Below, one piece after another: positions 1 to 64,000 of a stretch of DNA of 64,000 bases. Both the position numbers and the translations under genes were made by a program. The stretch covers positions 62,001 to 126,000 of IMG/VR virus record IMGVR_UViG_3300025536_000010; one strand, 5' to 3'. How positions within the stretch are numbered: position 1 is the stretch's first letter; each line of letters starts with the position of its first letter. The notes under the pieces are model-generated. The model did not search any database, was not told where the DNA came from, and was given only the letters and a program-made list of their open reading frames with translations.

Positions 1-342
1 GCGACGTTGCGCCTGATGGTGTTTTGTGAATCTCCCGCCACGGGGACGCAATATCTGATCCCCGCCGACCGTTGGGGCGGCAAGACGCCGAAGTTCAACC
101 TCAACGTCGACAGTACCTGGTGGGACTGCAAACCGCAGCCAGGCACAACCTGGCAGCACTACAAAGGCGGGCGTTACCGCGTCGTGCAGAACGCCCACCA
201 CGTCCTGACAGGCCGGCACTTCGTCATCTACCGTTCCGAGACGGATGGGACGCGCTGGGCCAGGGACGCGGAGTCGTGGTTCAGCCTGGTCAATAACGGC
301 CAGGACAGGAAAACCTACCGCTTCAACCCGGCCAACAAGTAG
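1..342 (+). CDS. DUF1653-like protein (probably 5'-partial)
   Basis: WQHYKGGRYRVV...HVLTGRHFVIYRS...WAR...WF resembles the DUF1653 pattern; frame is open back to base 1. Confidence 0.55.
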   Translation, partial: ATLRLMVFCESPATGTQYLIPADRWGGKTPKFNLNVDSTWWDCKPQPGTTWQHYKGGRYRVVQNAHHVLTGRHFVIYRSETDGTRWARDAESWFSLVNNGQDRKTYRFNPANK

Positions 343-383
343 CTCGGGGAGCGGCGGCAAGGTATACTCTGTACGGAGGCACT

Positions 384-983
384 ATGGTTGCCGCGAAAAG
401 GCGAACGGCAAAGAGCGACGATCTGCGTAAGAAGAAATACGGCAAGCTGAGAGTTCTCTCGCTGCTCCGCACCGAGTCGAACGTAGGTCGAATCTGGCAG
501 TGTCGCTGCAAGTGTGGCAAATTGACAGAGGCGTCCACCGGCAAGCTCGTTTGCGGGCACAAAACCAGTTGCGGCTGTGGACGCAAAGCGAGGGCGGCGG
601 CGCTCGTTCGGAAGGGTACGCGGCACCCGAAGTGGAAAGGTTACGAGGGGATTACCGGATCGCTGTGGCACCGAATCCGAGCCAGTGCCGCAGCGAGAGG
701 TATCTCGTTCGAGATCACGATTGAGGAAGCCTGGGAACTGTACCAGGCGCAGGAAGGCCGCTGTAAGTTGTCCGGCGTGCCGCTTTATATGGTCAAGAAC
801 TCGTTCGCGCTGGCCAACGGCGCAAACACGGCATCGCTCGACCGTATCGACAACGAGAAAGGTTACGTTGTCGGGAACGTGCAGTGGGTGCATACGGTCA
901 TCAATTACATGAAAGGCACGTTACCGCAGCTTGAGTTTCTTAGTTGGTGCCGTATGGTCGCGGAACGCGACCTACCACAGTAG
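384..983 (+). CDS. HNH-family (homing-type) endonuclease
   Basis: N-terminal GKLRV...WQCRCKCG...TSCGC and C-terminal SLDRIDNEKGYVVGNVQWV...N..K, typical of free-standing phage HNH nucleases; GGAGG SD. Confidence 0.72.
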   Translation: MVAAKRRTAKSDDLRKKKYGKLRVLSLLRTESNVGRIWQCRCKCGKLTEASTGKLVCGHKTSCGCGRKARAAALVRKGTRHPKWKGYEGITGSLWHRIRASAAARGISFEITIEEAWELYQAQEGRCKLSGVPLYMVKNSFALANGANTASLDRIDNEKGYVVGNVQWVHTVINYMKGTLPQLEFLSWCRMVAERDLPQ

Positions 984-1000
984 CTCGTTAGGAGGCAAGG

Positions 1001-2221
1001 ATGCGCTGGGAAGAGATCCCGCTGGTCACGGATGACTGGGCCGTCAAAGTCGCTGCCCCGGCGTACGACATCCGTTGTGCCGTGGCCGGTGTCTACACGG
1101 CAGTTCCTATCGGTGTCTACTACCACCCGGGCCTGGAAAAAGCCGCGCTGTTCCCGCAAGGGACCGACGCTGCCGACCAGGCCCGGGTGCTCGCTGCGAC
1201 TGAGCGCGCGGTTGGACCCTCCGGGGTCCGACCGCTTTTTCTTACCTATCAGGAGGTGGGGGCTCCCGAAACCCAGTGGGTCAAGGTCGCCTACTCGCCC
1301 ACGCTGCGACGTCTCGGCGAGGCCACAAACTTCTTCCCCGGGCAGTACCCAGGCGGGCTGCCCAACCACCCGTCGCCGGTCGCGGCCATGCTGACGTCCG
1401 GCCTGGTCGGGGCGGGCCTCGGCTGGGGCGGCGGCAAGCTCCTCAACAAGTTGCTGCCCGAGCGCTTCGGGGACAACCTGGGGCGGACGGGCCTGATCCT
1501 CGGCGGCTTGCTGGGGGCTGCCCCCGGCGCCGCGTGGGGCGGTGTCAACACGCTGACCGGCAACCGCTTTAACGACTCCTCCCTCACGCAGGGCGACCCA
1601 CTCCAGGCAGACCTGCTGTTTCCGCGAGCGATGGACGGCTCCAACGCCGTACCGCCGGCGCAGGGGGCCGCGCCGCTTGAAGGGATCAAGGACTTCGTCA
1701 CCACGCAGCGCAGCGTGAACCCCAAGAAGCTGCTCAAATTCTCCGAGGATCTGGAGGCCGTACCGTTGGGCAAACGCTACCAGGCGGCCGTCGACCTGGT
1801 CAAAGAAGCCTTCGGGGACTCTTTCGGCGCGGAACCGGACGACCTGGGACCGACGCCGCTGGACGTCAACGTGAACAGCCTGGGGCAGACGCTTTGGCAG
1901 GCTGGAGCTACGCCGCGTCTGGCAGCCTCCACGATGGGCGCCATGTTCGCCGCTCAGCAGTTCCCCGACGCGCGGGCGCAGCCTGGTCTAGTGACGGCTC
2001 ACCAGATGGGGCAGCTGGCCCAGAGCATGGGGCAACCCTACCAGGAAGGCCCGAAGACAAACTACGGGCTCAACGCCGCCAAGGACTTCATCAAGGGCAC
2101 GGCGTTCGGGCTGGGCGCAAACGCCCTGGTCGGTACGCCGTACCGGGCCGGCACGTTTGGCCTGGCCAACGCTGGCCTTGGTGTCATAGGTGCTGTGGTG
2201 TCCAACTTCTTCGGAGGTTAG
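1001..2221 (+). CDS. Hypothetical virion/internal protein with glycine-zipper segments and K-x-A motifs
   Basis: 406-aa ORF; VKVA twice, VKEA; GLVGAGLGWGGG and GGLLGAAPG segments. Confidence 0.7.
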   Translation: MRWEEIPLVTDDWAVKVAAPAYDIRCAVAGVYTAVPIGVYYHPGLEKAALFPQGTDAADQARVLAATERAVGPSGVRPLFLTYQEVGAPETQWVKVAYSPTLRRLGEATNFFPGQYPGGLPNHPSPVAAMLTSGLVGAGLGWGGGKLLNKLLPERFGDNLGRTGLILGGLLGAAPGAAWGGVNTLTGNRFNDSSLTQGDPLQADLLFPRAMDGSNAVPPAQGAAPLEGIKDFVTTQRSVNPKKLLKFSEDLEAVPLGKRYQAAVDLVKEAFGDSFGAEPDDLGPTPLDVNVNSLGQTLWQAGATPRLAASTMGAMFAAQQFPDARAQPGLVTAHQMGQLAQSMGQPYQEGPKTNYGLNAAKDFIKGTAFGLGANALVGTPYRAGTFGLANAGLGVIGAVVSNFFGG

Positions 2222-2265
2222 AATACCGGAAGTTGAAGGGACTCTTTAACACGGAGGTTTTGCTC

Positions 2266-2709
2266 ATGGACGTAGCTACCGAGTTCAAGGCAGCCATCGA
2301 CGCCGTCATCGCCGACTACAAGGCGAAGGCCAAGGATGGGCTGACCATCCCCGAGATCTGGGAACTCTCCAGCAACGCACTCGCCACGTTCGTCAGCCTC
2401 GCCGGCAAGCTCAAGACCCTGAGCGGCGCCGACAAGAAGAAGCTGGTCATGGACGCGGCGGCCGACTTCTACGACAAGGTCATCGCGCCCATCGACATCC
2501 CCAGGGTGCCGAACTTCGTCGAGGTCACGGTGGTCGACCCCGCCGTGCGCCAGCTGTGGCTGATGCTCGCGGACGGGGCCGTCGAGGCCCTGGTCAACAT
2601 CTTCAACAAGTCCGATGGTTGGTTCAAGGAACCGGCCGACGACGGCACCTGGAAGCCGACCACGCCGACTGGCAATCCCGCGCTACCCCCAGGCTTCACA
2701 CCGTACTGA
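2266..2709 (+). CDS. Hypothetical protein
   Basis: ATG at 2266 preceded by CACGGAGG SD; typical codon usage. Confidence 0.75.
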   Translation: MDVATEFKAAIDAVIADYKAKAKDGLTIPEIWELSSNALATFVSLAGKLKTLSGADKKKLVMDAAADFYDKVIAPIDIPRVPNFVEVTVVDPAVRQLWLMLADGAVEALVNIFNKSDGWFKEPADDGTWKPTTPTGNPALPPGFTPY

Positions 2710-2810
2710 GAGGGACTCCGGGAGTCTGTGGCCTCCCGGGGAGCAACTGGCCCTGCCTGGATCGTTTCCGGGCAGGGCTTTCTCAAAACCGGCTTTTAGG
2801 AACGGACTCC

Positions 2811-3212
2811 ATGAACTACAACGGGATGACCTTCCTCGGCAACGGTTCCGTACTCAATCTGCAAGAAGATGTCGTCCGCTTCGGCCCGCTTCGCTTCTGG
2901 GCGGAACGTGGCCTGGTCCACGTTGAAGACGCGACCGACAACAGCTACGAAGTCATGTCAGTGCGGACCTTCCTCAGCCGCGCCCGCGGGCTGTCCGACA
3001 TGATCGGCAACTCGACCCAGCGCGAGATGCACAGCGAGGACCGCTATGACCAGATGGAGCGGACGCGCCACCTCACTTTCCTGGAAGGTGCGGCCAACCT
3101 CGCCCGCAAGGCCCAGATTCAGGGCATGCCCTCGGACCCCAGTGCCCGCCGCGAACTGGTGCGCCGGCGGCCCAAAAGCGTCGTCGTCCCCGCCTACGGC
3201 GGCGGCATGTAA
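2811..3212 (+). CDS. Hypothetical protein
   Basis: ATG 2811 (MNYNGMTF...), in frame with the listed 2556 ORF. Confidence 0.7.
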   Translation: MNYNGMTFLGNGSVLNLQEDVVRFGPLRFWAERGLVHVEDATDNSYEVMSVRTFLSRARGLSDMIGNSTQREMHSEDRYDQMERTRHLTFLEGAANLARKAQIQGMPSDPSARRELVRRRPKSVVVPAYGGGM

Positions 3213-3230
3213 CGAGACAAGGAGGCAGGG

Positions 3231-3644
3231 ATGCCACTTAACGCAAGGGAAGCATTCAAGGTTGGTTTCCTGGCCCGCTGCGTCGAGGACGGCTTGAGCC
3301 CCGACGAGATGCTGGACCGTGTCAAGTTCGCTGCTGAACTCCTGGAGAAGCGCGCCGGCATCATTAGCACGCTCGGCGGTAAACTGGCCGACGTCGGCCA
3401 GGGTATCGGCTCAGCGGCGCTCGGCTACGGCTTGCCGCTGGCCCTGGCGGCCCCACCCATTTTGGGCGGAGTCGCGGGCTACGGCTTAGCCAGAGCCACC
3501 GACATCGACGACACCGACATCGACGACGTCAAGGACCGCGAGGTCATGGACGAGTACGTCCGGCAGACAGCCAGGCTCAAACGGCAGCGGGCGGCGCGCG
3601 ACTACCAGAAGGCAAAGCAGCAGACAGGCCGGATCTTCATGTAA
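3231..3644 (+). CDS. Hypothetical K-x-A motif protein
   Basis: AAGGAGG SD; VKFA, EKRA followed by a Gly-rich hydrophobic segment. Confidence 0.75.
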   Translation: MPLNAREAFKVGFLARCVEDGLSPDEMLDRVKFAAELLEKRAGIISTLGGKLADVGQGIGSAALGYGLPLALAAPPILGGVAGYGLARATDIDDTDIDDVKDREVMDEYVRQTARLKRQRAARDYQKAKQQTGRIFM

Positions 3645-3659
3645 GCAGGGTGAACCCCT

Positions 3660-4094
3660 ATGCCTTCGAGCTTGGTGAAGTTCAGCAACCGGACACGGGC
3701 ATCGGGGGGTCGCCACCTCCACTGGAACCGGCTAGAGTTCGACGGCCTGCCGTTCCGCGGCGACATGGCCCCGATCATGCCGGAGGAGGAGTACGAGGCC
3801 CGAGCCGTTCGCATCTCCGATTTCCGCAACGGCTTTTTCGATGTCCAGGACGCTCAGGAGAACAAGTGGTACTGCGACGTGATGGAGTGCTGCTTCAACG
3901 GCTGGTTCAAACTGTGGTACGAAGAAAAGTTCTGGGTCGGGCCGGACGGCAAGCGCACCACGAAGCATTACCTGGAGTGGGTCGAATACTATATGGAGGA
4001 CGGCACGCGGACGCCGTTCGTCACCAGTGGCATGATGGAGATGGCGCATGGACAGCAAAACCTCCTCGGACATTATCAGCAGGGTCCGGGCTGA
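3660..4094 (+). CDS. Hypothetical protein
   Basis: 144-aa aromatic-rich globular ORF in the frame with typical codon bias. Confidence 0.7.
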   Translation: MPSSLVKFSNRTRASGGRHLHWNRLEFDGLPFRGDMAPIMPEEEYEARAVRISDFRNGFFDVQDAQENKWYCDVMECCFNGWFKLWYEEKFWVGPDGKRTTKHYLEWVEYYMEDGTRTPFVTSGMMEMAHGQQNLLGHYQQGPG

Positions 4095-4965
4095 GAAGCA
4101 GGCGTTTCTGGGTCTGGGCGAGGCACAGCCGGACACGGCTGGGTTCGCTGACGCGATCCAGGACATGGCCTCGGCGCAGCTCAAGGCCGACGCGGGCCGC
4201 GACGTGCGCAACCTGGCCCTAGCTGCCCTGGGTGTGGGCGTCGCCGGGCGCGGGGCCGTGGGCCTCGTCAACGCGCTCAAAGGCGACAAGCCGAAGAAGA
4301 CGCGCAGCGGCCCTACCATGCTGCCCTTGCCGTACCCGGTCGAGCCGGCGGTCATGCCCGGCAACATCAAGGCCGGCGGCTTCCTCAGCGGGGACGCCGC
4401 TTCCACGAAGTCCGGCATCCCCTGGTACACGCCGGCCATGTTCCTCGGCGGCCTGGGTGGGCTGGCGGCCGGCTGGAAAGGCATGGACGCACTGCTGGAC
4501 GCGCGTCGCAAGAAGGAGCGCGAGAACGAACTGATAACCGCCCGCCAGCAGTTCCACGACGCGCTGCTGTCGCAATACGACAAGCCCCTGGCACTCAAGA
4601 AGGCAGCCGAGGCGACGACGATGGAGAAGGTCGGCGCGCTTCTGGACAGCCTGTTCGACAAGTTCACCGGCACCCTGGAGAAAACCTCCATCGACTGGTC
4701 CAACCTGGGCGGGATGGCCACGGGCGGCTACGGGGCCTACGCCGGCCTCTCGGGCCTGCTTGCCGGCGCCCTGGTCTACGACAAGATCCAGAAGCGTTCG
4801 CAGCGTGCGGTCCTGGAGAAGGCCATGCAGCGCCGACAGCGGCGCGAGTTCATGCAGCGGCCGACCGAGATCTACGCGATCCCGGAGCCGGTGTCAGCCG
4901 TGCCCAAGGCCAACTTCAAGGACGAGATGAAGCTCCTGACGGAGTCTCCCGAAGCGGAGGTGTAA
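4048..4965 (+). CDS. Hypothetical K-x-A motif protein with glycine zippers
   Basis: EKQA, IKAG, KKAA, EKTS; three GxxxG hydrophobic segments. Confidence 0.75.
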   Translation: MDSKTSSDIISRVRAEKQAFLGLGEAQPDTAGFADAIQDMASAQLKADAGRDVRNLALAALGVGVAGRGAVGLVNALKGDKPKKTRSGPTMLPLPYPVEPAVMPGNIKAGGFLSGDAASTKSGIPWYTPAMFLGGLGGLAAGWKGMDALLDARRKKERENELITARQQFHDALLSQYDKPLALKKAAEATTMEKVGALLDSLFDKFTGTLEKTSIDWSNLGGMATGGYGAYAGLSGLLAGALVYDKIQKRSQRAVLEKAMQRRQRREFMQRPTEIYAIPEPVSAVPKANFKDEMKLLTESPEAEV

Positions 4966-4966
4966 G

Positions 4967-7900
4967 GTGGCTGGACTGCTGGCCGATTTCCCCAAGCCGA
5001 AAGCGCCAGCGCTGGACCTGCCCCAGACGAAGGCGCAGTCGATCTTGTCCAGCGGGCCGTTGACGGCCCCGCCTACCCCCGCGCCGCAAATGCGGGAGTT
5101 CGGCGATGCGCGCCTCACGCGCCAATACATCTACGAGGACGCCCTGAACGCCGCCCGCAACATCGAACCCATCGAAGACGAACGCTACCGCCTGCGGCTG
5201 GCCGACGTGGACTGGGCCGACCCGGAACGCTTCACGCGCAAGCAGCGCAAAGCGGCAATCCTGGCCGGCGACACGCTGGCTCGGCGCCTGCGCGGCAGCT
5301 GGGTATTGGAGGACGTTGCCACGGGTAAGGAGATCCAACGGCGCGCCCAGATCGTCGGCCGCATTCCTTACCTGTCCAGCATGGGCACGTTCGTCCACAA
5401 GGGGAACGAATACACCGTCAACCACCAGCAGCGATTGCGGCCCGGCGTCTTCGCCCGCGTCAAAGACAACGGCGAGATCGAGAGCCATGTCAACGTACTG
5501 CCGGGTAAGGGCGTCTCGCACCGCTACTTTCTGGACCCGGAGAAGGAACTGTTCAAGCTGCGGCTCGGACAGGCCGAGATGCCGCTGCTGCCGCTAGTCC
5601 AGGCCCTCGGCGCCACCGACAAGGAAGTCCGCGAGGCGTGGGGCGACCAGCTGTTCGCGGCCAACTACAAGCACCTGGACAGCGGCCAGACTATCAAGAA
5701 GCTGGCCGCGCGCCTGCTGCGCCGCGCCGACCAGGGTTTAGACGAAGGCACGACGCGGCAACGGCTGGCCGATACGATCAACCGTATGGAACTGGACCCG
5801 GAGGTCACCAAGCGCACGCTGGGCCAGCCGTACGCCAACCTAAACAAAGAAGTTATCCTCAACGCCACTAAAAAACTGATCCAGGTCAACCGCCGCGAAG
5901 TTGACCCCGACGACCGCGACAGCCTGGCCTACCAGCAATTCTTCGGCCCCGAAGACCTGTTCGCCGAGCGCCTGCGGCGGGACCACGGTAACCTGCGGAA
6001 ACAGCTGTTCAGGAAGATCGCCCTGGCCGGCAACCTGGACAAGATGCCCAGCGGCGCGCTGACGCCCCAGGTCGAGCAGGTGCTGCTCGGCAGCGGGCTC
6101 GCGCAGGCACTCGAAGAGATCAACCCGGCCGAAGTCTTCGATAAGCAGAGCCGTATCACGCGCATGGGCGAGGGCGGTATCCCAAGCCTAGACGCGATCC
6201 CCGACGAAGCCCGCGCCGTACAGCCGTCGCACATGGGTTTCATGGACCCGCTGCGGACACCGGAGAGCTTCCGCGTCGGCGTCGACCTGCACATGGCGCG
6301 CAGTTCGCGCAAAGGCCGCGACGGCCGCATCTACACGAGCCTCCGCGACCAGCAAGGGAACATGGTTTGGAAGTCCCCGCAGGACGTGGCTGAGGCAAGC
6401 ATCGCTACGCCGGACGTGCTCAAATGGGACACGAAGCGCGTGCCGGTGATGAAGGGAGGCAAGCTGGCCTATGTTCCGAAGAATGAAGTGGATTTTGTCC
6501 TACCTAACTTCGAGGACTCGTTTTCGCCGCTTGGTAACATGGTGCCGCTCAAGAGCATGGTCAAAGGCCAGCGCGTCGCAATGGCCAGTCGCATGCTCAC
6601 CCAGGCCCTCCCCCTCACCGCCGCCGAGGCTCCGCTTGTACAATCCGGCTTGCCTGGCAGTAAGGGCGCCCGGAGCTTCGAGGAAGAATACGGCAAGCAC
6701 ATGGGAGCAGTGGCGGCTGATTCGGACGGACGGGTCGTCGATGTCCGTGACGGAGTTATTAAGCTCAAGTACAACGACGGCCGCACCGACGAGGTCGAAC
6801 TCTACGAGAACCACCCGTTCAACCGGAAGACCTACATCAACCAGACCGCGGTAGTAAAACCAGGCGACGCGATTACGAAAGGACAGCTGCTGGCTCACAG
6901 CAACTACACCGACAAGACCGGGGCGACGGCGCTGGGCACAAACCTGAACGTCGCCTACTGGCCCTACCTGGGTTACAACTTCGAGGACGCGGTGGTGATC
7001 TCGGAGAGCGGGGCCAAGAAGATGTCCTCCGAGCACATGTACCAGCACGACTTGGAGGTCACGGACAAGCACAAGATCGGGAAGCGGCATTACGTCAACC
7101 TCTTCCCCGGTAAGTTCGACAAGAAGGCGTACGAGAACCTGGACGACGACGGCATTGTTCGGCCCGGCACCGTCGTCAACCACGGTGACCCGCTCATCCT
7201 GGCTGCGCGGCAGAAAGAGTTCGCGCAGAACAAGATCCACAAGAAAAAACAGGCAGGGTACGGCGATGAGTCTCTACTGTGGAAGCATCACGATCCTGGG
7301 GTTGTTACCGACGTCGTGTGGGGCAAAAACGGGCCTGTCGTCCTGGTTAAGTCCCAGTCTCAAATGCAAGTCGGCGACAAGCTCTCCGGCCGTTACGGCG
7401 ATAAAGGAGTGGTCGCGGCCATCGTCCCCGACAGCCAGATGCCGCACGGTCGGGACGGTAACCCCTTCGAGCTTCTCCTGAACCCGCTGGGCGTCATCAG
7501 CCGCACCAACCCGGCACAGAAAGTCGAGGCTCAGCTGGGCAAGATCGCGCGCTTGACCGGCAAGCCCGTCAAGGTGCCCGATTTCGAGGACGAGGAAGAC
7601 CTGACGGCCTGGGCACAAATGCAGCTGCGGATGCACGGCCTCAAGGACACCGAAGACATCGTCTGGCCCGAGAAAAACATGAAGGTGCCAGGCATCCACT
7701 CCGGTACGCGCTTCTTCATGAAGCTGCACCACACCGCCGAATCCAAAGGCCAGGGTCGCGGCGGTGGCTCCTATTCGATGGACGACACGCCGGCTAAAGG
7801 TGGCGCACAGGGTTGTTTCCTGGCCGGCACGCACCTGCATACGGCTGAGCACGGTTTTCAGGACATCGCCCGCATCGTCGGCCGGCGCATGCCTGTCAAA

Positions 7901-8113
7901 GTGCTGACTCGGCGGCCGGGCGGCGTACACCAGCAGTGGCTGCCGGTCACGGACTGGTTCCACTACCGGGTCGACGCAAACGCACTGGTGACGCTGCGGC
8001 TTGGTAACGGCCGGGAGATCCACGTCACCAGGAACCACGAGTTCGTCATGGCAGACGGCACGCGGAAACTGGCGGGCGACCTGGTCGCGGGCGACGACCT
8101 GATGGAGGTTTGA
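4967..8113 (+). CDS. rpoB: Phage RNA polymerase beta subunit (N-extein, 949 aa) fused to N-terminal split-intein half
   Basis: RpoB motifs GTFVHKGNEYTVNHQQRLRPGVF, HMGFMDPLRTPES, GYNFEDAVVIS, GDKLSGRYGDKGVV, LNPLGVISRTN, FMKLHH; ends in an intein-like CFLAGT...VTRNH. Confidence 0.93.
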   Translation: MAGLLADFPKPKAPALDLPQTKAQSILSSGPLTAPPTPAPQMREFGDARLTRQYIYEDALNAARNIEPIEDERYRLRLADVDWADPERFTRKQRKAAILAGDTLARRLRGSWVLEDVATGKEIQRRAQIVGRIPYLSSMGTFVHKGNEYTVNHQQRLRPGVFARVKDNGEIESHVNVLPGKGVSHRYFLDPEKELFKLRLGQAEMPLLPLVQALGATDKEVREAWGDQLFAANYKHLDSGQTIKKLAARLLRRADQGLDEGTTRQRLADTINRMELDPEVTKRTLGQPYANLNKEVILNATKKLIQVNRREVDPDDRDSLAYQQFFGPEDLFAERLRRDHGNLRKQLFRKIALAGNLDKMPSGALTPQVEQVLLGSGLAQALEEINPAEVFDKQSRITRMGEGGIPSLDAIPDEARAVQPSHMGFMDPLRTPESFRVGVDLHMARSSRKGRDGRIYTSLRDQQGNMVWKSPQDVAEASIATPDVLKWDTKRVPVMKGGKLAYVPKNEVDFVLPNFEDSFSPLGNMVPLKSMVKGQRVAMASRMLTQALPLTAAEAPLVQSGLPGSKGARSFEEEYGKHMGAVAADSDGRVVDVRDGVIKLKYNDGRTDEVELYENHPFNRKTYINQTAVVKPGDAITKGQLLAHSNYTDKTGATALGTNLNVAYWPYLGYNFEDAVVISESGAKKMSSEHMYQHDLEVTDKHKIGKRHYVNLFPGKFDKKAYENLDDDGIVRPGTVVNHGDPLILAARQKEFAQNKIHKKKQAGYGDESLLWKHHDPGVVTDVVWGKNGPVVLVKSQSQMQVGDKLSGRYGDKGVVAAIVPDSQMPHGRDGNPFELLLNPLGVISRTNPAQKVEAQLGKIARLTGKPVKVPDFEDEEDLTAWAQMQLRMHGLKDTEDIVWPEKNMKVPGIHSGTRFFMKLHHTAESKGQGRGGGSYSMDDTPAKGGAQGCFLAGTHLHTAEHGFQDIARIVGRRMPVKVLTRRPGGVHQQWLPVTDWFHYRVDANALVTLRLGNGREIHVTRNHEFVMADGTRKLAGDLVAGDDLMEV
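7814..8110 (+). other. Split intein N-half (IntN, 99 aa)
   Basis: Block A Cys1 (CFLAGT), block B TxxH (VTRNH), ends LAGDLVAGDDL then stop; no C-terminal Asn. Confidence 0.9.
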
Positions 8114-8116
8114 GTC

Positions 8117-10030
8117 ATGGAAGACCTTGGAGTCTTGGCGGCGAAAGCCGCTACGCTGCGCGTGAAACTGGCAAACGTGGCGGCCTTGGCGGCTTCGCCG
8201 GCCGGCGAGAGCGCACTCGCGCGCCTGGGCGGTTGGCTGTCCGGCAAAGCATTCAAGCCGGTATCGCAGATGGCTCGTCCGCAGTTCGGCACGCTTAACG
8301 CGCTTGGTGAAGAAGCGCAGGCGCTGGCGCGCCAGCAGCGCATGAGCCGGCTGACTCTAGGCTTATCCGACAAGCCGTACTTCCATGTTCAAGATCGTGT
8401 TGGTGGCGGCTTAGCCGGTGCCTGGCTCGGTGCGTACGCAGACAGTAAAGTGAACGGCGAGGTCAACGACCTCTCCAGTGCCGGGCGCCGTGCGGCAGCG
8501 GTGCTCGGCGGCGGTTATCTGGGCGGTAAAGGCGCGAACTCGGCTTTGAACGTCGGCCGCAAGTTTACAGCGAACACGTCGCCGCTCATGGGTTACGACA
8601 CGGCTTTGATTCCGAAAGTGTCGCTCAAGTCTATCTGGAACCACGGCGTCATGGACCGCCCAATGGGCGGCATCGCGCGCGGCGGTAGCGGCAGTGAGGC
8701 TAACCCGCGCTACGAACTGCTGCGGCGCTATCTCGGCATTCACAAGAACGACGCGGCCAAAGACATGTTCATCTCGAACGCGGACAAGTCGCTGTCGTTC
8801 AACCCGGCAGTCGTAAAGCCTGGCTCGAAAACATGGCAGCAGTACATTGACCCAGGGCGGCAAGACAGCAGCCTGGGTGTCCGATTCAGCGAGGGCCTCA
8901 AGAACCCACCCAAGCTCGAAGTACCCAATAGCGCCCCGCCCAAGCTCGAAGTATCCGGCAACGCCCCGGCCAAGAGTCTCATTCTTCCGGGCGCTAACCC
9001 GGAACCGCCGCGCAGCGTTTTGCTGGGCGGTGGCCAGCCGACAGGGCCGGCTAAAAAGCTGATCCTGCCGGGACAGGAACCAAACGCACCTGCACCGGCG
9101 CTGGTCATGCCCGGTCAAGGTCAAGCGCCCAGACCTGCGCCGAAGCCAGCGGCCCCGGAGAAAACGTACAGCCTCAACGAGGGCGACCTGGCTAACCCAC
9201 CTGGGTACAGCGTCGACCAGAAGAACAACCCGTTCAACAATCTGTTCGGCTCGCACGACATGCGCCACGTCCAGGGCTCTGTTGAGCGCTTGCCGGGCGG
9301 CAAGTTCCGCACCTCGCACGAGCTAGGTGACACCTGGAACTTCCGTCTCGACCCGCACGAGACGCCAGAAGCCGCTGCTTACCTCAAAGGCATGGCTGGC
9401 ACGTCGCCTAACCGCTGGGGCGAGTTCCTCAAGCAGAAGGCGGACATCGGACACGCCAGTGCCTACGGCGGCCCGGATAAAACAGTGAGCGACCGGCTCA
9501 AGAACTACGGCATGCGCAGTGTCATCGAAGCGGCAGCACAGAAAGAAGCTCCGGTCATTCGGCAACGTATGCGCTTCACTTACGAGGCACCTACCGAAGC
9601 CAACGCGGCTTTCGCCAAGGCGACTGGCGGAGTAGCGCCGAGCGAGATCGAGTTGTTGTCGTCCAACGTCGCCGGGCCTGCCGTGCTTAGCCCCGAACGT
9701 CAGCAAATGCTGCGGCGGCTGCTTGGCGGCAGTGCAGTCGCGGGCACCGGCGGCCTTTACGCGAGCGGCCAGCTACCGAGCAAAGACACGCCCCAGGCTG
9801 CAACGCCACAGCCGCAGCCGCTAACGCCAAAACAAGAGGCACCTGCGTCGAAGACGTGGCGACCACGGGGACGAGAAGCACTATCGGCTTTCTTCCGCAA
9901 GCCGAAGTCTGAGCTATCTACTCGGCAGAAAATGATCCGCGGTGTCACCGACCGCGCGGCCGGCGGCATCCGCAGCTTCTGGGACCGTATGCAGCAGCGT
10001 TATGGCGGCAGTGGAGGGCTCGGAGCGTGA
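8117..10030 (+). CDS. Hypothetical 637-aa protein between the split-intein halves
   Basis: GGAGG SD; stop overlaps the next start (GTGA); N-terminal AKAA/VKLA, Gly zippers, Pro-rich repeats; no LAGLIDADG, HNH or GIY-YIG motif seen. Confidence 0.8.
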   Translation: MEDLGVLAAKAATLRVKLANVAALAASPAGESALARLGGWLSGKAFKPVSQMARPQFGTLNALGEEAQALARQQRMSRLTLGLSDKPYFHVQDRVGGGLAGAWLGAYADSKVNGEVNDLSSAGRRAAAVLGGGYLGGKGANSALNVGRKFTANTSPLMGYDTALIPKVSLKSIWNHGVMDRPMGGIARGGSGSEANPRYELLRRYLGIHKNDAAKDMFISNADKSLSFNPAVVKPGSKTWQQYIDPGRQDSSLGVRFSEGLKNPPKLEVPNSAPPKLEVSGNAPAKSLILPGANPEPPRSVLLGGGQPTGPAKKLILPGQEPNAPAPALVMPGQGQAPRPAPKPAAPEKTYSLNEGDLANPPGYSVDQKNNPFNNLFGSHDMRHVQGSVERLPGGKFRTSHELGDTWNFRLDPHETPEAAAYLKGMAGTSPNRWGEFLKQKADIGHASAYGGPDKTVSDRLKNYGMRSVIEAAAQKEAPVIRQRMRFTYEAPTEANAAFAKATGGVAPSEIELLSSNVAGPAVLSPERQQMLRRLLGGSAVAGTGGLYASGQLPSKDTPQAATPQPQPLTPKQEAPASKTWRPRGREALSAFFRKPKSELSTRQKMIRGVTDRAAGGIRSFWDRMQQRYGGSGGLGA

Positions 10031-10149
10031 AAATAACTTCGGTAGAACCGTTCGCCGGCACTGCGGATCTGGAGGGGAAGGTGGACGTCTACGACATTAC
10101 CGTCGCGGACCTCCACCTTTACGGCGTCTACGGAGTGCTGGTGTCCAAC
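10027..10149 (+). other. Split intein C-half (IntC, 41 aa)
   Basis: MKITS...VYDITV..LH.Y...GVLVSN followed by +1 Ser (10150); same architecture as cyanobacterial DnaE IntC (MIKI...VYDIGV..DHNF....ASN). Confidence 0.9.
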
Positions 10150-11787
10150 AGCAAGCGCGTGGCCATGCTGGACACCAACGCCCTGCTGTCGCACGGGGCC
10201 ACGGAAACGCTGCGTGACGTCCGCCTGATTCGCGGCCAGGGCCGAGCCAGTGAGAACTACTGGCTCCAGTTCATGATGGGTTACACGCCGGTCGACCCCA
10301 AGGTGCCGCAGACGCACGAGAAGTTCGTCAACCAGCTGAAAGCCTCTGGCATCAACGTGGTCCGCGACGGCTACCAGATGAACGTCATGGCCCTGACCAA
10401 CCGGGACGTGGACACCCTGGCGTCCGACCGCATCATCAAGAGCGGGGACACCGTGCGCTTCGACAAGGAACTCAAACCGATCCCGGGTGGCCTGTTCGAT
10501 CCCACGCTCACCGGCGGACACAACGGTAAGCGCTGGGCGGCTATCGAACTGCCCGAACCGATGCCCAACCCGGTCATGGAGGAGCCGATCCGGCGCATGC
10601 TGAACCTGACCCAGAAACAGTTCAGCGCCGTCCTGGCGGGCGAGCACGAACTGCCTAGCTTCGGCAGCGGCCCCAAAGCGATCACCCAGGCCCTGGAGAA
10701 CATCAACCTGGAACGCGAGTTGGCCAAAGCCAAGGCCGAATACACCCACGGACGCGGTACAGCCCGCGACGCTGCGCACCGGCGCTGGCAGTATCTCGAC
10801 GGCGCCCAGAAGCGCGGTCTGCATCCCAAAGATTGGATACTGAACCGCGTGCCAGTGCTGCCGCCGGCCTTCCGCCCGGTCAGCGTCATGGGGGACTCCG
10901 GCGTACCCCTGGTGTCGGACCCCAACTACCTCTACAAGGAGTTGCTCGACGCCAACAAGAATTTCACGGACATGGTCAAGCAGGTGGGGGACAAGAACGT
11001 CGGCAACGAGCGGCTGGCGGTCTACAACTCGTTCAAGGCGGTTACCGGCCTGGGCGAGCCTGTTCACCCCAAGCTGATCGAGAAAAACGTGAAAGGCATT
11101 CTCAAATCCGTTTTTGGAACCTCGCCGAAGTTCGGCACGGTGCAGCGGAAACTGCTGTCCTCGACCGTCGACAACGTGGGCCGCTCGGTCATTACGCCGA
11201 ACCCTGACTACGATATGGACACCATCGGCGTGCCCGAGAACCAGGCGTTCGACGTCTACTCGAAGTTCATCGTCCGCCGCCTGCGCCGCCGGGGCCTACC
11301 GATCCGCGAGGCTCTCAAGCACGTCCGCGACAAATCGGGCCTGGCCCGGGACGTTCTCCAGGAAGAGATGGACAACCGGCCGGTCTATGTCAACCGGGCT
11401 CCGGTGCTGCACAAATTCGGTATCATGGCCTTCCGCCCGCGGTTGATTAAGGGGGACGTCCTCCAGGTCAGCCCGTTGATCGTCAAAGGCTTCAACGCTG
11501 ACTTTGACGGGGACGCCATGCAGTTTCACGTCCCGTCGTCCGATGAAGCGGTCAAGGAAGCCTACGAGCGGATGCTGCCCAGTCGCTCGCTGCTTAGCCC
11601 GGCCGATTTCAAAAGCCCGGTCCACGCTCCTGGCCAGGAGTACCTGGGCGGGCTCTACTACGCGACGCGCCAGCGTGAGGAAGACAAGCAGCGGCGGCCC
11701 CGCGTGTTCCGTTCCGTAGCCGACGCCAAGAAGGCGCACCAGCGCGGCGAGATCACAGCGGACACGCCGATTCAGATCATGGAGTAA
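10027..11787 (+). CDS. rpoC: C-terminal split-intein half + RNAP beta C-terminus + catalytic N-half of beta'
   Basis: After the IntC: SKRVAMLDTNALLSHGA...QLKASGINV (beta end), then GGLFDP, VPVLPPAFRP, NRAPVLH, FNADFDGDAM (11494-11514), GLYYAT. Confidence 0.93.
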   Translation: MKITSVEPFAGTADLEGKVDVYDITVADLHLYGVYGVLVSNSKRVAMLDTNALLSHGATETLRDVRLIRGQGRASENYWLQFMMGYTPVDPKVPQTHEKFVNQLKASGINVVRDGYQMNVMALTNRDVDTLASDRIIKSGDTVRFDKELKPIPGGLFDPTLTGGHNGKRWAAIELPEPMPNPVMEEPIRRMLNLTQKQFSAVLAGEHELPSFGSGPKAITQALENINLERELAKAKAEYTHGRGTARDAAHRRWQYLDGAQKRGLHPKDWILNRVPVLPPAFRPVSVMGDSGVPLVSDPNYLYKELLDANKNFTDMVKQVGDKNVGNERLAVYNSFKAVTGLGEPVHPKLIEKNVKGILKSVFGTSPKFGTVQRKLLSSTVDNVGRSVITPNPDYDMDTIGVPENQAFDVYSKFIVRRLRRRGLPIREALKHVRDKSGLARDVLQEEMDNRPVYVNRAPVLHKFGIMAFRPRLIKGDVLQVSPLIVKGFNADFDGDAMQFHVPSSDEAVKEAYERMLPSRSLLSPADFKSPVHAPGQEYLGGLYYATRQREEDKQRRPRVFRSVADAKKAHQRGEITADTPIQIME

Positions 11788-11795
11788 CACCTGCC

Positions 11796-11825
11796 TTGTC
11801 CGGCCACGCCGGAGTAGGCTACACT
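11796..11825 (+). promoter_or_regulatory. Possible sigma70-type promoter
   Basis: TTGTCC-N18-TACACT in the intergenic gap before 11867. Confidence 0.3.
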
Positions 11826-11866
11826 ATACCCGCAGTACGGATACCAACAAGGAAAGGGAGTTCCGC

Positions 11867-12604
11867 ATGAGCACCCCTTCGCACGGCGATCACCTGGTCA
11901 ATCTCGAAGTCATCAGGATGGCACGTCAACAGCTTGGCGGCTTCCAGAAACAAGCCTTCATCCCAGCTAGCGACCCCGGCATGGGAGCCGGCGGTGGCGG
12001 CGGTGGTGGCGGGGGCGGCGCTCCTCCAATGGACCCCGCGATGATGGGCGGCGGCGGGGGCGGCGCTCCTCCGCCCGATCCTGCCGCTGGCGGCGGTGGC
12101 GGTGGCGGCGGTGGTGGGCTCGATCCCATCATGCAAATGATGACGCAGATGCAGCAGCAGATCCAGCAGCTGACCCAGGGCGGCGGCGCGGGCGGCGGCG
12201 CGGGCGGCGCGCTGAAACCCAAAATCGACGTCAACGTCGAGATGATGCAGATCAAGAACATGCTCGCCAAGATCTGCGACCACCTCGGCATTCAGATCCC
12301 GGCCCAGGACATGGTCGCCACGCCTGAGAAGCTCATGGCGATGTCCCAGGGGCAGTCGGCGGCTTCGCCTCCTGGCACGGGGGCCGGCGGCGCAGGGGCT
12401 GGCGGTGCGGGTGCCGGGGCCATCCCGCCGATGGACCCGATGCAGGGCATGCAGCCCGCCGGCTCGCCTGGCGGCGAGAAGATGGGGGCGCACCGTCCCT
12501 ACAGAGCCAACGGGCAAGCCTACGACGGAACTGCTCTGGCGTCGGGCCTGGGCGAAACGCACAATCGGGCCGCGGCAATCATGCGGCTGCGTCAGGCGGC
12601 ATAA
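11867..12604 (+). CDS. Gly/Met/Pro-rich low-complexity protein (K-x-A motif)
   Basis: QKQAF near N-terminus; poly-Gly runs with MDP/APP motifs. Confidence 0.75.
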   Translation: MSTPSHGDHLVNLEVIRMARQQLGGFQKQAFIPASDPGMGAGGGGGGGGGGAPPMDPAMMGGGGGGAPPPDPAAGGGGGGGGGGLDPIMQMMTQMQQQIQQLTQGGGAGGGAGGALKPKIDVNVEMMQIKNMLAKICDHLGIQIPAQDMVATPEKLMAMSQGQSAASPPGTGAGGAGAGGAGAGAIPPMDPMQGMQPAGSPGGEKMGAHRPYRANGQAYDGTALASGLGETHNRAAAIMRLRQAA

Positions 12605-12607
12605 CTC

Positions 12608-12934
12608 ATGGCTATGATCGTCGAGATTATCCCGGAAGGCGGTATCGGTCGGCGGGATGCCTTGGTTGTCCCGGCGTCCCAGATCATCATCCGCCAAGAC
12701 GACGGCACTCCGCTCATGGTCGCCGCCGTTTACGGCCCCGAGGGCGCCATCGCCTGCGGGTCAGTCAGCCACGATGAAGAGGAGTTCAACCGCTTCCTGC
12801 GGATGCTCAACATTCACCAAACCGTCATGGTGCAACGGATCAAGATGCCACCACCGCCGCCCGGGGCCAGGCTCGTCGCCGGCCCTAAGAGCCCTAGCCT
12901 CACGCACAAAAAGGAGATCATCCTTGGCAAGTGA
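12608..12934 (+). CDS. Hypothetical protein
   Basis: 108-aa ORF abutting both neighbours. Confidence 0.65.
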   Translation: MAMIVEIIPEGGIGRRDALVVPASQIIIRQDDGTPLMVAAVYGPEGAIACGSVSHDEEEFNRFLRMLNIHQTVMVQRIKMPPPPPGARLVAGPKSPSLTHKKEIILGK

Positions 12935-14132
12935 ACTTCCTGGCGGCCAACGCCGCCGACGCCCGGCCGTCGACCGCACGCGCGTCCGTACAGCCGATGA
13001 GTATTACAAGAGCGGCGACGTGTCCGCCGTCCAGGGCGGCAACACCGCGGCCGACAGCACGCTCAAGCCGGGCCAGGCGCCGGTGCCTGCGGCCGCGCGG
13101 CGGAAACCGGCGTCCGACCGCAGCCGCGTCCGTTCGGCCGACGAGTATTACAAGGCACAGGACCAGGCCCCGACTGCCGAACAGATCAGGGCCGGGCAGG
13201 TCCGTGACCCTCGCCGTCTTGGCCCACCACCGCAGCTGGGCGCGCCGCAGGCGCTGCCGGCCAAGCAGCCACGGTTGCCCAAGCCGGGGCGCCAACGGCC
13301 CGAACTGCTCATCACCCAGGCGGACGAGATCAACGGCGTCATGCAGGAAGTCGTCAGCCGCCTAAGCATGGGCGAGCAGCGCGTGATCGTCTACGTCGCC
13401 AAGGGGCAGGTGCCCCTGCTGCGGCGCGCCAGAACCAATCTGGAACTGCTGGTGACCCGCGAGGTCATCACCGAGGACCAGGCGCGTGACGTGACCTTCT
13501 CCTACGAGCAAGGCGAGGAGGCCAAAAAGGCCATCGACGCCAAGCTAGGAGCCGCGCCGACTTTCGAGAGCCAGCCCACAGTCAGTGTCGACGCCAAAAA
13601 GGCGGCTGACACGGAGATCGACCCGCTGGCCTTCCTCAACGGTGAGGGCGACGACCCGGACGACCCGAAGATCGACGTCTCGCCAGTTGCCGAGCAGGAT
13701 CAGGTCGAGGTCGACACGTCGAACGATCCAGACGCCAAACCGGACGTCGATGACGACGACGGCGCGGACAATACTTTCCTCAACCCGGAGAACAAGGAAG
13801 CCGCGGCGTTCTCGATTCCGTTCAACAAGCTGCCCGAGAATCTGATAATCGACCCGAACAAGCCGGGCGTCATGGGCGTTGACCCGGCCGCGCCGGAAGG
13901 CGACCGCACCGTGGTCGAGGTTCAGCAGCCCGAAGAGACGGTCGTGCAGGTCACCTCGGGCAACCTGCAACCCATGCAGCAGATGGAAGGCGCCGGCGAC
14001 AAGGGCGAAGACGTGCCGAACCTGGGCAGCCACATCGAGGCCCCAACCGAGGCGATGGAGGGTGTCGGCGACGCCCCCAAGCCGCAGCAGCAATACCGTC
14101 GCGGCGGTCGACGCTCCGGTCGCGGCTCGTAA
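12924..14132 (+). CDS. Hypothetical acidic protein with duplicated DRxRVRxADEYYK motif
   Basis: TTG start 12924 after AAGGAG SD, in frame with the listed 12657 ORF. Confidence 0.7.
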   Translation: MASELPGGQRRRRPAVDRTRVRTADEYYKSGDVSAVQGGNTAADSTLKPGQAPVPAAARRKPASDRSRVRSADEYYKAQDQAPTAEQIRAGQVRDPRRLGPPPQLGAPQALPAKQPRLPKPGRQRPELLITQADEINGVMQEVVSRLSMGEQRVIVYVAKGQVPLLRRARTNLELLVTREVITEDQARDVTFSYEQGEEAKKAIDAKLGAAPTFESQPTVSVDAKKAADTEIDPLAFLNGEGDDPDDPKIDVSPVAEQDQVEVDTSNDPDAKPDVDDDDGADNTFLNPENKEAAAFSIPFNKLPENLIIDPNKPGVMGVDPAAPEGDRTVVEVQQPEETVVQVTSGNLQPMQQMEGAGDKGEDVPNLGSHIEAPTEAMEGVGDAPKPQQQYRRGGRRSGRGS

Positions 14133-14216
14133 GAGTCCTCCTTTCGGCGGGCGTGGGTTACAAAGGATTGTGGCCCACGTCCGTTTTCTAAAAGCCAGTT
14201 TTGAGGGAGGGAGCCC

Positions 14217-14627
14217 GTGTTCGATACCATCCGCTCTTGGTGGCGAGGCGTCCCCAAACACGAAGTCAAAGAGGTCGAGTGGGGGCGACGGATCGCCAAG
14301 GCGCTCACGACCTACGGCCTGGCCACCCGCGACGAGGTCCGCATCTTCGACGGCACGCGCATCGACCTGCTTACGCCACACCATGCCGTCGAGATCGACT
14401 GGGCGCCGAAGTGGGCTGAGGCCATCGGACAGTCGCTCTACTACGGCGTCCGGTCCAAAAAGCAGGCCGTTGTCCTCCTGCTGCTGTGCGACTCCCGCGA
14501 CGAGGCGTATATCGTCCGCTGCCGCGCGGTCTGCACTACGAATACGCCCAAGATTCCGATTTGGCTGCTCAACACCAAGAGCCGTGTTTTGTACCTCGCG
14601 GACGGACAGACGATCACGGTGGAGTAA
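14217..14627 (+). CDS. PD-(D/E)xK-like nuclease
   Basis: E...DGTRIDLLT...AVEID...KWAEAIGQSLYY, a restriction-endonuclease-fold pattern. Confidence 0.6.
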   Translation: MFDTIRSWWRGVPKHEVKEVEWGRRIAKALTTYGLATRDEVRIFDGTRIDLLTPHHAVEIDWAPKWAEAIGQSLYYGVRSKKQAVVLLLLCDSRDEAYIVRCRAVCTTNTPKIPIWLLNTKSRVLYLADGQTITVE

Positions 14628-17600
14628 TGCTCAAAACCACGATGGGGCAGCTGCTTGTCAATGACTCGCTGCCCGAAGACCTGCGCGATTACGGGCGCAT
14701 CCTCGACAAAAAGGGGATGGCGACCTTGCTGCGCACCGTGGCCGAGAAATACCCGGACCAGTACCGCGACGTCTCGAAGAAGCTGGCCGACATCGGCCGC
14801 AACGTCGCCAGCGAGTTTGGTGGCAACAGTTTCGGGCTGGCGCACATGGCCAAGTCCGGCCTGGGGCAGCAGTACCAGAAGAACTTGCAGGCGAAGCTCA
14901 AGCAGATCCTTGACGATGACAACCTGGACGACGCTAAGCGGCAGGAGTTGATCGTCAAAGCGGCGGGCATGGACCGCGAGAAGCAGATGAAGTCGATCCT
15001 GGAAGAGGCCATCAAAAACAAGAACCCGCTGGCCTCCCAGGTGATCTCCGGTTCGCGCGGCAACGAGATGAACCTGGCCTCGCTGCTGGACTCCGACCGG
15101 CTGTACTCCGACCACCGGGATCAGCCGCTGGCCATCCCTATCGTCCACAGCTACAGCCAGGGCCTGCGGCCCATCGAATACTGGGCTGGCACCTACGGCG
15201 CCCGCAAGGGCGTCATGGCGACCAAGTTTGCCACCCAGGACGCCGGCTTTTTGAGCAAGCAGTTAAACCAGGTCGCCCACCGTCTGATGGTGGTGGACGA
15301 GGACGACCCGCGCTACGAAGGCGACCCGACACCGCGCGGCTTGCCGGTAGACACAGACGACCCCGACAACGAAGGGGCGCTGCTGGGCATGGACGTTGGC
15401 CCGTACAAGCGGAACACCGCGCTGACTCCCAAAATTCTCAAGGACTTGAAAAGGAGGGGACATGCTCGCCTTCTTGTCCGAAGCCCGGTGGTGGGCGGCA
15501 GTCCTGATGGTGGTATTTACGCACGGGATGTTGGTGTGCGTGAACGTGGCACTCTTCCTGGTCGCGGTGAGCAGGTTGGACTCACCGCTGCCCAGGCGCT
15601 GTCGGAGCCGCTGTCGCAGGGGCAGCTGTCGGCTAAGCATTCGGGCGGCGTCGCGGGGCAGGAGAAAGCGGTCGGCGGCTTCCAGTACATCAACCAGCTG
15701 ATTCAGGTGCCCAAGGTGTTCAAAGGCGGGGCGGCGCACTCAAACGAGGACGGCAGCGTCGAACGGATCGAGGAAGGTCCGGCCGGTGGCCAGTTCGTCT
15801 GGATCAACGGCAAGCGGCACTACGTCGGCGAGGGTTTTGAGTTGAAGGTGAAACCTGGCGACCAGGTCGAGGCTGGTGACCTGATCTCGGAAGGTCTGCC
15901 CAACCTGAACGTCGTTGTGGACCATAAGGGACGTGGCGAGGGCGCACGCTATTTCGTCAACTCGTTCGTGGACGCGATGCGCGGGGCCGGGCTCAAGGTC
16001 AACCGGCGCAACGTGGAAGTGCTGGCTCGGGGGCTTATCAACCATGTCCGACTCACCGACGAGTTCCAGGGCAACCTGCCCGACGACGTTGTCCCCTACA
16101 GCACCCTTGAGCACCTCTACGAACCACGCGAGGGTCACCAGACTCTACGAACTGAGCGCGCTTTGGGACAATACCTTGAGCGCCCAGTTCTACACTACAG
16201 CATCGGCACGAAGGTCCGCCCTTCGGTCCTTAAAGAGCTTCAACAGTTTGGTATTAAGGAAGTTGCTGTTCACGCAGAGCCGCCTCCGTTCAAGTCCGAG
16301 ATGATCCGTGGTATGTACTCCCTCCAGCACGACCCGGATTGGATGACCCGCATGTACGGCTCCGGCCAGAAGTCGAGCCTGCTGGAGGCGGTTCACCGTG
16401 GCCGCAGTTCCAACGAACTCGGCACCAGTTTCGTGCCCGGTCTGGCTCGCGCCGAAGAGTTCGGGCGCGTGGGCCAGGTACGCCAGCCGCTACCCGGCAC
16501 GAAGCCGCCGCTCATCGAGCCCGTCACGGAGGACGAGGAGATGCCCAAGAAGAAGCCAACGACGCCGCCGACTTCGCCGATCGCGCTGAACCTCCAGCCG
16601 CCCAAGACCCCCGCACCCAAGAGCATGTTCGGCGGCATGGGGTCCATTTTCAAGCTCTCCTGTGACGCCCTAGAACAGCGGCGGGAGGCCGAGATCCTGC
16701 TGGAGAAAGCTGCTAAGCGGATCGAACAGGTTCGCCAGGCCACAGCCAAGACCAAGCAGACGCAGCAGGTGAAAGCCAGCGCACCTTTGCAGCCTGTTCG
16801 ACGCGCGCAGCAGATCAAGACGGCCGAAACGAACATCGGCAGCAGCACCGTCACGGCTGGTGGCACGACGATCAAGCCGAGCAGTCAGGGCAGCGCAGCA
16901 CCGAAACCGCCCACACCGGCAGCACCGCCAGGCGGGGACGCCTGGAGCGGTCCGCGCGGACCCGCCAACCCGACTTTCGGCGTCGGCCGCAATCCGCACG
17001 CGCTGGGCCAGGGTGGCTACAACCCGGGCATGCCGTCCGGCATCGTCAACGACCCGGAAGCGTTCTCCCGCTTCGTTGACAGCAGCCAACGATTCGGCGG
17101 GTTGACCGGCGGGGCTGTTGCTTTCGGCTCTGGCCTCGACCAGAACGCCGTGGCCACGCTGACCAACCAGAGTCCCTACGTCAAAGGGCACTACGGCTAC
17201 AGCGAGTTCGACCGGCCCACGCCGCCAGGTTACCACCCCGGCATCGGGCGCCCCGGCATGCGCGGCGGCCAACCTGGCAGGTACGGAGGCCACCCCGGTA
17301 TGCAGGACGCTGACGGCATGGACTTCGACGGTGGCTACCCCGGTTTTGACCCCTGGCAGGATCAAGGCGGGCAGCAGCAGACTCAACAGCAGGCGCCACC
17401 GCAGCCCGGTTTCGGCGCGGGCGACATGCTCCAGATGGCTCCCGGCATAACGTCTATGGGCTCCACTGGCGCGCAGCTGGGCGGGCTAGCCACACGCGGG
17501 CTGGGAGCCGCAGCGAACGCCACAGGGGCCACGCGCGTCGGCGGCGCGCTGGGACGCACTGGCGGGGCGTTGGGCCGGGCCGGCGGCTTGGTCGGCAAAG

Positions 17601-18658
17601 CCGCTACGCCGCTGGCTGTAGCCGTGGACACCGGCCAGATGATCGGACATTCGATCAACGACATCAGGAACGGACAGTTTTTCGGCGGCAACGGCGAAGT
17701 AGCCCAGGGTACGCGCCGCACGATGGACGAAATGAACAACGCCACGGACCTCTCGCGCTGGACGGACCCGAACGTCAGCAAGTTCGACCAGCTGATGGAC
17801 ACGACGCACCTCATCAACCCGGTGAGCTATGCACGGTCAGCGGGTGGCGTCATCGGCGACGTGGCCAACACAGCCATCTACGACATGCCGGCCATCCTGG
17901 GCGGCGATTTCAAAGACATGACCAGGCTAGAGTCGTCGTCGAACATCGGCAAGCACTTCGAGTCCCAGCAGAAGATCCAGCAGATGCTCTCCGACGACCA
18001 GCACAAAAAGACCCTGGCCGGCAAACAGGACGGTATCAACCCGTTCCAGTTCACGCCGCATTTCGACCCGAACAAGGACGCACTGACCAACACCTACAAC
18101 AGCCTGACGCGCTCGAAGAACCCGCTTGCCAACGTCATCGGCACCGCCCAGGATCTGCACACGTCCGTCTCGACCATGAAAGGCCAGACCGAGGGCCAGG
18201 CTCGCGGTTTCGAGCAGATCATGTCCGACCGCCGAGCCGCGAACGAGCAGCGGGCGACGCAGCTGCGCGACCTCAAGGGTAAAGGTTTCGCCCTGTCGCC
18301 GGAGGAACAGGCCATCGTCGCCAAGGCCGACGCCGACCGCAACAAGACGGAGGCCCAGCTGGTCCTGGAGGCATCCGGGTTCAAGCCAGGCGATACGAAT
18401 ACCGCGCTGTACATGACGATGGGGCACAAGTCGATCAACCCATTCGATGGCGAGCAGCGCGCCAGCGCCCTCAACCCTGTCTCCGGTCGCCGCTTGGCCG
18501 AGGAAGCGCAGACGGCCATCGACCACGGCGACACCGGCCAGCGTGTCGCCGGGCACGCCGTCAAGGACTTCACGAGCCCGGTGGCTAGCTGGGAACAGAT
18601 CCGCAGCGGTGACTTCCGCGTGCCCGGGTGGAACAGCGTTAAGTCGCTGTGGGACTAA
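14627..18658 (+). CDS. rpoC: RNAP beta' C-terminal half fused to a long low-complexity extension
   Basis: Starts MLKTTMGQLL; SGSRGN; bridge helix GARKGVMATKFATQDAGFLSKQL; trigger loop AAQALSEPLSQGQLSAKHSGG; RRNVEVLARG; RNAP homology ends near 16470. Confidence 0.9.
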   Translation: MLKTTMGQLLVNDSLPEDLRDYGRILDKKGMATLLRTVAEKYPDQYRDVSKKLADIGRNVASEFGGNSFGLAHMAKSGLGQQYQKNLQAKLKQILDDDNLDDAKRQELIVKAAGMDREKQMKSILEEAIKNKNPLASQVISGSRGNEMNLASLLDSDRLYSDHRDQPLAIPIVHSYSQGLRPIEYWAGTYGARKGVMATKFATQDAGFLSKQLNQVAHRLMVVDEDDPRYEGDPTPRGLPVDTDDPDNEGALLGMDVGPYKRNTALTPKILKDLKRRGHARLLVRSPVVGGSPDGGIYARDVGVRERGTLPGRGEQVGLTAAQALSEPLSQGQLSAKHSGGVAGQEKAVGGFQYINQLIQVPKVFKGGAAHSNEDGSVERIEEGPAGGQFVWINGKRHYVGEGFELKVKPGDQVEAGDLISEGLPNLNVVVDHKGRGEGARYFVNSFVDAMRGAGLKVNRRNVEVLARGLINHVRLTDEFQGNLPDDVVPYSTLEHLYEPREGHQTLRTERALGQYLERPVLHYSIGTKVRPSVLKELQQFGIKEVAVHAEPPPFKSEMIRGMYSLQHDPDWMTRMYGSGQKSSLLEAVHRGRSSNELGTSFVPGLARAEEFGRVGQVRQPLPGTKPPLIEPVTEDEEMPKKKPTTPPTSPIALNLQPPKTPAPKSMFGGMGSIFKLSCDALEQRREAEILLEKAAKRIEQVRQATAKTKQTQQVKASAPLQPVRRAQQIKTAETNIGSSTVTAGGTTIKPSSQGSAAPKPPTPAAPPGGDAWSGPRGPANPTFGVGRNPHALGQGGYNPGMPSGIVNDPEAFSRFVDSSQRFGGLTGGAVAFGSGLDQNAVATLTNQSPYVKGHYGYSEFDRPTPPGYHPGIGRPGMRGGQPGRYGGHPGMQDADGMDFDGGYPGFDPWQDQGGQQQTQQQAPPQPGFGAGDMLQMAPGITSMGSTGAQLGGLATRGLGAAANATGATRVGGALGRTGGALGRAGGLVGKAATPLAVAVDTGQMIGHSINDIRNGQFFGGNGEVAQGTRRTMDEMNNATDLSRWTDPNVSKFDQLMDTTHLINPVSYARSAGGVIGDVANTAIYDMPAILGGDFKDMTRLESSSNIGKHFESQQKIQQMLSDDQHKKTLAGKQDGINPFQFTPHFDPNKDALTNTYNSLTRSKNPLANVIGTAQDLHTSVSTMKGQTEGQARGFEQIMSDRRAANEQRATQLRDLKGKGFALSPEEQAIVAKADADRNKTEAQLVLEASGFKPGDTNTALYMTMGHKSINPFDGEQRASALNPVSGRRLAEEAQTAIDHGDTGQRVAGHAVKDFTSPVASWEQIRSGDFRVPGWNSVKSLWD

Positions 18659-18666
18659 GCCTAGCC

Positions 18667-18696
18667 TAGCCTCAGCCCGAACCTGGATTGTATAAT
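18667..18696 (+). promoter_or_regulatory. Possible promoter (perfect TATAAT inside an imperfect palindrome)
   Basis: TATAAT at 18691-18696 in intergenic DNA within GGATTGTATAATCC; weak -35. Confidence 0.35.
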
Positions 18697-18725
18697 CCGG
18701 TTATGTCTTGCAAGGAGTGCAAAGT

Positions 18726-19715
18726 ATGAACAAGGAAGTTATTGCCCAGATCGGGCTCGCGGCCGGGCTTCTCCACAAGAACGCCGGGTTCGATCTGCGT
18801 TCGATGGCAAACCTGTTCGGCCGTGGGGCCAAGGCGGTCGGCCACCAGGCCACCGGCCTGAGCCGCACGGTGACGCCGCAAATCTCGCAGGTCGGCAACC
18901 GCACGGTCGGCACGCTCAAGCCGGGCTGGGGCTTCAACGCCGCCAAGCCCATCCAGACGGCCGCAGGTGTGGGCGCTGCCGGCGTCGGCGGGGCGATGGC
19001 GCACCAGAACCTCTCCGAAAGGGCCTTCTACGAGGGCAAGAGCGGCTTCAACCCCTACACCTGGGGCCAGGACGCTCCCAGCCACGAAGAGTTGTTCCAG
19101 CGCAACCAGAACCGTTTCAACGAGATGGCCCAGCCGCTGGTCGACCAGCAGGAAGCCGCGCGCGGCAAGAACGACATGGGCGAGTACAATCGCCTCCAGG
19201 AGCAACTCGAACGCGGCAACTTCGGTGGCACCTTCCGTTTCGGCTTCGGCCAGAGCAACGCCAGCCGTTTCATGGGCAACGCCCAGGGCGCGCAGAAAGC
19301 TCGCCAGGGCGAGTACAACAAGGAGATGGCCGCAGTCGGCCCCCAGGCCGGCGACGACCAACTGCTCCAGTCGTTGCGGCAGCGACTGTCTTCCGGTAAC
19401 CTGCTGCCGGTGCAGGCCGCGAGCCTCCAGAAGCAAATGGAACACGTCCAGAAGCGGATGTCGCAGACGCCGGGCACCGAGACGGCCGCCGCCACGGCCA
19501 TCGCCCAGAAGATGCGCGGCGCGGGTATGCGGCACACGCCCTACGAAGTACCAGGTGGTAGTCCGTCGCCGTTCCCGATGCCGGCCGCTGGGCATTGGCA
19601 GCTGGGCGGGCGGCCGATGAACCCAGGCTTCGTGCAAGGTTGGAACCTGAACCCGAACGACCACCGGCAGTCCCCCGACATCAACAGCGTCTGGGAGAAT
19701 GTCCTGGCGCGCTAA
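18726..19715 (+). CDS. Hypothetical Gly/Gln-rich virion-type protein
   Basis: AAGGAG SD; LHKNAG near the N-terminus. Confidence 0.72.
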   Translation: MNKEVIAQIGLAAGLLHKNAGFDLRSMANLFGRGAKAVGHQATGLSRTVTPQISQVGNRTVGTLKPGWGFNAAKPIQTAAGVGAAGVGGAMAHQNLSERAFYEGKSGFNPYTWGQDAPSHEELFQRNQNRFNEMAQPLVDQQEAARGKNDMGEYNRLQEQLERGNFGGTFRFGFGQSNASRFMGNAQGAQKARQGEYNKEMAAVGPQAGDDQLLQSLRQRLSSGNLLPVQAASLQKQMEHVQKRMSQTPGTETAAATAIAQKMRGAGMRHTPYEVPGGSPSPFPMPAAGHWQLGGRPMNPGFVQGWNLNPNDHRQSPDINSVWENVLAR

Positions 19716-19743
19716 GTCAAGGACGACAAAAGGGAAGGAACCC

Positions 19744-22383
19744 ATGCAGGCCACCCAAAAGCCGTTTTTTGAAAAGCGGGCCACGGCGTTCGGCACCTAT
19801 TATGTGTCGTCTCTGCCAAAACTGGCCATCGCGCAGTACCTCCGCGAACGGTCGCTGTGTCGCATCAAGGAGGCGTCGCTCGGCGGCGACCAGGAGCAGG
19901 GCTTCGAGCAAGCCTTCTCGTCGCTGGCGTATGCCTACTTGAAAGACAAAAGCCCCCGCTTGCTGGACTTCATTGTGGGCTTTCAGCTGGTCGACCGCAA
20001 CGAAGACAACACGAAGGCGATGGGCGTCTTCGGTTTCAAGGTCGGCGATCAGTGGCTGTACGCGCCCGTTTTCTTCCTCAACGGCGACTTGAAGGGCCAC
20101 GAACTCCTGTACATCAAGAAACAGGATGCTTTCGTGCCCATGAAGGAGAACTGGGTCAACTACCTGATCTCCCGCAAGCCGCACACCCTGGGCGAAGGCA
20201 GCGAGCAGAACACGTTCGAGTTGGGCGGCCTCATGCCCAACATCTCGAAGCTGTCGCGGCTGCCCGGCGGCAGCAAGTACGGCTCGGACGGCGCAGCCAC
20301 CATGCCGGTCCACATCGACGACTGGGCCAAGCCGGCCCTGCCGCTCCTTATGGCCCTGGCCACGAAGAAAGCCCGCGCGCTTTACCCGGACATGGTCAAA
20401 GACGCCACCGACCTGAATTTCAAGTCGTTGGTGGGCAGCCCGGTGCGCGCGGCTCTGGCACCGTTCGCCGAGAACTTCGACCTGAACAAAGCGCTGACGC
20501 ACCCGACGCTGCTCAAGGTCGCCCGGCAGCTGTACGACGCCTACCCGCTCATCAAGGCGGGCTTCGACCGCTTCTACGGAGCAGACTTCTTCCCCAAGAT
20601 GGAGAAGCTGGCCCGCGACACGGCGGACAGCCTGGTCACCAAGGCGGCCGGGTCGTTCGTTGTGCCGCCCAAGCCGTACAAGAAAAAGCGGAAGGCGTCG
20701 CCGTTTCTGATCGAAGACCCCGAGCCCAAAAAGGCGTGGGACAAGAACGCCGAGATCACCGTTATCGCCCTGGACGTCGACAACGACGTGCCCATCACGG
20801 TCAACAAGAAAGAGTTGACCGAGGAGGAGCGGGCGCGGCTGCTGCGCGACACCGTCCTCATCAAGGACGAACGCGACCCGCACGGCGACAAAACCAGCAT
20901 CGCCTACAACACCCAGGTCCGCATGGAACTGGTCAACCCGAGCGAAACCGGCATCTACGAGGTGCTGGAAAAGCCGGGCTCTTTCGACAAGATGCTTATC
21001 ATCGCGGCCCCACACTCCGGGCGCGGGCAAGAGGACCATTGCGTTCTGATCCGCAAGGGTTCTCCCAGGAACTGGATCAACGCACACCGCACGACATTGT
21101 GGGCGAAGCAAACGGACGCCCCGACGCGCAAGGAGTGGGACGATTGGTACGAGTCGCTCAGTGGCACCAGCAGCCTGGAAAAGGGCGGCGTCTATGTTGC
21201 CGTCAACAAGAGCGGCTCGGGCACCTGTCCGTTCCGCGTCCGCGAGAACTACGGCGACGGCGTCTACCGGGTGGAGTGGAAAGACTACTGCTCCTACAAC
21301 CACGGCCGTCCGTCCTCGCTGCCGAAAATCGACCGGCCGCACGACTGGGAGATTGGCTACAGCGGCTGGGACGCCAAGCTGTACATCAACAAGCGCAAGG
21401 GCTCGAAGCTGCGCGTGGTCAACGGCGAGATGACTGTCCCCGAGGACTTCAAAATCATCACGGTGGCCAAGCCGCCGCCACCGCCGAAAAAGGACAAGAG
21501 CCTGGTCGACATGTGCTGTTCGTCGGAGTCGAGCAGCCGCGCCGAGGGCAGCGACGAGCGGCCGATCCAGCCAGGCAACCTGGCTGACGTCCAGATCATG
21601 CTCCAGAAGAACGCCCACGTCGTCAAGCTACACGACACCGGGGCCAGCGAGGTCTGGCTCAAGAGCCGGCGCGGCGACGAGCGTATGTCGAAGAAGGCAG
21701 CGCTCATCAGCCTGGTCCGCGATCACGGTACGAGCGAACACCAGGCCCGCGAGATGCTCAAGCAAGCCACCGTGGCGGCTGTCCACGGGCGGCCGGCGAC
21801 TTTCTACGTCAAGTACGCCCAGGGCTTCGGGCTCCAACCGGGGCCGAACGCCCCGCCGTTCCCTGAGCCCGAAATGGGCATGGAGCAGCACGGCTACAAC
21901 TCCACGCAGGCCATCTACCCGCAGGAGGAGTACCAGCCGGTCGACGAGATGTCGAGTCAGCTGACGGACCAGTCGATCTACGACCCCTTCTACACGCCGG
22001 ACCAGCAGGCGATGCAGGTCGCCCAGCAGGCATCGTCCAGCGGCCAGAAGGAGGTCTTCGACACGGCGATGATCTCGGGCATGCTCAAAGCCGTGCGCCA
22101 GGATAGCCTGGTGGATCGCTACTTGGGCGACCTGATGAAGGCCCTCGATAAGCTGGGCCGCATCCTGTTCATGTTCTACTGGCACTCGGAAGAGTTCGAG
22201 GATCGCTACGGCAAGCAAGACTTGCCCGAACTGGAAGACTCGCTGCGGAACGCCTTCGAGGTGTTGGGCGATGTCTGCCTCTTCCTCCAGGAGAAAACCG
22301 TTAAGGGCGCGACCGGCATGATGTCCGGCGTCGGCAACCCTGGCAAGGGCGAGCCCAGCGTGGAAGAGGCCGCCCGCAACTAA
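19744..22383 (+). CDS. Large hypothetical head-module protein (879 aa)
   Basis: ATG 19744 after GGAAGG; multiple K-x-A motifs (EKRA, IKEA, TKAA, QKNA, VKYA). Confidence 0.8.
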   Translation: MQATQKPFFEKRATAFGTYYVSSLPKLAIAQYLRERSLCRIKEASLGGDQEQGFEQAFSSLAYAYLKDKSPRLLDFIVGFQLVDRNEDNTKAMGVFGFKVGDQWLYAPVFFLNGDLKGHELLYIKKQDAFVPMKENWVNYLISRKPHTLGEGSEQNTFELGGLMPNISKLSRLPGGSKYGSDGAATMPVHIDDWAKPALPLLMALATKKARALYPDMVKDATDLNFKSLVGSPVRAALAPFAENFDLNKALTHPTLLKVARQLYDAYPLIKAGFDRFYGADFFPKMEKLARDTADSLVTKAAGSFVVPPKPYKKKRKASPFLIEDPEPKKAWDKNAEITVIALDVDNDVPITVNKKELTEEERARLLRDTVLIKDERDPHGDKTSIAYNTQVRMELVNPSETGIYEVLEKPGSFDKMLIIAAPHSGRGQEDHCVLIRKGSPRNWINAHRTTLWAKQTDAPTRKEWDDWYESLSGTSSLEKGGVYVAVNKSGSGTCPFRVRENYGDGVYRVEWKDYCSYNHGRPSSLPKIDRPHDWEIGYSGWDAKLYINKRKGSKLRVVNGEMTVPEDFKIITVAKPPPPPKKDKSLVDMCCSSESSSRAEGSDERPIQPGNLADVQIMLQKNAHVVKLHDTGASEVWLKSRRGDERMSKKAALISLVRDHGTSEHQAREMLKQATVAAVHGRPATFYVKYAQGFGLQPGPNAPPFPEPEMGMEQHGYNSTQAIYPQEEYQPVDEMSSQLTDQSIYDPFYTPDQQAMQVAQQASSSGQKEVFDTAMISGMLKAVRQDSLVDRYLGDLMKALDKLGRILFMFYWHSEEFEDRYGKQDLPELEDSLRNAFEVLGDVCLFLQEKTVKGATGMMSGVGNPGKGEPSVEEAARN

Positions 22384-22392
22384 GGAGAAGTC

Positions 22393-22845
22393 ATGCTTCC
22401 GTACACGATGCAGCCGCAGGTGATCGAGGCCACGGGCGGCCAGTCGCAGTGCTTCGAGTTCGACTTCCCGAGCCGGGTGTTTATCCGCACGATCATCATC
22501 CAGCAGATCTCGGGGGTCTTCGAGAATTTCACGGCTGCCCTTTTCAATCACGAGGGCACCTGCGAAGGACTGTCGGAATCGGACAGCGAAGGTCCGGTAA
22601 CCGGCGGCATACCGCCCGACAACTACCGGGTGACCCCGGACCTGGTCGGCACGACCGGCAGCTATCAGTTCTTCTCCGAGAGCCTCAACGGCGGCAACGG
22701 CTACGACTTTTTCAACCTGGACGGCGCCAATCAGCGCGGCAGCCGCCTGGGCAACGCTCGCAAACTCTATCTGCGGCTGACGCCTTCCGGCAGTGGCCCC
22801 AAGCGCTACGCCGTAACCATCGGCGGTTGCACGGCGATGATCTGA
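22393..22845 (+). CDS. Hypothetical beta-rich protein
   Basis: TAAGGAG SD, 150 aa. Confidence 0.75.
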   Translation: MLPYTMQPQVIEATGGQSQCFEFDFPSRVFIRTIIIQQISGVFENFTAALFNHEGTCEGLSESDSEGPVTGGIPPDNYRVTPDLVGTTGSYQFFSESLNGGNGYDFFNLDGANQRGSRLGNARKLYLRLTPSGSGPKRYAVTIGGCTAMI

Positions 22846-22868
22846 CCCTAAAAAGTGGATTTTGAAAC

Positions 22869-23924
22869 ATGACCATGAAGCTGAACAGCGTCTTCCAGCG
22901 TTATAACTTTTACCGCAAGCCGGAGTGGCGCTGGGACCGCGTGCTGACGATGGTGGACCGCAACGACTCGCCGGGCCGCTGCACCAAGCACGACGACGAG
23001 TTCGTCCGTGAGGCGCGCAAGTTCACCCTGCTGCACCGGGGGGCCGAGGACAATGAGGCCCGTGAGAAGCTGTTCTGGGACAACCCCGGCCTCTACTACG
23101 CCTACGATTTCTACATGAAGCGGGAGAACCCCGCCGAGTGCGAAGGCGCGATGTTCATTGAGGCCCGGCTGCTGGCGCGGCAGAACTACGAGCAGATTGC
23201 CGCGGCCATGACGACGCACCCCGAAGCGGTGCGCTGGTACGAGGCCCTGTTCTTCAACGTGATGCCTTACCTGAACGCACGGGACTGGATCACCAAGCAC
23301 GTTCTGATGCCGGCGTTCGACAAGCATCACAACAACGTCATGGCGCCCGACGACGGTGTGGCCCTGCCGTTCCGCGACAGTACGGTCGCCTACCCGTTCA
23401 AGGACGGCTCGCTCAAGCTGTTCGCGTACTTCGGCGGCCCGTTCATCGTTGACTTCATGATCCAGGGCCTCCAGGCCGGCAAGCCGCTGACCAGCGGCGA
23501 AGATCTGGCATCCTGGCTCGACAAAACCTGGTCCAACACGGTGCGGCGGCGCTCGGCACAGGCGGCCATGCAGTTCGAGATCAACAAGTACAACGTGACC
23601 GAACTCATGGCCATCCACAGCCGTATCATCGAACTGGATAACTCGGAAGAGGCCCAGGACAAACAGAAGACGGCCACAGACCGGCACATCCAGGCGCTTA
23701 TCGACGAGATCCCCTGGGCGGTCGGCGACGAGGGCAAGAAGACGTACGGGAAGACCATCGTCGGCCGGTTCGACGAAATGGCGGCTGAACTCCGCGACGA
23801 CGAGTTGCTCCAGCTGGCCGCGGGCCAGGCGGTGCCCCGGCTCGCCAAGGACTTCCCCGAGCGGCTGCCGCCGCCGCGGAAAAAGATCCAGGAGGTCGGG
23901 GACAGCAAAGAGTTGTTGCAGTAA
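22869..23924 (+). CDS. Hypothetical protein
   Basis: 351-aa ORF with strong codon bias. Confidence 0.8.
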   Translation: MTMKLNSVFQRYNFYRKPEWRWDRVLTMVDRNDSPGRCTKHDDEFVREARKFTLLHRGAEDNEAREKLFWDNPGLYYAYDFYMKRENPAECEGAMFIEARLLARQNYEQIAAAMTTHPEAVRWYEALFFNVMPYLNARDWITKHVLMPAFDKHHNNVMAPDDGVALPFRDSTVAYPFKDGSLKLFAYFGGPFIVDFMIQGLQAGKPLTSGEDLASWLDKTWSNTVRRRSAQAAMQFEINKYNVTELMAIHSRIIELDNSEEAQDKQKTATDRHIQALIDEIPWAVGDEGKKTYGKTIVGRFDEMAAELRDDELLQLAAGQAVPRLAKDFPERLPPPRKKIQEVGDSKELLQ

Positions 23925-23966
23925 GCGCGGCTGCGGTAGACTAAGGGAGAGGTTAAGGAGGACCAA

Positions 23967-25346
23967 ATGATGGCCAACACCATCGACAGCACGGAGGAGC
24001 GTCAACTCCTGGAAGCTGTCAAGAAAGCGGTCGACTACGTCGACGGCGCGGGCCTCAGTCCCGATGCGGCCATCGAGAAGGTGGCGCGGGCGGAGCAGTT
24101 CGGCCCCGGCAAGATCAAGCTGATCGCCTACGCCTACAACACCGGCCGGCAAACCGGCCAGTGGGACACCGGCGGCAACGTCCTCGACAAGCTCGCCAGC
24201 TACCCGCTGGCGGACCCGGACAAGATCGTACAAAGCCTCTACAACAGCGCGTCGCCAGCTGAGAAGCAGGCGGCAGCGCGGTTGCCGGAGGAGTACGCCT
24301 TCCCGCCTGGCTGGCTGGAGATGCAGCAGCGCGAGAAGGTCGCCCGCGCGCCACTGCCGATGGAGATGCCGAAGCCGACTGAGTTGCAGCGCGATCCGGT
24401 CGAGGCGTTCCACCGCGCAACCGGCAACATCAAACGGGCGAAGCACGCCGTCGATCAGCTGAACCGCGAAGCTAGCAGCGCCGAGGACGCGGTGCGGCGC
24501 AACGTTTTCCAGCTGGTCAGCTATTTCCGCAAGGCAGCCCACGACCGCATGCCGTTCGAGCATGTTGAGTGCGTGGCGCGAACGTACTTCGGCCCAGCTG
24601 CGCAGCCGCTCATGGACGTGGTCTACGGTCAGGCCAGGCTACGCGAGAAGCGGGCCGGAGCGCTGCCGCCGATTCTCACCAACGCCATCAACCAGCGGGC
24701 CGAACCGTTCTCGATCATCCGCGACTGCGTCAAAGCAGCCGAGAACTGCAACCTGGCCAAGCAGCAGGCCAAACTGGGTACGGAGAAGCTGGCCTCTTTC
24801 GAGAAGGAGCAGTTGCTCCCTTTCTCGGCGGCCGGGGGGTCGAAGCCGCAAGGTCTGGCGTCGTCTGCTCGCATCCAAATCGCAGGTCTGGATTGTGAGA
24901 AGGCCGCCAGCATCCTGGGCTCCCCGGCACTTGGCGCGGCAGTGGGCACCATGCTCGGTCGGACCATCGGCACGGTCGGTAAGAGCAAAGACGATCTGGT
25001 CGAAGACGCCTGGATGAACCTGGAAGATCCGAACCACGCCAACGAGATCCGCAAGATCCGCGCCCACACGATGCTCAACGAGCTAATGACGGACCCGGAC
25101 GACCCGATCTCGGGCTACGAGCCCGACCGGGTGCTCAAGGCGTACAACGAGATCTCCCAGGTCACCCCGCGCGTCGCCGAGAACGCCGCTACGCTCCGTC
25201 CGGCACTGCGGCGGTCGCTGGAAGGCCACACGCAACCGTTCGAGTCCAAGGAACTGACGGACATCGAGAAGGGACTGGCGGCGACGCGCATGAGCACGCC
25301 GAACACCAGTATCCTCAATAACTCCCCGGACTCGCTCTTGGGGTAG
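23967..25346 (+). CDS. Hypothetical K-x-A motif head-module protein
   Basis: TAAGGAGG SD; EKQA, EKVA, RKAA, EKRA, EKAA. Confidence 0.8.
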   Translation: MMANTIDSTEERQLLEAVKKAVDYVDGAGLSPDAAIEKVARAEQFGPGKIKLIAYAYNTGRQTGQWDTGGNVLDKLASYPLADPDKIVQSLYNSASPAEKQAAARLPEEYAFPPGWLEMQQREKVARAPLPMEMPKPTELQRDPVEAFHRATGNIKRAKHAVDQLNREASSAEDAVRRNVFQLVSYFRKAAHDRMPFEHVECVARTYFGPAAQPLMDVVYGQARLREKRAGALPPILTNAINQRAEPFSIIRDCVKAAENCNLAKQQAKLGTEKLASFEKEQLLPFSAAGGSKPQGLASSARIQIAGLDCEKAASILGSPALGAAVGTMLGRTIGTVGKSKDDLVEDAWMNLEDPNHANEIRKIRAHTMLNELMTDPDDPISGYEPDRVLKAYNEISQVTPRVAENAATLRPALRRSLEGHTQPFESKELTDIEKGLAATRMSTPNTSILNNSPDSLLG

Positions 25347-25355
25347 GAGGCACGG

Positions 25356-26744
25356 ATGCTGCTCGACGGAACGCTGCAAGACGCGGTGGAGGCCCTGGCC
25401 AAGCGGGCTGCGGACCTGCGTACGCGCCCTGTCACGGTAGCGGAGCGAGAAAAGGTCGCTGCGGCAGACTTCCTGGCGGGTCTGGGCGACTGGGTCAAAA
25501 GCAACCCACTCCAGGCTGGTTCGCTGCTCGGTGGCGTGGCCGGCGCCGGCCTGGGCGGTGCCAGCACGGCCTTCGGCAACCGCGGCAAGCCGGAGGAACA
25601 AAAACGAAGCGTCCTCAGTTCGATGCTGACTGGCGGCCTGGCGGGCACGGCCCTGGGTGGCGGTGGTGCCCTGGCGTACAAAGGCTACCAGGGTATGCAG
25701 ACCGGGCAGCAAGGCTTCCAGCCGGGTGACGACCTGCGCCCGGGAGAGTTTGCCAGGGACGGGCAGAAGTTCAAGATCGACCCCAAGGTGCTGCGACAAA
25801 ACCCCGGTTTGCACTCCGAGGTTCGCAAGCTGACGGCGCAAGCAAACCCGCTCGATACGGGGTTGAAAAGCGTCCTCGGCGCCGGCAAGGCGCTGCTGGA
25901 CCGCCAGATCGCACCAGACCAGGGCTTCGGCAACCCCGATGGTAACTTCCTGGATAAGTACCTACCCGCCACCAGTACCTGGCTGCCGCGCCTGGGTTTG
26001 GCCGATGCTGCGCTGCACAGCCAGAAGCTGCGCCTGGGTGAGCGTATGGGTATGGGTTTCGTACGCCCGGAACGATCCACGGACATCAACCACCTGCTGG
26101 AGGGTATCAAGGGCAAGGACAGTGGCATCCCGGAGGCGATCCAAAAGGCGATGCACCAGCAGAACCAACCAGGCGGACCCGGTGGCACACTCATGGGCAT
26201 GCCGGCGAGCCCGACTCCGGGCGACGTGCATGTGCCGTTCTCCGGGCCGAACGACAAGCGTACCGTGGCCAACATCCTTACCGAAGGTAACCGCGGCGCG
26301 GGCTCCTGGAAGGACTGGTTCAAAGACCGCCTCAAGAAGCCAGGTTGGGCCAAAGGGCAAGGGCATGAGAGCGTCCTCGACGTCAAACATCAGCCGATGA
26401 AAGACGTCGTCGAGGAAACGAAAGGCCCCACCGGGTCGTACAAGCAGACGCTCAAGCAGCCAGACGGACCACCTGTGGTGGAGTCCCTTTCGCGGCAGCA
26501 ACTAGAACAGGCTAAGCTGCGAGGCTTCCGCGAACTGAACAAGGACTCGCCGCGCAGCGGGCTCTACAAAGGCATCCTCGGGCAGCGCAACCTCGGTTCG
26601 CCGATGGCGCGCATCGGCGGGCGCATAGCCGGTTACGGTCTGGCGCCGCTCGCTGAGTATGCCGTCCGCTCGCACCTGGAAGACATGAACAAGCAAGACC
26701 GGCTGCGGCAGCTGATGGCTGCCCACGCCCAGCGCACCGAGTAA
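25356..26744 (+). CDS. Hypothetical K-x-A / glycine-zipper protein
   Basis: AKRA, EKVA then LLGGVAGAGLGG and GGLAGTALGGGG. Confidence 0.78.
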   Translation: MLLDGTLQDAVEALAKRAADLRTRPVTVAEREKVAAADFLAGLGDWVKSNPLQAGSLLGGVAGAGLGGASTAFGNRGKPEEQKRSVLSSMLTGGLAGTALGGGGALAYKGYQGMQTGQQGFQPGDDLRPGEFARDGQKFKIDPKVLRQNPGLHSEVRKLTAQANPLDTGLKSVLGAGKALLDRQIAPDQGFGNPDGNFLDKYLPATSTWLPRLGLADAALHSQKLRLGERMGMGFVRPERSTDINHLLEGIKGKDSGIPEAIQKAMHQQNQPGGPGGTLMGMPASPTPGDVHVPFSGPNDKRTVANILTEGNRGAGSWKDWFKDRLKKPGWAKGQGHESVLDVKHQPMKDVVEETKGPTGSYKQTLKQPDGPPVVESLSRQQLEQAKLRGFRELNKDSPRSGLYKGILGQRNLGSPMARIGGRIAGYGLAPLAEYAVRSHLEDMNKQDRLRQLMAAHAQRTE

Positions 26745-26758
26745 GGAGACTCGCAATC

Positions 26759-28282
26759 ATGGCAATGGTGAAAATCGTGAGCCCGTGCGGCTGGGACTTC
26801 GACGGCCCAGTCGTGTCGCTCGTGAAAGTGGCGTCGCGTGGCCTCCGCGGCCACGACCGCGACCTGTTCATCAAGCGCGCCTACGGGTCTGCCAACGTCT
26901 TCCTGCCCTACCTGGACTCGGTGAAATTCGCAGCCGACGAGGAGCCGGTTCACCTGATCGCCCTGGGTGCCAGCGAAGCCTACGGGGCCAACCGCAACGG
27001 CGACGGCTTCAAAGAAGCGACCTGCAAGGCGTGCCACGATACGTTCGTGAAGTTTGCCAGGTTCTACCGCAACCACAAGAACAAAGACACGGCCATCTCC
27101 TACGGCCACGTCAAACTGTCGGCGTACAACCCAGTGATGCGCCGCGTCGAACTGCTGGTAGCCCTCAACAAGGAAAAGTCGGCGGTCGACCGCAACGGCG
27201 GTTTCGTGGCGGACAAGGAACTGGAGAAGCTCGCCAAGGGCCAGGACATTCCCGTCAGCATGGCCTGTCGCGTGCCCTACGACATCTGCTCGGAGTGTGG
27301 CAACAAGGCGCGCACCCGCGACGAATACTGCAAAGCGGCTTCCTGCCCAGGCGGTGGCTGCTCCGAAAACCTGACGAAGCTCGTCAAGAAGGGCAGCGAC
27401 GTACGCCACGTCCACGTCGACAATCCGACACCGCATTGGTTCGACATCAGCGCCGTGTTCCGTCCGGCCGACCGCATCGCCTACGGCAGCAGGGCCGACT
27501 GGCTCCAGAAGGCTGCGGCGGACGCCTGGGACGGCAGCTACGGTACGGACGGTGCGAAAATGGCGACCGACCTCCAGGTCATGGCCCCGCTGGCTGTCGT
27601 GCTGGCGATGGACACCATGCTCCCGGGCGAGTGGACGCCGTACCTGGGCGATCAGGTGAAGATCGCGCACGGCCTGGACCTGATGGAACAGCGGGAGCAC
27701 CTGCACGTCCACGACGAGGTCAAGCGGGCCTTTGCCGCTGACATGCAGCCGGACGTCGACCTGGTCGCCCTCGACCTTATCTCCGACAACCAGCAGAAGG
27801 TGGCCGCTGCCCTGGGGGCGCTGGCCGACCAGAAGATCGTCCTCTCGCTCCGCGATTTCGCCCGCATGACCAAGCGTGCGGATTTCACCGACGACGCCGG
27901 CAGCTGCCTCAAGGGCGTCTACGGACGTATGATTGCGGACGGCAGCCTGGAGAAACGTCTCGCCCAGAACAAGTACGCCCCTGCGGAGAAGCTGGCCAGC
28001 GTGAAACAGCGGCAGCTGGCCGCGACGATGCGGCAGACCTACGCCCTGGAAAAGCACGCCGTCGATCACCGCTGTCAGGTGTCAGCACTGCGGCAGCATC
28101 GGCTGCCGGAGTCCAAATCCACTTTTTGGAACGAGAAGAAAGCCCACGACAACACCACGGCTGAGGAACTCGCCAGGGACTACGCAATCTACAAGGTCGC
28201 TGCCCTGCGGCGTATCTCCCAGTTTGACGACGAGTTCCTCTTGACCGCACGCCTCAGCGCGTGCCAGAATCAGGTGGTCTAG
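26759..28282 (+). CDS. Putative prohead (capsid maturation) protease
   Basis: YRNH...VELL...VSMACRVPYDICSECGN (candidate His/Ser plus CxxC); lies directly upstream of the scaffold-like and capsid genes. Confidence 0.6.
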   Translation: MAMVKIVSPCGWDFDGPVVSLVKVASRGLRGHDRDLFIKRAYGSANVFLPYLDSVKFAADEEPVHLIALGASEAYGANRNGDGFKEATCKACHDTFVKFARFYRNHKNKDTAISYGHVKLSAYNPVMRRVELLVALNKEKSAVDRNGGFVADKELEKLAKGQDIPVSMACRVPYDICSECGNKARTRDEYCKAASCPGGGCSENLTKLVKKGSDVRHVHVDNPTPHWFDISAVFRPADRIAYGSRADWLQKAAADAWDGSYGTDGAKMATDLQVMAPLAVVLAMDTMLPGEWTPYLGDQVKIAHGLDLMEQREHLHVHDEVKRAFAADMQPDVDLVALDLISDNQQKVAAALGALADQKIVLSLRDFARMTKRADFTDDAGSCLKGVYGRMIADGSLEKRLAQNKYAPAEKLASVKQRQLAATMRQTYALEKHAVDHRCQVSALRQHRLPESKSTFWNEKKAHDNTTAEELARDYAIYKVAALRRISQFDDEFLLTARLSACQNQVV

Positions 28283-28338
28283 CGGTTTGACCGCCACGCA
28301 GGGAGCAACAGACCAAGAAAGCAAAGGAGTGCTGTTAG

Positions 28339-29691
28339 ATGGCAGCCAACCCCATTTCGACTATCGCGGACTTCCTGAACGCTGTCGGCGGCGGGCAGAC
28401 CAAGCAAGCGGATGCCCCCCTGAGCGAAGCCGGAAGTATCGGCGGTGCAACCTCTCACCCGGTCAAGAGCGTCGACGACCGCCTCCAGAAAGCCAAGGAA
28501 GGCGAGCGTTCGAGCGAGAACAGCAAAGACGTCAAGGAAGACCAGGGCGCGCCAAGCGTCGAGAACGCTCCCGAGGCCAAGGCCGGGTCCGACCTGATGT
28601 CGTTGGCTCGCGCGTTCGCTCGCACCAGCGGCACGCAGAAGAAGGCCGAGGGCGGCGCGGTCATGCAGGGCGGCTCGGCCGCCGACGACCAACTCCAGAT
28701 CGGCACCAACAAGCAGCCGACCGGCGACGACCCGAAGTCCGAAACCAACTCGGCCAAGTCCGGCAAGGAAGATCCCGGTTCGAGCCACCCGGCGCGCACC
28801 GACAACGATCAGCTGGACGGCCACAAGTACAGCCTCGACGCCAACGCGCCGCTCGAACAGCTGGCCAAGCTGACCAAGGAAGCCGGCGACAACCTCTGCG
28901 CCGCGATCTTCCACGTCAGCAAGAACGGCGGGGCGCAGAAGACCGCCGAACACGCGCAGCAAGTCGGCGGCAGCGTCGTGCAGCAGCAACCGCAGACCAA
29001 GCAGGCCGAGATCGACCCCTACCTGGCCCACCAGGCTGGCTGGGAGATGGCCTCGCTGATCGCCGGCAAGTTCGACAAGCGCGCGGCCGACAGCATGGTC
29101 ACCAACACCATGTACAGCATCGTCAAGCAGGCCAGCGACGACGCCGACCTCTACATCTGGTACGCCAAGAACTTCCTCCAGGGTCAGCAGAAGCAGGCCG
29201 AAGGCGAGATGCCGATGGACCCTGCGGCTGGCGGCGGCGCCCCTCCGGGCGGCGACCCGATGGCCGGCGGCGGCGGTGGTGGCGGGGAAGACGCCATGAT
29301 GGCTGCCCTGGGCGGCGGTGCCCCTCCGGGCGGTGACCCGATGGGCGGCGGCGCTCCTCCGGGTGGCGACCCGATGGGCGGCGGCGGGGGCGGCGGCATG
29401 GACCCCGAAACGATGGCGTTGGCGCAGCTGCTCCAGCAGGCCAACATCAGCCCCGAAGAACTCGAAGCGGCTCTGGCCGAACAGGGCGGCGGCGGTGGCG
29501 GTGACCCGATGGGCGGCATGGGCGGCGACCCGATGGCCGGCGGCGGCGGTGAACCTCCGATGCCGGGCGGCGAGAAGCCGGCCAACGACCGCGGCGGCCG
29601 CGCTGCACAGCAGAGCACCAAGCATGCCGGCGAAATGCACAAGTACATCACCGAACTCGTCGGCCGTTCCCGGGCACGGAGGGCGGCCTAA
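28339..29691 (+). CDS. Putative scaffold / internal head protein
   Basis: Disordered, about ten K-x-A motifs, GGDPM repeats; sits between protease and capsid genes. Confidence 0.55.
   Translation: MAANPISTIADFLNAVGGGQTKQADAPLSEAGSIGGATSHPVKSVDDRLQKAKEGERSSENSKDVKEDQGAPSVENAPEAKAGSDLMSLARAFARTSGTQKKAEGGAVMQGGSAADDQLQIGTNKQPTGDDPKSETNSAKSGKEDPGSSHPARTDNDQLDGHKYSLDANAPLEQLAKLTKEAGDNLCAAIFHVSKNGGAQKTAEHAQQVGGSVVQQQPQTKQAEIDPYLAHQAGWEMASLIAGKFDKRAADSMVTNTMYSIVKQASDDADLYIWYAKNFLQGQQKQAEGEMPMDPAAGGGAPPGGDPMAGGGGGGGEDAMMAALGGGAPPGGDPMGGGAPPGGDPMGGGGGGGMDPETMALAQLLQQANISPEELEAALAEQGGGGGGDPMGGMGGDPMAGGGGEPPMPGGEKPANDRGGRAAQQSTKHAGEMHKYITELVGRSRARRAA
29212..29570 (+). repeat. Coding tandem repeats GGAPPGGDPM(G/A)GG
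   Basis: Repeated ggcgacccgatgggcggc-like units. Confidence 0.8.
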
Positions 29692-29782
29692 GCGGACTGT
29701 CCCGGAGGCTGACCGCCCAGCAGCCTCCGGGTCGCTCGCTTGCTGACCAAGCCGACACTACAAGCTCACGGAGGAGTTTACC

Positions 29783-30301
29783 TTGAACCCCACGCAGCAA
29801 ATCTCTGTCCCCTCGGCGCTGCTGGACAACATGATCCAGTACGTCGAGGTTTCGAGTCTGATGGGCAAGCGCGCCCTGGACGAAATCGACGTCCATCGCG
29901 CTGGCCAGCAGAAGGCCGCGGCGCTGCGCAACCCGCTCCTGGACTACATGGTCCAGCAGGGCGTGGTGGCGGAACACCAGAAGGAAGCCGCTCAGGCCAT
30001 GCTGGGCAGTCACGCCGAAACGATGCAGCTGCTCAAGGCAGCCATCGACAAAATCGTCGACCTGCGCAAGAACGGGACGACGAAGACGGCCGGCGCCGAA
30101 CCAGGCGAGGCTGTGGACCCGAACACCCTGGGCGCAACGTCGCCGGTGGGCGGGGCCAACGGGTACACGGCCGGCGACGGTTTCGTGGCCCCGCTGACGA
30201 AGCAGGGCGAGTATGACTCGCTCAACGACGTCATGGTCGGCCGCAAGACCAACCTGGTCAAAGCGTCCGACAAGCCGCTGCTGGCCCTGATCGGCCGGTA
30301 A
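29783..30301 (+). CDS. Hypothetical head-module protein
   Basis: TTG start after CACGGAGGAG; QKAA, TKTA. Confidence 0.72.
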   Translation: MNPTQQISVPSALLDNMIQYVEVSSLMGKRALDEIDVHRAGQQKAAALRNPLLDYMVQQGVVAEHQKEAAQAMLGSHAETMQLLKAAIDKIVDLRKNGTTKTAGAEPGEAVDPNTLGATSPVGGANGYTAGDGFVAPLTKQGEYDSLNDVMVGRKTNLVKASDKPLLALIGR

Positions 30302-30369
30302 CGGTTCCCAAGGAAACGGATTCCGCACAGTCCCGCAGGGACTACTGACCTTCAAGGAGGAAATCCTCA

Positions 30370-30903
30370 ATGGCTGCTCCCCGCCAAATGACGGCGAACA
30401 CCCTGAACGCTCTCAAGGGGTGGCCTCAGCCGGCCGCCGTCGACTACCACACCGAGTTCGACCCGTCGATCACCGACGTCGTCCTGCCCGGCTCCGTGGT
30501 TCACCTGAACAGTGACGGTTTCTACGAACTCGGCGTCGGCGCGGAGCCGGTGATGCCGCTGTTCATGTTCAACGGCAGCGACGACCCGGACGTGCGCAAC
30601 GAGGGCGGCGACCCCGCCACCGAGAAGGGCGTCTGGATTCCGATCAACCCGACCGGCCAGGCGATGGCCTTGGTGGCCGTGGGCGCGTACGAACTCGTTT
30701 CGACCGCCTTCGACAAGACCGGCACCTACAACCCGAACGACCCGCTGACCAGCCCGCTGTCGGGCGGCAACGCCGGCAAGCTCATCGTCGGCACGCTGTA
30801 CACCCACATGATCGTGGGCTTCGTCAGCCGCGGCGTGGTCGACAACGGCTACGGCCACGACGGCCTGGCTTTCTGGCCGTTCCCGGTCTTCCCGACGCCG
30901 TAA
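30370..30903 (+). CDS. Putative capsid decoration / cement protein
   Basis: 177-aa beta-rich ORF immediately upstream of the MCP; AAGGAGG SD. Confidence 0.5.
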   Translation: MAAPRQMTANTLNALKGWPQPAAVDYHTEFDPSITDVVLPGSVVHLNSDGFYELGVGAEPVMPLFMFNGSDDPDVRNEGGDPATEKGVWIPINPTGQAMALVAVGAYELVSTAFDKTGTYNPNDPLTSPLSGGNAGKLIVGTLYTHMIVGFVSRGVVDNGYGHDGLAFWPFPVFPTP

Positions 30904-30988
30904 CGTCAACCCGTTGTAACCAGCAACCGTCGCCAAGCACGCTCGTTTGACCCAAGGAAGAACATAACCCACACGGAGGTTCCATCAC

Positions 30989-31930
30989 ATGCCCCAGATC
31001 CTCACCCAGGAAGAGTCGAAGGCGCTGTCCTATGCGATCTTCGAGAAACTCTCTTCCCGTGATCCGATCCTGGAAAAGCAGGCGGTGGATGCCGTCAACG
31101 AGTTCACGCGCACGAAGATGCGTGAAGACGGCTTCTACCGGCGGATCATGCCGCCACTCCCCATCGGCAACGACGAACTGGATCGGCAGGTCGATACCGA
31201 CAAGCCGGTCAAAGTGGTGGACAAGGAGCCGGATTCGCCGGCTGCCATCTCCATCCCGTTCGCCACGCTGCCGACCAATCTGTACATCCGCGGTCCGCGC
31301 TACCGCGTCATGTTCGACCGCATCGCCACGCCACGGTTCACCAAGGACGTGGACGAGCTGCGCACCTGGATCATGGACATCCGCCAGGTGCTCTCGGACA
31401 ACGCGATCAAGGACATGCTGGCGGAAGAAGATGGGAAGTTCATTCGGGCCGTGAACACCGCTCTGGTGGGCGCGGGCCTGACGGTCCCGACTTCCGGCAC
31501 GGTCCAGCACGAAGTCATCGCTGGCGGCATCACCCGCGACACCCTCTGCGACTCGCTCAAGGTGATGCCCAACACCCCGAGCAACCTGGAGGTCCACCTC
31601 GTTCTGGTGAACAACATCACGATCAAGGAAGTGATGAAGTTCACGCACAACGAAATGGGTGGCACGCTCTCCGAAGACATCATGAAGAACGGCTGGAGCC
31701 TCCAGAAGTTCCTCGGTGTCAACTGGATCGTGACCATCAAGAAGGGCCTGGTTCCGACGAACACGATGTACCAGTTCGCGGACCCCAAGTTCATCGGCAA
31801 GAGTTACGTCCTCGAAGACACGACCATGTACATTCGTCGTGAGGCGTACATGCTGGAATTCTTCGCGTACGAGACAATGGGTGGGACCATCGGTCACACC
31901 TCGGGTCTTGCCCGCATCGACTACCAGTAA
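30989..31930 (+). CDS. Major capsid protein (HK97-like fold, predicted)
   Basis: 313 aa, strong SD, followed by a double hairpin/terminator; typical position after protease-scaffold-decoration; EKQA at about residue 30. Confidence 0.7.
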   Translation: MPQILTQEESKALSYAIFEKLSSRDPILEKQAVDAVNEFTRTKMREDGFYRRIMPPLPIGNDELDRQVDTDKPVKVVDKEPDSPAAISIPFATLPTNLYIRGPRYRVMFDRIATPRFTKDVDELRTWIMDIRQVLSDNAIKDMLAEEDGKFIRAVNTALVGAGLTVPTSGTVQHEVIAGGITRDTLCDSLKVMPNTPSNLEVHLVLVNNITIKEVMKFTHNEMGGTLSEDIMKNGWSLQKFLGVNWIVTIKKGLVPTNTMYQFADPKFIGKSYVLEDTTMYIRREAYMLEFFAYETMGGTIGHTSGLARIDYQ

Positions 31931-31938
31931 GGACTGAT

Positions 31939-31975
31939 CGACAACGACGGGACGACCGACGTCCCGTCGTTGTCG
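31939..31975. repeat. Perfect 16-bp inverted repeat (5-nt loop)
   Basis: CGACAACGACGGGACG-ACCGA-CGTCCCGTCGTTGTCG. Confidence 0.9.
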
Positions 31976-31980
31976 GCAGC

Positions 31981-32021
31981 AGGGGTGCCCGGGGGTTGGG
32001 AGAGGCTCTCGGGCACCTTTT
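31981..32021 (+). terminator. Intrinsic terminator after the MCP
   Basis: GGTGCCCG...CGGGCACC stem followed by TTTT. Confidence 0.65.
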
Positions 32022-32057
32022 CTAAAAGCCAGTTTTTGACGCGCAGGGAGGCGTATC

Positions 32058-32429
32058 ATGCCACTGAACGAACACGACCCTCGGCCCCAAGGTGCGGCGA
32101 TCCGCAACCGCGCCACCGCTAACGGAACGGCCCCGGTCGGCACCTACACGGATACGAGCCTGACCAAGGCCAACGTCGACCAGGCCATGCCCAGCGTGCT
32201 GCCGAACCGCTCCGGGGCGCGCACCCTGGGCAACATCCGGCCGGTCTACGCCAGCGACCGCGTGCAGGAGATCGACCAGACGGCGACCAACGAAAGTCCG
32301 CCGCCCACGCCGCACTCGAAGCCGAAATGGGAGATCGAGACGACGGCTGACGACATCAGCCGCGCCAAAGATCCCTATCGGAACGACGGCATGATCTCGC
32401 AGAACGACATGTTCAAAAACCAGGGCTAA
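32058..32429 (+). CDS. Hypothetical protein
   Basis: GGGAGG SD, 123 aa. Confidence 0.7.
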
Positions 32430-32491
32430 ATGCCCTGGGTCCGCAACAAGCTCCGACCGTTCAGACCTTGTCGCCCGCAGAAAGGATCGTC

Positions 32492-32950
32492 ATGAAGAAG
32501 CTCAACACCGCCCTTTGTCTAGCGCTCGTGCTGGTGGCCCTGCTGTTCGTGGTGGCGGCCCCGGTGCAGGCGCAGTATTACGGCGGCGGGTACTACCGCT
32601 CGTACAGCAGCTACAGCTACCCAAGCTACTACAGCACGCCGTACTACTACAGCTACCCGAGCTACTACACCTACAGCTACCCGAGCAGCTATACCTACAG
32701 CGCACCTGCGGCGTACACGGCACCGTGTCCGAAGGAAAACGTCAGCGATCAGGTACTCAAGGAACTGCTGATCCGCAAGCTGCTGACCGACCAACCGGCG
32801 CAGCAGAACGGGCAGGCACAGTACCAGACGCAGCCGCAAGGATACACCCAAGGCAGTCAACCGCTGACGACCCAGGAAGTGCAAGTGCTGCGACAGCTGC
32901 TGCAACAGGTGCTGCAACAGCAGCAAGCACAGCAAGCCCCGTCCAAGTGA
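32492..32950 (+). CDS. Secreted Tyr/Ser-rich repeat protein
   Basis: Signal peptide MKKLNTALCLALVLVALLFVVAAPVQA, then YSYPSYY repeats and a Gln-rich tail. Confidence 0.75.
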   Translation: MKKLNTALCLALVLVALLFVVAAPVQAQYYGGGYYRSYSSYSYPSYYSTPYYYSYPSYYTYSYPSSYTYSAPAAYTAPCPKENVSDQVLKELLIRKLLTDQPAQQNGQAQYQTQPQGYTQGSQPLTTQEVQVLRQLLQQVLQQQQAQQAPSK

Positions 32951-33011
32951 CGGGGACAACCGCAGCGTTCTCTAAACCACTTTTTGAAACCAGCAGGATG
33001 GAGGAGATACC

Positions 33012-33464
33012 GTGAGCCAGCAAGCGACTCTGCCCGACCCGCAGACCGCCTATGACAACTTGTTCCAGGCGGTTCACGCGCGGGTGTTCTTCCAGAAGTG
33101 CGCGTCCGCGGGCATCATGCCGCGCAGCCGCCAGGAGGCCCAGTGGATGCTGGAGACGGCCGGCAAGCTCCGCACCGTCGACCAGGCTGGTGGCCTACAG
33201 AAGGACGCCCAGGACGACAACGACAACCCCTACTACCAGATGAACCGGCATCTGGATCAGGTGTTGGCCCAGCACGGGCTCGACGGCGGCATCAAAGCTG
33301 CCGCGGCACAGGAAGAAGAGTCGGCCATCCGGCAGCTGACTGTCGACCTGAGCAACGATCCGCTCCTGTACAACTCGGTGCTGTCCCTCAAGACGGCCGA
33401 GGCCCAGGACATCCAGCAGCAGTACGAGGCGTGGAAGCGGCAGAACCAAGGGGCCGCCGCCTGA
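33012..33464 (+). CDS. Hypothetical K-x-A motif protein
   Basis: GGAGGAG SD; QKDA, IKAA, LKTA. Confidence 0.75.
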   Translation: MSQQATLPDPQTAYDNLFQAVHARVFFQKCASAGIMPRSRQEAQWMLETAGKLRTVDQAGGLQKDAQDDNDNPYYQMNRHLDQVLAQHGLDGGIKAAAAQEEESAIRQLTVDLSNDPLLYNSVLSLKTAEAQDIQQQYEAWKRQNQGAAA

Positions 33465-33526
33465 CCCGCGCCTGACCACGGACGGACATCGCGCAAGCGA
33501 AGCCCATACACAAGGAGGTAGCCAGC

Positions 33527-33889
33527 ATGGCTGGACTCGACACCAGTTGCCTCTACTCGACGGTCAAGAACACGTCGGGCGGTCGCAAGAAGTTCGGTTT
33601 CCTGCCGCCGCACGGCAAAGAACTCGCCGCCAACGAGGAAATGACCGTGTTCGGCGACATCAAGCAGGCCATCATCCGCTTCGAGCGGACGGAGGCCCGC
33701 CGCAACATTATCGCGTTCGAGAAGGCGCTCCAGCGGGGTGATTTGGAGATCATCAACACTCCCAACATCATCCTGGAAGACGACTCCAACCCCGGCTCGA
33801 CGAAAATGCTCAACCTGCGTAACGGCACGTTAGGCACGCTCGACCCCTGCTGGAACACGTCGACCTCGCTGACGCCTCCGCTGGGCTAA
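33527..33889 (+). CDS. Hypothetical (structural?) protein
   Basis: AAGGAGGT SD, 120 aa. Confidence 0.75.
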   Translation: MAGLDTSCLYSTVKNTSGGRKKFGFLPPHGKELAANEEMTVFGDIKQAIIRFERTEARRNIIAFEKALQRGDLEIINTPNIILEDDSNPGSTKMLNLRNGTLGTLDPCWNTSTSLTPPLG

Positions 33890-33917
33890 CAACCCGCCGG
33901 TTCATGCTTCCCGCGCG

Positions 33918-33956
33918 ACGGCGGGCGCACCCTCCCCCGGGTCGCCCGCCGTTTTT
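33918..33956 (+). terminator. Intrinsic terminator
   Basis: ACGGCGGGCG...CGCCCGCCGT followed by TTTT. Confidence 0.65.
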
Positions 33957-33976
33957 ATTGGACACGGAGGTCTACC

Positions 33977-36900
33977 ATGTCGGACTTGATTCCCGGCCCG
34001 CGCGGCGAACGCGGCCACCAAGGTTACCAAGGTCACCGTGGCCTGCGCGGACACCAGGGCAGTCTTGGCCTGACCGGCGACCAAGGCAACCAAGGCGTAC
34101 AAGGTAACCAAGGCTTCCAGGGACCGGCAGACGGTTTTCAGGGCAGCCAAGGCGACCAAGGGTTGCAAGGCTTCCAAGGACGGCAAGGCTTCCAGGGCCT
34201 AACCGGCAGCGGCTCCCAGGGGGCGGCAGGCGGCACCGGCCTGCAAGGCAACCAAGGTTTCCAGGGAGCAGCGGGCAGCACCGGCAGCCAAGGCGCGCAG
34301 GGAGCGGCCGGCGCTGGCAGCCAGGGCGCGCAGGGAGCGGCCGGCAGTGGCAGCCAGGGCCTGCAAGGTTTCCAAGGTGCTGTCGGCGTAACCGGCAATC
34401 AGGGTAACCAGGGCCAGGCTGGTGGCGCCGGAAACCAAGGGAATCAAGGAGCGCAAGGACGCCAAGGTATCACTGGCGCACAAGGTGACCAGGGTTTCGG
34501 CCTGCAAGGTTTCCAAGGCCGGCAAGGCTCGACCGGCGTGCAGGGTTTCCAGGGTCCGGCCGGCAGCGGCGCGCAGGGAGCCCAGGGTTCGACTGGCGTC
34601 CAGGGCGCGCAGGGAAATCTCGGCGAGCAGGGCGAGCAAGGTGAACAAGGCGACCAAGGTGACCAGGGGGACACTGGCGTACAGGGTTTGCAAGGTTTTC
34701 AAGGTGCCACGGGTGGCGTCGGTGCGCAGGGTATCCAGGGTGACCAAGGCGACACCGGCGAGCAAGGTGACCAGGGTGACCAAGGCGAACAAGGCGCCCA
34801 AGGCGCAACCGGCCCGCAGGGTTTCCAGGGAAGCATCGGCTTGCAGGGCCAGACGGGCGAGCAAGGCGAGCAAGGTTTCCAGGGCTCCGGCGCGCAGGGC
34901 GCCCAAGGTCTGCAAGGAGCGCAGGGTTTGCAGGGCCGCGAAGGCACCGGGCTCCACTACGTCTACGACGACCAGACAGCCGCCGCCGACCCCGGCACGG
35001 GCGAGTTCCGCCTCAACAACTCGGACGTGACCCAGGTTACCGAGATCTACTTGCACGAGACGGACCAGGACAACAACGACAACCAAAATCTTCTGGCCAT
35101 CTGGGACGACGCAACCAGTGTGAACAGGGGCTTGATTTTCCTGCGCAACCGTACGGCCGGCGGCTACATCGCCTACAAGCTGGTCAGCGACTGGACGGAC
35201 AACACGAACTGGCGGACGGCAACCGTCGAGTTCGTCAACTCGGACGGCACGCATTCCAACGGCGACAGTTTCGACATCACTTTTGCCAAGATTGGCGACC
35301 GCGGCGCCCAGGGTGACGCAGGCGGCAACGCTTTCCCCTACGTCTACTCGACCACTACGACCGACGCAGACCCCGGTTCTGGCTTCATCCGTTTCAACAG
35401 CGGCACGATGGCATCGGTGACCGAGGTCTACATCGACCTGGAGTCGTCGGCAGCGGCCGACCTCACGACCTGGATCGAAAGTTTTGACAACTACGCCACG
35501 TCCACACACCGCGGCGTACTGCAAGTTTTCAAAGCATCGGACCCAACCGTTTTCGTCAACCTGGCTGTCACCGGCTCGGTAACCACCGCCACCGGCTACC
35601 GCAAGCTGACGGTTACCTACATTGCCAGCGACGGCACTTTCACCAACCTCGACGAGGTGGTGGTCGGTTTCGCCTACACCGGGCAGCAAGGCTCCCAGGG
35701 CGCGCAAGGCAATCAAGGTAGCCAAGGTAATCAAGGCGACCCGGCCGGCAACGTGGTCCAGTACCAGTATTCGACCACCACGGCAGACGCCGATCCGGGT
35801 GCTGGTTTCTTCCGTCTCAACAACGCAGCGATGGCCTCCGTCACGGAGATGTACATCGACCTGGTCGACAGCCTGGCGGTCACGCAGACAGCATGGATCG
35901 AGTCGCTTGACGACGTCGGCAGCACGGCCGACCGCGGCGTGCTGCGCATCGCCAACGCCACAGACGGCACCGTGTTTGCCATCTACCGCGTAACAGGCTC
36001 GGTGACGTCCGCGAGTGGCTACCGCAAGCTGACGCTCAGTTACGTCACACACAACGGCACGCTGGCCAACAACGACGACACGATCATCAGTTTTGCCGAC
36101 GCAGGCCAGACAGGAGCCCAGGGCCTGCAAGGAGCCCAGGGCCTGCAAGGAGCCCAGGGCCTGCAAGGAGCCCAGGGCCTGCAAGGTTTGCAAGGTAGTC
36201 AAGGTAATCAAGGTGTACCCGGCTCTGGCGCTCAAGGCGACCAGGGCGACCAAGGCGACACGGGCGATCAGGGCGCACAAGGCGCACAGGGTCTGCAAGG
36301 CTTGCAAGGTTTACAGGGCCTGCAAGGCGCCCAGGGCCTGCAAGGCGCCCAGGGTAACCAGGGGAGCCAGGGTGAGGTCGGTGAACCTGGCGGCTATAGC
36401 GCCGAGTACCAGTGGTCGAACTCTACCACGGACGCCGATCCAGGCGGCGGCTTCCTGCGCTTCAACAACGGCACAGTGTCTTCGGTCACGCAGCTGTACA
36501 TCGACTTGGCCGACCGGCACACCAACGACCAGACACCGTGGATCGAGTCGTTTGACGATTTCGGCGCGACGGCTAACCGCGGGGCGCTCAAAATCTTCAA
36601 GCTGGGCGACCCGACCGTGTTCGCCATCTTCCGCGTCACGGACACGATTGATACGCCTGCGGGCTATCGCAAGATCACCGTGGTCTACGTTGACCACAAC
36701 GGCTCGTTGACCAACAACGACAACATCGTTGTGTCGTTTGCGCATGCCGGCCAGCAAGGCTCCCAGGGCTTGCAAGGCGCATCGGACGGGGATGCCGGAC
36801 ACGAAGGCGGCAGCGTCTACTACAACTGGAACACGGACACAGCCAGCAGCGACCCCGGCAACGGCTACGTTAAGGTCGACAACGCCACGATGTCCTCCGT

Positions 36901-37897
36901 GACAAAGCTGTACATCAGCGACCAGGACTTGAACGCGGTCAACATCGACACCTGGCTCGGCTCTTGGACGGGTTCATCGTCCGTGGTCAAGGGTGCGTTG
37001 AAACTTGCGCAGTACGTCCCGGGCGGCGGCGGGCCGCTCAACTGGGCGATCTTCCTCATTACGACGTACACCGATAACGGCAGCTGGTACGATTTCGATG
37101 TCACCTATCAGGCGCACTCGGGTAGCTTCTCTGCGGACGACGACATCGACATCGCTTTCGACCGCACTGGCGACAAGGGCAGCCAGGGCGACCAGGGCTT
37201 CCAGGGCATTCGTGGCAGCCAGTGGACGTCGAACGGCATGGACCCGAGCGGCGGCAGCCCGCAAACGAACGATCAGTGGTTGAACACCACCAGCGGCAAC
37301 GTCTTCTACTGGGACGGCGACAGCTGGGAACTGACAGGCAACATCAAGGGCGAGCAGGGCCTGCAAGGGTTCCAAGGTAATCAAGGAGAGCAAGGTTTCC
37401 AAGGAAATCAGGGTTTCCAAGGAAATCAAGGCGAGCAAGGTTTCCAAGGAAATCAAGGCGAGCAAGGCTTCCAAGGCTTCCAAGGTGACCAAGGCGCCCC
37501 AGGGGCCAAGGAAGCCATTATGCCGACCCGCGTCGAAGACGCGGAGGAGTATGTCGCGCTCGTCTGCACCGAGGCCCCGCAAGCCACTTTCCAGGACCAC
37601 ATGATTGTGGTCGTGCGACAGGCCCGGGAAGAGTTCGAGATCGACCCGTACTTCGTTCAGGTCTGCGAGCCGGGGTCGATCATGGTGACGGCAAGCCAGC
37701 CCAACCGAGCCGTGCCGGTGGGAGCCTACGTCACGAACGCCGGCAAAGTGGTCGTCGAGGCGGAACATCCCGAGCAGTTCCGCGTCATCCTGACACTGAC
37801 CGGCACGCGCCGCGGCGCCCCGGCGCGGTTCAGCCGCCGTAGCCGCGAAGACATGGAGAAGAACATCCGCTTCTGGGACAGCTGGAAGCAGCTGTAA
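33977..37897 (+). CDS. Collagen-like fibre protein with five repeated globular domains
   Basis: Extensive (G-x-Q)n triplets interleaved with five Y.[YW]...T...DPG.G..[RK]..N domains. Confidence 0.85.
36112..36183 (+). repeat. Perfect 18-bp tandem repeat x4 (GAQGLQ)
   Basis: aggagcccagggcctgca repeated four times. Confidence 0.9.
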
Positions 37898-37911
37898 AAC
37901 AAGGAGAGAGC

Positions 37912-38835
37912 ATGGCAGACTTGATCGTCCGGGCCGGCATCCCGGAGATGGACGACTGCAAAGTGCTGACGCGGCTCAAAGCGTTCATCGTCGACCAAGG
38001 CGTGGCCGCGACGCTGGAACATACGTTCCGCGACCGCAAAGGCAGCCCGGTCGACCTGGAAGACTGGTTAAGCACGCCCACCAGTCAGTCGGCTTCGGAG
38101 TCGCTGTCGGCAGAGTCGCCAGCCGGCCTGGTGAAACTGCGCGTCAAGGAGTTCCTCGGCGTCGGCCTCAGCGACCAAAGCAACCCGGTCTGGGAGGTGG
38201 ACGGCGAGGGTTTTGACCCGGCCAAGGGTAAAGTCCGGGCCACGCTTGAAGACAGCATGGTCGAGCGGCCCGGCATCTACGAGATGTCCTGGGCCATCGT
38301 CCGCAATGACAGCGACAAACGGCCGGTGGTCGTCGACCGCGGCCTGCTGTCCGTGGAAAAGAGTCTCTTCCCCAAAGACATCGTCAACGCCTACAAGAAC
38401 CTGGGGCCGCCTACGCTCCAGGAGATCCGCATGCGGATCATGGACAGCAGCGCAGCCGAGAATCAGTACCTGCTGGACGACGTCGAGTTCAGCGACGACC
38501 AGATCATGCTGGCGATCACTGAGCCGGTACGCGAATGGAACGAGACGCCGCCGCCGATTCGCCCGCACTACACCACGCGCACCTTCCCTTTCCGCGGGGC
38601 GTGGATCAAAGGTGTCATGGGCCAGCTGCACCTGATTGCCGCGGCGCATTACCGCCGTAATCGCTACGCCCACCAGGCTGGCGGGACGGGTAACGACGAC
38701 AAGAACCGCGAGAAGGAGTACCTGGTCGAGGGTCAGCGGCTCTGGGGCGAGTACCTGGCGTGGCTAACCAACAAGAAAATTGAGATCAACCTGCGGGGTT
38801 TTGCCGGTTCGTTTGGCTCCGACTATGGTCGATAG
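37912..38835 (+). CDS. Putative head-tail adaptor / neck protein
   Basis: C-half IRMRIMD...LLDDVEFSDDQI..AI...WNETPP resembles connector proteins; position between head and tail modules. Confidence 0.5.
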   Translation: MADLIVRAGIPEMDDCKVLTRLKAFIVDQGVAATLEHTFRDRKGSPVDLEDWLSTPTSQSASESLSAESPAGLVKLRVKEFLGVGLSDQSNPVWEVDGEGFDPAKGKVRATLEDSMVERPGIYEMSWAIVRNDSDKRPVVVDRGLLSVEKSLFPKDIVNAYKNLGPPTLQEIRMRIMDSSAAENQYLLDDVEFSDDQIMLAITEPVREWNETPPPIRPHYTTRTFPFRGAWIKGVMGQLHLIAAAHYRRNRYAHQAGGTGNDDKNREKEYLVEGQRLWGEYLAWLTNKKIEINLRGFAGSFGSDYGR

Positions 38836-38842
38836 CCGGTGG

Positions 38843-38875
38843 CTAAATAACGACCGTTTGTGCGTCAAGATAGGT
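38843..38875 (+). promoter_or_regulatory. Repeated bipartite motif copy 1 (candidate phage promoter)
   Basis: CTAAATAA-N10-TGCGTCAAGATAGGT; second copy at 39594. Confidence 0.6.
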
Positions 38876-38947
38876 AGGGTCGAGCGATCCTTCTTAGCTG
38901 CGGCTAGGATTACACAAGTAGGCTCATGCCTATCAAGGAGCACAGCG

Positions 38948-39271
38948 ATGGCAGCGATTATCTTCACGCACGGGTTCGAGACAGACAAAAAGAAGTTGAA
39001 GAAGCGGTATCCTGCGGTAGACACCGGCGTCCAACAAATCGTTGGACAGTTCGTTCGGAACGAAAAGGTGGACGGTGTCCGCGTGCCCGACGCACCAGGC
39101 TGTTTGAAAGTGCGCGTAAAGAACGACGACAACTCGCGCGGTAAAAGCGCCGGCTACCGCGTGCTGTACAGCACGTTGTCCGGCGGTACAGTGTTGCTGT
39201 TCGCCATTTACGAGAAGACGAAAGAAGACAAGAAAGCGGCGGAAGTCCGGGCGTTGCGTAACCGTCCCTAA
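38948..39271 (+). CDS. RelE/HigB-like toxin-family protein
   Basis: F..DKKKLKKRYP...LKVRVKNDDNSRGKSAGYRVLY...LLFAIYEK, the RelE-family GKSGGYRVIY pattern; AAGGAG SD. Confidence 0.72.
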   Translation: MAAIIFTHGFETDKKKLKKRYPAVDTGVQQIVGQFVRNEKVDGVRVPDAPGCLKVRVKNDDNSRGKSAGYRVLYSTLSGGTVLLFAIYEKTKEDKKAAEVRALRNRP

Positions 39272-39285
39272 CCAGGAGAGACAAC

Positions 39286-39597
39286 ATGGGTTTGCCGAGC
39301 GAGTTAGAGAAGTTCTTGCAGGACAAGTTCCCCGGTTGCGTTGTCAAGCACATCAACAACGTGGAGCCGGGTGATCTCGATCCCGCCGCGCTGGCAGAGT
39401 TGGACCAGCGGCGTCAGGAGATACTGGATCGGGACCGGCAGTCCCTGCGCAATGGCGTGTGCGGGAACTGCGGCGCAAAGTACCCGGGAGAATGGCCGCC
39501 GCCGGACGAAGTCGGCCTAGCCGAGGGTTGGGGCCTCTACACGGACGAGGAGGACGAGCCGGTACTGCTCGTCTGCCCCTGCGACGACGCTGACTAA
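39286..39597 (+). CDS. Hypothetical acidic protein with CxxC / CxC
   Basis: AGGAG SD; CGNCG...CPC. Confidence 0.7.
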   Translation: MGLPSELEKFLQDKFPGCVVKHINNVEPGDLDPAALAELDQRRQEILDRDRQSLRNGVCGNCGAKYPGEWPPPDEVGLAEGWGLYTDEEDEPVLLVCPCDDAD

Positions 39598-39626
39598 ATA
39601 ATGCCCCCTTTTGCGTCAGGATAAGT
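39594..39626 (+). promoter_or_regulatory. Repeated bipartite motif copy 2
   Basis: CTAAATAA-N10-TGCGTCAGGATAAGT. Confidence 0.6.
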
Positions 39627-39667
39627 GAGAGGACTCTCACCTATCCATCTACCGAAAGGGTGCAATC

Positions 39668-39850
39668 ATGGCTCAGCAGACGCAGTTCGTGACGGTCAAG
39701 GAAGAAGTGGCGGCCTTTGAGGCTAACCTGTACGCTCCGGCGTATCAGAGGGGCGGGTTATGGGGTCGGTTGCCGGCCCAGACGTTCCGGCCGATTAACA
39801 GGACGGCGGCCAAGTCCCAGGGACAGGGCAAGTTGCGGAAGGCAAGCTAG
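39668..39850 (+). CDS. Small hypothetical protein
   Basis: ACCGAAAGGG upstream; followed by a terminator. Confidence 0.55.
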   Translation: MAQQTQFVTVKEEVAAFEANLYAPAYQRGGLWGRLPAQTFRPINRTAAKSQGQGKLRKAS

Positions 39851-39856
39851 GTCTAG

Positions 39857-39900
39857 GCAGAAGCGGCCCGGACGGCGGACGTCCGGGCCATTCTGTTTTT
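39857..39900 (+). terminator. Intrinsic terminator
   Basis: GGCCCGGACG-GCGGA-CGTCCGGGCC followed by TTCTGTTTTT. Confidence 0.7.
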
Positions 39901-39917
39901 ACCCGGGAGGGCCGAAC

Positions 39918-40085
39918 GTGGACGACTTGAAAATTGTCAAAGAAGAGGACAAACTCGTCGAGGAGGCGCTGGCGACAACCGACTTCGCGGCGGTGGTCCG
40001 CGAGAAAGACCAGGGCGAAGAGGATACGAAGGAGTACCACAAAGCCCGCGGTCGCAAACGGGACCGGCTCGTCCAGGCCGGCTAA
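39918..40085 (+). CDS. Small charged hypothetical protein
   Basis: GTG start after GGGAGG. Confidence 0.55.
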   Translation: MDDLKIVKEEDKLVEEALATTDFAAVVREKDQGEEDTKEYHKARGRKRDRLVQAG

Positions 40086-40143
40086 TCTAAAAAATGGTTT
40101 TGAACGGAGGCTAGCCTCGCACATGCGAAAGGAGAACGAAGGA

Positions 40144-40296
40144 ATGTCGAAGGATACCGTGCAGGACATCCTGATCGTCACACGAGGCGACAACATCGCC
40201 GTCGACGTCGACCACGGGCCGGGGGTCAACACAGGCACCAGGAGGGTGACCGACCCCTACGCCCACATGTGGATCGACGAAGGGGGTGAGGGGTAG
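40144..40296 (+). CDS. Small hypothetical protein
   Basis: ATG after GAAAGGAG...GAAGG; ends WIDEGGEG. Confidence 0.5.
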   Translation: MSKDTVQDILIVTRGDNIAVDVDHGPGVNTGTRRVTDPYAHMWIDEGGEG

Positions 40297-40315
40297 CGAA
40301 CCGAGGCAACACAAC

Positions 40316-40344
40316 AGGGGCACGCCGCATGGCGTGCCCTTTTT
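40316..40344 (+). terminator. Intrinsic terminator
   Basis: GGGCACGCC-GCAT-GGCGTGCCC followed by TTTTT. Confidence 0.75.
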
Positions 40345-40371
40345 CGTTTACCACACCGAAAGGAATGCACC

Positions 40372-40755
40372 ATGTTCAATTTCTACTGCACGCCGCGTGC
40401 GTTCGACAACGGCACGCTCTACATCACCACCGACTTCCGGCCGCACCGTGTCTACGCCGTGTGGCTCAAAATGGGCCATGTCGAAGACCGCGTCGGCACC
40501 CACGGGTCCATGTGGGGCCGGTTGGAAGACGGCAGCCAGGCTACCCTGATCTTCCGGGCCGTCGAGTGCTGCACGGACGCCGAGTTGGCCGTCAGTGAAT
40601 GCGTCGTCACTGGTAGGAGTGTTTGCCAGCTGGTGCGCCGGTTCGAGCGCTACGCCCAGAAGCACAAGGGCATTCGCGTGCGTCTCTACGCGGAGGGCAA
40701 CAACCTGGCGATCAAGAGCGGCCGGTACAACCTGCCCAAGCGCGCCGCCGTCTAG
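40372..40755 (+). CDS. Hypothetical protein
   Basis: ACCGAAAGGA SD; 127 aa. Confidence 0.7.
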   Translation: MFNFYCTPRAFDNGTLYITTDFRPHRVYAVWLKMGHVEDRVGTHGSMWGRLEDGSQATLIFRAVECCTDAELAVSECVVTGRSVCQLVRRFERYAQKHKGIRVRLYAEGNNLAIKSGRYNLPKRAAV

Positions 40756-40771
40756 TAACAAAGTGTGTTCC

Positions 40772-40798
40772 GAGCGGGCTTTGCCAGCCCGCTCTTTT
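40772..40798 (+). terminator. Intrinsic terminator
   Basis: GAGCGGGCT-TTGCC-AGCCCGCTC followed by TTTT. Confidence 0.75.
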
Positions 40799-40825
40799 CG
40801 TTTTAACCGTGAAAGGAGTTTTATC

Positions 40826-41959
40826 ATGGTGACGGCTCAGACCACTGGGAACGGTATCATCGACGGCAACAACCTGCAACAGGCTCTCACGACTGCCGGG
40901 TTGCGCGCAATCATCGGATTCACGGCGGCGCTGACAGCGCTGCTGCCAAAGATGCGGGCGAACCACTACTGGGTCGCGGACGTGTTCGCGGAGAGCATTC
41001 TCCAGTTCAAGTACGGCGTGGCCTTCACGCTGCAAAAGGCGATCAAGCTGAGCCAGATCGACCTGGCGGCGAGTATGTTCAACGGCGCGCGTCTGGACAT
41101 GCGCCTGGACGGGCTCAGGTCGCTGCGCATTGCAGAGTCGTTCGCGGCGTACAAGCACGGCATGAAGCCGATCATCCTGTGGAAGCGTCCCGACGGTCGC
41201 TACATTGTTCTGGAAGGCAATCACATTCTGTGCGCTTGCCGGGCGATGGGGATCGAGACACTGTGGGCCTACGTCATCGAGTGCGACGAAGCGACCGCAG
41301 GGCTTATCACGCGCAGCTGGAACACCGTGCAAGGGTTCGGCCAAAAAGAAGAGGACAGCTACACCCTGGCGGTGGATGAACTGACCTCGCGCGGCGAAGC
41401 CGCCGTCGTGCTCCAGACGATCAAGGACGTCGCTAAGATTTGGGGCCTGCGGTGGAAGCGGCTCCAGGAGCGCTACCGTCAGCGCCTGTTCCTCAATCAC
41501 ATGTTCAAGGCCAAAATCGACGGGGGGTTGGGCTTGAAGCCGCACGGGCACACGGACTGTTTCAGCGAGCGGACGATTGAGGCCATCATGGGCCTCAACG
41601 ACGCCGAGAAACAGCGTGAACTGTCCGAAGCTATCATGAACCACGGATTCTCGTGGGGTGTGGTCAGCAACATCGTCGCTACCAGCACGGAAGGCATGGC
41701 AGCGTTTAAGGCAGCCATCGTCACATGGACAAACGCGACGTCGGGTACGTCGCTTGATGGTACGGTGGTGCGTGTTCGGCTCACCGAACAACAGCGGATC
41801 AAGAAAGCGATTGATTCGTTTGCAAAGAGCCTCGACAGCATGCCCGACGATCTGGCCAAGGCATGCACCGCCAGCGTTGTCATGTCTCTGCGCCCGAAAC
41901 TCGACAAAATCTTGCAGCGCTGCCCGGTCATTCGGGAGGCTACCTATGGCAAGTATTGA
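40826..41959 (+). CDS. ParB/Sulfiredoxin-like N-terminal domain protein
   Basis: PIILWKRPDGRYIVLEGNHILCACRAMGIETLWAYVI resembles ParB box II; ATG 40826 after GAAAGGAG. Confidence 0.62.
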   Translation: MVTAQTTGNGIIDGNNLQQALTTAGLRAIIGFTAALTALLPKMRANHYWVADVFAESILQFKYGVAFTLQKAIKLSQIDLAASMFNGARLDMRLDGLRSLRIAESFAAYKHGMKPIILWKRPDGRYIVLEGNHILCACRAMGIETLWAYVIECDEATAGLITRSWNTVQGFGQKEEDSYTLAVDELTSRGEAAVVLQTIKDVAKIWGLRWKRLQERYRQRLFLNHMFKAKIDGGLGLKPHGHTDCFSERTIEAIMGLNDAEKQRELSEAIMNHGFSWGVVSNIVATSTEGMAAFKAAIVTWTNATSGTSLDGTVVRVRLTEQQRIKKAIDSFAKSLDSMPDDLAKACTASVVMSLRPKLDKILQRCPVIREATYGKY

Positions 41960-42284
41960 CACCGACTACGTCCGCCGGAAATTCGGCGACGGGCACTGGC
42001 GAACGTTCGACGAGATGGCAGCGGCGGCGGCAACGGACGTGCCCGCTGCCGAGGCCATTCGCGTCTGCCTATCGAAGGGGCGGGGGTACGCAAAGAAGAC
42101 GCGCGAAGATCAGTACCGCCTCGGCGTCCGTGCAATGGTCTGCCGCGTTTTCGGACAACTCCAGCGAGACGGCTGGACCGACAGCCGAGCGCGCGACGCG
42201 ACAGACGAACAAGAGTACCGCATCCTGACTGAAACTGAACGGAAACCGACGACGCGCGATCGTTGGACAAAGGCCGGCGACTGA
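41946..42284 (+). CDS. Hypothetical protein
   Basis: ATG 41946 after GGGAGG, overlapping the ParB-like stop. Confidence 0.6.
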   Translation: MASIDTDYVRRKFGDGHWRTFDEMAAAAATDVPAAEAIRVCLSKGRGYAKKTREDQYRLGVRAMVCRVFGQLQRDGWTDSRARDATDEQEYRILTETERKPTTRDRWTKAGD

Positions 42285-42335
42285 GCCAGCCTTGACGTCG
42301 AGAACCGAAAGACCCATGCTACCCTTATAGGGAGT

Positions 42336-43244
42336 ATGGGCCTTTTTCTTACCTATCAGCCAGGGACGGCGATGGAAACCAACTGCCAGGTCTGCCCTCC
42401 CCAATGCGCGTCGGTCTTCGACCGCGTTGTGGTTAGCCACCTGATCCGCGGCCAGACCCGCGTCATGTGGGAACTGCTCGACACTTTCACAGACCCAGGC
42501 CCGCTCACCTTCCAGCTGCAAGTTGGCACCACGAACAACTCGGACGCAGACGACTGGGAAGACGTCGGCCTGCCTGTGGTCGATCAGTATTTCGCGTTCG
42601 ACCCGGACCAGCGCGTTTGGGGCAAAACGAACTGGACGCACTACCGCGTCGCGCTGACGACGAGTCTGGGCACCTACACCAGCGCACCAACTGGCGGCAT
42701 GGGCATCTTGCCGCGCCGCTGGTGGCGGCTAGCCCGCAACGTCGTCCGACAGCGACTGGTGGAGTTCAACAAAGGCCCTGGCGGCCAGGAAGGCTACCTG
42801 CTCAAACGGCGCTGGACCGGCGAGAACTGCCCCACTTGCCTCGACTACCAGACCAGAGAAAGTCGCAACCCGGACTGCCCCGACTGCTACGGCACCGGCA
42901 AGAAGTGCGGCTACTTCTACCCGATGGCCTGCGTCTGGGCTGAGTTGTCTCCCAAGGCCCACCACACCGACCTGGACGCCGGCCAGGGCCGCGCCACGGT
43001 CAACGACATCATCGTCAGCGCCAAAATGGCGGCTACCTACCTGATGTCCGAAGGAGACGTTTGGGTCGCCAAGGAATCGGACGACCGTTACTACGTTCAC
43101 GAGGTCCAGCACACCAGCGAGATGAAAGGCGTGCCGTTGGTGGCCGAGGTGAAAATGCGGCCGGTGCCGTTCACGTCAGCTGTCTACAGCATTGCGATCC
43201 CTCAGCAAGACGAGGCCAAAGACACGCCCGAGGAGGACGACTGA
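42336..43244 (+). CDS. Putative neck / head-closure protein with Cys cluster
   Basis: LLKRRWTGENCPTC...DCPDCYGTG; first gene of the tail module; start may instead be 42372. Confidence 0.55.
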   Translation: MGLFLTYQPGTAMETNCQVCPPQCASVFDRVVVSHLIRGQTRVMWELLDTFTDPGPLTFQLQVGTTNNSDADDWEDVGLPVVDQYFAFDPDQRVWGKTNWTHYRVALTTSLGTYTSAPTGGMGILPRRWWRLARNVVRQRLVEFNKGPGGQEGYLLKRRWTGENCPTCLDYQTRESRNPDCPDCYGTGKKCGYFYPMACVWAELSPKAHHTDLDAGQGRATVNDIIVSAKMAATYLMSEGDVWVAKESDDRYYVHEVQHTSEMKGVPLVAEVKMRPVPFTSAVYSIAIPQQDEAKDTPEEDD

Positions 43245-43573
43245 TGCCGCACACGCCACGACGGTTCGCCTCGACCACGGGTATCTCGCCCGAACTGCTC
43301 CAGCGCCCGGTAGATCACCACCCGCCCATTCCGATCCGCCGCGGCGAGAAGCGCAGCGAGGAACCACAAACACCACAAGGAAAGCGTCGCCGACTCGGAC
43401 TGGGCAAGCTCAACATGCACACCTACGAGCCGGACCCGGTGCAACTTTTGAAAACCTTGTTCGGAAAGGAGCCGACGACCAATGGTTACACCGGCCAACT
43501 GGTGCTTGCCAACAACGCCAGTTTCACAGCCAGACCCGGGACGCAAAACCCTGGTGCCGATAAGCCCAAGTAG
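43244..43573 (+). CDS. Possible small hypothetical protein
   Basis: ATG overlaps the upstream TGA; overlaps the next ORF by about 90 nt. Confidence 0.35.
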   Translation: MPHTPRRFASTTGISPELLQRPVDHHPPIPIRRGEKRSEEPQTPQGKRRRLGLGKLNMHTYEPDPVQLLKTLFGKEPTTNGYTGQLVLANNASFTARPGTQNPGADKPK

Positions 43574-44180
43574 CCTGTGCATGATGGGCTGGCGCCCCAT
43601 CATGATTACCGGCCTCCTCCGCGACCTGATGACGCGGAAGTTCAACGGCGAACCGAATAACATCGAGGAGCCAGACCTCAAACACCTGGTCTGGCGTGAG
43701 GATGAACGGACTGGTATCCTAATAGAGAGCATTCACCGTTGGCGCGGGGATCTGGTCGAGAAGCGACCCGCGATTATCGTGAAGCTCAACGCCCGACAAA
43801 ACGTCCGCATGGGTATCGCGGACCTCGTCGGGCCAACCGAACAAGGCAACATGCGCTACTGCACATTCTGGGTGGGTAGCCACACCTTGTTCTGCATCCA
43901 CGGATCGGGTGCGAGTGTGGAAATCCTGGCGACGGAGGTGCAACGCCACCTCACGGGTTTCGGCCCGGTCGTTCGCCAGTACCTGCGCCTGCCCCAGTGG
44001 CAGGTGACAGAAGTCGGCGCCGTCTCTGAGATCGAGGAGGCTCGGGAGTCCTTTGTCATCCCCATCACCGTAGGCTGGGCCTACGATGAACAGTGGGAAC
44101 TGGGGCTGGAGTCGCTCAAGCTCAGAAAGGTGCCTTTGAGTGTCCTGTTGGACGGGGCGCTCGTTCAGGAAACGAAGTGA
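43482..44180 (+). CDS. Putative tail completion / terminator protein
   Basis: Immediately upstream of the sheath; RPAIIV...IPITV.W pattern. Confidence 0.5.
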   Translation: MVTPANWCLPTTPVSQPDPGRKTLVPISPSSLCMMGWRPIMITGLLRDLMTRKFNGEPNNIEEPDLKHLVWREDERTGILIESIHRWRGDLVEKRPAIIVKLNARQNVRMGIADLVGPTEQGNMRYCTFWVGSHTLFCIHGSGASVEILATEVQRHLTGFGPVVRQYLRLPQWQVTEVGAVSEIEEARESFVIPITVGWAYDEQWELGLESLKLRKVPLSVLLDGALVQETK

Positions 44181-44211
44181 CCACACTCTTTACGCACGGA
44201 GGCATGCCAGG

Positions 44212-47067
44212 ATGGCTACTTACGTTCTGCCGCAAGTTCTGGTGTTCCAGGACTTCCGCATTGTCCCTTCCGCTGTTGCCAACCCCCTGCGGGCGCACAT
44301 CTCCGGCGGCCACGCGAAGCTGATTCGCTATGCCGATGAAGACGAGCGCGAAGACGGGCGGCTTGGCGTCTACGACCGCTTGCTGGCAACCAGCTACCTC
44401 TGGCCCGAACGGCCGGCGGGCGGCAAAGCCAACTTCGAGTACGTCAAGCTCTGGATGAAGGACGCGCTGCTCCTGTACTTCCAGGACACCATCGGTGCCG
44501 GTTCCACCATCACCAAGCTGACCGGCTACAACAACCGCGTGAAGTCGGCCTCCGTGAGCTTCGCCGAGAACGCGGACGATCCCGATACCTACCCGCGCAA
44601 CGCCGCCTTGCTGGACCGCGACGTCAAGGCCGGCGATGTAGTCAAGGTCCGCGGCATCACCGACGACGACGAGTCGGTAACCCTCTGGACCTACGTCAAG
44701 AGCGTCATCGGCGAGGAAGTCGCCTCGACCATCGCGTCGGCGACCAGCGACGCCAGCAACGCCGACACGCAGTCGGCGGACAGCAGCGTCACGCAGATCG
44801 CCGGTGTCGAAAACTGCGTCACGTTGACCCCGGATCATTCGGCCTACGACGGCCTGGAGTCCGGCGACATCAACGAAACCTATGACATCATCGTCATCCA
44901 GGGCTCGGTGAACGGCGACTTCACCACGGCCAAGCTGCGCATCCTGTCCGGCTCTGGCGACGACGACGTCGCCGAAGTCACCCCGGAGGCAGCCGGCGAC
45001 CCCACCGACATCGGCACCCGCGGCCTCACCGTGACCTTCGACAAGGACGCCGGCCCGGCTTGCTCCGACTCTGCGGAAGCCGAAGAAGTCACGGCGGACG
45101 ACCTGCACGTCGGGCAGCGTTGGCAGGTGAGCGTTTCGCAGTCGTTCACGGCCCCCACGCCGACCAGCGGCGGCGATTACGAGGGTGACAACGACACGAC
45201 CTACATCGTCACGGTGTCGCGCGGCGGACTGTACGCGGCCGACGTGCCGCCGCAGATCAAGGTGACCACGACCAACGGCGTCGACATGAGCGGCCCGACC
45301 AGCATCACGGCTGCGTCGACCGAGTTCGAGATCGGCACCAACGCCGTGACCATCGAGTTCACCGGCACCGGCCTGCGCACGGGCGACCGTTACTACGTCG
45401 ACGTGACCGGCATCAAGGAAGGGCCGATGCGGATCATCGAGTTGGGGCACAACCTCAACACCGACATTCCGGCCGGCAGCGAAGTCGACCTGACGCTGTT
45501 CATCCGCAAGCCGCTCCTCCAGATCGAGCAGAACCGCCAGGGTTTTGCCCCGCTGACCAACTGGGACGTCAGCGAGACGGAGATCACCGTCAACGAAGGC
45601 ATCATCGCTTACGACGAGACGTGGACCGACTCGGGCGTGCAGCAGGCGCTGGACGTCTACTCGGAGTCGTCCAAGAGCTACGGCGTCCTCTTCGTCGAGG
45701 TGCGCTACTGGCTCCAGGATCTCTGTCACGAGGTCGGCACGCTCCAGGACGTGGGCCTCATCAACGACCAGATCTCCGGTGCCCTGCACCCGGACAACCC
45801 TTTGAAGTGGGGTGTGTTCAAGGCGCTGGAGAACAGCAACGGCGCGGAGGTGAAGTACACCTCTGTCTGCGACCCCGACGATGACGAGTCGTGGGCGGAC
45901 GTGCTGGAACTGCTGCTCGGGCGTGACGACGTCTACGGCCTCGTGCCGCTGACCCGCCGCCGCGTGCCGCTCGACCTGTACGCCGCGCACGTCAAGGCGA
46001 TGTCCAGCCCCGAGCAGGGCCTGTGGCGCGTCCTGTGGGTCAACCAGGAAGGCATCCCGGAGATCCCGGTGGTGTCGGCCGGTTCGACCGTCCAGGGACA
46101 CGTCGAGGCCACCACCTCGGACGGCGAACACGCCCTGGGTGTCGTCAGCGATGATGCGTTGACCTCGGGCAGCCAGTACACCATTCTGCGCTGCACCAGC
46201 GGCAACGCGGACTTCATCGCCAACGGCGTGCAGGCCGGCGACGTCGTGCGGATGCTCTACACCGGCGACGGCTTCGGCAACGAAGAGTACAGCGAATACC
46301 TGGTGGACGAGGTGCAGGCCGAAGACCAGCTGCGGTTGCTAACCGGCCCCGACGCGCCGATCAGCGTGGCTGCCAAGTTCGAGGTTTGGCGGAACTTGAC
46401 GGCGACCGAAGAGGCCGACGAGATCGCACGCAACTCCGGGGCCTGGGGCGACCGGCGCATCCGGTCCACCTGGCCCGACCGGATCGAGTCGGCCGGCACG
46501 GTGATGGAAGGCTACTTCCTCAACGCCGCGCTCGCCGGGCTGCGTTCCGGCGTGCTGCCACACCAAGGTATGACGCACCTGGAGATCGTCGGCTTCACGG
46601 ACGTTCCGCGGTCGACCAGCAAGTTCAACCGGGCGCAGCTGGACACCCTGGCCCTGGGCGGCACCTGGGTCGTCACGCAGGATCTGCGCGGGCTGGAAAC
46701 GGACCTCGGCCAGATCTTCTCCCGGCACGCGCTGACGACGGGCGGCTACAGCGACATCAACCAGCGGGAAGAAATGCTGACGGCAAACGTCGACAGCATC
46801 AGCTACCGCTTCAAAGACCACTTCAAGCCCTTCATCGGCGTGACGAACGTCACGCCGGTCATCCAGAAGCGGTTGCAAGTGGAAGTGGAAAACCTGGTCG
46901 AGGTGCTCAAGACGGAAGCGGAAACGCAAAACTTGGGCGGCCAGCTGATCTCGGGCACCATCGTCGAGCTTCGTCCGCACCTGACGCTGCTCGACCGCTA
47001 CGTTCTCAAAATGAACATCGTGGTGCCCTATCCGTTCAACAACTTCGAGATCCACCTGATGATCTAA
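44212..47067 (+). CDS. Contractile tail sheath protein
   Basis: Starts MATYVLPQVLVFQDF; sheath-type C-terminus NVDSISY...FIG..N...VPYPFNNFEIHL; followed by the tube gene. Confidence 0.8.
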   Translation: MATYVLPQVLVFQDFRIVPSAVANPLRAHISGGHAKLIRYADEDEREDGRLGVYDRLLATSYLWPERPAGGKANFEYVKLWMKDALLLYFQDTIGAGSTITKLTGYNNRVKSASVSFAENADDPDTYPRNAALLDRDVKAGDVVKVRGITDDDESVTLWTYVKSVIGEEVASTIASATSDASNADTQSADSSVTQIAGVENCVTLTPDHSAYDGLESGDINETYDIIVIQGSVNGDFTTAKLRILSGSGDDDVAEVTPEAAGDPTDIGTRGLTVTFDKDAGPACSDSAEAEEVTADDLHVGQRWQVSVSQSFTAPTPTSGGDYEGDNDTTYIVTVSRGGLYAADVPPQIKVTTTNGVDMSGPTSITAASTEFEIGTNAVTIEFTGTGLRTGDRYYVDVTGIKEGPMRIIELGHNLNTDIPAGSEVDLTLFIRKPLLQIEQNRQGFAPLTNWDVSETEITVNEGIIAYDETWTDSGVQQALDVYSESSKSYGVLFVEVRYWLQDLCHEVGTLQDVGLINDQISGALHPDNPLKWGVFKALENSNGAEVKYTSVCDPDDDESWADVLELLLGRDDVYGLVPLTRRRVPLDLYAAHVKAMSSPEQGLWRVLWVNQEGIPEIPVVSAGSTVQGHVEATTSDGEHALGVVSDDALTSGSQYTILRCTSGNADFIANGVQAGDVVRMLYTGDGFGNEEYSEYLVDEVQAEDQLRLLTGPDAPISVAAKFEVWRNLTATEEADEIARNSGAWGDRRIRSTWPDRIESAGTVMEGYFLNAALAGLRSGVLPHQGMTHLEIVGFTDVPRSTSKFNRAQLDTLALGGTWVVTQDLRGLETDLGQIFSRHALTTGGYSDINQREEMLTANVDSISYRFKDHFKPFIGVTNVTPVIQKRLQVEVENLVEVLKTEAETQNLGGQLISGTIVELRPHLTLLDRYVLKMNIVVPYPFNNFEIHLMI

Positions 47068-47186
47068 GCATCAGGTAGCGAAGCACCAGCCCCGGGGCCT
47101 GGACGGCCCCGGGGTGTCTCAATCCTAACAAGGAAGCCGCTGCGGGCCTGGTAAACCGCGGCTAAACCGCACGGAGGTTTCTCGAA

Positions 47187-47645
47187 ATGGCAGACGTGTA
47201 TACGAAAGCCGAAGTCGATTTCGGCGGGGCCATGACGGCCGAAAAGGGCATCGTCGTGCAGTTCGGTGTGCTGCTCCAGAACATCCAGCTGCAATACAGT
47301 CAGAACGTGACCCGGCTCTACGAGTTGGGCAAGGCCGGCGGGAAGACGAAGGTCTACTACGTCTCCGGCCGGTCGCAGGGACAGGCCACGCTCGCGCACG
47401 TCATCGGGCCGGGCGATCAGGTCAAGCAGTTCTACGAAAAGTACGGTGACGTTTGTCAAGCCGACGTCAACTCGCTCGATCTGGACGTCGAGCCGAACAC
47501 CTGCGCCGCGAAGGGCGGCCCTTCCATCAAGTCGTGGAAGTGCAAGTATTGCGTCCTCATCAACGTCGGCATGTCCGTGGCCGCGCAGGACTTCGTCATC
47601 AACACGCAGGGTACGGTCATGTTCTCCGGCCTGGAAGTCAACTAA
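47187..47645 (+). CDS. Tail tube protein
   Basis: 152 aa after the sheath; QNIQLQYSQNVTRLYELG...YYVSGR. Confidence 0.75.
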   Translation: MADVYTKAEVDFGGAMTAEKGIVVQFGVLLQNIQLQYSQNVTRLYELGKAGGKTKVYYVSGRSQGQATLAHVIGPGDQVKQFYEKYGDVCQADVNSLDLDVEPNTCAAKGGPSIKSWKCKYCVLINVGMSVAAQDFVINTQGTVMFSGLEVN

Positions 47646-47690
47646 CCAGGCACGCCGCGCAGTCATAGGCTAAAAGCCAGATTTTGGATC

Positions 47691-47717
47691 GGGGCCGGGG
47701 GTGACCCCGGCCCCTTT
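47691..47717 (+). terminator. Intrinsic terminator after the tube gene
   Basis: GGGGCCGGGG-GTGA-CCCCGGCCCC followed by TTT. Confidence 0.7.
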
Positions 47718-47759
47718 CCCAGGGCCAGCGAGCCCATAACCGTACCGAAAGGTGCTAAC

Positions 47760-50513
47760 ATGTCGTACGAGCACGAACACGAGGGGGCGAGGCCCCCTGG
47801 TGTCTCCGGGCAACCAGCCGACCGCCGCGTCCTCGAACTCGACGAGGCCCTCCGCGGCGTCGAAGCCGGGCTGGCGGGTATCGGCGGCGCTGCGGCGATG
47901 GCTGATCCCACCCGCGCCGTCCACTCCCGCATGCAAAGCCTCGGCTACCCGGGCCACTGGACCCGCGGCATGGTCGTGCAGTCGATCCCCTACCTCAACT
48001 GGTACAAGGTGCAGTGCGGCGACGGCTACGGCTGGGTGTCCTGCTGCAAAGCCGACACCAGTTCGCAGAGCCCGCTGGGCGTCCGCACCACCAGCCCGTT
48101 GCCACCGGGCAGCCTGGTCCTGGTGTTCATCCCCAAGGGCCTGGGCGTCGGTTTCATCGCTGGCTCCATCCCGCCGGTCATCTACAAGGGCCAGATCCTC
48201 TGCCCCGACTGGATCGTCCAGGGCGGCATGTCGGGGATGAAACACGAAGAGATCCATAAGTTCCCCGTCAAGAGTCTCTACAAGATGGGCGGCGTGCTGG
48301 ACTTCTCCCAGCACAAGCCGATGGACGCCACGGCGTTCGAGCACGGCTGGATCACGCCAACCGGCGTGGCCGTTACCGTCGACGATTTCTATGCGCAGTT
48401 CCGCGTCCACGAGATGTGCGGCCTGTTTCTGTCGTGGTTCGACTCCTGGTGTCGCCTGGCCGGCATTAACCTACGGATCGAGTCGTCCGTTCACGAGGAG
48501 GAAGGCTACGACGACGAGATGGAGGCCCGCCATTTCAAGGGGGTGGCCCTCTACCCCTGGGAGGCCCTGGGCCTCTACAAGGAAGGTACGGACTTCACCA
48601 AGGAGAACGACGACAAAGAGGTCCAGTACGACAAGCCGGTGGGCAAGGTCGACCTGCCGCCTGGTGAAGAAGACCTCCAGCCCTGTTACCGCTGGCAGGA
48701 GTTCGGCGGCTACCTGGGCCAGGGGCACACCCGCATCCTCATGAAGCCTGGCCGCGACAGCGGCAAGCGGAAGTACCAGGACAGCGGCAACCCGCCCGAC
48801 GAGGGCCTGTTCCGCGAACACGTCGCCGCAGATGGCAGCTATTCGGCGATCTCAGCCAAGCGCTTCATCATCGGCAAGCGCGGCAAGCAAGTCGTGCCCT
48901 TCCAGGTCAAGCTACCCGAAGACCAGAACGGCGACGACGCCGAGAAGGGCAACTACAAGTTCTCTGGCAAAGAGGGCGGCGGCGAGGAACACAAGATCAA
49001 GGACATCCAGGTCACTGGCGAGTGGAAGCACATGCGGAAGGCCGCGGCGGTCTACGACGTCATGGCCTACGTCGTCAACTGGCAAGCGCTGCACCCGTTC
49101 CATTATCACAAGCTCGACTATGTCACCAAGCAGGAACGCGACCTGACCAGGACGTCACGCATCCAGGAAAACATCAGCTTCGGCGAACTGGCCAGCCAGC
49201 CGTTCATCCGCGACGCGCAGCCGAAGAAGATCAAGATCGACGACCGCTACGGCGACGTCGACTATTTCGAGCGCGAGAGCTTCCTGTGCTTTCACGACGA
49301 CGGCACGGTCCAGCTAGCAGCCGGCTGCGGTGAGCAAATCCTCCTGGGCGGCGGCGATGTCGAGATCAGCGCGCCGGGTAAAGTCAAACTGCTGCCCGGC
49401 ACAGAACTGATCGCCTTTGCCAGCCAGATGTGTTTTCGCTCGAAAGGCTCCATCGACTTCTCCAGCAGCAACGGCGACTTCCGGGCCAAGGCCGACAAAA
49501 ACATGCAGTTCCTGTCAGGCAACGGCGGGCGCGGCGGCATGCTGTTCCACTCCAAAGGCGCGGGGGACCAGCAACAGTACCAACAGCGCTACGGCGAAGA
49601 CGTGCAGTCCGCCGGCATCGTACTCAAGTCCGAGCAAGGCGTGTGTGCCATTGAAGGTAAGAACATCTACCTGCGGACGGGTGGAGCCGACCTGGGCACG
49701 GGCGACATTATCATCGACGCCAACAAAGGCCGCAACAAATGCTACATCTACGCCAGCCCGTTCAACGTGTTCACCAACCAGGCGGTGGAGTTCTTCTTCG
49801 GGCCGCAAGACGAGACGAGTAACGTCCGCAAGCTGTATCATTTCGGCGAACAGAACTGCATCATGGACGAAGTCAAACTGCTGGTCGGCGGCAAAATCAT
49901 CAGCTACAAGGATGGCGGCGTCATCATTGAAGGTGGCTGCTACGGCACCAAGGCGTTCGCTACGGCGGGCGTCATGGCAGACAAGAAGGGCATGTTCCTC
50001 GGCAAAGTGCCTGGTGGTTTCGGGGCGTCGATCTCGACTATCTGCGCGGCTATTGCCGGCATTGTGCCACTGCTGCGCTTCTCTGGCACCATTAAGCACC
50101 AGACGACCTTCCCTCAGAAGTGGTATTTGCCGATGATGCCAGGGAACACGCAAACCATCGAACAGATGGAGTTCTCGTTCCGCGACCCGCCCGGTCAGAA
50201 CGGTAAGCAGTACGGCACGCAGCAGTTGAAGTGGCCCGAGACGCGCTGGCAGACGATGGCGCGCCTGGGCATGGGCTCTGGCGGTTCGCCCTGGAGCGAA
50301 ACACCCGTAGTGACCCAGGGCACCCCGACCTATCCGTACCCGGGCAAGAATAAATGGCTGGAGGACTCACAGGTCTTCCTGCAACTCAGCAGCCTCAGAA
50401 TGTTTGACGCGGGCCAAGGCATCGACCAGGATCGGCCAGGCCCGTACGAAGACCCAAGGATCGGCGACTGGACGAACGTCCCGATGGCGTCCGGTTACAA
50501 ACTCATCCGCTAG
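47760..50513 (+). CDS. Putative baseplate central spike (gp5/gpV/VgrG-like)
   Basis: N-terminal OB-fold-like G.VV...YKV...PPGSLVLV and C-terminal short beta-strand repeats (DVEISAPGKVKL...SKGSIDFSS). Confidence 0.55.
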   Translation: MSYEHEHEGARPPGVSGQPADRRVLELDEALRGVEAGLAGIGGAAAMADPTRAVHSRMQSLGYPGHWTRGMVVQSIPYLNWYKVQCGDGYGWVSCCKADTSSQSPLGVRTTSPLPPGSLVLVFIPKGLGVGFIAGSIPPVIYKGQILCPDWIVQGGMSGMKHEEIHKFPVKSLYKMGGVLDFSQHKPMDATAFEHGWITPTGVAVTVDDFYAQFRVHEMCGLFLSWFDSWCRLAGINLRIESSVHEEEGYDDEMEARHFKGVALYPWEALGLYKEGTDFTKENDDKEVQYDKPVGKVDLPPGEEDLQPCYRWQEFGGYLGQGHTRILMKPGRDSGKRKYQDSGNPPDEGLFREHVAADGSYSAISAKRFIIGKRGKQVVPFQVKLPEDQNGDDAEKGNYKFSGKEGGGEEHKIKDIQVTGEWKHMRKAAAVYDVMAYVVNWQALHPFHYHKLDYVTKQERDLTRTSRIQENISFGELASQPFIRDAQPKKIKIDDRYGDVDYFERESFLCFHDDGTVQLAAGCGEQILLGGGDVEISAPGKVKLLPGTELIAFASQMCFRSKGSIDFSSSNGDFRAKADKNMQFLSGNGGRGGMLFHSKGAGDQQQYQQRYGEDVQSAGIVLKSEQGVCAIEGKNIYLRTGGADLGTGDIIIDANKGRNKCYIYASPFNVFTNQAVEFFFGPQDETSNVRKLYHFGEQNCIMDEVKLLVGGKIISYKDGGVIIEGGCYGTKAFATAGVMADKKGMFLGKVPGGFGASISTICAAIAGIVPLLRFSGTIKHQTTFPQKWYLPMMPGNTQTIEQMEFSFRDPPGQNGKQYGTQQLKWPETRWQTMARLGMGSGGSPWSETPVVTQGTPTYPYPGKNKWLEDSQVFLQLSSLRMFDAGQGIDQDRPGPYEDPRIGDWTNVPMASGYKLIR

Positions 50514-50525
50514 AAGGAGCTAGAC

Positions 50526-51899
50526 GTGGCAAAGGACATCGACCTGGCCTCTTTGAGAAAGCAGCAGGCCAAAGAGAAGCAAGAAACCCTTCTGGCTCGC
50601 GCGACGGGCAAGAAGCTCATTCAGCCGCCGCCGCCGGCAAAACCGATGGCCGCAGGTACGACTGGCAGGCCGCCGTTGCCGGAAGGCAAAGTCGTCGGCG
50701 CGATTGCCCCGTCGAGTCTGACGGCAAACGAGCGGCAAGCCCTGGAGAACGTAGGCTGGACCGAGGACATCCCGATCCCGGAAAACATGGCGGAACTATT
50801 CGAGGGGTTGAAGGCGCAGAAAGCGAGCGAGGCCGACCAGGTTACGCTGCCCATCGACCCGCGCACGCCGCCGCTCAAGATACCCGAGCCCGTGCCGCTC
50901 GCCAAACTGTCGCGCAAAGAAGCCGAGGACGCCGGCATTTTCGATGCCATGAAGTCGGCCGTGCAGACGTTCCAGGAGCGCAAGGAAGCCGAAAACGAAG
51001 AGAAGCTAAATGCGATGCGCTTCATGAAGGTAGCCGGGCTCCGCGAGGGCCAAGCCGCTGTCAAACAGGCTCAGGCTTACCGCGAACAGAAAGCAGCCGA
51101 GCAACTGCAAGACCCAGAGATCGTTGACGACCGCCCAGCCCCCAGCGCCAGGCCGCGGCCGGCGATTCAACCCAAGCGGCCGGGGCCAACCGCCCCACTG
51201 CCACCGGCGCGCGAGGCCCCGATTATCCGGGAGGAGGAGCCCGAACCAGAGACGGCGCCCGAACCGCAGGCGGCCCCGGCTGCGGCGCCCTCGGACACCG
51301 GCGCGGACTTGCATCTGTCGCACTGCCCACATTGCGACTGGCCGCTGCACATGCCGGGGATCGAGGAACCACCCTACGCCGACAAGATGTCCTTCCTGCA
51401 CACGCTGCTCGGCCGGCAGTGCTGGGTCAAAGAAGTGCCGCTGCTCGGCGGCAACATTACGGTCACGTTCCGCACGATCACCGTGCGCGAACTCGACGTC
51501 ATCTACGCTCAGGCGTATCGGGACCGTCAGAAGAACCCGGACCTGGAAGAAGTCGACTTCTGGGAGAAAGTCAACCGTTACCGACTGTTCCTCCAGATCG
51601 TGCAGTTCCGCAGCGACGGCCCCAACGGCTTCCTCCAGGACATGCCGGACGGGCTATCCAAAGCCAGCAACGAGGAGGCGTCAGCCTGGTGGTGGAAAGA
51701 TGAAGACGATGCCTTACTGACGGACGGCGAGACGCCGCTGCCCGACGTCGAGCGCTGGATCATCGGCAACATCCTCAAGACCGAAGCAATCTTCCGTATC
51801 GTCAACAACGCCTGCAACAACTTCAACCGCATGGTTGCTAAACTGGAGGCAATGGCGGATAACTCGGATTTTTGGAAACCGACCGAGGGGCAGTCCTAA
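50526..51899 (+). CDS. Putative tail assembly chaperone (gpG-like)
   Basis: Upstream of the tape measure; VTFRTITVRE motif; overlaps a -1 frame ORF. Confidence 0.55.
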   Translation: MAKDIDLASLRKQQAKEKQETLLARATGKKLIQPPPPAKPMAAGTTGRPPLPEGKVVGAIAPSSLTANERQALENVGWTEDIPIPENMAELFEGLKAQKASEADQVTLPIDPRTPPLKIPEPVPLAKLSRKEAEDAGIFDAMKSAVQTFQERKEAENEEKLNAMRFMKVAGLREGQAAVKQAQAYREQKAAEQLQDPEIVDDRPAPSARPRPAIQPKRPGPTAPLPPAREAPIIREEEPEPETAPEPQAAPAAAPSDTGADLHLSHCPHCDWPLHMPGIEEPPYADKMSFLHTLLGRQCWVKEVPLLGGNITVTFRTITVRELDVIYAQAYRDRQKNPDLEEVDFWEKVNRYRLFLQIVQFRSDGPNGFLQDMPDGLSKASNEEASAWWWKDEDDALLTDGETPLPDVERWIIGNILKTEAIFRIVNNACNNFNRMVAKLEAMADNSDFWKPTEGQS

Positions 51900-52405
51900 C
51901 GGTACGGGCTTGCGCACGCGGCGTTGTCGATTTCGCGCGGGCGCGGGTCCGAGACGTTAGCTGGTGGCGGCGGTCGAACGCCTTGATCCGGGCGATGGCT
52001 CGGGACGACGAGCTTCGAGGACTGCGGGCGGCGTTCGACTTCCAATGCGCCTTGGTCGGCAACGGGAACCTCAAGGAAGAAAGTTTCACAGACGCGCAAC
52101 GGCGAGCCAAGGAAGTCTTCAACGACATCCTCAACACGCTGAACCCCTGGGCGGCGAAATCGCTCGAACAGGTGCGCGAGGACGAACTCAACGCGCTCAT
52201 TCGCCTGTATCACGACACCATTGGCGACCCGGACGACCCCGAGCTACGAGCGAAGTGGGAAGCCAATCGTCTCGCTTGTGAAGCCGAACGACGCGAGGCG
52301 CGCAAGCAGAAGGAGACGGAAGAAGAGAGAATCGACCGCCTGCTGCGTCAGCGGGAAGCGGAGCGGGTGCGGGTCAACGAACTGATCCGCGACAACAGCC
52401 GGTAG
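51863..52405 (+). CDS. Putative gpT-like chaperone extension reached by -1 frameshift
   Basis: The -1 frame opens at 51863, just before G GAT TTT (51866-51872); no ATG with SD near its start. Confidence 0.55.
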   Translation, partial: LGFLETDRGAVLTVRACARGVVDFARARVRDVSWWRRSNALIRAMARDDELRGLRAAFDFQCALVGNGNLKEESFTDAQRRAKEVFNDILNTLNPWAAKSLEQVREDELNALIRLYHDTIGDPDDPELRAKWEANRLACEAERREARKQKETEEERIDRLLRQREAERVRVNELIRDNSR

Positions 52406-52414
52406 GAGGCAGGG

Positions 52415-55400
52415 ATGCCGCAATCGACCGCAATGCTGGCCAACATGGGGGCAGGCTACGTCCCGCTCGCCCAGGGCTCCGAGCACAGCCGCCGCATGCC
52501 GTTCGAGGGGCTCCCCCTTATCGGCGGCCAGGGCGGCCTGTTCGGTCAGGTAGCGAGCATGGCTGCGGCCCCGCCGCTCATGCACATGATGGGCGGCGTC
52601 GGTATGGTGCCAATGGGTGTCGGGCACGACCAAAACGTCTACGACCGCCTGATGAACCAGCGCTACACGGCCATGCAGATGCAGGCCATGCAGAAGGCTG
52701 CCGAGTCTGACCGCGAGGGCTTCTACAAGAGCTTCCGCGGCCTGGCTGCGGTCACCGGCACGCCCTTCGGCGCCCAGCAGCGCGCGGCGGCGAACCAGCT
52801 GGCCCACCTGGGCACGATGGCCGCGCCCATGATGGCCGAGATGATGCCAGACTTCCTCGATCAGATGGGCGGCCTGCGCGGCTCGGCCACGGTCATGTCC
52901 AAGCGCATGATGGACGCCGGGCGTTACCGGCTCGACCCGGTCACAGGCCGCATGGGGATGTCCGGCGAGTCAGTCGGCAGGCAGGCGCAGCAACTCTTTG
53001 GCGATCTCTACTCGCCCGACCAGGCGCACCGCATGCAAGGCGTCTCGGCAGGTCAAGCCGGGGCCTTGTTCCACGAACTCCAGATGCGCGGCATGGTCGG
53101 CACAGCGGCCTCCGAGAGCCGTTTTGCCGGTGTGCGCGGCGACGACCCACGGGCACAGACGCTCCGCGCCCTGGAACAGATGCGCGGCTTCGCTCCCAAC
53201 GATCTCAAGAAAGCGGCCTCTGACGCTAAGGTCGACATCAGCAAGGGCCTGGGGAACCTGAGCCCCGAAGACATCGACAAGCTGAACCTCAACCCGACCG
53301 TGGCAGACAAACTTCGCAGCTTCGACGGCGACCGCATCAAGCGCTCGCTGCGCAGTTACGTCGGCGCCGTCTCGGCCATGCGGGACATCTTCGGGGACAT
53401 GGGCAGGCCCAACGCGCCCATGCAGGAACTGCTTGCCGGACTTGAGGCCCTCACGGGCGGTGCGATGGCGCAGATAGACCCGGCGCGCCTGGGGACGATG
53501 GCCAGGCAGACCTACAACCTGGCCAAGCAAACCGGCGTCTCCCTGGACAACGCCCTGATGGTGCAGCAGCACGCCCAATCCAAGGCACAGTCGATGGGCC
53601 TGGAACCGATCTTTGGCGTCCAGGCTGCTCAGGGTGCCCTGGGTTTTGGTGGGGCCTACCGCGCCCAAGGACACGCGGCGCACACGGCCTGGGGGGCGTT
53701 CAACGCGGACCAGGCCCAGCAGATGGATGCGAACTTGCGCGTCCAGGCGTCCGGCTCGCACCTGGCAAACCGCATGGGGGCGGCGATCCGCATGTCGGAA
53801 ATGGCTGGCGGGTTCGCCGTCGACTCAGATGCGGCCAAATACGTCCAGGCCGTCAAGGGCGGCCTCAATCAGTGGAAAGATGCCAGCGGGCAGATGCGCA
53901 GCGTGGCCATCTCGGATGCCGAGTTCACCAGGATCTTCTCCTCGTCCAAAGGCCAGGACGGCCGTGCTACGGGCCTGTCGCAGGGCGATGCTTTCGCGGC
54001 CCTGGGCCAGCGGCACGAGAACCGCGAGCAGATCGAGCGGCACCGCCTGGGCGACATTGCCCGGCGCGCCCAGGGCGACGAACTGAACAATTTCGTTGGT
54101 CACCGCATGCAGGAGACGATGTTCACCAGGCTGCGCGAGCACCTCGTCAACCAGGGCATGTCGGCCCAGGAAGCGTCGGTCGCCGCGCGCTCGGCGGCTT
54201 CGGCGGTCGGGCAGAGCGTGACACGGCGGGCAATGGGCATGTCCACGTCCGAGTTCGCCGACGCGGCCACACGCAACCGTAACATCGCCGAGATCATGGA
54301 GGAGGAACTGACCGGCCAGGGCATGGGGGACGTGCTGCAAAGTATGGACCCAGCACAGCGGCAGCGCTTCCTGGCGCAGACTGCCGAGCGCTTCTACGGC
54401 TCGGCCAACCGAGCGATCCAGACAAGCTCTTTCCGAGCCTTCGGCAACCTCCAAAACGTCCACCGCCTCAACAACACCGCGACGCTCGACGAGGCTGATC
54501 GGCAACAGATGCAGGCGCGCCACCGGGCCGAGATGCAGGAGGCGCTGGCGCCTCTGGGCCAGGGCACGATCCTGTCGCGGGCCGTTGATGCCCTCCAGCA
54601 TGCACGCCCTGACGACCCGCAGGCCCTCCAGAAGGTGCTGGCGCAAGCAATGGGCGGTGTCCGCAACGAAGACATCAACCGCGCCCTGATCCCGCAGATG
54701 CGCAAAGTGCAAGAACAAAAAGAGCGGGTCGAGAAGCTCCAGGAGGACGTCGCCAAAGAGTCGGACAGCGAGCAGAAACAGAAGCTGATGGAGCAGCTGA
54801 ACACAGCCCGCCGCGAGCTATCGGCGCAGGCAAAGGGCCTGGCGCAGCTGGGCGAGCAGCACGGCATGTACGCCACGGACAGCCTGGGGTCCGAAGATAT
54901 GCGGCGGGTCGACCGCACCACCCGCGACGTCATGACAGCCCAGAACGACATCGTCGGGCTACGCGGCAACTTCGGCGGCCAGGTAGACGAGAAGGACATC
55001 GCGGCAGCCAGGGCCAAGTACGGCGGCAAGGCGGTCAGCGCCACCGAAGCAGCGGCGGTCATCCTGGCCCGCCGGCAGCAAGACGTCGACAAGGCCAAGA
55101 ACTACGCGCTGTCGGAGGAGCGGCTTGCCGGGCTTGAAGCGCAGGGCGCCGCGGCCGACCCGGCAAGCCTGGCCGAAGCCAAGAAGCAGCGCGACGAACT
55201 CAAGAAGGCCCTGGGTGGCGAACTGGCCGGGCTGCTCACTGGCTTAATGGGCCAGGTAAAGGCGCAGGCCACCGGCATGAACGACATGCAGGCTCGCGCG
55301 GCAGCAGTGGGCCTGATGCAGGCTAACGTCGGCAACATCGGCGAGGCCGCTGTCAAAAAGGAGATGGGCGGACTAACACTGCGCGACGACGGCGAGGTCC

Positions 55401-58400
55401 GCGCCCTGATTCGCACGCAGCGGCGCATGACCCCCTACCGAGCGAGCCAGGAGGAAGTTCAGAAGTACCTCGGCGAACACAAAGACATGACCGAGCGCGA
55501 GGCCCGAGACATTCTCAACATGCGGCTGCGCGCCAAGCGGCTCGGCATCCGCGAAGACGAGGTCGATTTCGAGAAGATCAAGAACCCGGAGGAACTGGAG
55601 CGGAAGCTGTCGGACGCTTTCGCGGCTCGTGCCCGCAAGAACTTCGAGGTCACGGACAAAGACCGTGAAGAGTTCCGCAAAGCCAACCCGGCGCTCAAAG
55701 ACCCCACGGGCGAGCAGATTACGCAGTTCATGGAGAACAACCCTGAGTACGCCGGCAAGCCCGATGAGGCCAAGAAGGCCATGCTCGACCGCGTCATCCG
55801 CATGGGTCGGCAGTCCGAACATCGGCAACGGATGGCGGCTTTCTGGGGCTCGGCCGAGGGCGGGGCTTTCCGCGAGACGGTCGACATGGCAGGCCAGGAC
55901 GTCGACAACGTTGCCAGCCGCCTGATTCAGACGCCGCACATGGTCCAGCGCCTAGGCACCCGGGCTATCGAGTACCAGGAGAAACTGTCCGGCGGCCAGC
56001 AGCGGCTGCGGGAACTGGCGCTCTACCACACGTCTGGCGACATGGGCCGGCTCATGGCCGGCGACTACAACATTGACCGCTCCAATAAAGGCGGCCAGGA
56101 GTCCGCCGAGCGCGTGGCAGCAGAGGTCACCCAGATCCAGCGCGACCAGCGGCGGATCATCGAAGAACTCCGCGAGCAGGAGGGACGTTCCGGCCGGCAG
56201 TTCCGCCTGGGCAGCGAGGACGAAGCGCGCAAGGCCCTGGGCCTGCCGGCGTACAACCTGTCTCCAGAGATGCGCAGCCGCGTCCGCGAACGTGCTGGCG
56301 AGTTGGGCACCGAGGAGAACGCCCGCACGCTGCTGGGGATCGACAAGAACGCTACCAACCTCAGTGAGTTCCAGAAAGCCAAGATCGCAGGCGCACGTTT
56401 CGGGGCCGGCAACGAAGAGGAGGTCATTGGCACCTACGGCCGCGAACGCTGGGAGCAGCTGAGCCCAGGTGAGCGGCAGGCGATGATGCAGAAGATGCGC
56501 ACGGGCGTCGCTAGCAAAGAAGAGGCGATGAAGCTGCTGGGCATCACTGACGACCAACTCAAGAACGACCCCACCGGCGAATACGCCCAGCGGCTCCAGG
56601 CAGTCATGGTCGGCCTCCAGACCGACGCGCACGGCCGGCAGCTGGCCGGCATCGACCAGAACGCGCAACTCACGGACAAAGGCAAGGACGCCGTGCGGGC
56701 CATGCGCCAGGGTATCGCCAGCGAAGACTGGGCGCGCAGCCGCATGGGTCTGGCTGCCGACAACCTCTCGCCTGAGCAGCGCGCGAAGGTGTTGGAGTTC
56801 CGGGAGAAAGCGGGCAACGAGGAAGAAGCTCGGCGTCTGCTCAAACTCGGCGACAAGAAAGCGATGACAGACGAGCAGGGCAAGAACGTCACCCGCATCA
56901 TCGAAGGGGCCAAGACCCAGGGCGAGGCCATGCGTGTCCTCGGCCTGAGCGGCAGCTACGCCAACCTCAAAGACGCGGACAAACTTCGCGTAGACGCCGC
57001 GCAGCGCGGCCTGGGTAGCAAGGAGCACGCTGCCAAGATGCTCGGCCTGGCCGACAAACTGTCGGCCGGTACGCTCTCCAAGGACGACGAGGAGCGGATC
57101 GCTGCGGCCCAGAAGCGCCTGGGCACGTCGGCTAACGCCATGATCGTCATGGGCCTCGACCCGGCCCAAACCATGACCAAGGAGGAGAGCGACCGGCTGC
57201 GCCAGGCGACCTACGACGTCAGCGTCGCGCGCCGCCTCAAACCGGAAGACGATACGGCCATCGGCAAGCTGGAGCAAAGCGAGAACCGGCTCAAGCGGAT
57301 CGCCGAATCGCGCGGGTTGAAAGTGGAAGACCTGGAGAAGGCGGCGACTGGCGACAAGAAGTTCGAGCTGTCCAAGGAAGAGGGCGAGCGGCTGGAGAAG
57401 GCCAAGCGCGAACACGGTACGGCCAGTCGGGCACATTCACAGCTGACCGCCCGCGCGGCCAACCTGCGGCGCAGCATTGCCACCCTGGGCGACGACGTTT
57501 CCGACGACGCGAAGAACAAGCGCCGGCAGGCCCTGCGAGACAGTTTGGCCTCGACCGAAAAAGAGATTCAAGACGCCGAGGGGCGCAAGAAAGCTGCCGA
57601 GACGTCCGTGGAAGCCGACGCGAAAGCCCGCGGCGTCTCGGTGCAGGACTACCTGCGCAACAAGGGCTTCGTCAGCGAGTCGGCCCGCGAAGAGGCCAAG
57701 CGCGCTGTCAAGGAGCGCGACGAGAACAAGAAGGCCGTCGACGAACTGGCCAAGTCGCTCGGCGTAAAGCCCGAAGACCTGGCCGGCGCTACCGGGGTCA
57801 CGAAACGGCTCGAAGAGGCCCAGAAGGAAGCGGCCCGCCGCGAGAACATGAACCCGCAGGACGTGGCTAAAGGCGTGCTCGAAGCCTACGGGTTCACCCC
57901 TGGCGCCGAACCAAGCGCAACGCAGAAGGAACTCGGTGCGCTCATGGGCAGCACCCGGGGCAAGGCCCTGGGGCAGCGCATGCTGGACACCAGCAAGACG
58001 CTCAGCGACCGTGCTGGCAAGGTCCACCCCGGCGCCAAAGGCACCGAGGGCGTGGACACAATGGCGCAGCAGTATTTCGACGTCATGGGCACGAAGGACG
58101 AGAAAGCGAAGGCCGAGAAGCTCAAGAAGTTTCAGGAGACGTACGGCTTCGACTCGTCGCACGGTCGGCTTACGGGTCAGGGCGCCGAGGACTGGCGGAA
58201 GTTCGAGCAGGCGATGCAGTTTCAGCAGCAAACGGGCCTGCTCAAGTTCGGCCGCGACCGCAGCAGTCACCGCAGCCTCAACCGCGAGGAAGACCTGCTC
58301 AACATCTACCGCCAAGCGATGCAGGGTGGGCAGGCCGAACAGCGGCAGCTGGACCCGAACTCCGGTCAGCCGCAGCAAATGCAGATCTCCTTCAACAACC

Positions 58401-58489
58401 CGGTACGGATCGACCTGCAAGGTCGGACGATGGACATGCCCGGAGCCACCGGCGGCGGGCGGAACTACGTCCCGCCAGGAGGAACGTAA
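52415..58489 (+). CDS. Tape measure protein
   Basis: 2024 aa, helical Ala/Gln/Arg-rich, internal repeats; canonical position between chaperone and baseplate genes. Confidence 0.8.
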   Translation: MPQSTAMLANMGAGYVPLAQGSEHSRRMPFEGLPLIGGQGGLFGQVASMAAAPPLMHMMGGVGMVPMGVGHDQNVYDRLMNQRYTAMQMQAMQKAAESDREGFYKSFRGLAAVTGTPFGAQQRAAANQLAHLGTMAAPMMAEMMPDFLDQMGGLRGSATVMSKRMMDAGRYRLDPVTGRMGMSGESVGRQAQQLFGDLYSPDQAHRMQGVSAGQAGALFHELQMRGMVGTAASESRFAGVRGDDPRAQTLRALEQMRGFAPNDLKKAASDAKVDISKGLGNLSPEDIDKLNLNPTVADKLRSFDGDRIKRSLRSYVGAVSAMRDIFGDMGRPNAPMQELLAGLEALTGGAMAQIDPARLGTMARQTYNLAKQTGVSLDNALMVQQHAQSKAQSMGLEPIFGVQAAQGALGFGGAYRAQGHAAHTAWGAFNADQAQQMDANLRVQASGSHLANRMGAAIRMSEMAGGFAVDSDAAKYVQAVKGGLNQWKDASGQMRSVAISDAEFTRIFSSSKGQDGRATGLSQGDAFAALGQRHENREQIERHRLGDIARRAQGDELNNFVGHRMQETMFTRLREHLVNQGMSAQEASVAARSAASAVGQSVTRRAMGMSTSEFADAATRNRNIAEIMEEELTGQGMGDVLQSMDPAQRQRFLAQTAERFYGSANRAIQTSSFRAFGNLQNVHRLNNTATLDEADRQQMQARHRAEMQEALAPLGQGTILSRAVDALQHARPDDPQALQKVLAQAMGGVRNEDINRALIPQMRKVQEQKERVEKLQEDVAKESDSEQKQKLMEQLNTARRELSAQAKGLAQLGEQHGMYATDSLGSEDMRRVDRTTRDVMTAQNDIVGLRGNFGGQVDEKDIAAARAKYGGKAVSATEAAAVILARRQQDVDKAKNYALSEERLAGLEAQGAAADPASLAEAKKQRDELKKALGGELAGLLTGLMGQVKAQATGMNDMQARAAAVGLMQANVGNIGEAAVKKEMGGLTLRDDGEVRALIRTQRRMTPYRASQEEVQKYLGEHKDMTEREARDILNMRLRAKRLGIREDEVDFEKIKNPEELERKLSDAFAARARKNFEVTDKDREEFRKANPALKDPTGEQITQFMENNPEYAGKPDEAKKAMLDRVIRMGRQSEHRQRMAAFWGSAEGGAFRETVDMAGQDVDNVASRLIQTPHMVQRLGTRAIEYQEKLSGGQQRLRELALYHTSGDMGRLMAGDYNIDRSNKGGQESAERVAAEVTQIQRDQRRIIEELREQEGRSGRQFRLGSEDEARKALGLPAYNLSPEMRSRVRERAGELGTEENARTLLGIDKNATNLSEFQKAKIAGARFGAGNEEEVIGTYGRERWEQLSPGERQAMMQKMRTGVASKEEAMKLLGITDDQLKNDPTGEYAQRLQAVMVGLQTDAHGRQLAGIDQNAQLTDKGKDAVRAMRQGIASEDWARSRMGLAADNLSPEQRAKVLEFREKAGNEEEARRLLKLGDKKAMTDEQGKNVTRIIEGAKTQGEAMRVLGLSGSYANLKDADKLRVDAAQRGLGSKEHAAKMLGLADKLSAGTLSKDDEERIAAAQKRLGTSANAMIVMGLDPAQTMTKEESDRLRQATYDVSVARRLKPEDDTAIGKLEQSENRLKRIAESRGLKVEDLEKAATGDKKFELSKEEGERLEKAKREHGTASRAHSQLTARAANLRRSIATLGDDVSDDAKNKRRQALRDSLASTEKEIQDAEGRKKAAETSVEADAKARGVSVQDYLRNKGFVSESAREEAKRAVKERDENKKAVDELAKSLGVKPEDLAGATGVTKRLEEAQKEAARRENMNPQDVAKGVLEAYGFTPGAEPSATQKELGALMGSTRGKALGQRMLDTSKTLSDRAGKVHPGAKGTEGVDTMAQQYFDVMGTKDEKAKAEKLKKFQETYGFDSSHGRLTGQGAEDWRKFEQAMQFQQQTGLLKFGRDRSSHRSLNREEDLLNIYRQAMQGGQAEQRQLDPNSGQPQQMQISFNNPVRIDLQGRTMDMPGATGGGRNYVPPGGT

Positions 58490-58944
58490 TGCCGATTGTC
58501 TTCAAGGCCGCACCGGGCTCGGTAGTAGCGCTGGACGACCCGGCGACGCAGTGCCAGGCCAGGTTCGAGACGAACCCCCCGATCACCTTCGATTCGGAGA
58601 TGAGCATCGTCACGCGCTTGACGGTCAATCAGCAGGTCAACGTGCAGTTCCTGCACACCCTTGGCGCGCTCATCTACATCTACGTCTTCGGCGACCGCAT
58701 GGGGCAGATTGGGCTATCGGGCCTGGCTTTCTCCTGCGACTGTACCGGCTCTGACGTCGGGGCCGACAAGATTCTCCAGTGGTACTCCCGGAACCGGGTG
58801 TCCAAGAAGAAAGACCCGGTGCAGATCACGATTGGCTCCACCACGCTCGAAGGTTTTGTGGTCAACTGTACCGAGGACGTAGTGGACCCGTCGCTGCGCC
58901 TGGTGCAGTGGGGCGTCAACATGGCTGCCTTGCCGGAGGACTGA
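58489..58944 (+). CDS. Tail-tube-like baseplate protein (tube initiator)
   Basis: 151 aa; VNVQFLHTLG..IYIYVFGDRMGQI aligns by eye with the tube's QNVTRLYELG..VYYVSGRSQGQA. Confidence 0.55.
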   Translation: MPIVFKAAPGSVVALDDPATQCQARFETNPPITFDSEMSIVTRLTVNQQVNVQFLHTLGALIYIYVFGDRMGQIGLSGLAFSCDCTGSDVGADKILQWYSRNRVSKKKDPVQITIGSTTLEGFVVNCTEDVVDPSLRLVQWGVNMAALPED

Positions 58945-58945
58945 G

Positions 58946-59743
58946 ATGCTGAACCACGCCAGGACGCTTTTGATGAACGTCGACGGCGACGCGACCCCGC
59001 TCGACGATTACCCGGGCGAGGAGGCCATCGACCCCGGCTTTCGTGCGGTCAACCTGCCGACCGCGCTGGACACGGTACGGTCGGTCATCTTCGGCACCGA
59101 TCCCGACCGGCTCATGCTCAACTACCGCTGCCGGCAGCTGCTGACCCTGCTGCACAGTACGCCGCTGGTCGAGTACGTCTACGCCCTGGACCCGCGAGTG
59201 ACCTACGATTTTGCCGACGACGCCTTCATCGCCGAAGACGCTTTCAAGCCGCGTGTCGTCAAAGTGAGCGGGCCGGAAACCGCCGTGCTGACGTTCACTG
59301 GCAAGCCCGCCAACCCAGACATCACTGGCCGCTGCCGCTATATTTTCAACGTCGACGTACCGACGTCCGAGTCTGTCGCCGTCGATAGGCTCACGCCCAA
59401 GATCCCAAAAGTGGTTTATAACTTGGAGGTGCCCAACGGCCTGTCGAACGCGATACCGCTCATGGGCAGCGGTTACTCCTGCCGGATCAACACGGATGTC
59501 GTCGGGCAGCTGTACCGCGTCGAAGTTGCCAACCGCCCGCAGCGCGACTTGGGGCAGATTGCGGCCAACCTGGGCGTCGTCGGCGAGCCGGTCACGCTGA
59601 CGCTGTTCGGACTGGAACGCACGGAACCCTGGAGAACCTTTCGGAACCTTTGGGAACAGAAGCTCGAACTGCCGCTCAAACTGGGTGGCCTGCTCTGTGC
59701 GCTGATCTATCGCACAGAAGACCGGAGGCTCGGACGTGGGTAA
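58946..59743 (+). CDS. Hypothetical baseplate-region protein
   Basis: 265-aa ORF tightly coupled to its neighbours. Confidence 0.7.
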   Translation: MLNHARTLLMNVDGDATPLDDYPGEEAIDPGFRAVNLPTALDTVRSVIFGTDPDRLMLNYRCRQLLTLLHSTPLVEYVYALDPRVTYDFADDAFIAEDAFKPRVVKVSGPETAVLTFTGKPANPDITGRCRYIFNVDVPTSESVAVDRLTPKIPKVVYNLEVPNGLSNAIPLMGSGYSCRINTDVVGQLYRVEVANRPQRDLGQIAANLGVVGEPVTLTLFGLERTEPWRTFRNLWEQKLELPLKLGGLLCALIYRTEDRRLGRG

Positions 59744-61367
59744 GAACTACATCTATTCGGACCTGTCGGTCAAAAACGCGCTGGTGCTGGACATCGAAGG
59801 GACGCAGTACGAGGTGTCCCAGATGTCCATGTCCTGGGCGGCGAACGAGGTGCCGACTGCCGTGTGCATGCTGGCCGTGGGCCGCGACGTCCGCACACAA
59901 CAGCCCGCCAAGATCCACAGTGCTGCCAGCCACCAGCACATGAAAAAGGCCAAGATCACTTTCAACCCGCAGAAGGAGTACAGCCTCAGCGCCCAGTGGC
60001 CTGGCCAGGCCACGATCTTTGACGGCTTTTTCGTCGGCTTCGCCTACCGCAAGATCTCCGGCAAGGTCTGCGTCGTCGCCAACCTGATCCACTGGCTGGC
60101 GGCCCTGACCTTTTCCAGCTGCCTCAACAAGGCCAGCCACGTCAGCAACCCGACCTCGCTGGCCGCAGCGGCCGTGACCTCGGCGCTCGGAGCCGGCGGC
60201 GGCGAGGGCTGTTTCGTCAGCGACCTGGTCGGCGCGCAGATAGCGGGCGACGCTGTCGCCGCGGACCTGTGGAAGGCGATCTCGAAGATCTTCTGCGAGT
60301 TCGCCAAGATCGAGACGATGCCGCCGGCCCAGGAAGGTGAGTGCGCCGGTGACGGCGACCTGGCCACCAACCAGGGCGCCTTGGAAGCCCTCCAGAAGAT
60401 CGAGGGCTCTGACTGCGGCGGCGCAGGCAAGTATTACAAACCGCTGGCAATCCAGGACAGCTTCGGCGAACTGACGGACGGTATCGCCAAAGCCCTCGGC
60501 ACCGAGATGGTCGAGTCCTACGCCACCTTCTCTTTCTGGGACAAGCTGATCGGGCAGTTCTGCCCCAGCTACGGCATGGCGGTCGTACCGCGCGTGGACT
60601 CGGCCGTAGTCGTCGCCGATACGCCGGCCTACAACGGCGGTGTGTGGAAAGAACTGGAGCCCGACGAGTACGACTCCTTCGACATGACGGCGGAGTTGAG
60701 CCGGCCCCTCCAGGCGGTGGTCGTCATCGCCGGCTGGGAGAGTCAAACGCTGGAAGGGCAGCAAGAGCCTACGGCCTCGCCGCTGATTGGCGGCTGCTAT
60801 GCCTCCGACGCGGTCAAGCCCGGCGACGGCCTGCGCATGTACATCGCCCCGCCGCCCTGGCTGCGCAACCTGCACATGCTATCCGCGTACGCGGGGCATT
60901 CCTCCGGTGTCAGCCAGAACGCCCCGAGCAAAACCGGCACGACGCCCAACGCGACGCCGCCGGACCCGGATAAGCGCACCCCTGGAGCCTTCGGGCAGCA
61001 AGCCAACGGTTTCTACGACAAGTACGCGCACACGTTCTTCGTCAACCAGATGCTCCGTGGCCGCAGTGGGTCGGTTTCTGGTAAACTACGGTTCGACATT
61101 TGCCCGCTGTCCATTATTGAAGTGCTGCCTAGTTTCGAGCAGCACATCGGCGGCGAGGACCAGTTGGCCGTGACCGTCTACGGCTGCGTGCAGCGCGTGA
61201 GCATCGCCATCAACGCAGAGGCTGCGATGGCCGGGACGACTCTGGTGCTGAGCCACCTGCGGACGAGCGAAGAGAACAGTTCGGCGCGGACCAGCGCAGC
61301 CCAGCACCCACTGTTCGGCGCAGCCGTGTTCGAGGGGGCGCCGCTGGTCGACAAGTACGATCTCTAA
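59736..61367 (+). CDS. Putative baseplate hub (gp27/gpD-like)
   Basis: Position, size and IFDGFFVG...GSVSGKLRFDICP pattern. Confidence 0.5.
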   Translation: MGKNYIYSDLSVKNALVLDIEGTQYEVSQMSMSWAANEVPTAVCMLAVGRDVRTQQPAKIHSAASHQHMKKAKITFNPQKEYSLSAQWPGQATIFDGFFVGFAYRKISGKVCVVANLIHWLAALTFSSCLNKASHVSNPTSLAAAAVTSALGAGGGEGCFVSDLVGAQIAGDAVAADLWKAISKIFCEFAKIETMPPAQEGECAGDGDLATNQGALEALQKIEGSDCGGAGKYYKPLAIQDSFGELTDGIAKALGTEMVESYATFSFWDKLIGQFCPSYGMAVVPRVDSAVVVADTPAYNGGVWKELEPDEYDSFDMTAELSRPLQAVVVIAGWESQTLEGQQEPTASPLIGGCYASDAVKPGDGLRMYIAPPPWLRNLHMLSAYAGHSSGVSQNAPSKTGTTPNATPPDPDKRTPGAFGQQANGFYDKYAHTFFVNQMLRGRSGSVSGKLRFDICPLSIIEVLPSFEQHIGGEDQLAVTVYGCVQRVSIAINAEAAMAGTTLVLSHLRTSEENSSARTSAAQHPLFGAAVFEGAPLVDKYDL

Positions 61368-61376
61368 GGAGACAAC

Positions 61377-62105
61377 ATGGACGACTTCTTGGAGCCAGAT
61401 TTCGCGGAACCCTACAAGGCGTGGAAGGCAACGCCAGGCCCCGACACGAACGCTGGCATGCTCAAGGCACTGACGCCCACGATTGAGGGGGCCATCCGCA
61501 CGCACGTCGGCGAGCCCAACCCGCTGCTGACCAGCCGAGCCCGTTTGATGGCTCTGGAGGGCCTCCAGGGCTACGACCCGACGCGGGGCCGCCTCCAGAC
61601 GCACATGTACAACCACTTGCTGGGGCTCAAGCGGGCCAACCGACAGCAGACGACCATCCTCAAGGTGCCGGAGCGGATCTCGTTGGACCGCTACCACCTG
61701 GAGAACGCCACGAATGAACTGTCCAACGAACTCGGCCGCGAGCCCACGGACATGGAGATCGCCGACCGGGTCGGTTTCTCGCCGCGGCGGATCGCCCGCG
61801 TGCGCAGCTACAGCCCAGCCGTCGCCGAGGGCACCATCGACGAGTCCACGGAAGGCGGCGGCGTGATCGGTGGCGTCGAAGACCCGCTGCGAAGACAGCA
61901 GACCGCAGTGTACGATGTCGTCTACGACGAACTCGACACCTACCACCGGCAGATCATGGAGTTGGCCTTGGGCCTCAACGGCCGCCGACCACTCTCGAAC
62001 CAACAGATCGCCCAGAAGATGAACCGCAGCCCCGGGGCCATCAGCCAGGCTAAGCTGCGCATCCAAAAGATGCTCGACGAGGTCAACGAACTCGGACTGA
62101 GGTAA
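61377..62105 (+). CDS. Sigma-70 family RNA polymerase sigma factor (FliA/SigF-like size)
   Basis: Region 2 (ALEGLQGYDPTRG), region 3 (LKVP...LSNELGREPTDMEIADRVG), region 4 HTH (LSNQQIAQKMNRSPGAISQ). Confidence 0.85.
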   Translation: MDDFLEPDFAEPYKAWKATPGPDTNAGMLKALTPTIEGAIRTHVGEPNPLLTSRARLMALEGLQGYDPTRGRLQTHMYNHLLGLKRANRQQTTILKVPERISLDRYHLENATNELSNELGREPTDMEIADRVGFSPRRIARVRSYSPAVAEGTIDESTEGGGVIGGVEDPLRRQQTAVYDVVYDELDTYHRQIMELALGLNGRRPLSNQQIAQKMNRSPGAISQAKLRIQKMLDEVNELGLR

Positions 62106-62108
62106 GCA

Positions 62109-62564
62109 ATGCCAGCACCCAACCCGTCGCCCAAAGCCAGTATGGACCCGAACTTCGAGAAGCGCGTCGAGGAACTCAAGGAGGCCGCTAAGCAGGAGGC
62201 CGTGGAGCGCAAGCTGGGCAAGCAAGTGAAGTGGTTCAGGCCCAAAGGCTGGACCGGCGGCGAGTTCGAGTACGAGCCCATGAGCCTGCCGTTCGACAGC
62301 AACAAGGCCAACCAGGACTACAAGAGCGCCGTTCAGAGTCCAGACTCGCCAGGCACCAGCGGTGACATCATCGCCACGCAGACAATGGCTGAGTGCCTGG
62401 CGGTCATGGAGCGCGGCTTCCGGCAGCGGCACACAATGCGGCGCTGTCGCGCGATGGCCCACCACCTGGGGCGGCGCAAGGGCCAGGGCGAGACACAGGG
62501 CGTCTTCGGCAACAACTACCTGGACTACCTGCGCAGCGTGATGAAACAGTCCAGCAAGAAGTGA
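62109..62564 (+). CDS. Hypothetical protein
   Basis: 151-aa ORF with SD-like GAGG. Confidence 0.65.
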   Translation: MPAPNPSPKASMDPNFEKRVEELKEAAKQEAVERKLGKQVKWFRPKGWTGGEFEYEPMSLPFDSNKANQDYKSAVQSPDSPGTSGDIIATQTMAECLAVMERGFRQRHTMRRCRAMAHHLGRRKGQGETQGVFGNNYLDYLRSVMKQSSKK

Positions 62565-62571
62565 GGACCGC

Positions 62572-63054
62572 ATGGCCACCGTCGTCGACTACGAGAACCG
62601 GACTGCCGACCTGTCCGCCTTCCAGGGCGTGTTCCCGCATCTGCGTGGGCGTGAGCAGCTGCTGGCCCACGAACTGGTGCGGACCACGGACGGCGGCAGC
62701 CTGGTCACCGGCGTCCTCAAGGGTGTCCAGCGCTTCCTCGTCATCCTGCTGACGCCGCGCGGCTCGAAGCTCTACCGACCCTCCGAGGGCACCTTTTTCA
62801 TGACCGAGGCGCGGTTGGGGGCCTGGCGTACCCCGGCAGACGTCTCGACGGCGTTCTACGCCGCCCGCCTGCTAGCGGCCCGCCAGATGCGTGAAGTCGA
62901 ACTGACCACGGACCCGCCCGACGAACGCTATGGTGTGGCGACCCTGAACGGGGTTACCCTGGTGGCCGATAAGGTGTCGATTCGCGTGGACTACGAAAGT
63001 CTGGCCGGCACCAAGGTCACCGTGATAACCCCGATTCAGGTGCCGATCAAATGA
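62572..63054 (+). CDS. Baseplate wedge protein (gp25/gpW-like)
   Basis: VTGVLKGVQRFLVILLTPRGS..YRP.EGT.F motif. Confidence 0.65.
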   Translation: MATVVDYENRTADLSAFQGVFPHLRGREQLLAHELVRTTDGGSLVTGVLKGVQRFLVILLTPRGSKLYRPSEGTFFMTEARLGAWRTPADVSTAFYAARLLAARQMREVELTTDPPDERYGVATLNGVTLVADKVSIRVDYESLAGTKVTVITPIQVPIK

Positions 63055-63524
63055 TTGCGGACCTCCTGACGGACCTGTACCAGCCGGAGGCGAAGATCAT
63101 TAAACAACTGTACCAGCGCCACACGGATACCAGCGACCCAACGAAAGGTGACTGCTTTGCAACCTGCGTGGCGATGATCCTGGGTCTGCAACAAGACGAA
63201 GTACCTAACTTCTGCGGCATTGCGACGGACTGGTGGCCTGGGTTCCAGAAATGGTTAGAGGAGCGACACCTAGTCGCTATCGAGGTCAACCTGCCGCCTC
63301 CTCCCTGGAAAAACCTTGGGGCGCTGACACCAGGCGTGCCCGTCATCCTCACAGGTAAAAGCCCAAGGGGTGATTGGTTGCACTCGATTGTTGGCATGAC
63401 GCGGTGGGATGAAGGGTTTGAGATACTCTACGACCCACACCCGGCTGGTGGCGGGTTTGATGGGCCACTCAAACATGTGCTGTTCTTTGCAGCGCTCAGA
63501 CCAGACAAGGCAGGGAAGCCATGA
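63051..63524 (+). CDS. Putative papain/C39-like cysteine peptidase-fold protein
   Basis: Q...GDCFATCVAMILG...HSIVG...LYDP; more AT-rich codons than its neighbours. Confidence 0.5.
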   Translation: MIADLLTDLYQPEAKIIKQLYQRHTDTSDPTKGDCFATCVAMILGLQQDEVPNFCGIATDWWPGFQKWLEERHLVAIEVNLPPPPWKNLGALTPGVPVILTGKSPRGDWLHSIVGMTRWDEGFEILYDPHPAGGGFDGPLKHVLFFAALRPDKAGKP

Positions 63525-64000
63525 TCGAACTCCGGCCGTTCTCGCAGCTGAATCCCGACGACGTGGCCCAGCAGCACGCTGAGGCCCTCCAGCGCGTCCA
63601 GGAGGACAACCCCAAGCTGGACCTGCGTCGAGGCGTATTCGCCGACCTCCTGATATACTACCATTCGATCCTGGCAGGCCAGGGTCAGATGAACATCAAA
63701 GACTACTGGCGGGCGCGCAGCCTCCAGGCGATGGAGGCCGACCCGGACCTGGCCACGGCCGACCCAGACCTGGTCGGCGACGTGATTTCTAACTTCAACG
63801 TCGCCCGGCAACCAGGGGCCAAAGCAACAGGCGAGGTCACCATCGTCGTTACCGACAGCATCACGGTGACCATCGGCATCGGGGCTGTTTTCGAGGCCCA
63901 GGGCCTGCGTTTCATTACCACGCGCGTCTTCACTGGCAAAACCTCCGGCCGGATCGACGACCCCGGCGACCGTTTGCTCACTCAGACGGCAGACGGTAAC
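63521..64000 (+). CDS. Baseplate J/gp6-like protein (3'-truncated by the window)
   Basis: MIELRPF...DLRRGVFADLL...VISNFNVARQPGAKATGEVTI; open to the window end. Confidence 0.7.
   Translation, partial: MIELRPFSQLNPDDVAQQHAEALQRVQEDNPKLDLRRGVFADLLIYYHSILAGQGQMNIKDYWRARSLQAMEADPDLATADPDLVGDVISNFNVARQPGAKATGEVTIVVTDSITVTIGIGAVFEAQGLRFITTRVFTGKTSGRIDDPGDRLLTQTADGN

What the first reader, a model, noticed from the sequence alone, without database searches (positions are those of the whole stretch)
1235..42380. Exact 18-bp AT-rich repeat plus a spaced hexamer, 41 kb apart at the starts of the head and tail modules
Seen: CTTTTTCTTACCTATCAG occurs at 1235-1252 and 42342-42359, and each copy is followed exactly 15 nt later by GAAACC (1268-1273; 42375-42380). 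Both read LFLTYQ with identical codons that are rare here (CTT TTT CTT), pointing to DNA-level constraint. Both lie near the start of a structural block that follows accessory genes. The reverse strand (GGTTTC-N15-CTGATAGGTAAG) shares GATAGGT with the island motif. Inference: an antisense promoter facing the upstream accessory genes, a late-gene operator, or a recombination site.
Basis: partly seen in the sequence, partly recalled or inferred. Interest (0 to 1): 0.62.

Follow-up and report, generated by a model that had tools for sequence, protein, structure and literature searches.

The report
Conserved phage terminator-plus-box transcription signal
The repeated 18 bases are two copies of a conserved transcription signal (a T-run plus an 11-base box, usually just after an RNA hairpin) that a group of uncultivated giant phages places at the entrance of their large conserved gene blocks, in one case written into a protein-coding gene.

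Summary
CTTTTTCTTACCTATCAG is exact at 1235-1252 and 42342-42359.

It is not a shared peptide, an antisense promoter or a recombination site. Each copy directly follows a different GC-rich sense-strand RNA hairpin, so each looks like an intrinsic terminator whose U-tract runs into an invariant box, TTA(C/G)CTATCAG.

- **Family.** The window belongs to a 234.9-kb, 62% GC virus record that encodes its own RNA polymerase beta and beta' homologues and a sigma-like protein. Its genome has about 6 such elements. Six relatives each carry several clear copies or a few.
- **Copy 2.** It is non-coding and lies 12 nt before the true start (42372) of a conserved neck-like gene. Ten further relatives keep hairpin + T-run + box 6-12 nt before that gene's orthologue, although their upstream neighbours are unrelated.
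- **Copy 1.** It lies inside a real gene (1001-2221). All seven lineages with the peptide LFL encode it with the same rare codons, CTT TTT CTT, so the constraint is on the nucleotides.
- **GAAACC.** The hexamer is chance.

The likely function is a transcription-unit boundary signal that stops incoming transcripts and probably restarts or modifies transcription into the long downstream blocks. No RNA data exist, so the mechanism is inferred.

The parts
1208..1235 (+). GC-rich hairpin (12-bp stem, 4-nt loop) inside the P0001 coding sequence, directly 5' of copy 1
   Evidence: Top terminator-like hit of the first 20 kb. RNA fold dG -30.6 kcal/mol, z -5.1, against -22.6 for the antisense strand.
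1235..1252 (+). Copy 1 of the 18-mer: T-run (1236-1243) plus box TTACCTATCAG (1242-1252). It is in frame in P0001 as L-F-L-T-Y-Q.
   Evidence: The peptide LFL(S/T)YQ is conserved in the family. Codons CTT TTT CTT are identical in 7 of 7 lineages, while invariant residues nearby show only 0.53 pairwise codon identity.
1001..2221 (+). P0001, a single 406-aa gene of unknown function with a Gly/Ala-rich hydrophobic C-terminal part; it hosts copy 1
   Evidence: More than 140 homologues were found; most of the 120 listed cover 100% of the query. Alignment A1. BLASTP against the relative L007 covers residues 3-372.
42313..42340 (+). Hairpin directly 5' of copy 2, in the intergenic space after the accessory genes
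   Evidence: dG -23.6, z -4.2. Orthologous hairpins with different stem sequences occur in the 10 relatives whose copy lies close before the P0002 start.
42342..42359 (+). Copy 2 of the 18-mer, non-coding, 12 nt before the P0002 start codon
   Evidence: The same element lies 6-12 nt before the orthologous start in L008, L009, L013, L016 and L123-L127.
42372..43244 (+). P0002 (290 aa), a conserved gene; true start at ATG 42372, not 42336
   Evidence: 296 homologues of about 285-297 aa begin at this point. The model (pLDDT 78) has an Ig-like domain plus a domain weakly like phage neck, stopper or connector proteins.
1268..1273 (+). GAAACC hexamer after copy 1 (the partner is at 42375-42380): a chance match
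   Evidence: Present, but not conserved at that offset in any paralogous or orthologous copy.
384..983 (+). HNH/endonuclease VII-like gene, an insertion between the conserved upstream gene and P0001
   Evidence: PHROG hits at 1e-23. Relatives have the conserved gene F4 directly before P0001.
38948..42284 (+). Accessory island of small ORFs, each closed by its own hairpin plus T-run (39865-39889, 40316-40341, 40772-40794); it ends at copy 2
   Evidence: The genes upstream of P0002 share no homology among 11 genomes, except one pair.
4967..8113 (+). RNA polymerase beta-like gene. With the beta'-like genes 10027-11787 and 14627-18658 and the sigma-like gene 61377-62105, it is the candidate reader of the signal.
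   Evidence: PHROG and Pfam hits. Only one beta-like gene in the genome.

Best explanation
The 18-mer is a cis-acting transcription signal that punctuates transcription units in a clade of uncultivated giant phages. Its constrained core is sharply bounded: C, a run of T (one often C), then the box TTA(C/G)CTATCAG, 18-19 nt in all. In about three quarters of copies this core directly follows a GC-rich hairpin that is more stable as sense RNA, so hairpin plus U-tract form an intrinsic terminator.

Proposed working:
1. Transcripts coming from the variable accessory genes upstream are stopped at the hairpin and U-tract (inferred from anatomy).
2. The T-run plus box is read sequence-specifically by the phage's own transcription machinery (beta, beta' and sigma-like proteins) to start or re-license transcription into the long conserved block downstream (inferred).

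The element therefore insulates and opens the RNA-polymerase/head block at copy 1 and the neck/tail block at copy 2. Copy 1 is overprinted on the linker of a protein-coding gene, which fixes the peptide LFL(S/T)YQ and its rare codons.

Shown: recurrence, sharp bounds, orthologous conservation, synonymous-site constraint, hairpin association, anchoring to the downstream gene.
Not shown: any RNA 5' or 3' end, or which protein reads the box.
For: Recurrence: 5 forward and 1 reverse matches in the 234.9-kb genome against 0 for the reversed pattern, and several clear hairpin-backed copies or a few in each of six relatives, almost all co-oriented with the genes.

Bounds: over 27 non-redundant copies, information content is high only from -7 to +11.

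Hairpins: 24 of 32 copies have a strong hairpin abutting the T-run, median dG -20 against -11 for shuffles. GNRA and UUCG tetraloops occur among the loops. Sense RNA is more stable than antisense in 17 of 22 (p = 0.002).

Orthology: the element lies 6-12 nt before the P0002 start in 11 genomes, although their upstream neighbours share no homology.

Synonymous constraint inside P0001: 7 of 7 lineages use CTT TTT CTT, and three of these copies lack a hairpin, so T-run plus box is constrained on its own.

Genome layout: no strong plus-strand terminator for 38.6 kb after copy 1 or for 27 kb after copy 2.

Machinery: the phage has its own beta, beta' and sigma-like genes. Jumbo phages with their own RNA polymerases are known to use short, AT-rich, highly conserved single-block promoters (PMC7598289).
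Against: No RNA data exist: only one DNA run holds the sequence, so neither termination nor initiation is demonstrated.

In relative G003 the element lies about 80 nt after a stop codon and about 260 nt before the next gene. In G004 (locus L040) a different conserved motif lies between the box and the next gene. Both fit a pure terminator better than a promoter.

The spacers between the box and the start codons often hold Shine-Dalgarno-like runs. A start site about 10 nt after the centre of the box would cut these off, so a promoter would need its start at the 3' edge of the box.

A terminator or promoter 235 nt inside an essential-looking gene is awkward under either reading, because full-length P0001 needs read-through.

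A second, more abundant motif (CTAAAAGCCAGTTTTGAG type) could be the general promoter.
Confidence: 0.5

Rival explanations
1. Terminator only. The box is a terminator-distal element that strengthens pausing or termination, for the phage or the host polymerase, and has no initiation role. The T-run plus box may even act as a hairpin-independent stop or pause for the phage enzyme.
For: The hairpin abuts the T-run in about 75% of copies. The position is 10-80 nt after upstream stop codons. The G003 cassettes place the element close to the upstream gene and about 260 nt from the next one. About half of the genome's intergenic plus-strand terminators carry the box or a TTTACC remnant. From my own knowledge, sequences downstream of the U-tract affect the efficiency of the T3/T7 early terminators.
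Against: The 18-mer is perfectly kept inside P0001 in lineages that have no hairpin (L028, L063, L101). It stays 6-12 nt from the P0002 start while upstream genes are swapped, so it is anchored to the downstream gene. An efficient terminator inside a conserved gene would block that gene.
Confidence: 0.28
2. Pass-through loading or leader element. RNA polymerase pauses at the hairpin and U-tract, and a factor recognises the box, in the non-template DNA or in the RNA, and makes the polymerase terminator-resistant. Alternatively the U-rich box acts in the mRNA leader for stability or ribosome loading of the first gene.
For: One sense-strand, sharply bounded copy stands at the entrance of each long block, and it may lie in an untranslated leader or in a coding sequence, as ops and nut sites do. 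In G000 (39968), G001, G003 and G004 a promoter-like palindromic motif lies 30-50 nt upstream of a hairpin and box, the layout of lambda pR'-tR'. The box ends where Shine-Dalgarno-like runs begin.
Against: No NusG/RfaH-like gene was found in the phage. There are no strong terminators inside the long blocks that would need overriding. Intragenic copies have no start codon nearby, so a translation role cannot be general. The resemblance to boxA is loose and comes from memory only.
Confidence: 0.12
3. DNA-level site unrelated to transcription: a strand-specific nick site of the T5 or phiKMV type, or a recombination or insertion hotspot core at module boundaries.
For: It is strand-specific, has few copies per genome and has a conserved core of about 18 nt. 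Accessory genes, and an HNH endonuclease at 384-983, are inserted just upstream of both copies.
Against: The association with sense-RNA-biased hairpins and U-tracts is unexplained by this reading. There are no joints or variants in the source contigs. The flanks of the two copies are unrelated, so there is no sign of exchange.
Confidence: 0.06
4. Chance repeat, or a shared functional peptide LFLTYQ (protein-level constraint).
For: My rough estimate of about 0.1 exact 18-mer repeats expected in 64 kb is not negligible. The peptide is conserved in the P0001 family.
Against: Copy 2 and most other copies are non-coding. Codons are fixed at synonymous sites. The element recurs at orthologous sites in many genomes.
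Confidence: 0.02

Closest known systems
Intrinsic (Rho-independent) terminators, including the sequence-conserved terminator motifs reported for phiKZ and 201phi2-1 (PMC11512511)
   Same: A GC-rich RNA hairpin, sometimes with a stable tetraloop, is followed at once by a U-tract. It lies after stop codons and is co-oriented with the genes. Giant phages are known to have recurrent terminator motifs.
   Different: Here the hairpin sequences vary freely, while an 11-nt box beyond the U-tract is nearly invariant across genomes of 47-70% GC. The T-run plus box persists without a hairpin and inside a coding sequence.
Early promoters of jumbo phages that encode multisubunit RNA polymerases (phiKZ, AR9, 201phi2-1; review PMC7598289)
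   Same: A short, AT-rich, highly conserved single-block motif, found bioinformatically in several copies before operons in a phage that carries its own beta and beta' homologues.
   Different: This phage has one polymerase set plus a sigma-like protein, not the two split sets of phiKZ. The motif is fused to a terminator hairpin. The downstream genes look structural, hence late rather than early. No start sites are known.
Lambda-type late-operon control (pR'-tR' with Q) and the ops and nut loading sites
   Same: A conserved sense-strand element at the entrance of very long operons. In some copies a promoter-like motif, a short leader and a terminator precede the genes.
   Different: No Q-, N- or RfaH-like protein was identified (for NusG). 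There is no sequence match to boxA or ops. No internal terminators need to be overridden.
Regulatory signals overprinted on coding sequence (for example the T7 class II promoters and T4 late promoters that lie inside genes)
   Same: A nucleic-acid signal embedded in frame in a gene fixes otherwise rare codons.
   Different: The signal sits about 1 kb before the next gene start and is preceded, within the coding sequence, by a terminator-like hairpin in the GC-rich lineages.

Membership tests
Intrinsic terminator | Stable GC-rich RNA hairpin on the transcribed sense strand | tested here: met
   dG -30.6 (z -5.1) and -23.6 (z -4.2) at the two copies. 24 of 32 family copies have a hairpin. Sense is more stable than antisense in 17 of 22, p = 0.002.
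Intrinsic terminator | U-tract immediately 3' of the stem | tested here: met
   The T-run starts 0-2 nt after the stem. Positions -6 to -1 are T or C in all 27 copies.
Intrinsic terminator | Located downstream of a stop codon at the end of a transcription unit | tested here: inconclusive
   Met at copy 2 and at most copies. Not met at copy 1 and its six orthologues, which lie inside the P0001 coding sequence.
Intrinsic terminator | RNA 3' ends map to the U-tract | not testable with these tools
   No RNA run holds this sequence.
Phage-RNA-polymerase single-block promoter (jumbo-phage type) | Short, AT-rich, highly conserved block recurring before operons | tested here: met
   An 18-19-nt block, about 6 copies in this genome and from a few to several in six relatives. 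It lies 6-12 nt before the P0002 orthologue in 11 genomes.
Phage-RNA-polymerase single-block promoter (jumbo-phage type) | Phage encodes its own multisubunit RNA polymerase | tested here: met
   Beta-like gene 4967-8113, beta'-like genes 10027-11787 and 14627-18658, sigma-like gene 61377-62105. There is a single set, unlike phiKZ.
Phage-RNA-polymerase single-block promoter (jumbo-phage type) | Transcription start at a fixed distance from the motif | not testable with these tools
   No RNA data. The Shine-Dalgarno-like spacers argue that any start must lie at the 3' edge of the box.
   No promoter-like site on the minus strand near 1235 or 42342. The element is co-oriented with the genes in all genomes.
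Site-specific recombination core (att-like) | Exchange products or a recombinase linked to the repeats | tested here: not met
   The source contigs run through the site without joints. The flanks of the two copies are unrelated. More than two copies exist per genome. The contigs cannot show rare variants.
nut or ops-type antitermination site | Cognate NusG/RfaH-like or N/Q-like factor and a boxA or ops consensus | tested here: inconclusive
   No NusG domain in the phage genome, while the control genomes were positive. N- and Q-like factors were not searched for. The boxA resemblance is only recalled and is weak.
Shared coding peptide repeat | Both copies translated | tested here: not met
   P0002 homologues start after the 18-mer. 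Most copies are intergenic.

The most novel reading that the evidence does not exclude
The T-run plus box is not a classical promoter or terminator. It would be a pass-through licensing site specific to a phage-encoded bacterial-type RNA polymerase. Polymerase pauses at the hairpin and U-tract, and the box decides whether it terminates or continues in a terminator-resistant form into the 27-39-kb late blocks. The decision could depend on which enzyme or sigma-like factor is engaged. That would be a new type of temporal switch, and it would explain why the site can sit inside a translated gene.
Probability: 0.12. Interest if true: 0.8.

Novelty: new variant of a known kind. Interest (0 to 1): 0.55.

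Why it matters
Giant phages that carry their own bacterial-type RNA polymerase are known almost only from metagenomes, and nothing is known about their transcription signals.

A sharply defined 18-19-nt signal that is conserved across genomes from 47 to 70% GC offers three things:
- a handle to map their transcription units;
- a ready template for testing the reconstituted phage polymerase and its sigma-like protein;
- a marker for the module boundaries where accessory genes are inserted.

The intragenic copy is a clean natural case of a regulatory signal overprinted on a coding sequence, with measurable synonymous-site constraint.

For annotation it also corrects a start codon (P0002 starts at 42372, not 42336).

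Tried and rejected
- **Cultured relatives.** Megablast of both regions, and tblastn of P0002, against 50,697 phage records gave no match. Only the beta-like protein finds distant cultured phages, at about 30% identity.
- **Protein families.** Pfam gave nothing for P0001 or P0002. PHROGs gave nothing for P0001 and one weak hit of unknown function for P0002.
- **Known RNAs.** Rfam at gathering threshold found nothing on 10 loci that hold the element. tRNA scans found only one unrelated tRNA near a copy in L019.
- **RNA evidence.** One DNA run, the probable source, holds the sequence and no RNA run does. Laying its contigs showed a continuous contig with no joints or variants.
- **Phage-encoded factors.** Searches of the phage genome for a T7-like RNA polymerase (PF00940; uninformative, because the controls were also silent), sigma-70 region 2 and NusG gave no hits.
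- **Literature.** A search for the box sequence found only unrelated primers.
- **Internal translation start after copy 1.** Only this genome has an in-frame GTG (1256); the orthologues have none. Rejected.
- **GAAACC at +15.** Not conserved anywhere else. Rejected as chance.
- **Mobile element.** The hairpins differ between copies and the orthologues have no insertion at the site. Rejected.
- **Frameshift or slippage signal.** Considered from the sequence alone. There is no slippery heptamer, and non-coding copies dominate. Rejected.
- **Box-bearing terminators open longer terminator-free stretches than other terminators.** No clear difference.
- **Minus-strand variant between convergent genes** (genome 169806-169823). 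It lacks the T-run and the CAG, so it was left out as uncertain.
- **Protein atlas look-ups.** These gave only weak leads, such as a tape-measure-like hit for the 2024-aa protein.

Full report
**Check of the observation.** The 18-mer CTTTTTCTTACCTATCAG is exact at 1235-1252 and 42342-42359. The window holds no other match with up to three mismatches, and no shuffle gave two matches. GAAACC follows 15 nt later in both copies. Outside a collagen-like repeat gene, the window has only three or four exact repeats of 17-19 nt. The pair alone is therefore only suggestive, and the case rests on what follows.

**Genome context.** The window is bases 62001-126000 of a 234,886-bp virus record with 62% GC. 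Almost all genes are on the plus strand. The only sequencing run that holds the sequence is from a subsurface metagenome.

Each copy starts at the last base of a strong hairpin.
- At copy 1 the stem is 12 bp (1208-1235), dG -30.6 kcal/mol, z -5.1.
- At copy 2 the hairpin is at about 42313-42340, dG -23.6, z -4.2.
- The two hairpins have unrelated sequences, so similarity begins exactly where the stem ends.
- Hairpin plus TTTTTCTT is the anatomy of an intrinsic terminator. The remaining ACCTATCAG is extra.

**Coding or not.** Copy 1 is inside a real gene. ORF 1001-2221 (P0001, 406 aa) has more than 140 metagenomic homologues, and most of the 120 listed cover the whole query. The stretch LFL(S/T)YQEL is conserved in their alignment.

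Copy 2 is not coding. The 296 homologues of P0002 are about 285-297 aa long and begin at the equivalent of ATG 42372. Two homologues whose starts were called too far upstream translate their upstream DNA as GLFLTYQ and GLFFSYQ. Their DNA carries the same element 12 and 6 nt before the real start. That was the first sign of non-coding conservation.

**A family of elements.** The whole genome has five forward matches and one reverse match with up to 3 mismatches, against none for the reversed control pattern. With looser matching, copies lie at genome positions 40030, 42426, 63235, 104342, 151557 and 232027. Nearly all follow a hairpin and are intergenic.

The pattern TTTYTTASCTATCAG, with up to 2 mismatches, gave these counts in relatives, some of which are probably chance:

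| Relative | Matches |
|---|---|
| G001 | 6 |
| G002 | 4 |
| G003 | 8 |
| G004 | 2 |
| G005 | 2 |
| G006 | 7 |

The reversed-pattern controls gave 0-2, and the hairpin-backed copies are co-oriented with the genes. Four more distant, lower-GC relatives gave nothing clear.

Over 27 non-redundant copies, information content is high only from -7 to +11: C, TTTTT, Y, TTA, S, CTATCAG, S. Nothing is conserved on either side except the G-rich 3' arm of the hairpin. Copies were selected by the 11-mer, so only the T-run part of that profile is unbiased.

Twenty-four of 32 copies have a strong hairpin abutting the T-run, with median dG -20 against -11 for shuffles. GNRA and UUCG tetraloops occur among the loops. 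Sense RNA folds better than antisense in 17 of 22 (Wilcoxon p = 0.002). The hairpins therefore act in the sense transcript.

**Orthologous conservation at copy 2.** Hairpin, T-run, box, 6-12 nt and then the ATG of the P0002 orthologue are found in this genome and in L008, L009, L013, L016 and L123-L127. L010 has the box 85 nt upstream. Within 1.3 kb upstream, ORFs share no detectable homology across these genomes, except for one pair.

In more distant relatives without the box, a conserved gene lies directly before P0002. The element thus belongs to the 5' edge of the conserved block, and the space just upstream of it is an insertion hotspot for accessory genes.

P0002 folds (pLDDT 78) into an Ig-like domain plus a domain weakly similar to phage neck, stopper and connector proteins. 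A 2024-aa protein downstream is weakly tape-measure-like. 'Start of the neck/tail block' is therefore plausible.

**Nucleotide-level constraint at copy 1.** I collected P0001 orthologues from virus and metagenome contigs.
- Every lineage with LFL at this point uses CTT TTT CTT. These are this genome and L061, L062, L063, L064, L101 and L028, which range from 50 to 70% GC.
- In five of the seven the whole six-codon stretch is the element with box TTA(C/G)CTATCAG. L061 has CGT in place of TAT, and L062 ends in CAC rather than CAG.
- Pairwise codon identity is 1.0 at these three residues, against 0.53 at 21 invariant residues nearby.
- In this genome CTT is 5.1% of Leu codons, TTT 16% of Phe and TAT 14.5% of Tyr.
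- Orthologues without the peptide lack the DNA motif.
- The GC-rich lineages (this genome, L062, L064) also build a hairpin from the preceding codons, each from different codons. Three other lineages (L028, L063, L101) have no convincing hairpin yet keep the 18-mer perfectly. T-run plus box is therefore constrained on its own.
- In more distant relatives the element lies upstream of the P0001 gene instead: 11 nt before the start in L076 and about 100 nt before it in L090 and L092.
- In this genome an HNH endonuclease gene (384-983) has been inserted between the conserved upstream gene and P0001.

**Surroundings.** Downstream of copy 1 lie:
- an RNA polymerase beta-like gene (4967-8113);
- two beta'-like genes (10027-11787 and 14627-18658);
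- a weak major-head hit (30989-31930);
- a collagen-like tail fibre gene (33977-37897);
- an island of small ORFs, each with its own terminator (38.9-42.3 kb).

Copy 2 follows the island. A sigma-70-like protein is at 61377-62105. Only one beta-like gene exists in the genome, so this is not the two-polymerase phiKZ arrangement. No strong plus-strand terminator lies between copy 1 and the island (38.6 kb) or for 27 kb after copy 2.

**Mechanism.** The facts require a sense-strand, sequence-specific signal tied to transcription-unit boundaries.

The hairpin and U-tract most simply stop transcripts that arrive from the variable upstream genes. The box must be read by something sequence-specific. 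The conserved candidates are the phage's own polymerase and its sigma-like protein.

I favour a combined stop-and-restart (or re-license) signal, for three reasons:
1. T-run plus box survives without the hairpin.
2. The element is anchored to the downstream gene.
3. Jumbo phages with their own polymerases are known to use short, conserved, AT-rich single-block promoters (PMC7598289).

Several things count against a simple promoter. In G003 the element lies about 80 nt after each gene and about 260 nt before the next. The Shine-Dalgarno-like spacers mean that any start site must sit at the 3' edge of the box. The position inside P0001 is awkward.

A terminator-only reading, a pass-through loading-site reading and a DNA nick or recombination reading remain as rivals. 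No RNA data exist to decide. This step is inference.

**Comparison with known systems.** The element works like an intrinsic terminator and meets that family's structural criteria, but it adds an invariant distal box that such terminators do not need. It resembles jumbo-phage early promoters in form, but it sits before probable structural genes and has no mapped start. Conserved terminator motifs are reported for phiKZ and 201phi2-1 (PMC11512511), but there the conservation described is linked to the stem-loop. A literature search for the box sequence found nothing relevant. I rate it a new variant of a known kind.

**Verdict.** The proposed antisense promoter and recombination site are not supported, and the GAAACC hexamer is chance.

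Noticed in passing
window 14184-14202, 32018-32036 (exact 19-mers), 47666-47684; inverted at 2778-2796: A second conserved motif, the quasi-palindrome CTAAAAGCCAGTTTTGAG, has 12 copies in the genome, 20-36 nt before start codons. It is conserved in relatives, for example about 25 copies of CCAAAAACCGGTTTTGAG in G004. It is probably the main promoter or operator class. In four cases it lies 30-50 nt upstream of a hairpin and box.
   Followed up: partly
window 39865-39889, 40316-40341, 40772-40794: The small accessory ORFs of the island are each closed by a hairpin plus T-run that runs into TTTACC or TTTTAACC and then an ACCGAAAGGAG-type ribosome-binding site. A similar hairpin followed by TTTTATTACCACAC precedes genes in relative G003. 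This may be a degenerate or second class of the same signal.
   Followed up: partly
window 384-983: An HNH/endonuclease VII-like homing endonuclease gene is inserted between a conserved gene and P0001. Relatives lack it at this place.
   Followed up: partly
genome G000:C1:14433-14450, minus strand (outside the window; locus L003): A 17-of-18 copy of the 18-mer lies in antisense orientation inside a plus-strand gene, which reads GKLMGKKKEE there. It has no hairpin. It is either chance or an antisense signal.
   Followed up: no
genome G000:C1:169806-169823, minus strand (outside the window): A tandem TTACCTATC TTACCTATC lies between convergent genes, downstream of one of the few minus-strand genes. 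It lacks the T-run and the CAG.
   Followed up: partly
relative G003:C1:100183-106151 (loci L042, L047, L055): Four tandem cassettes each comprise a gene, then a near-identical hairpin with box, then about 260 nt of conserved non-coding sequence that ends in a second hairpin. The non-coding part may be a small RNA. The cassettes lie next to a metacaspase-like gene, whose homologue in this genome (G000 40098-40895) also directly follows a box.
   Followed up: partly
window 33977-37897: A 1306-aa collagen-like (Gly-X-Y, 9-nt period) tail-fibre gene accounts for nearly all direct repeats in the window.
   Followed up: no
window 4967-8113, 10027-11787, 14627-18658, 61377-62105: The window holds a single set of RNA polymerase beta and split beta' homologues plus a sigma-70-like protein (regions 3 and 4). 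The nearest cultured relatives of the beta-like protein are about 30% identical (Salmonella phage Arash, Vibrio phages).
   Followed up: partly
window 12011-12109 and 29230-29397: Gly/Pro-rich repeats of the GGGAPPGGDPMGGG type are shared by two genes 17 kb apart.
   Followed up: no
window 2285-2301 and 30033-30049: Another exact 17-mer repeat (TCAAGGCAGCCATCGAC), with both copies inside coding regions. Not examined.
   Followed up: no

What the first reader, a model, noticed from the sequence alone, without database searches (positions are those of the whole stretch)
1001..33464. Module-wide K-x-A(/S/G) motif: candidate capsid-maturation cleavage or packaging code
Seen: unrelated head-module proteins repeatedly carry x-K-x-A, often near the N-terminus or at domain borders. 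Examples: VKVA (1001), EKRA (3231), EKQA (4048), VKLA (8117), QKQA (11867), HKNA (18726), EKRA/IKEA (19744), EKQA/EKRA/EKAA (23967) and EKVA (25356). There are at least 15 in the putative protease, about ten in the scaffold, and EKQA sits at about residue 30 of the major capsid protein. The 951-aa sheath has only a few. Known: T4 gp21 and phiKZ gp175 process capsid and many internal proteins at short Glu-ending motifs. Inference: the 26759 protease cleaves at K-x-A, a different specificity, and the motif marks a large set of packaged or ejected proteins. Caveat: the K/A-rich tape measure also has chance matches.
Basis: partly seen in the sequence, partly recalled or inferred. Interest (0 to 1): 0.82.

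Follow-up and report, generated by a model that had tools for sequence, protein, structure and literature searches.

The report
Likely K-x-A capsid protease cut sites
A three-residue pattern, Lys-any-Ala, is packed into the proteins around a large phage's capsid protease gene and kept in the same proteins in about 80 related phages, so it is very probably that protease's cutting signal, one that differs from the signals proven for phages T4 and phiKZ.

Summary
K-x-A occurs 111 times in the proteins of 1001-33464 against 59.5 expected from within-protein shuffles (z 7.35). The rest of the window has 47 against 44. It is the top hit of an unbiased scan of all gapped residue pairs.

The excess is not module-wide. 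It sits in six proteins: 19699, 23967, 26759 (protease), 28339 (scaffold-like), 29783 and 33012. About seven further proteins, the major capsid protein among them, carry one or two conserved sites near the N-terminus. The RNA polymerase subunits, the interleaved head proteins and the tail proteins carry no excess.

The same six families are enriched 2.3-3.8 fold in 80 related viral contigs (protease identity 31-67%, GC 42-70%). Syntenic proteins of Salmonella phage Arash and Vibrio phage D69 show the same enrichment. Capsid K30 and A32 are invariant in 57 of 57 orthologues.

Only K-x-A is enriched. K-x-S, K-x-G, R-x-A, A-x-K and the T4, phiKZ and herpesvirus motifs are not.

The predicted fold of 26759 matches prohead proteases.

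Best reading: a T4/phiKZ-style maturation system with a new predicted specificity, hydrophobic-[E/V/I/T]-K-x-A then [S/A/E]. Cleavage itself is untested. I rate it a new variant of a known kind, interest about 0.6.

The parts
26759..28282 (+). Predicted prohead maturation protease, 507 aa. An N-terminal catalytic domain (about residues 50-245) is followed by a C-terminal helical domain. It carries 19 K-x-A sites.
   Evidence: AF2 model has pLDDT 80.7. Foldseek against BFVD hits proteins named prohead protease or prohead serine protease at E 5e-7 to 1e-3. Atlas structural TM is 0.60-0.65 to Peptidase_S78. There is no Pfam hit. K-x-A: 19 against 4.8, z 6.85.
27254..27262 (+). V-S-M with invariant Ser167, the candidate nucleophile. 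Invariant His65 (26951-26953) and His106 (27074-27076) are candidate partners.
   Evidence: These columns are invariant in the 46-sequence alignment A1. Coordinates were checked. The catalytic role is inferred and was not tested.
26873..26881 (+). Protease K39-R-A41, a near-invariant site in a predicted disordered linker before the catalytic domain. Candidate N-terminal self-processing site.
   Evidence: Both K and A are present in 100% of 114 homologues and in the same column in 0.97 of 65 loci. pLDDT is below 50 at residues 35-44.
27509..27517 (+). Protease K251-A-A253, in the disordered linker between the catalytic domain and the C-terminal helical domain. Candidate release site.
   Evidence: Both residues are present in 0.99 of 114 homologues, and a site lies within 6 columns in 1.00 of 65 loci. 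pLDDT is below 50 at residues 240-257.
28339..29691 (+). Scaffold-like protein, 450 aa, rich in Gly, Pro and acidic low-complexity sequence, with 10 K-x-A sites. The conserved anchors are K22 (28402-28410) and K247 (29077-29085).
   Evidence: K-x-A: 10 against 3.9, z 3.4. The sites are conserved islands in otherwise divergent sequence. The family is enriched 2.26 fold in 67 orthologues. The scaffold role is inferred from gene position and composition only.
30989..31930 (+). Major capsid protein, 313 aa, HK97 fold.
   Evidence: phrog_2522 at 3.3e-5. tblastn hits the annotated capsid protein of phage Arash. All top 50 PDB Foldseek hits are HK97-fold capsid proteins, best E 4e-4, from a low-confidence model with pLDDT 55.6.
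31076..31084 (+). Capsid K30-Q-A32, the predicted propeptide cleavage site. The predicted mature start is V33 (VDAVNEF).
   Evidence: K and A are invariant in 57 of 57 unique orthologues, while P2 and P4 vary. Mean column conservation is 0.54 for residues 1-28 and 0.89 for residues 33-80. Arash and Vibrio D69 have K-E-A at residues 27-29.
19699..22383 (+). The most conserved is K57-E-A (19867-19875).
   Evidence: K-x-A: 17 against 5.9, z 5.0. The family is enriched 2.44 fold in 79 orthologues. K57 is in the same column in 0.97 of them. No family or fold match was found.
23967..25346 (+). 459-aa protein of unknown function with 12 K-x-A sites. The conserved ones are K38, K75 and K124.
   Evidence: K-x-A: 12 against 3.6, z 5.0. 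The family is enriched 2.76 fold in 80 orthologues. Site conservation is 0.85-0.97.
29783..30301 (+). 172-aa protein between the scaffold-like gene and the capsid gene, with 5 K-x-A sites.
   Evidence: K-x-A: 5 against 1.4, z 3.3. The family is enriched 3.8 fold.
33012..33464 (+). 150-aa protein with 4 K-x-A sites.
   Evidence: K-x-A: 4 against 0.8, z 3.7. The family is enriched 2.9 fold in 54 orthologues.
25356..26744 (+). 462-aa protein directly upstream of the protease. It has N-proximal sites only (K16-R-A at 25401-25409 and K33-V-A at 25452-25460). In relatives these are followed by a Gly-rich hydrophobic stretch.
   Evidence: The syntenic gene has a K-x-A in its first 70 aa in 0.98 of 59 unique relatives against 0.44 expected, although the family shows no overall enrichment and diverges fast.
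11867..12604 (+). 245-aa Gly/Pro-rich protein with one N-proximal site, K28-Q-A (11948-11956), followed by F-I-P.
   Evidence: K-x-A followed by F-[IV]-P is conserved at residues 15-30 in four diverged orthologues from L088, L089 and L087.
3231..3644 (+). 137-aa protein with N-proximal sites K32-F-A (3324-3332) and K40-R-A (3348-3356), followed by a Gly-rich hydrophobic stretch.
   Evidence: Both sites are conserved in the L092 orthologue, which is 52% identical.
4048..4965 (+). 305-aa protein with the N-proximal site K17-Q-A (4096-4104).
   Evidence: The L092 orthologue has K-Y-A at the same position. This rests on a single relative.
8117..10030 (+). 637-aa protein with N-proximal sites K10-A-A and K17-L-A (8165-8173). 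The gene lies between the two halves of a split intein.
   Evidence: The L092 counterpart has K-E-A at residue 17, although its N-terminus shows no detectable similarity. This rests on a single relative.
18708..19715 (+).
   Evidence: The L088 orthologue has K-S-A at residue 18, plus K-L-A and K-R-A further on. This rests on a single relative.

Best explanation
K-x-A is the recognition motif of the phage's own prohead maturation protease (26759-28282). That protein is a serine protease of the HK97/T4/herpesvirus assemblin fold.

The fuller motif is: hydrophobic residue at P5, E/V/I/T at P4, K at P3, any residue except G, P or D at P2, A at P1, then S/A/E at P1' and D/A at P2'.

Inferred mechanism: once the prohead shell has assembled, the protease cuts after the Ala. 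The predicted substrates fall into three groups.

1. It removes a 32-residue leader from the capsid protein.
2. It trims N-terminal propeptides from about six other head proteins (3231, 4048, 8117, 11867, 18708, 25356).
3. It chops six multi-site proteins into short pieces so that they can leave the shell or be reshaped. These are the scaffold-like 28339, then 19699, 23967, 29783 and 33012, and the protease itself. If every site is cut, the largest protease fragment is 59 residues.

Near-invariant sites in the disordered linkers on either side of the catalytic domain (K39-R-A41 and K251-A-A253) would free that domain from its C-terminal helical domain. This resembles the release site of herpesvirus protease precursors.

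Shown here: the motif, its enrichment, its conservation, the set of proteins carrying it, and the protease and capsid folds. Inferred: that cutting happens at all, that this protease does it, and that the bond cut is the one after Ala.
For: **Enrichment in the window.**
- K-x-A is enriched only in a defined set of proteins: z 3.3-6.9 in six of them, 67 observed against 20.7 expected in total.
- No excess appears in the K/A-rich 2024-aa protein (17 against 15.2).

**Conservation in protease homologues.**
- In 120 homologues the mean is 17.1 sites against 4.4 expected, and the lowest ratio is 2.7.
- Motif K and A are 0.79 and 0.85 conserved, against 0.50 and 0.59 for other K and A. The middle residue varies.

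**The same families in relatives.**
- In 80 related contigs (protease identity 31-67%, GC 42-70%) the same six families are enriched 2.3-3.8 fold in 99-100% of members.
- Most interleaved families sit at 0.58-1.13 of expectation and two (w10027, w37912) at about 1.3; none approaches the 2.3-3.8 fold of the six.

**Specificity.**
- K-x-S, K-x-G, K-x-T, R-x-A and A-x-K are not enriched.
- The flanking positions P5, P4, P2, P1' and P2' show clear preferences, as protease subsites would.

**Capsid protein.**
- K30 and A32 are invariant in 57 of 57 orthologues.
- They lie at the border between a variable leader and an almost invariant body.

**N-proximal sites.**
- A K-x-A in the first 70 residues is near-universal (0.95-1.00) in eight families, against 0.20-0.54 expected.
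- It is at or below expectation in eight others.
- The N-proximal sites of 3231, 4048, 8117, 11867 and 18708 recur in diverged orthologues.

**Distant cultured phages.**
- In Arash and Vibrio D69 the capsid protein is only 27-29% identical to the window's.
- Syntenic proteins there with no detectable similarity to the window's are enriched: Arash gp220 has 10 against 3, gp223 8 against 3.1 and gp225 7 against 1.8; D69 has 11 against 3.9 and 10 against 2.9.
- Both capsid proteins have K-E-A at residues 27-29.

**The enzyme.**
- The predicted fold matches prohead proteases.
- Ser167, His65 and His106 are invariant.
- Its homologue gp19 of phage G is annotated as a head maturation protease (PMC12484599).

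**Other points.**
- The signal exists only in the coding frame.
- From established knowledge: T4 gp21 and phiKZ gp175 process capsid, scaffold and internal proteins and themselves at three-residue motifs. Herpesvirus assemblins, which share the fold, cut after Ala in (V/L/I)-x-A followed by S.
Against: - No cleaved N-terminus has been observed for any member of the clade. The Arash proteomics gives coverage only, and the preparation looks impure: it lists 116 'virion' proteins, including metabolic enzymes.
- The protease matches no Pfam protease family. The whole-chain PDB search gave nothing significant. The catalytic residues were not mapped in three dimensions.
- Several conserved sites lie inside the predicted folded catalytic domain (K56, K98, K140, K157). 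There they could be conserved for structural reasons.
- Most of the excess across relatives comes from sites kept at or near homologous positions. Sites at new positions are only at about chance level. The 80 loci are therefore not 80 independent tests.
- The capsid P1' residue is I, L or V, whereas the pooled sites prefer S, A or E and disfavour L.
- The capsid protein of phage G has no K-x-A at all.
Confidence: 0.75

Rival explanations
1. K-x-A is a binding or targeting signal rather than a cleavage site. It would be a short motif through which these proteins dock to the scaffold, the inner shell surface or the portal during prohead assembly.
For: - The motif is confined to head-module proteins and often lies near the N-terminus. 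In T4, capsid-targeting sequences lie there too (established knowledge).
- Nothing in the data shows hydrolysis.
Against: - Ten to nineteen copies per protein, spread along the scaffold-like protein and the protease itself, fit degradation better than docking.
- In the capsid protein the motif sits exactly at the border between the variable leader and the invariant body.
- The RNA polymerase subunits are the likeliest packaged cargo by analogy with Arash, yet they lack a conserved motif.
- In T4 the targeting peptide ends at the protease site, so the two readings need not exclude each other.
Confidence: 0.1
2. The sites are cut by a different protease, either a host enzyme or another phage enzyme, and not by the 26759 product.
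For: - The link between enzyme and motif rests on co-location and co-conservation only.
- There is precedent: capsid and scaffold proteins of Staphylococcus phage 80alpha are trimmed by a host protease (my own knowledge, not checked here).
Against: - The motif persists in contigs with GC from 42% to 70%, and in phages of Salmonella and Vibrio and possibly Bacillus. That argues against dependence on one host enzyme.
- The 26759 family is present in every locus next to the substrates and is itself the most motif-dense protein.
- No other protease-like gene was seen in the module.
Confidence: 0.07
3. K-x-A is a structural or chemical feature unrelated to proteolysis. It could be a helix or coiled-coil signature, or a site where the Lys is modified or cross-linked.
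For: - Several sites lie in predicted helices of the protease C-terminal domain.
- HK97-type capsids do use Lys in isopeptide cross-links (established knowledge).
Against: - The reverse pair A-x-K sits at 0.68-0.93 of expectation, and the K/A-rich 2024-aa protein shows no excess.
- Many sites are conserved islands inside Gly/Pro-rich, evidently disordered sequence.
- An i,i+2 spacing is not a helical period.
- The proteins carrying the motif are unrelated in sequence, yet they share flanking preferences from P5 to P2'.
Confidence: 0.05
4. The pattern is a chance or compositional artefact.
For: - The proteins are fairly rich in K and A.
- The six-protein set was picked after seeing the data.
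Against: - Shuffles within each protein already correct for composition (z 7.35 for the module).
- K-x-A tops an unbiased scan of about 1600 motifs at P = 2e-9.
- The same families, and only those, replicate in relatives that were not used to choose them, including Arash and D69.
Confidence: 0.01

Closest known systems
T4 gp21 prohead protease system (Peptidase S77). It cuts after Glu in (L/I)-x-E in gp23, gp24, the scaffold core gp22, the internal proteins and itself (established knowledge).
   Same: - A three-residue motif with a free middle position.
- One site in the capsid protein removes an N-terminal leader.
- N-terminal propeptides are removed from several head proteins.
- Many sites lie in the scaffold and in the protease itself.
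- The protease, scaffold and capsid genes are clustered.
- The protease has the same fold class.
   Different: - P1 is Ala and P3 is Lys here.
- (L/I)-x-E is not enriched: 1.04 of expectation.
- No Pfam S77 hit was found.
- The capsid protein is a small 313-aa HK97-type protein, not the gp23 type.
- The protease carries a roughly 250-aa C-terminal helical domain and a Cys cluster.
phiKZ gp175 and SPN3US gp245 (Peptidase S80). These giant-phage proteases cut many head and ejection proteins at (S/A/G)-x-E (PMC10052503, PMC5694885).
   Same: - A large phage genome (the source contig is 234,886 bp).
- Genes for a multisubunit RNA polymerase lie next to the head genes.
- There are many predicted substrates, mostly through N-terminal propeptides.
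- The protease is predicted to cut itself.
- The Atlas feature search lists S80 and S77 clusters among look-alikes of the catalytic domain.
   Different: - The motif is K-x-A. (S/A/G)-x-E sits at 1.04 of expectation.
- The RNA polymerase subunits here have no conserved site.
- The capsid protein is much smaller.
- No detectable sequence relation was found.
Herpesvirus assemblin (Peptidase S21). It cuts at (V/L/I)-x-A followed by S at its release and maturation sites (established knowledge; background in PMC4498786).
   Same: - The fold class is the same as the phage prohead proteases.
- Ala is at P1, and Ser is the most enriched P1' residue here (2.8 fold).
- The protease domain is joined to a C-terminal domain by a linker holding a conserved site (K251-A-A253), which resembles the release site.
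   Different: - P3 is Lys, not a hydrophobic residue. [VLI]-x-A sits at 0.90 of expectation.
- There are many more sites and substrates.
- PDB hits to HCMV protease were short and not significant (E 1.5-1.9).
HK97 gp4 family prohead proteases (Peptidase S78).
   Same: - This is the best structural look-alike with a name: TM 0.60-0.65 over about 140 residues, with BFVD hits named 'Proheadase_HK97' or 'prohead protease'.
- The partner capsid protein has the HK97 fold.
   Different: - No S78 Pfam hit was found.
- HK97 removes a 102-residue delta domain that acts as the scaffold. Here there is a separate scaffold-like protein and a 32-residue leader.
Salmonella phage Arash (OQ632216), Vibrio phages D69, D181 and D148, and more distantly Bacillus phage G gp19.
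   Same: - Homologous protease and capsid genes.
- The same gene order.
- The same K-x-A enrichment in syntenic proteins, and K-E-A at capsid residues 27-29 in Arash and D69.
   Different: - They are only 27-42% identical.
- No paper held in the library mentions the motif.
- Phage G shows a weaker signal, and its capsid protein has no site.

Membership tests
Prohead serine protease of the HK97/T4/assemblin fold (MEROPS S78, S77, S80, S21) | Characteristic fold of the catalytic domain | tested here: met
   - The AF2 model has pLDDT 80.7.
- BFVD Foldseek hits to proteins named prohead protease or prohead serine protease have E 5e-7 to 1e-3 and probability 0.97-1.00.
- Atlas structural TM is 0.60-0.65 to Peptidase_S78 clusters.
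- The whole-chain PDB search was not significant.
Prohead serine protease of the HK97/T4/assemblin fold (MEROPS S78, S77, S80, S21) | Sequence match to a curated family model (Pfam PF04586, PF03420 or PF20034) | tested here: not met
   No Pfam hit for the whole protein at E up to 0.1. The domain alone, at E up to 10, gave only weak zinc-ribbon noise. A PDB sequence profile search found nothing.
Prohead serine protease of the HK97/T4/assemblin fold (MEROPS S78, S77, S80, S21) | Conserved Ser nucleophile and His general base | tested here: inconclusive
   Ser167 (V-S-M), His65 and His106 (N-H) are invariant in 46 sequences.
Prohead serine protease of the HK97/T4/assemblin fold (MEROPS S78, S77, S80, S21) | Gene sits next to the scaffold and major capsid genes | tested here: met
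   The order protease, scaffold-like, two small genes, capsid is conserved in the fetched relatives L005-L007; the same families recur across the 80 fetched loci. The same order holds in Arash and D69.
Prohead serine protease of the HK97/T4/assemblin fold (MEROPS S78, S77, S80, S21) | Proteolytic activity on head proteins | not testable with these tools
   This needs biochemistry or N-terminomics.
T4/phiKZ-type multi-substrate head maturation proteolysis | A short motif over-represented in scaffold or core proteins and in the protease itself | tested here: met
   The protease has 19 against 4.8 and the scaffold-like protein 10 against 3.9. This replicates in 80 loci.
T4/phiKZ-type multi-substrate head maturation proteolysis | A single conserved motif near the capsid protein N-terminus that delimits a removable leader | tested here: met
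   K30 and A32 are invariant in 57 of 57 orthologues. Leader conservation is 0.54 against 0.89 downstream. Removal of the leader itself was not observed.
T4/phiKZ-type multi-substrate head maturation proteolysis | Motif ends in Glu ((L/I)-x-E or (S/A/G)-x-E) | tested here: not met
   Both motifs sit at 1.04 of expectation in the six proteins, and at 1.07-1.13 in 311 relatives. The enriched motif is K-x-A.
Herpesvirus assemblin specificity, (V/L/I)-x-A followed by S | Ala at P1 and Ser at P1' | tested here: inconclusive
   Ala is fixed at the third motif position. Ser is the most enriched residue after it (18% of sites, 2.8 fold), followed by Ala and Glu. That the cut falls after Ala is an assumption.
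Herpesvirus assemblin specificity, (V/L/I)-x-A followed by S | Hydrophobic residue at P3 | tested here: not met
   P3 is Lys. [VLI]-x-A sits at 0.90 of expectation.
HK97-fold major capsid protein (30989-31930) | HK97 fold | tested here: met
   All top 50 PDB Foldseek hits are HK97-fold capsid proteins (SU10, lambda, YSD1, P4, SaPI1, HK97, T4), best E 4e-4. The model is low confidence at pLDDT 55.6. Also phrog_2522 at 3.3e-5 and homology to the annotated Arash capsid protein.

The most novel reading that the evidence does not exclude
A large and so far undescribed lineage of roughly 150-235 kb phages matures its capsids with an assemblin-fold protease whose specificity is Lys at P3 and Ala at P1. 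The lineage has more than 900 protease homologues in public data and includes the cultured phages Arash and Vibrio D69, and perhaps phage G. The P1-Ala/P1'-Ser preference is nearer to herpesvirus assemblin than to any characterised phage enzyme. The motif alone then predicts the full substrate list: at least 13 protein families, among them Gly-zipper or membrane-like proteins that lose an N-terminal propeptide. It also predicts the mature ends of each substrate.
Probability: 0.5. Interest if true: 0.7.

Novelty: new variant of a known kind. Interest (0 to 1): 0.6.

Why it matters
Cleavage motifs of prohead proteases are known by experiment for only a few phages. Where they are known (T4, phiKZ, SPN3US), they have been the key to telling which head proteins are scaffold, cargo or shell.

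Here the motif can be read from sequence alone, and it is sharp enough to predict four things for a whole clade of large, mostly uncultured phages whose head proteins match no known family:
- the mature capsid N-terminus
- the set of processed proteins
- the likely self-release sites of the protease
- which neighbouring proteins are not substrates

Three cultured relatives exist (Arash, Vibrio phage D69 and phage G), so the prediction can be tested directly.

A P1-Ala specificity in a phage assemblin-fold enzyme also bears on how the phage and herpesvirus maturation proteases are related.

Tried and rejected
**Searches that found nothing or too little.**
- Megablast of 22000-34000 against phage genomes: no match.
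- Pfam and PHROGs on nearly all head-module proteins gave almost nothing. The exceptions were the RNA polymerase domains, a weak capsid PHROG and an unnamed PHROG for the protease.
- A PDB sequence profile search with the protease alignment found nothing.
- The whole-chain PDB fold search of the protease gave no significant hit. HCMV protease appeared only at E 1.5-1.9 over 41-53 residues.
- An Atlas search for 19699 gave no credible fold.
- The Arash paper and its supplements hold no peptide lists, and its coverage figures are not informative.
- Literature searches for a K-x-A motif in prohead proteolysis found nothing.
- The search for related loci with single upstream proteins (8117, 4967) returned only the source contig or one relative. 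I therefore walked up one contig with the look-up of encoding contigs. One look-up was lost to a GTG start.

**Ideas rejected.**
- A DNA-level motif: the frame test argues against it.
- Ser or Gly at the third position.
- The T4, phiKZ and herpesvirus motifs.
- A helix or composition artefact: A-x-K and the K/A-rich 2024-aa protein show no excess.

**A test that did not help.** Sites at positions not shared with the window are only at chance level. Independent gain of sites could therefore not be shown.

Full report
**1. What the window is**

The window is 64% GC and its genes are read here as all lying on the + strand. It comes from a 234,886-bp viral contig, IMGVR_UViG_3300025536_000010. It has no nucleotide-level relative among sequenced phages.

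I defined 49 + strand genes and used them for all counts. A few N-termini in that set are too long, namely the 2556, 12657 and 14486 ORFs. This does not change any conclusion.

Yes.

- Against 500 shuffles within each protein, the proteins of 1001-33464 have 111 K-x-A against 59.5 expected (z 7.35). The remaining proteins have 47 against 44.1.
- In an unbiased scan of every residue pair at spacings 0-3, K-x-A ranks first in the head module at P = 2e-9. It is absent from the top of the list for the tail half, where collagen-like G/Q repeats dominate.
- The signal exists only in the reading frame. AAR-NNN-GCN occurs 67 times in frame, 10 and 0 times in the other two frames, and 1, 8 and 3 times in the reverse-strand frames. 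It is therefore a protein feature and not a DNA motif.

**3. Where the excess sits**

The excess is not module-wide. Six proteins hold it:

| Protein | Observed | Expected |
|---|---|---|
| 19699-22383 | 17 | 5.9 |
| 23967-25346 | 12 | 3.6 |
| 26759-28282 (protease) | 19 | 4.8 |
| 28339-29691 (scaffold-like) | 10 | 3.9 |
| 29783-30301 | 5 | 1.4 |
| 33012-33464 | 4 | 0.8 |

The rest of the head module has 44 against about 39.

**4. Identity of the key genes**

*Protease (26759-28282).* It has no Pfam hit. Other evidence supports the protease call.
- Its AlphaFold model has pLDDT 80.7. It shows a beta-rich domain at about residues 60-235 and a helical C-terminal half.
- The model matches predicted structures named prohead protease or prohead serine protease at E 5e-7 to 1e-3.
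- The Atlas structure search gives TM 0.60-0.65 to HK97-family prohead proteases. The feature search lists Peptidase_S77 and S80 clusters.
So is a Cys cluster: C177, C180, C191, C196 and C201.
- A distant homologue, phage G gp19, is called a head maturation protease in PMC12484599.

*Capsid protein (30989-31930).* Three lines of evidence agree.
- A weak capsid PHROG hit.
- Homology to the annotated capsid protein of phage Arash.
- A fold search in which all top 50 PDB hits are HK97-fold capsid proteins. The model is low confidence.

*Scaffold-like protein (28339-29691).* I call it scaffold-like from its position and its Gly/Pro/acidic low-complexity make-up only.

**5. Comparative test**

This is the main evidence.

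*Protease homologues.*
- The protease family has more than 900 members in public data, mostly on contigs of 100-240 kb.
- In 120 homologues down to 51% identity, the mean is 17.1 K-x-A against 4.4 expected.
- In their alignment the motif's K and A are 0.79 and 0.85 conserved, against 0.50 and 0.59 for other K and A. The middle residue varies freely.

*Related loci.*
- I fetched 80 related loci, each with 10 kb on either side of the protease. Protease identity is 31-67% and GC is 42-70%.
- The same six families are enriched 2.3-3.8 fold in 99-100% of members.
- The families interleaved with them (22393, 22869, 30370, 33527 and the tail-side genes) mostly sit at 0.58-1.13 of expectation; two families (w10027 at 1.27 and w37912 at 1.36) lie slightly above, far short of the six.
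- Unassigned ORFs with the strongest enrichment lie at the syntenic scaffold, 29783 and 33012 positions.

*Specificity.*
- The motif is sharp in every identity tier. K-x-A is 2.6-3.1 fold enriched, while K-x-S, K-x-G, K-x-T, R-x-A and A-x-K are at or below 1.
- Pooled unique sites show flanking preferences: P5 is F/L/M/I; P4 is E/I/V/T; P2 is Q/T/R, with G, P and D avoided; P1' is S/A/E, with P, W and L avoided; P2' is D/A.

**6. The capsid protein site**

K30 and A32 are invariant in 57 of 57 unique orthologues, while P2 (Q/R/T/E/N) and P4 (E/Q/I/V/T) vary. The 28 residues before the site are much less conserved than the 48 after it (0.54 against 0.89).

**7. A second class of substrates**

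A K-x-A within the first 70 residues is near-universal in eight families:
- the six multi-site families
- the capsid protein (0.98 against 0.20 expected)
- the fast-evolving gene directly upstream of the protease (0.98 against 0.44)

It is at or below expectation in eight other families.

I walked upstream in related contigs. The N-proximal sites of the following proteins recur in diverged orthologues:
- 3231 (two sites)
- 4048
- 8117
- 11867 (K-x-A followed by F-[IV]-P, in four lineages)
- 18708

The evidence for 4048, 8117 and 18708 rests on a single relative each.

The RNA polymerase beta subunit does not keep a site, and the beta-prime pieces have none.

It does not support the claim that the whole module is marked.

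**8. Distant cultured relatives**

- *Salmonella phage Arash.* Its capsid protein is 29% identical to the window's. Syntenic proteins with no detectable similarity to the window's are enriched: gp220 has 10 against 3.0, gp223 8 against 3.1 and gp225 7 against 1.8. The capsid protein has K-E-A at residues 27-29.
- *Vibrio phage D69.* It shows the same pattern.
- *Phage G.* The signal is weaker: gp19 has 8 against 2.4 and gp21 7 against 2.8. Its capsid protein has no site.

**9. Mechanism proposed**

This looks like a T4/phiKZ-style maturation system with a different motif. The protease would:
- remove a 32-residue leader from the capsid protein
- trim propeptides from about six other proteins
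- fragment six multi-site proteins, itself included

If all sites are used, the largest fragment is 59 residues for the protease and 128 for the scaffold-like protein.

Two near-invariant sites lie in low-confidence linkers on either side of the catalytic domain: K39-R-A41 and K251-A-A253. Cutting there would release a domain of about 212 residues from its helical C-terminal half. This resembles the release site of herpesvirus protease precursors (PMC4498786 for background).

By analogy with T4 and phiKZ, where the fixed third residue is P1, and with herpesvirus Ala-Ser cleavage, I place the cut after Ala. That placement is inference.

**10. Limits**

- No mature N-terminus is known for any member of the clade. 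The Arash proteomics gives no peptide data and lists 116 'virion' proteins, so it cannot settle anything.
- The catalytic residues were not checked in three dimensions.
- Some conserved sites lie inside the folded catalytic domain and may be kept for structural reasons.
- Most of the cross-species excess is retained at or near homologous positions. Sites at new positions are at chance level. The replication therefore shows purifying selection on the motif rather than repeated independent gain. The enrichment in the Arash and D69 proteins, which have no detectable similarity to the window's, is the more independent evidence.

**11. Comparison and novelty**

The known motifs are not enriched here: T4 (L/I)-x-E is at 1.04, phiKZ/SPN3US (S/A/G)-x-E at 1.04, and herpesvirus (V/L/I)-x-A at 0.90.

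I found no paper describing a K-x-A motif in prohead maturation.

I rate this a new variant of a known kind: the same logic as T4 and phiKZ, a new predicted specificity, and a large uncharacterised clade.

Noticed in passing
window 4967-8113, 8117-10030, 10027-11787: The RNA polymerase beta and beta-prime N-terminal genes appear to be joined by a split intein, with a 637-aa gene lying between the two halves (a 'fractured gene' layout). The beta ORF carries about 98 extra C-terminal residues that start with C950 in CFLAGTH, with a weak Intein_splicing hit. The beta-prime N ORF carries about 41 extra N-terminal residues that end in VLVSN, followed by S. In relatives L089 and L087 the two exteins are one continuous protein. 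L092 has the same three-ORF layout as the window.
   Followed up: partly
window 4967-18658: Genes for a multisubunit RNA polymerase lie inside the head-gene block: beta at 4967, beta-prime N part at 10027, and beta-prime C part at 14486 (true start probably 14624). In phage Arash the RNA polymerase subunits were among the most abundant proteins in the virion preparation (PMC10585845). None of the three has a conserved K-x-A site.
   Followed up: partly
protease homologues P0051, P0071, P0074, P0107, P0110: Some homologues of the protease are about 875 aa long and carry intein or homing-endonuclease domains (LAGLIDADG_3, Hint_2, Intein_splicing). This suggests inteins inserted in the protease gene.
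   Followed up: no
window 27287-27361 (protease residues 177-201): An invariant cluster of five Cys (C177, C180, C191, C196, C201) lies inside the catalytic domain just after the candidate Ser. It looks like a zinc-ribbon insertion, and I know of no such insertion in the proteases of T4, HK97 or herpesviruses (my own knowledge).
   Followed up: no
window 25356-26744 and 3231-3644; syntenic genes in L005-L084: In proteins with N-proximal K-x-A sites, the sites are often followed by a Gly-rich hydrophobic stretch (for example 'allgggvgalagg') and then a Lys/Arg-rich patch. These look like small membrane-active or glycine-zipper proteins that would lose a propeptide.
   Followed up: no
window 33977-37897: A 1306-aa collagen-like tail fibre protein with strong PHROG hits to tail fibre families. 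Its G-x-Q and G-x-x-G repeats account for the top motifs in the tail half of the window.
   Followed up: partly
window 2556-3212, 12657-14132, 14486-18658: The longest-ORF gene starts are too far upstream in three cases. Orthologues indicate real starts near residue 90 of the 2556 ORF, after 12934 for the 12657 ORF (a real 108-aa gene occupies 12608-12934), and at 14624 for the beta-prime C gene (a real 136-aa gene occupies 14217-14627).
   Followed up: partly
   Followed up: partly
window 40595-41959: A weak ParB-like hit (phrog_723, E 8e-5) in a 454-aa protein among the structural genes.
   Followed up: no

What the first reader, a model, noticed from the sequence alone, without database searches (positions are those of the whole stretch)
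2783..47687. Dispersed A-tract/T-tract pseudo-palindrome at gene boundaries (at least 8 copies)
Seen, consensus CTAAAA-(GCCAG-like core)-TTTTGA: 2783-2799 (minus strand CTAAAAGCCGGTTTTGA), 14188-14204 CTAAAAGCCAGTTTTGA, 19755-19772 CCAAAAGCCGTTTTTTGA, 22848-22865 CTAAAAAGTGGATTTTGA, 32022-32039 CTAAAAGCCAGTTTTTGA, 32972-32987 CTAAACCACTTTTTGA, 40087-40103 CTAAAAAATGGTTTTGA, 47670-47687 CTAAAAGCCAGATTTTGG. Seven of the eight are intergenic and most lie shortly before a start codon, in a genome where such AT runs are rare. Weaker copies occur in coding DNA (about 11102 and 28113). Inference: a binding site for a dimeric phage protein (repressor, nucleoid/packaging factor or the ParB-like protein) or a promoter element of the phage RNAP. 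Its occurrence in both orientations favours an operator-type site.
Basis: partly seen in the sequence, partly recalled or inferred. Interest (0 to 1): 0.68.

Follow-up and report, generated by a model that had tools for sequence, protein, structure and literature searches.

The report
Dispersed palindromic protein-binding sites, jumbo phage
A short A-tract/T-tract near-palindrome is scattered at fairly even intervals, between and inside genes, through an uncultured giant phage and its distant relatives, and it looks like the docking site of a phage ParB/Noc-like DNA-binding protein rather than a promoter.

Summary
All ten listed copies are at the stated coordinates.

The window is bases 62001-126000 of a 234,886-bp phage record. 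It is 62% GC, about 98% of its genes lie on one strand, and it encodes its own multisubunit RNA polymerase. Genome-wide I count 18 intergenic and 14 intragenic copies. Codon-preserving shuffles give 0.11 and 1.08.

Distant relatives (core proteins about 40% identical) carry the same architecture with a lineage-specific core: GCCAG here, GTAC in one relative, TCCGGA in others. Copies often sit at orthologous positions. One intragenic copy encodes the same peptide (SKSTFW) in two genomes, but with different serine codons that produce each genome's own core.

Several features argue for a double-stranded DNA site bound by a dimeric phage protein, not a promoter or RNA element:
- Spacing is more regular than random in four genomes.
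- Asymmetric cores occur in both orientations.
- Many copies lie deep inside genes.
- One conserved locus has the order motif, then terminator, then gene.
- The RNA form does not fold.

The best candidate binder lies outside the window at genome 210110-211063. It has a ParB/Noc-type helix-turn-helix fold, an invariant GGRKP motif and a coiled coil. It is present in all six motif-bearing genomes and in none of five motif-less contigs. Its own gene is preceded by the motif in six lineages. Binding itself is untested.

The parts
2783..2799 (.). Motif copy TCAAAACCGGCTTTTAG, intergenic. It lies 3 nt after a GC-rich hairpin and 11 nt before ATG 2811.
   Evidence: Orthologous copies precede the same gene in relatives G002 and G003.
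2749..2779 (+). Terminator-like hairpin (about -27 kcal/mol) directly upstream of copy 2783.
11102..11117 (.). Weak copy TCAAATCCGTTTTTGG inside the beta'-N gene, encoding LKSVFG. It may be a by-product of a conserved peptide.
   Evidence: The orthologous stretch in G002 is not a proper motif.
14188..14204 (.). Motif copy CTAAAAGCCAGTTTTGA, intergenic. It lies 2 nt after a hairpin plus T-run and 12 nt before GTG 14217.
   Evidence: Copies also precede the beta'-C gene in G001, G002, G005 and G011 (L003).
14146..14185 (+). Terminator-like hairpin (about -30 kcal/mol) directly upstream of copy 14188.
19755..19772 (.). Copy CCAAAAGCCGTTTTTTGA within codons 4-10 of the 879-aa gene 19744-22383.
22848..22865 (.). 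Copy CTAAAAAGTGGATTTTGA with the core in the opposite orientation. It fills the whole gap between stop 22845 and ATG 22869.
28113..28129 (.). Intragenic copy CCAAATCCACTTTTTGG in the 507-aa gene 26759-28282, encoding SKSTFW. Relative G001 has a copy at the exact orthologous position.
32022..32039 (.). Copy CTAAAAGCCAGTTTTTGA directly after the hairpin that follows the major-capsid-like gene, 18 nt before ATG 32058.
31981..32020 (+). Terminator-like hairpin (about -39 kcal/mol for the 70-nt upstream stretch folded) after the capsid-like gene 30989-31930.
32972..32987 (.). Copy CTAAACCACTTTTTGA, intergenic, 24 nt before GTG 33012.
   Evidence: Orthologous copies occur in G002 and G003.
40087..40103 (.). 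Copy CTAAAAAATGGTTTTGA, 1 nt after stop 40085 and 19 nt before ATG 40123.
47670..47687 (.). Copy CTAAAAGCCAGATTTTGG, followed by a terminator hairpin and then the 917-aa gene 47760-50513. The order motif, hairpin, gene is conserved in all four genomes compared.
47691..47714 (+). Terminator-like hairpin (-25.8 kcal/mol) downstream of copy 47670.

Best explanation
The motif is a double-stranded DNA recognition site for a phage-encoded protein that probably binds as a dimer. It is repeated about 30 times along the genome at fairly even intervals, wherever it can be fitted. Preferred places are the tiny gaps between a stop and the next start codon. Where no gap is available, it sits inside genes, using rare AAA/TTT codons.

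The most likely binder is the 317-aa protein at genome 210110-211063, outside the window. It has a ParB/Noc-type helix-turn-helix domain that would read the GC core. It also has an invariant R-x-GGRKP motif, like an AT-hook, that could lie in the narrow minor groove of the A/T tracts. A long coiled coil could provide pairing.

Shown here:
- The site is real, ancient and under selection at the DNA level.
- It is independent of orientation.
- It co-evolves genome by genome.
- It co-occurs with this protein.

Inferred:
- This protein binds the site.
- The bound sites act globally, as a regulator or roadblock in the manner of KorB operators or stoperators, or as a genome organiser in the manner of Noc sites. 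They are not core promoters.
For: Enrichment:
- Copies are enriched in four genomes, both between and inside genes, against codon-preserving shuffles.

Symmetry and orientation:
- G001 to G003 carry perfect or near-perfect dyads with lineage-specific cores.
- The asymmetric forms occur in both orientations. In G003 the split is 11:12. For the G000 core at intergenic copies it is 13:7.

Positional conservation:
- Sites sit at orthologous positions despite about 40% protein identity.
- By hand from those counts, 5 of 11 and 5 of 10 testable G000 boundaries also carry a site in G001 and G002. About 0.5 would be expected in each.
- The peptide SKSTFW is written TCC AAA TCC ACT TTT TGG in G000 and TCA AAA AGT ACT TTT TGG in G001. 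Each version gives that genome's own core and uses rare codons.

Spacing:
- The coefficient of variation of spacing is 0.44-0.63, against about 0.95 for random placement. P ranges from 5e-5 to 1e-2.

Against an RNA element or promoter:
- The RNA form is unstructured, with free energies from 0 to -1.4 kcal/mol in most copies and z-scores at or above 0.
- The order motif, terminator, gene is conserved upstream of the 917-aa gene.
- A separate bipartite promoter-like motif exists.

Candidate protein:
- Pfam finds DUF1016_N at 2e-8 and HTH_ParB at 4e-4.
- RxGGRKP is invariant across 20 homologues.
- The structure model has a mean pLDDT of 80.
- The twelve best structural matches are all Noc, ParB or Spo0J DNA-binding domains, with Z 8.6-10.5 and about 100 residues aligned.
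- The protein is present in 6 of 6 motif-bearing genomes and in 0 of 5 motif-less relatives.
- The motif lies directly upstream of its gene in G000, G001, G002, G003, G005 and the contig of P0019.
Against: - No binding data exist.
- The Pfam HTH_ParB score (20.8 bits) is below the curated cut-off (22.6), and Z about 10 is within the range that helical domains can reach by chance.
- The presence/absence pattern is confounded by phylogeny: it contrasts one clade with another, and the motif-less contigs are only 45-88% complete.
- In this genome the intergenic copies have directional flanks (CT on the left in 17 of 20, G on the right in 16 of 20). They sit 2-25 nt before start codons, often right after terminator hairpins. 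A core promoter would also look like this.
- No other repeated motif in the window could serve as a promoter, and sigma-70-type matches are not enriched there.
- A-tract to T-tract length varies from 12 to 14 bp, which is unusual for a rigid dimer site.
Confidence: 0.55

Rival explanations
1. The motif is the core promoter of the phage's own multisubunit RNA polymerase. It would be an AT-rich element centred near -10, with transcription starting at its 3' edge. That would give very short or absent leaders. Intragenic copies would be internal promoters that keep transcription going along a 235-kb one-directional genome.
For: - It is the only strongly enriched non-Shine-Dalgarno intergenic word.
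- Intergenic copies lie 2-25 nt before start codons and often immediately after strong hairpins.
- The flanks are directional in this genome.
- In the shortest cases the motif centre lies 10-13 nt before the ATG.
- Jumbo phages with their own polymerases have phage-specific AT-rich motifs of about 10 nt centred near -10 (PMC7598289).
- The number and spacing of copies resemble phage promoter counts.
- Sigma-70-like sites are not enriched in the window.
Against: - Relatives have perfect dyad symmetry, and asymmetric cores occur in both orientations relative to uniformly oriented genes.
- Many copies lie 0.5-3 kb from the next start, deep inside genes.
- The order motif then terminator is conserved in four genomes.
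- A distinct bipartite motif that looks like a -35/-10 pair exists beside a conserved phage sigma factor.
Confidence: 0.2
2. The motif is a target of a DNA-processing enzyme or a host factor rather than a regulator. Candidates are a type II topoisomerase or gyrase strong site relieving supercoiling in a one-directional genome, a site-specific nickase or nuclease, or a modification enzyme.
For: - Spacing is regular and independent of orientation.
- The palindromic 4-6 bp cores (GTAC, CCGG, TCCGGA) resemble sites cut or modified symmetrically.
- Copies are tolerated inside genes.
Against: - No enzyme candidate was identified.
- The conserved candidate protein has no nuclease or transferase domain, only helix-turn-helix plus coiled coil.
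- Topoisomerase sites are usually far more degenerate than this 14-18 bp consensus.
- Lineage-specific cores argue for a phage-encoded reader, not a host one.
Confidence: 0.1
3. The motif acts in the mRNA. It could be an unstructured AU-rich landing pad that boosts translation, or allows re-initiation, of the next gene. It could also be a cleavage site for an endoribonuclease.
For: - The Shine-Dalgarno sequence or the start codon follows immediately.
- Several downstream genes have no separate Shine-Dalgarno sequence.
- The RNA is unstructured.
- The upstream stop codon is often the TAA at the motif's edge.
Against: - Dyad symmetry is irrelevant to a single-stranded reader.
- Cores occur in both orientations, so the RNA sequence differs between copies.
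- Deep intragenic copies have no start codon nearby.
- Conserved cores change in concert across each genome.
Confidence: 0.05

Closest known systems
Noc-binding sites (NBS) and parS of the ParB/Noc family
   Same: - These are 14-16 bp dyad-symmetric sites read by a ParB-type helix-turn-helix domain.
- NBS are scattered around the chromosome, including inside genes (PMC4331003, PMC8429893).
- The candidate protein's residues 40-160 superpose on the Noc-NBS and ParB-parS DNA-binding domains (Z about 10).
   Different: - The candidate has no ParB N-terminal CTPase domain (only DUF1016_N and HTH_ParB were found).
- No ParA-type ATPase is present in the genome.
- The site has A-tract, GC core, T-tract order, unlike NBS or parS.
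- The host is a lytic-looking jumbo phage, not a chromosome or plasmid.
KorB operators (OB) of plasmid RK2
   Same: A ParB-family protein acts as a global regulator through palindromic operators dispersed over the replicon. Some are at promoters and some far from them (PMC11790492). The regulator's own operon carries a site.
   Different: - The OB core is T-tract, AGCGGCT, A-tract, which is the inverse arrangement.
- KorB is a CTP-dependent sliding clamp with partner KorA. Neither feature is seen here.
17-bp dyad-symmetric repeats of Cluster O mycobacteriophages
   Same: There are more than 30 copies of a short repeat with dyad symmetry throughout a phage genome. Many are intergenic and about a third are in coding regions. 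They show no orientation with transcription, their function is unknown, and they are predicted to bind a dimeric protein (PMC4351075).
   Different: - The sequence is different (TGTTCGG-N3-CCGAACA).
- The phages are small actinophages without their own RNA polymerase.
- No regular spacing, cross-lineage core turnover or candidate binder was reported there.
Stoperators of Cluster A mycobacteriophages (L5 repressor sites)
   Same: More than twenty short sites lie in the small spaces between genes of a phage genome. They are bound by one phage protein that blocks transcription (PMC9283540).
   Different: Stoperators are asymmetric 13-mers bound by a monomer. They are strictly oriented with transcription, and reversing them abolishes function. 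The sites here are dyads used in both orientations. The phage shows no sign of lysogeny (not specifically searched).
Early promoters of phiKZ-like and AR9-like jumbo phages
   Same: These are phage-specific, AT-rich, roughly 10-nt conserved motifs upstream of operons in phages that carry multisubunit RNA polymerases (PMC7598289).
   Different: Those motifs are asymmetric, oriented and upstream of genes only. Those phages carry two polymerase sets, whereas this one has a single set plus a sigma-family protein.

Membership tests
ParB/Noc/KorB protein with dispersed palindromic sites | Dyad-symmetric site of about 14-16 bp | tested here: met
   G001 to G003 have perfect or near-perfect 14-20 bp dyads. 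In G000 the site is a quasi-dyad with an asymmetric 5-bp core.
ParB/Noc/KorB protein with dispersed palindromic sites | Cognate protein with a ParB-type helix-turn-helix DNA-binding domain | tested here: inconclusive
   Pfam HTH_ParB gives E 4e-4 but 20.8 bits, below the 22.6 cut-off. The twelve best structural matches are all Noc, ParB or Spo0J domains at Z 8.6-10.5, a range that helical folds can reach by chance. No PDB relative is found by sequence.
ParB/Noc/KorB protein with dispersed palindromic sites | N-terminal ParB CTPase domain (sliding-clamp function) | tested here: not met
   There is no ParB_N hit in the candidate. The only ParB_N hits in the genome are two other proteins that are not conserved in the relatives.
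ParB/Noc/KorB protein with dispersed palindromic sites | ParA-type partner ATPase (partition function) | tested here: not met
   PF13614 finds nothing in the genome, while the same search hits all 14 control genomes.
ParB/Noc/KorB protein with dispersed palindromic sites | Physical binding of the protein to the site | not testable with these tools
   Only indirect support is available: co-occurrence in 6 of 6 against 0 of 5 genomes, and the motif upstream of the protein's own gene in six lineages.
Jumbo-phage RNA polymerase promoters | Conserved AT-rich element upstream of operons | tested here: met
   Intergenic copies lie 2-25 nt before start codons.
Jumbo-phage RNA polymerase promoters | Fixed orientation relative to the transcribed genes | tested here: not met
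   The core occurs in both orientations: 13:7 in G000 intergenic copies and 11:12 in G003. About 98% of genes are on one strand.
Jumbo-phage RNA polymerase promoters | Transcript 5' ends at a fixed distance from the motif | not testable with these tools
   Only one DNA run, from a subsurface metagenome, holds this sequence. There is no RNA run.
Mycobacteriophage stoperators | Asymmetric site strictly oriented with transcription | tested here: not met
   The sites have dyad symmetry and occur in both orientations. The criterion is taken from PMC9283540.
Intrinsic terminators or RNA hairpin elements | Stable RNA hairpin | tested here: not met
   Minimum free energies run from 0 to -1.4 kcal/mol for six of eight copies, no better than shuffles. 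No Rfam family matches in the window.

The most novel reading that the evidence does not exclude
A ParB/Noc-fold protein that has lost the CTPase clamp and gained an AT-hook-like motif and a coiled coil marks a giant phage genome at about 30 evenly spread sites. It would work as a genome-wide switch or scaffold. One possibility is a repressor that is titrated away as the genome replicates, timing late expression. Another is a set of anchors that organise the replicating DNA. The requirement for the DNA site would be strong enough to dictate protein sequence: the SKSTFW insertion, with its serine codon switching between the TCN and AGY families as the recognised core changed.
Probability: 0.15. 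Interest if true: 0.8.

Novelty: new variant of a known kind. Interest (0 to 1): 0.6.

Why it matters
- It defines a cis-element and a plausible trans-factor shared by a whole lineage of uncultured jumbo phages that carry a bacterial-type RNA polymerase and a sigma factor. Nothing is known about gene control in this group.
- It gives a clean natural example of a DNA site and its reader changing together across all copies of a genome while the positions stay fixed. It also shows a DNA signal overriding codon choice inside a protein.
- It offers a candidate explanation for the unexplained dyad repeats seen in other phages, such as Cluster O mycobacteriophages.
- The idea is directly testable with synthetic protein and oligonucleotides, without culturing the phage.

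Tried and rejected
- **Closest cultured relatives.** Megablast against the phage collection found nothing. A protein search found only 22-29% identical polymerase subunits.
- **Exact-motif scan of viral contigs.** It returned 7 contigs, a number I estimate (no computation was run) is about what chance gives. Four were one unrelated locus, so this was dropped.
- **PHROGs.** Twenty window proteins gave almost nothing.
- **RNA data.** No RNA run holds this sequence.
- **RNA hairpin or terminator reading.** Rejected, because the folding energies are near zero.
- **Sigma-54, FliA-type, ECF-type, Bacteroidetes-type promoter and IHF or DnaA-box resemblances.** Considered by eye and rejected for wrong spacing or mismatches. 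This was reasoning only, not a tool test.
- **T7-like single-subunit polymerase.** No hit, but the control search found nothing either, so this is uninformative.
- **CsrA.** A phage homologue exists.
- **Gene-loss comparison with the motif-less contig G004.** Inconclusive, because that contig lacks the whole region where the candidate gene would lie.
- **Generic promoter/terminator scanner.** It missed the hairpins next to the motif because of its T-run rule, and it showed no sigma-70 enrichment.
No Pfam hit, and it is not conserved.

Full report
**What the window is**

The window is bases 62001-126000 of a single 234,886-bp virus record, rated complete by CheckV. The record is 62% GC. My codon-usage gene caller places 261 of 266 genes on the plus strand, covering 93% of the sequence.

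The window encodes the only set of multisubunit RNA polymerase genes in the genome:
- beta at 4967-8113
- the N-terminal part of beta' at 10027-11787
- the C-terminal part of beta' at 14627-18658

It also holds a head module with a major-capsid-like gene at 30989-31930 and a sigma-70-family protein at 61377-62105 (Sigma70_r3 E 1.8e-9). No close cultured relative exists. The only public run that holds the sequence is a subsurface metagenome DNA run. No RNA run holds it.

Yes.
- The consensus with up to three mismatches gives 4 hits in the window against 0.06 expected.
- Every A4-N(3-7)-T4 in the window is one of the listed sites. The mirrored control T4-N-A4 occurs once.
- CTAAAAG is the most enriched intergenic 7-mer in the genome, 11 intergenic and 0 elsewhere.
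- A loose pattern finds 18 intergenic and 14 coding places. Codon-preserving shuffles give 0.11 and 1.08.

The motif is therefore real. The title 'at gene boundaries' covers only about half of the copies.

**Anatomy in this genome**

The 20 intergenic copies read CT-A(3-6)-core-T(3-5)-G-R.
- The span from the start of the A-tract to the end of the T-tract is 12-14 bp.
- The core is usually GCCAG, GCCAC or GCCGG, or its reverse complement. The C-rich form is on the plus strand in 13 copies and the G-rich form in 7.
- The flanks keep a direction: C at -2 in 18 of 20, T at -1 in 17 of 20, and G at +1 in 16 of 20.
- Copies lie 2-25 nt before a start codon.
- Several copies directly follow a strong GC-rich hairpin with a T-run. 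Examples in window coordinates are 2749-2779, 14146-14185 and 31981-32020.
- Two copies precede a hairpin instead (47670 in the window, and genome 39967).
- In several cases the upstream gene ends at the TAA formed by the left flank.
- Intragenic copies are read as Q/S-K-x-x-F. They use AAA and TTT, which make up only 28% of Lys codons and 16% of Phe codons here.

**Relatives**

The C-terminal beta' piece found 14 related viral contigs at 51-67% identity. I fetched four of them whole and called genes the same way. In G000 to G003, 97-98% of genes are on one strand; in G004, 127 of 139 are. Shared proteins average about 40% identity to this genome. G002 and G003 are 58% identical to each other.

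Three relatives carry the same architecture with a different core:

| Genome | Motif |
|---|---|
| G000 (this genome) | CTAAAAGCCAGTTTTGA |
| G001 | YYAAAAAGTACTTTTTRR |
| G002 | TTAAAATCCGGATTTTAA and variants |
| G003 | AAAATCCGGAATTT and variants |

Counts against shuffles:

| Genome | Intergenic / coding, observed | Intergenic / coding, shuffled |
|---|---|---|
| G001 | 10 / 5 | 0 / 0.07 |
| G002 | 11 / 15 | 0.17 / 0.97 |
| G003 | 10 / 18 | 0 / 0.5 |

The more distant contigs G004 and G006 to G010 show no such motif. In G004 it is also absent at the orthologous positions.

**Positional conservation and concerted change**

Many sites lie at orthologous places although the core differs.
- Upstream of the 917-aa gene (window 47670): a site in all four genomes, 90-98 nt before the start.
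- Upstream of the 437-aa gene at genome 226088: a site in all four, 27-28 nt before the start.
- Window 2783 and 32972: matching sites in G002 and G003.
- The beta'-C gene: preceded by a site in G001, G002, G005 and G011 (L003).
- By hand from the counts, 5 of 11 and 5 of 10 testable G000 boundaries also carry a site in G001 and G002. About 0.5 would be expected in each.

The clearest case is window 28113. G000 and G001 share the peptide SKSTFW, which is missing from G002 to G004. G000 writes it TCC AAA TCC ACT TTT TGG. G001 writes it TCA AAA AGT ACT TTT TGG. Each version produces that genome's own core. AGT and TCA are each about 5% of serine codons in G001. This shows selection on the DNA sequence itself, and a recognised sequence that changed across a whole genome while the positions stayed.

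**Features that separate the explanations**

1. **Spacing.** In all four genomes spacing is more regular than random placement. The coefficient of variation is 0.51, 0.44, 0.63 and 0.55 against about 0.95, with P of 5e-5, 1.5e-3, 1e-2 and 7.5e-4.
2. **Orientation.** The sites are dyads. Where they are asymmetric, both orientations are used. In G003 the two inner W positions are A,A in 11 copies and T,T in 12, which are reverse complements of each other.
3. **Position.** Many copies are 0.5-3 kb from the next start.
4. **Conserved order.** Upstream of the 917-aa gene the order stop, motif, terminator hairpin, conserved leader, start is kept in all four genomes. A promoter firing straight into a terminator would be odd, unless this is an attenuator.
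5. **RNA folding.** The RNA form does not fold, and no Rfam family matches in the window.
6. **Another promoter-like motif.** A separate, properly asymmetric bipartite motif, GCTAAA-N17-(T)GTCA(C/T)A(A)TA, occurs in G000 (3 copies), G001 (2) and G004 (6). It is a plausible target of the conserved sigma-like protein.
7. **Host-type promoters.** By eye, sequences resembling host-type promoters occur in long intergenic regions outside the window.

Taken together these favour a double-stranded DNA site read by a symmetric protein. They count against a core promoter or an RNA signal.

**A candidate reader**

Among the 77 proteins shared by the four genomes, I scanned the small ones against Pfam. 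Only one has a DNA-binding signature suited to a dyad: the 317-aa protein at genome 210110-211063.
- Pfam finds DUF1016_N (2e-8) and HTH_ParB (4e-4, below the cut-off).
- Its 24 metagenomic homologues and three orthologues share an invariant R-x-GGRKP motif, which resembles an AT-hook. This is followed by a long helical region and a lysine-rich tail.
- The structure model (mean pLDDT 80) has residues 40-160 matching Noc, ParB and Spo0J DNA-binding domains. These are the twelve best matches, with Z 8.6-10.5 and about 100 residues aligned, before a drop to Z 7.1.
- There is no ParB CTPase domain in the protein and no ParA in the genome.
- The protein is found in all six motif-bearing genomes (G000, G001, G002, G003, G005, G011).
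- It is found in none of five motif-less contigs. Those contigs are only 45-88% complete and form a separate clade.
- The motif lies directly upstream of its gene in G000, G001, G002, G003, G005 and the contig that encodes homologue P0019.
- The gene sits at the end of the replication and recombination module: Mre11-like, Rad50-like, helicases, a primase-like protein and a family A polymerase.

**What remains open**

Binding is not shown. The directional CT...G flanks of the intergenic copies in this genome are only partly explained by stop-codon use. So is their tight packing between terminator and start codon. These features keep the promoter reading alive at about one in five.

I could not map transcript ends either.

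What the bound sites do is inference from analogues. They could act in global repression or as roadblocks, as with KorB operators or stoperators. They could act in genome organisation, as with Noc sites. The closest described phenomenon in phages is the unexplained 17-bp dyad repeats of Cluster O mycobacteriophages (PMC4351075).

No other genetic code was used. 

Noticed in passing
window 1208-1252 and 42313-42358; also genome 40038 and 232035; L005 and L006 just upstream of position 10001: A second conserved intergenic signal: a GC-rich hairpin, a T-run, then TA(C/G)CTAT(C/T)RG. It occurs about four times per genome and is shared by relatives, including those that lack the palindrome. It could be a special terminator tail or another promoter class.
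   Followed up: partly
genome 40977, 150536 and 229801 (outside the window); G004 32656-34080, 104650, 105677 and 133901: A bipartite, oriented, promoter-like motif GCTAAA-N17-(T)GTCA(C/T)A(A)TA in long intergenic regions. It is a plausible target of the phage sigma-like protein.
   Followed up: partly
window 61377-62105: A 242-aa sigma-70-family protein (region 3 clear, region 4 weak) lies inside the structural and tail gene block. It is conserved in all relatives examined, including the motif-less G004.
   Followed up: partly
genome 56956-57159, minus strand (about 5 kb before the window): A 67-aa homologue of the RNA-binding translational regulator CsrA, recognised by eye from its sequence. 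It is conserved in G001 to G003.
   Followed up: no
L042:11480-12250 (relative G001, about 151.5-152.2 kb): A CRISPR-like array in a related phage: 11 copies of a 36-nt repeat with unique spacers and a period of 72-73 nt.
   Followed up: partly
window 30989-31930: The major-capsid-like protein is 80-86% identical among genomes whose other shared proteins average about 40%. A small hairpin is visible in its leader in G001, G002 and G003; none was clear in G000.
   Followed up: no
window 33977-37897: A 1306-aa protein with collagen triple-helix repeats (Pfam E 1.5e-61).
   Followed up: no
window 28113-28129 and G001 64002-64017: The peptide SKSTFWNE is present only in the two genomes that have a motif copy there. 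It sits in an indel region of the protein, as if the insertion exists to carry the DNA site.
   Followed up: yes
genome 51313-51525 (outside the window): A 70-aa stand-alone GerE/LuxR-type helix-turn-helix protein (Pfam E 3.5e-16). It is another possible DNA-binding regulator and was not in the list of proteins shared by G000 to G003.
   Followed up: no
genome 200875-204267 (outside the window): A family A DNA polymerase fused to a uracil-DNA-glycosylase-superfamily domain and a 3'-5' exonuclease.
   Followed up: no
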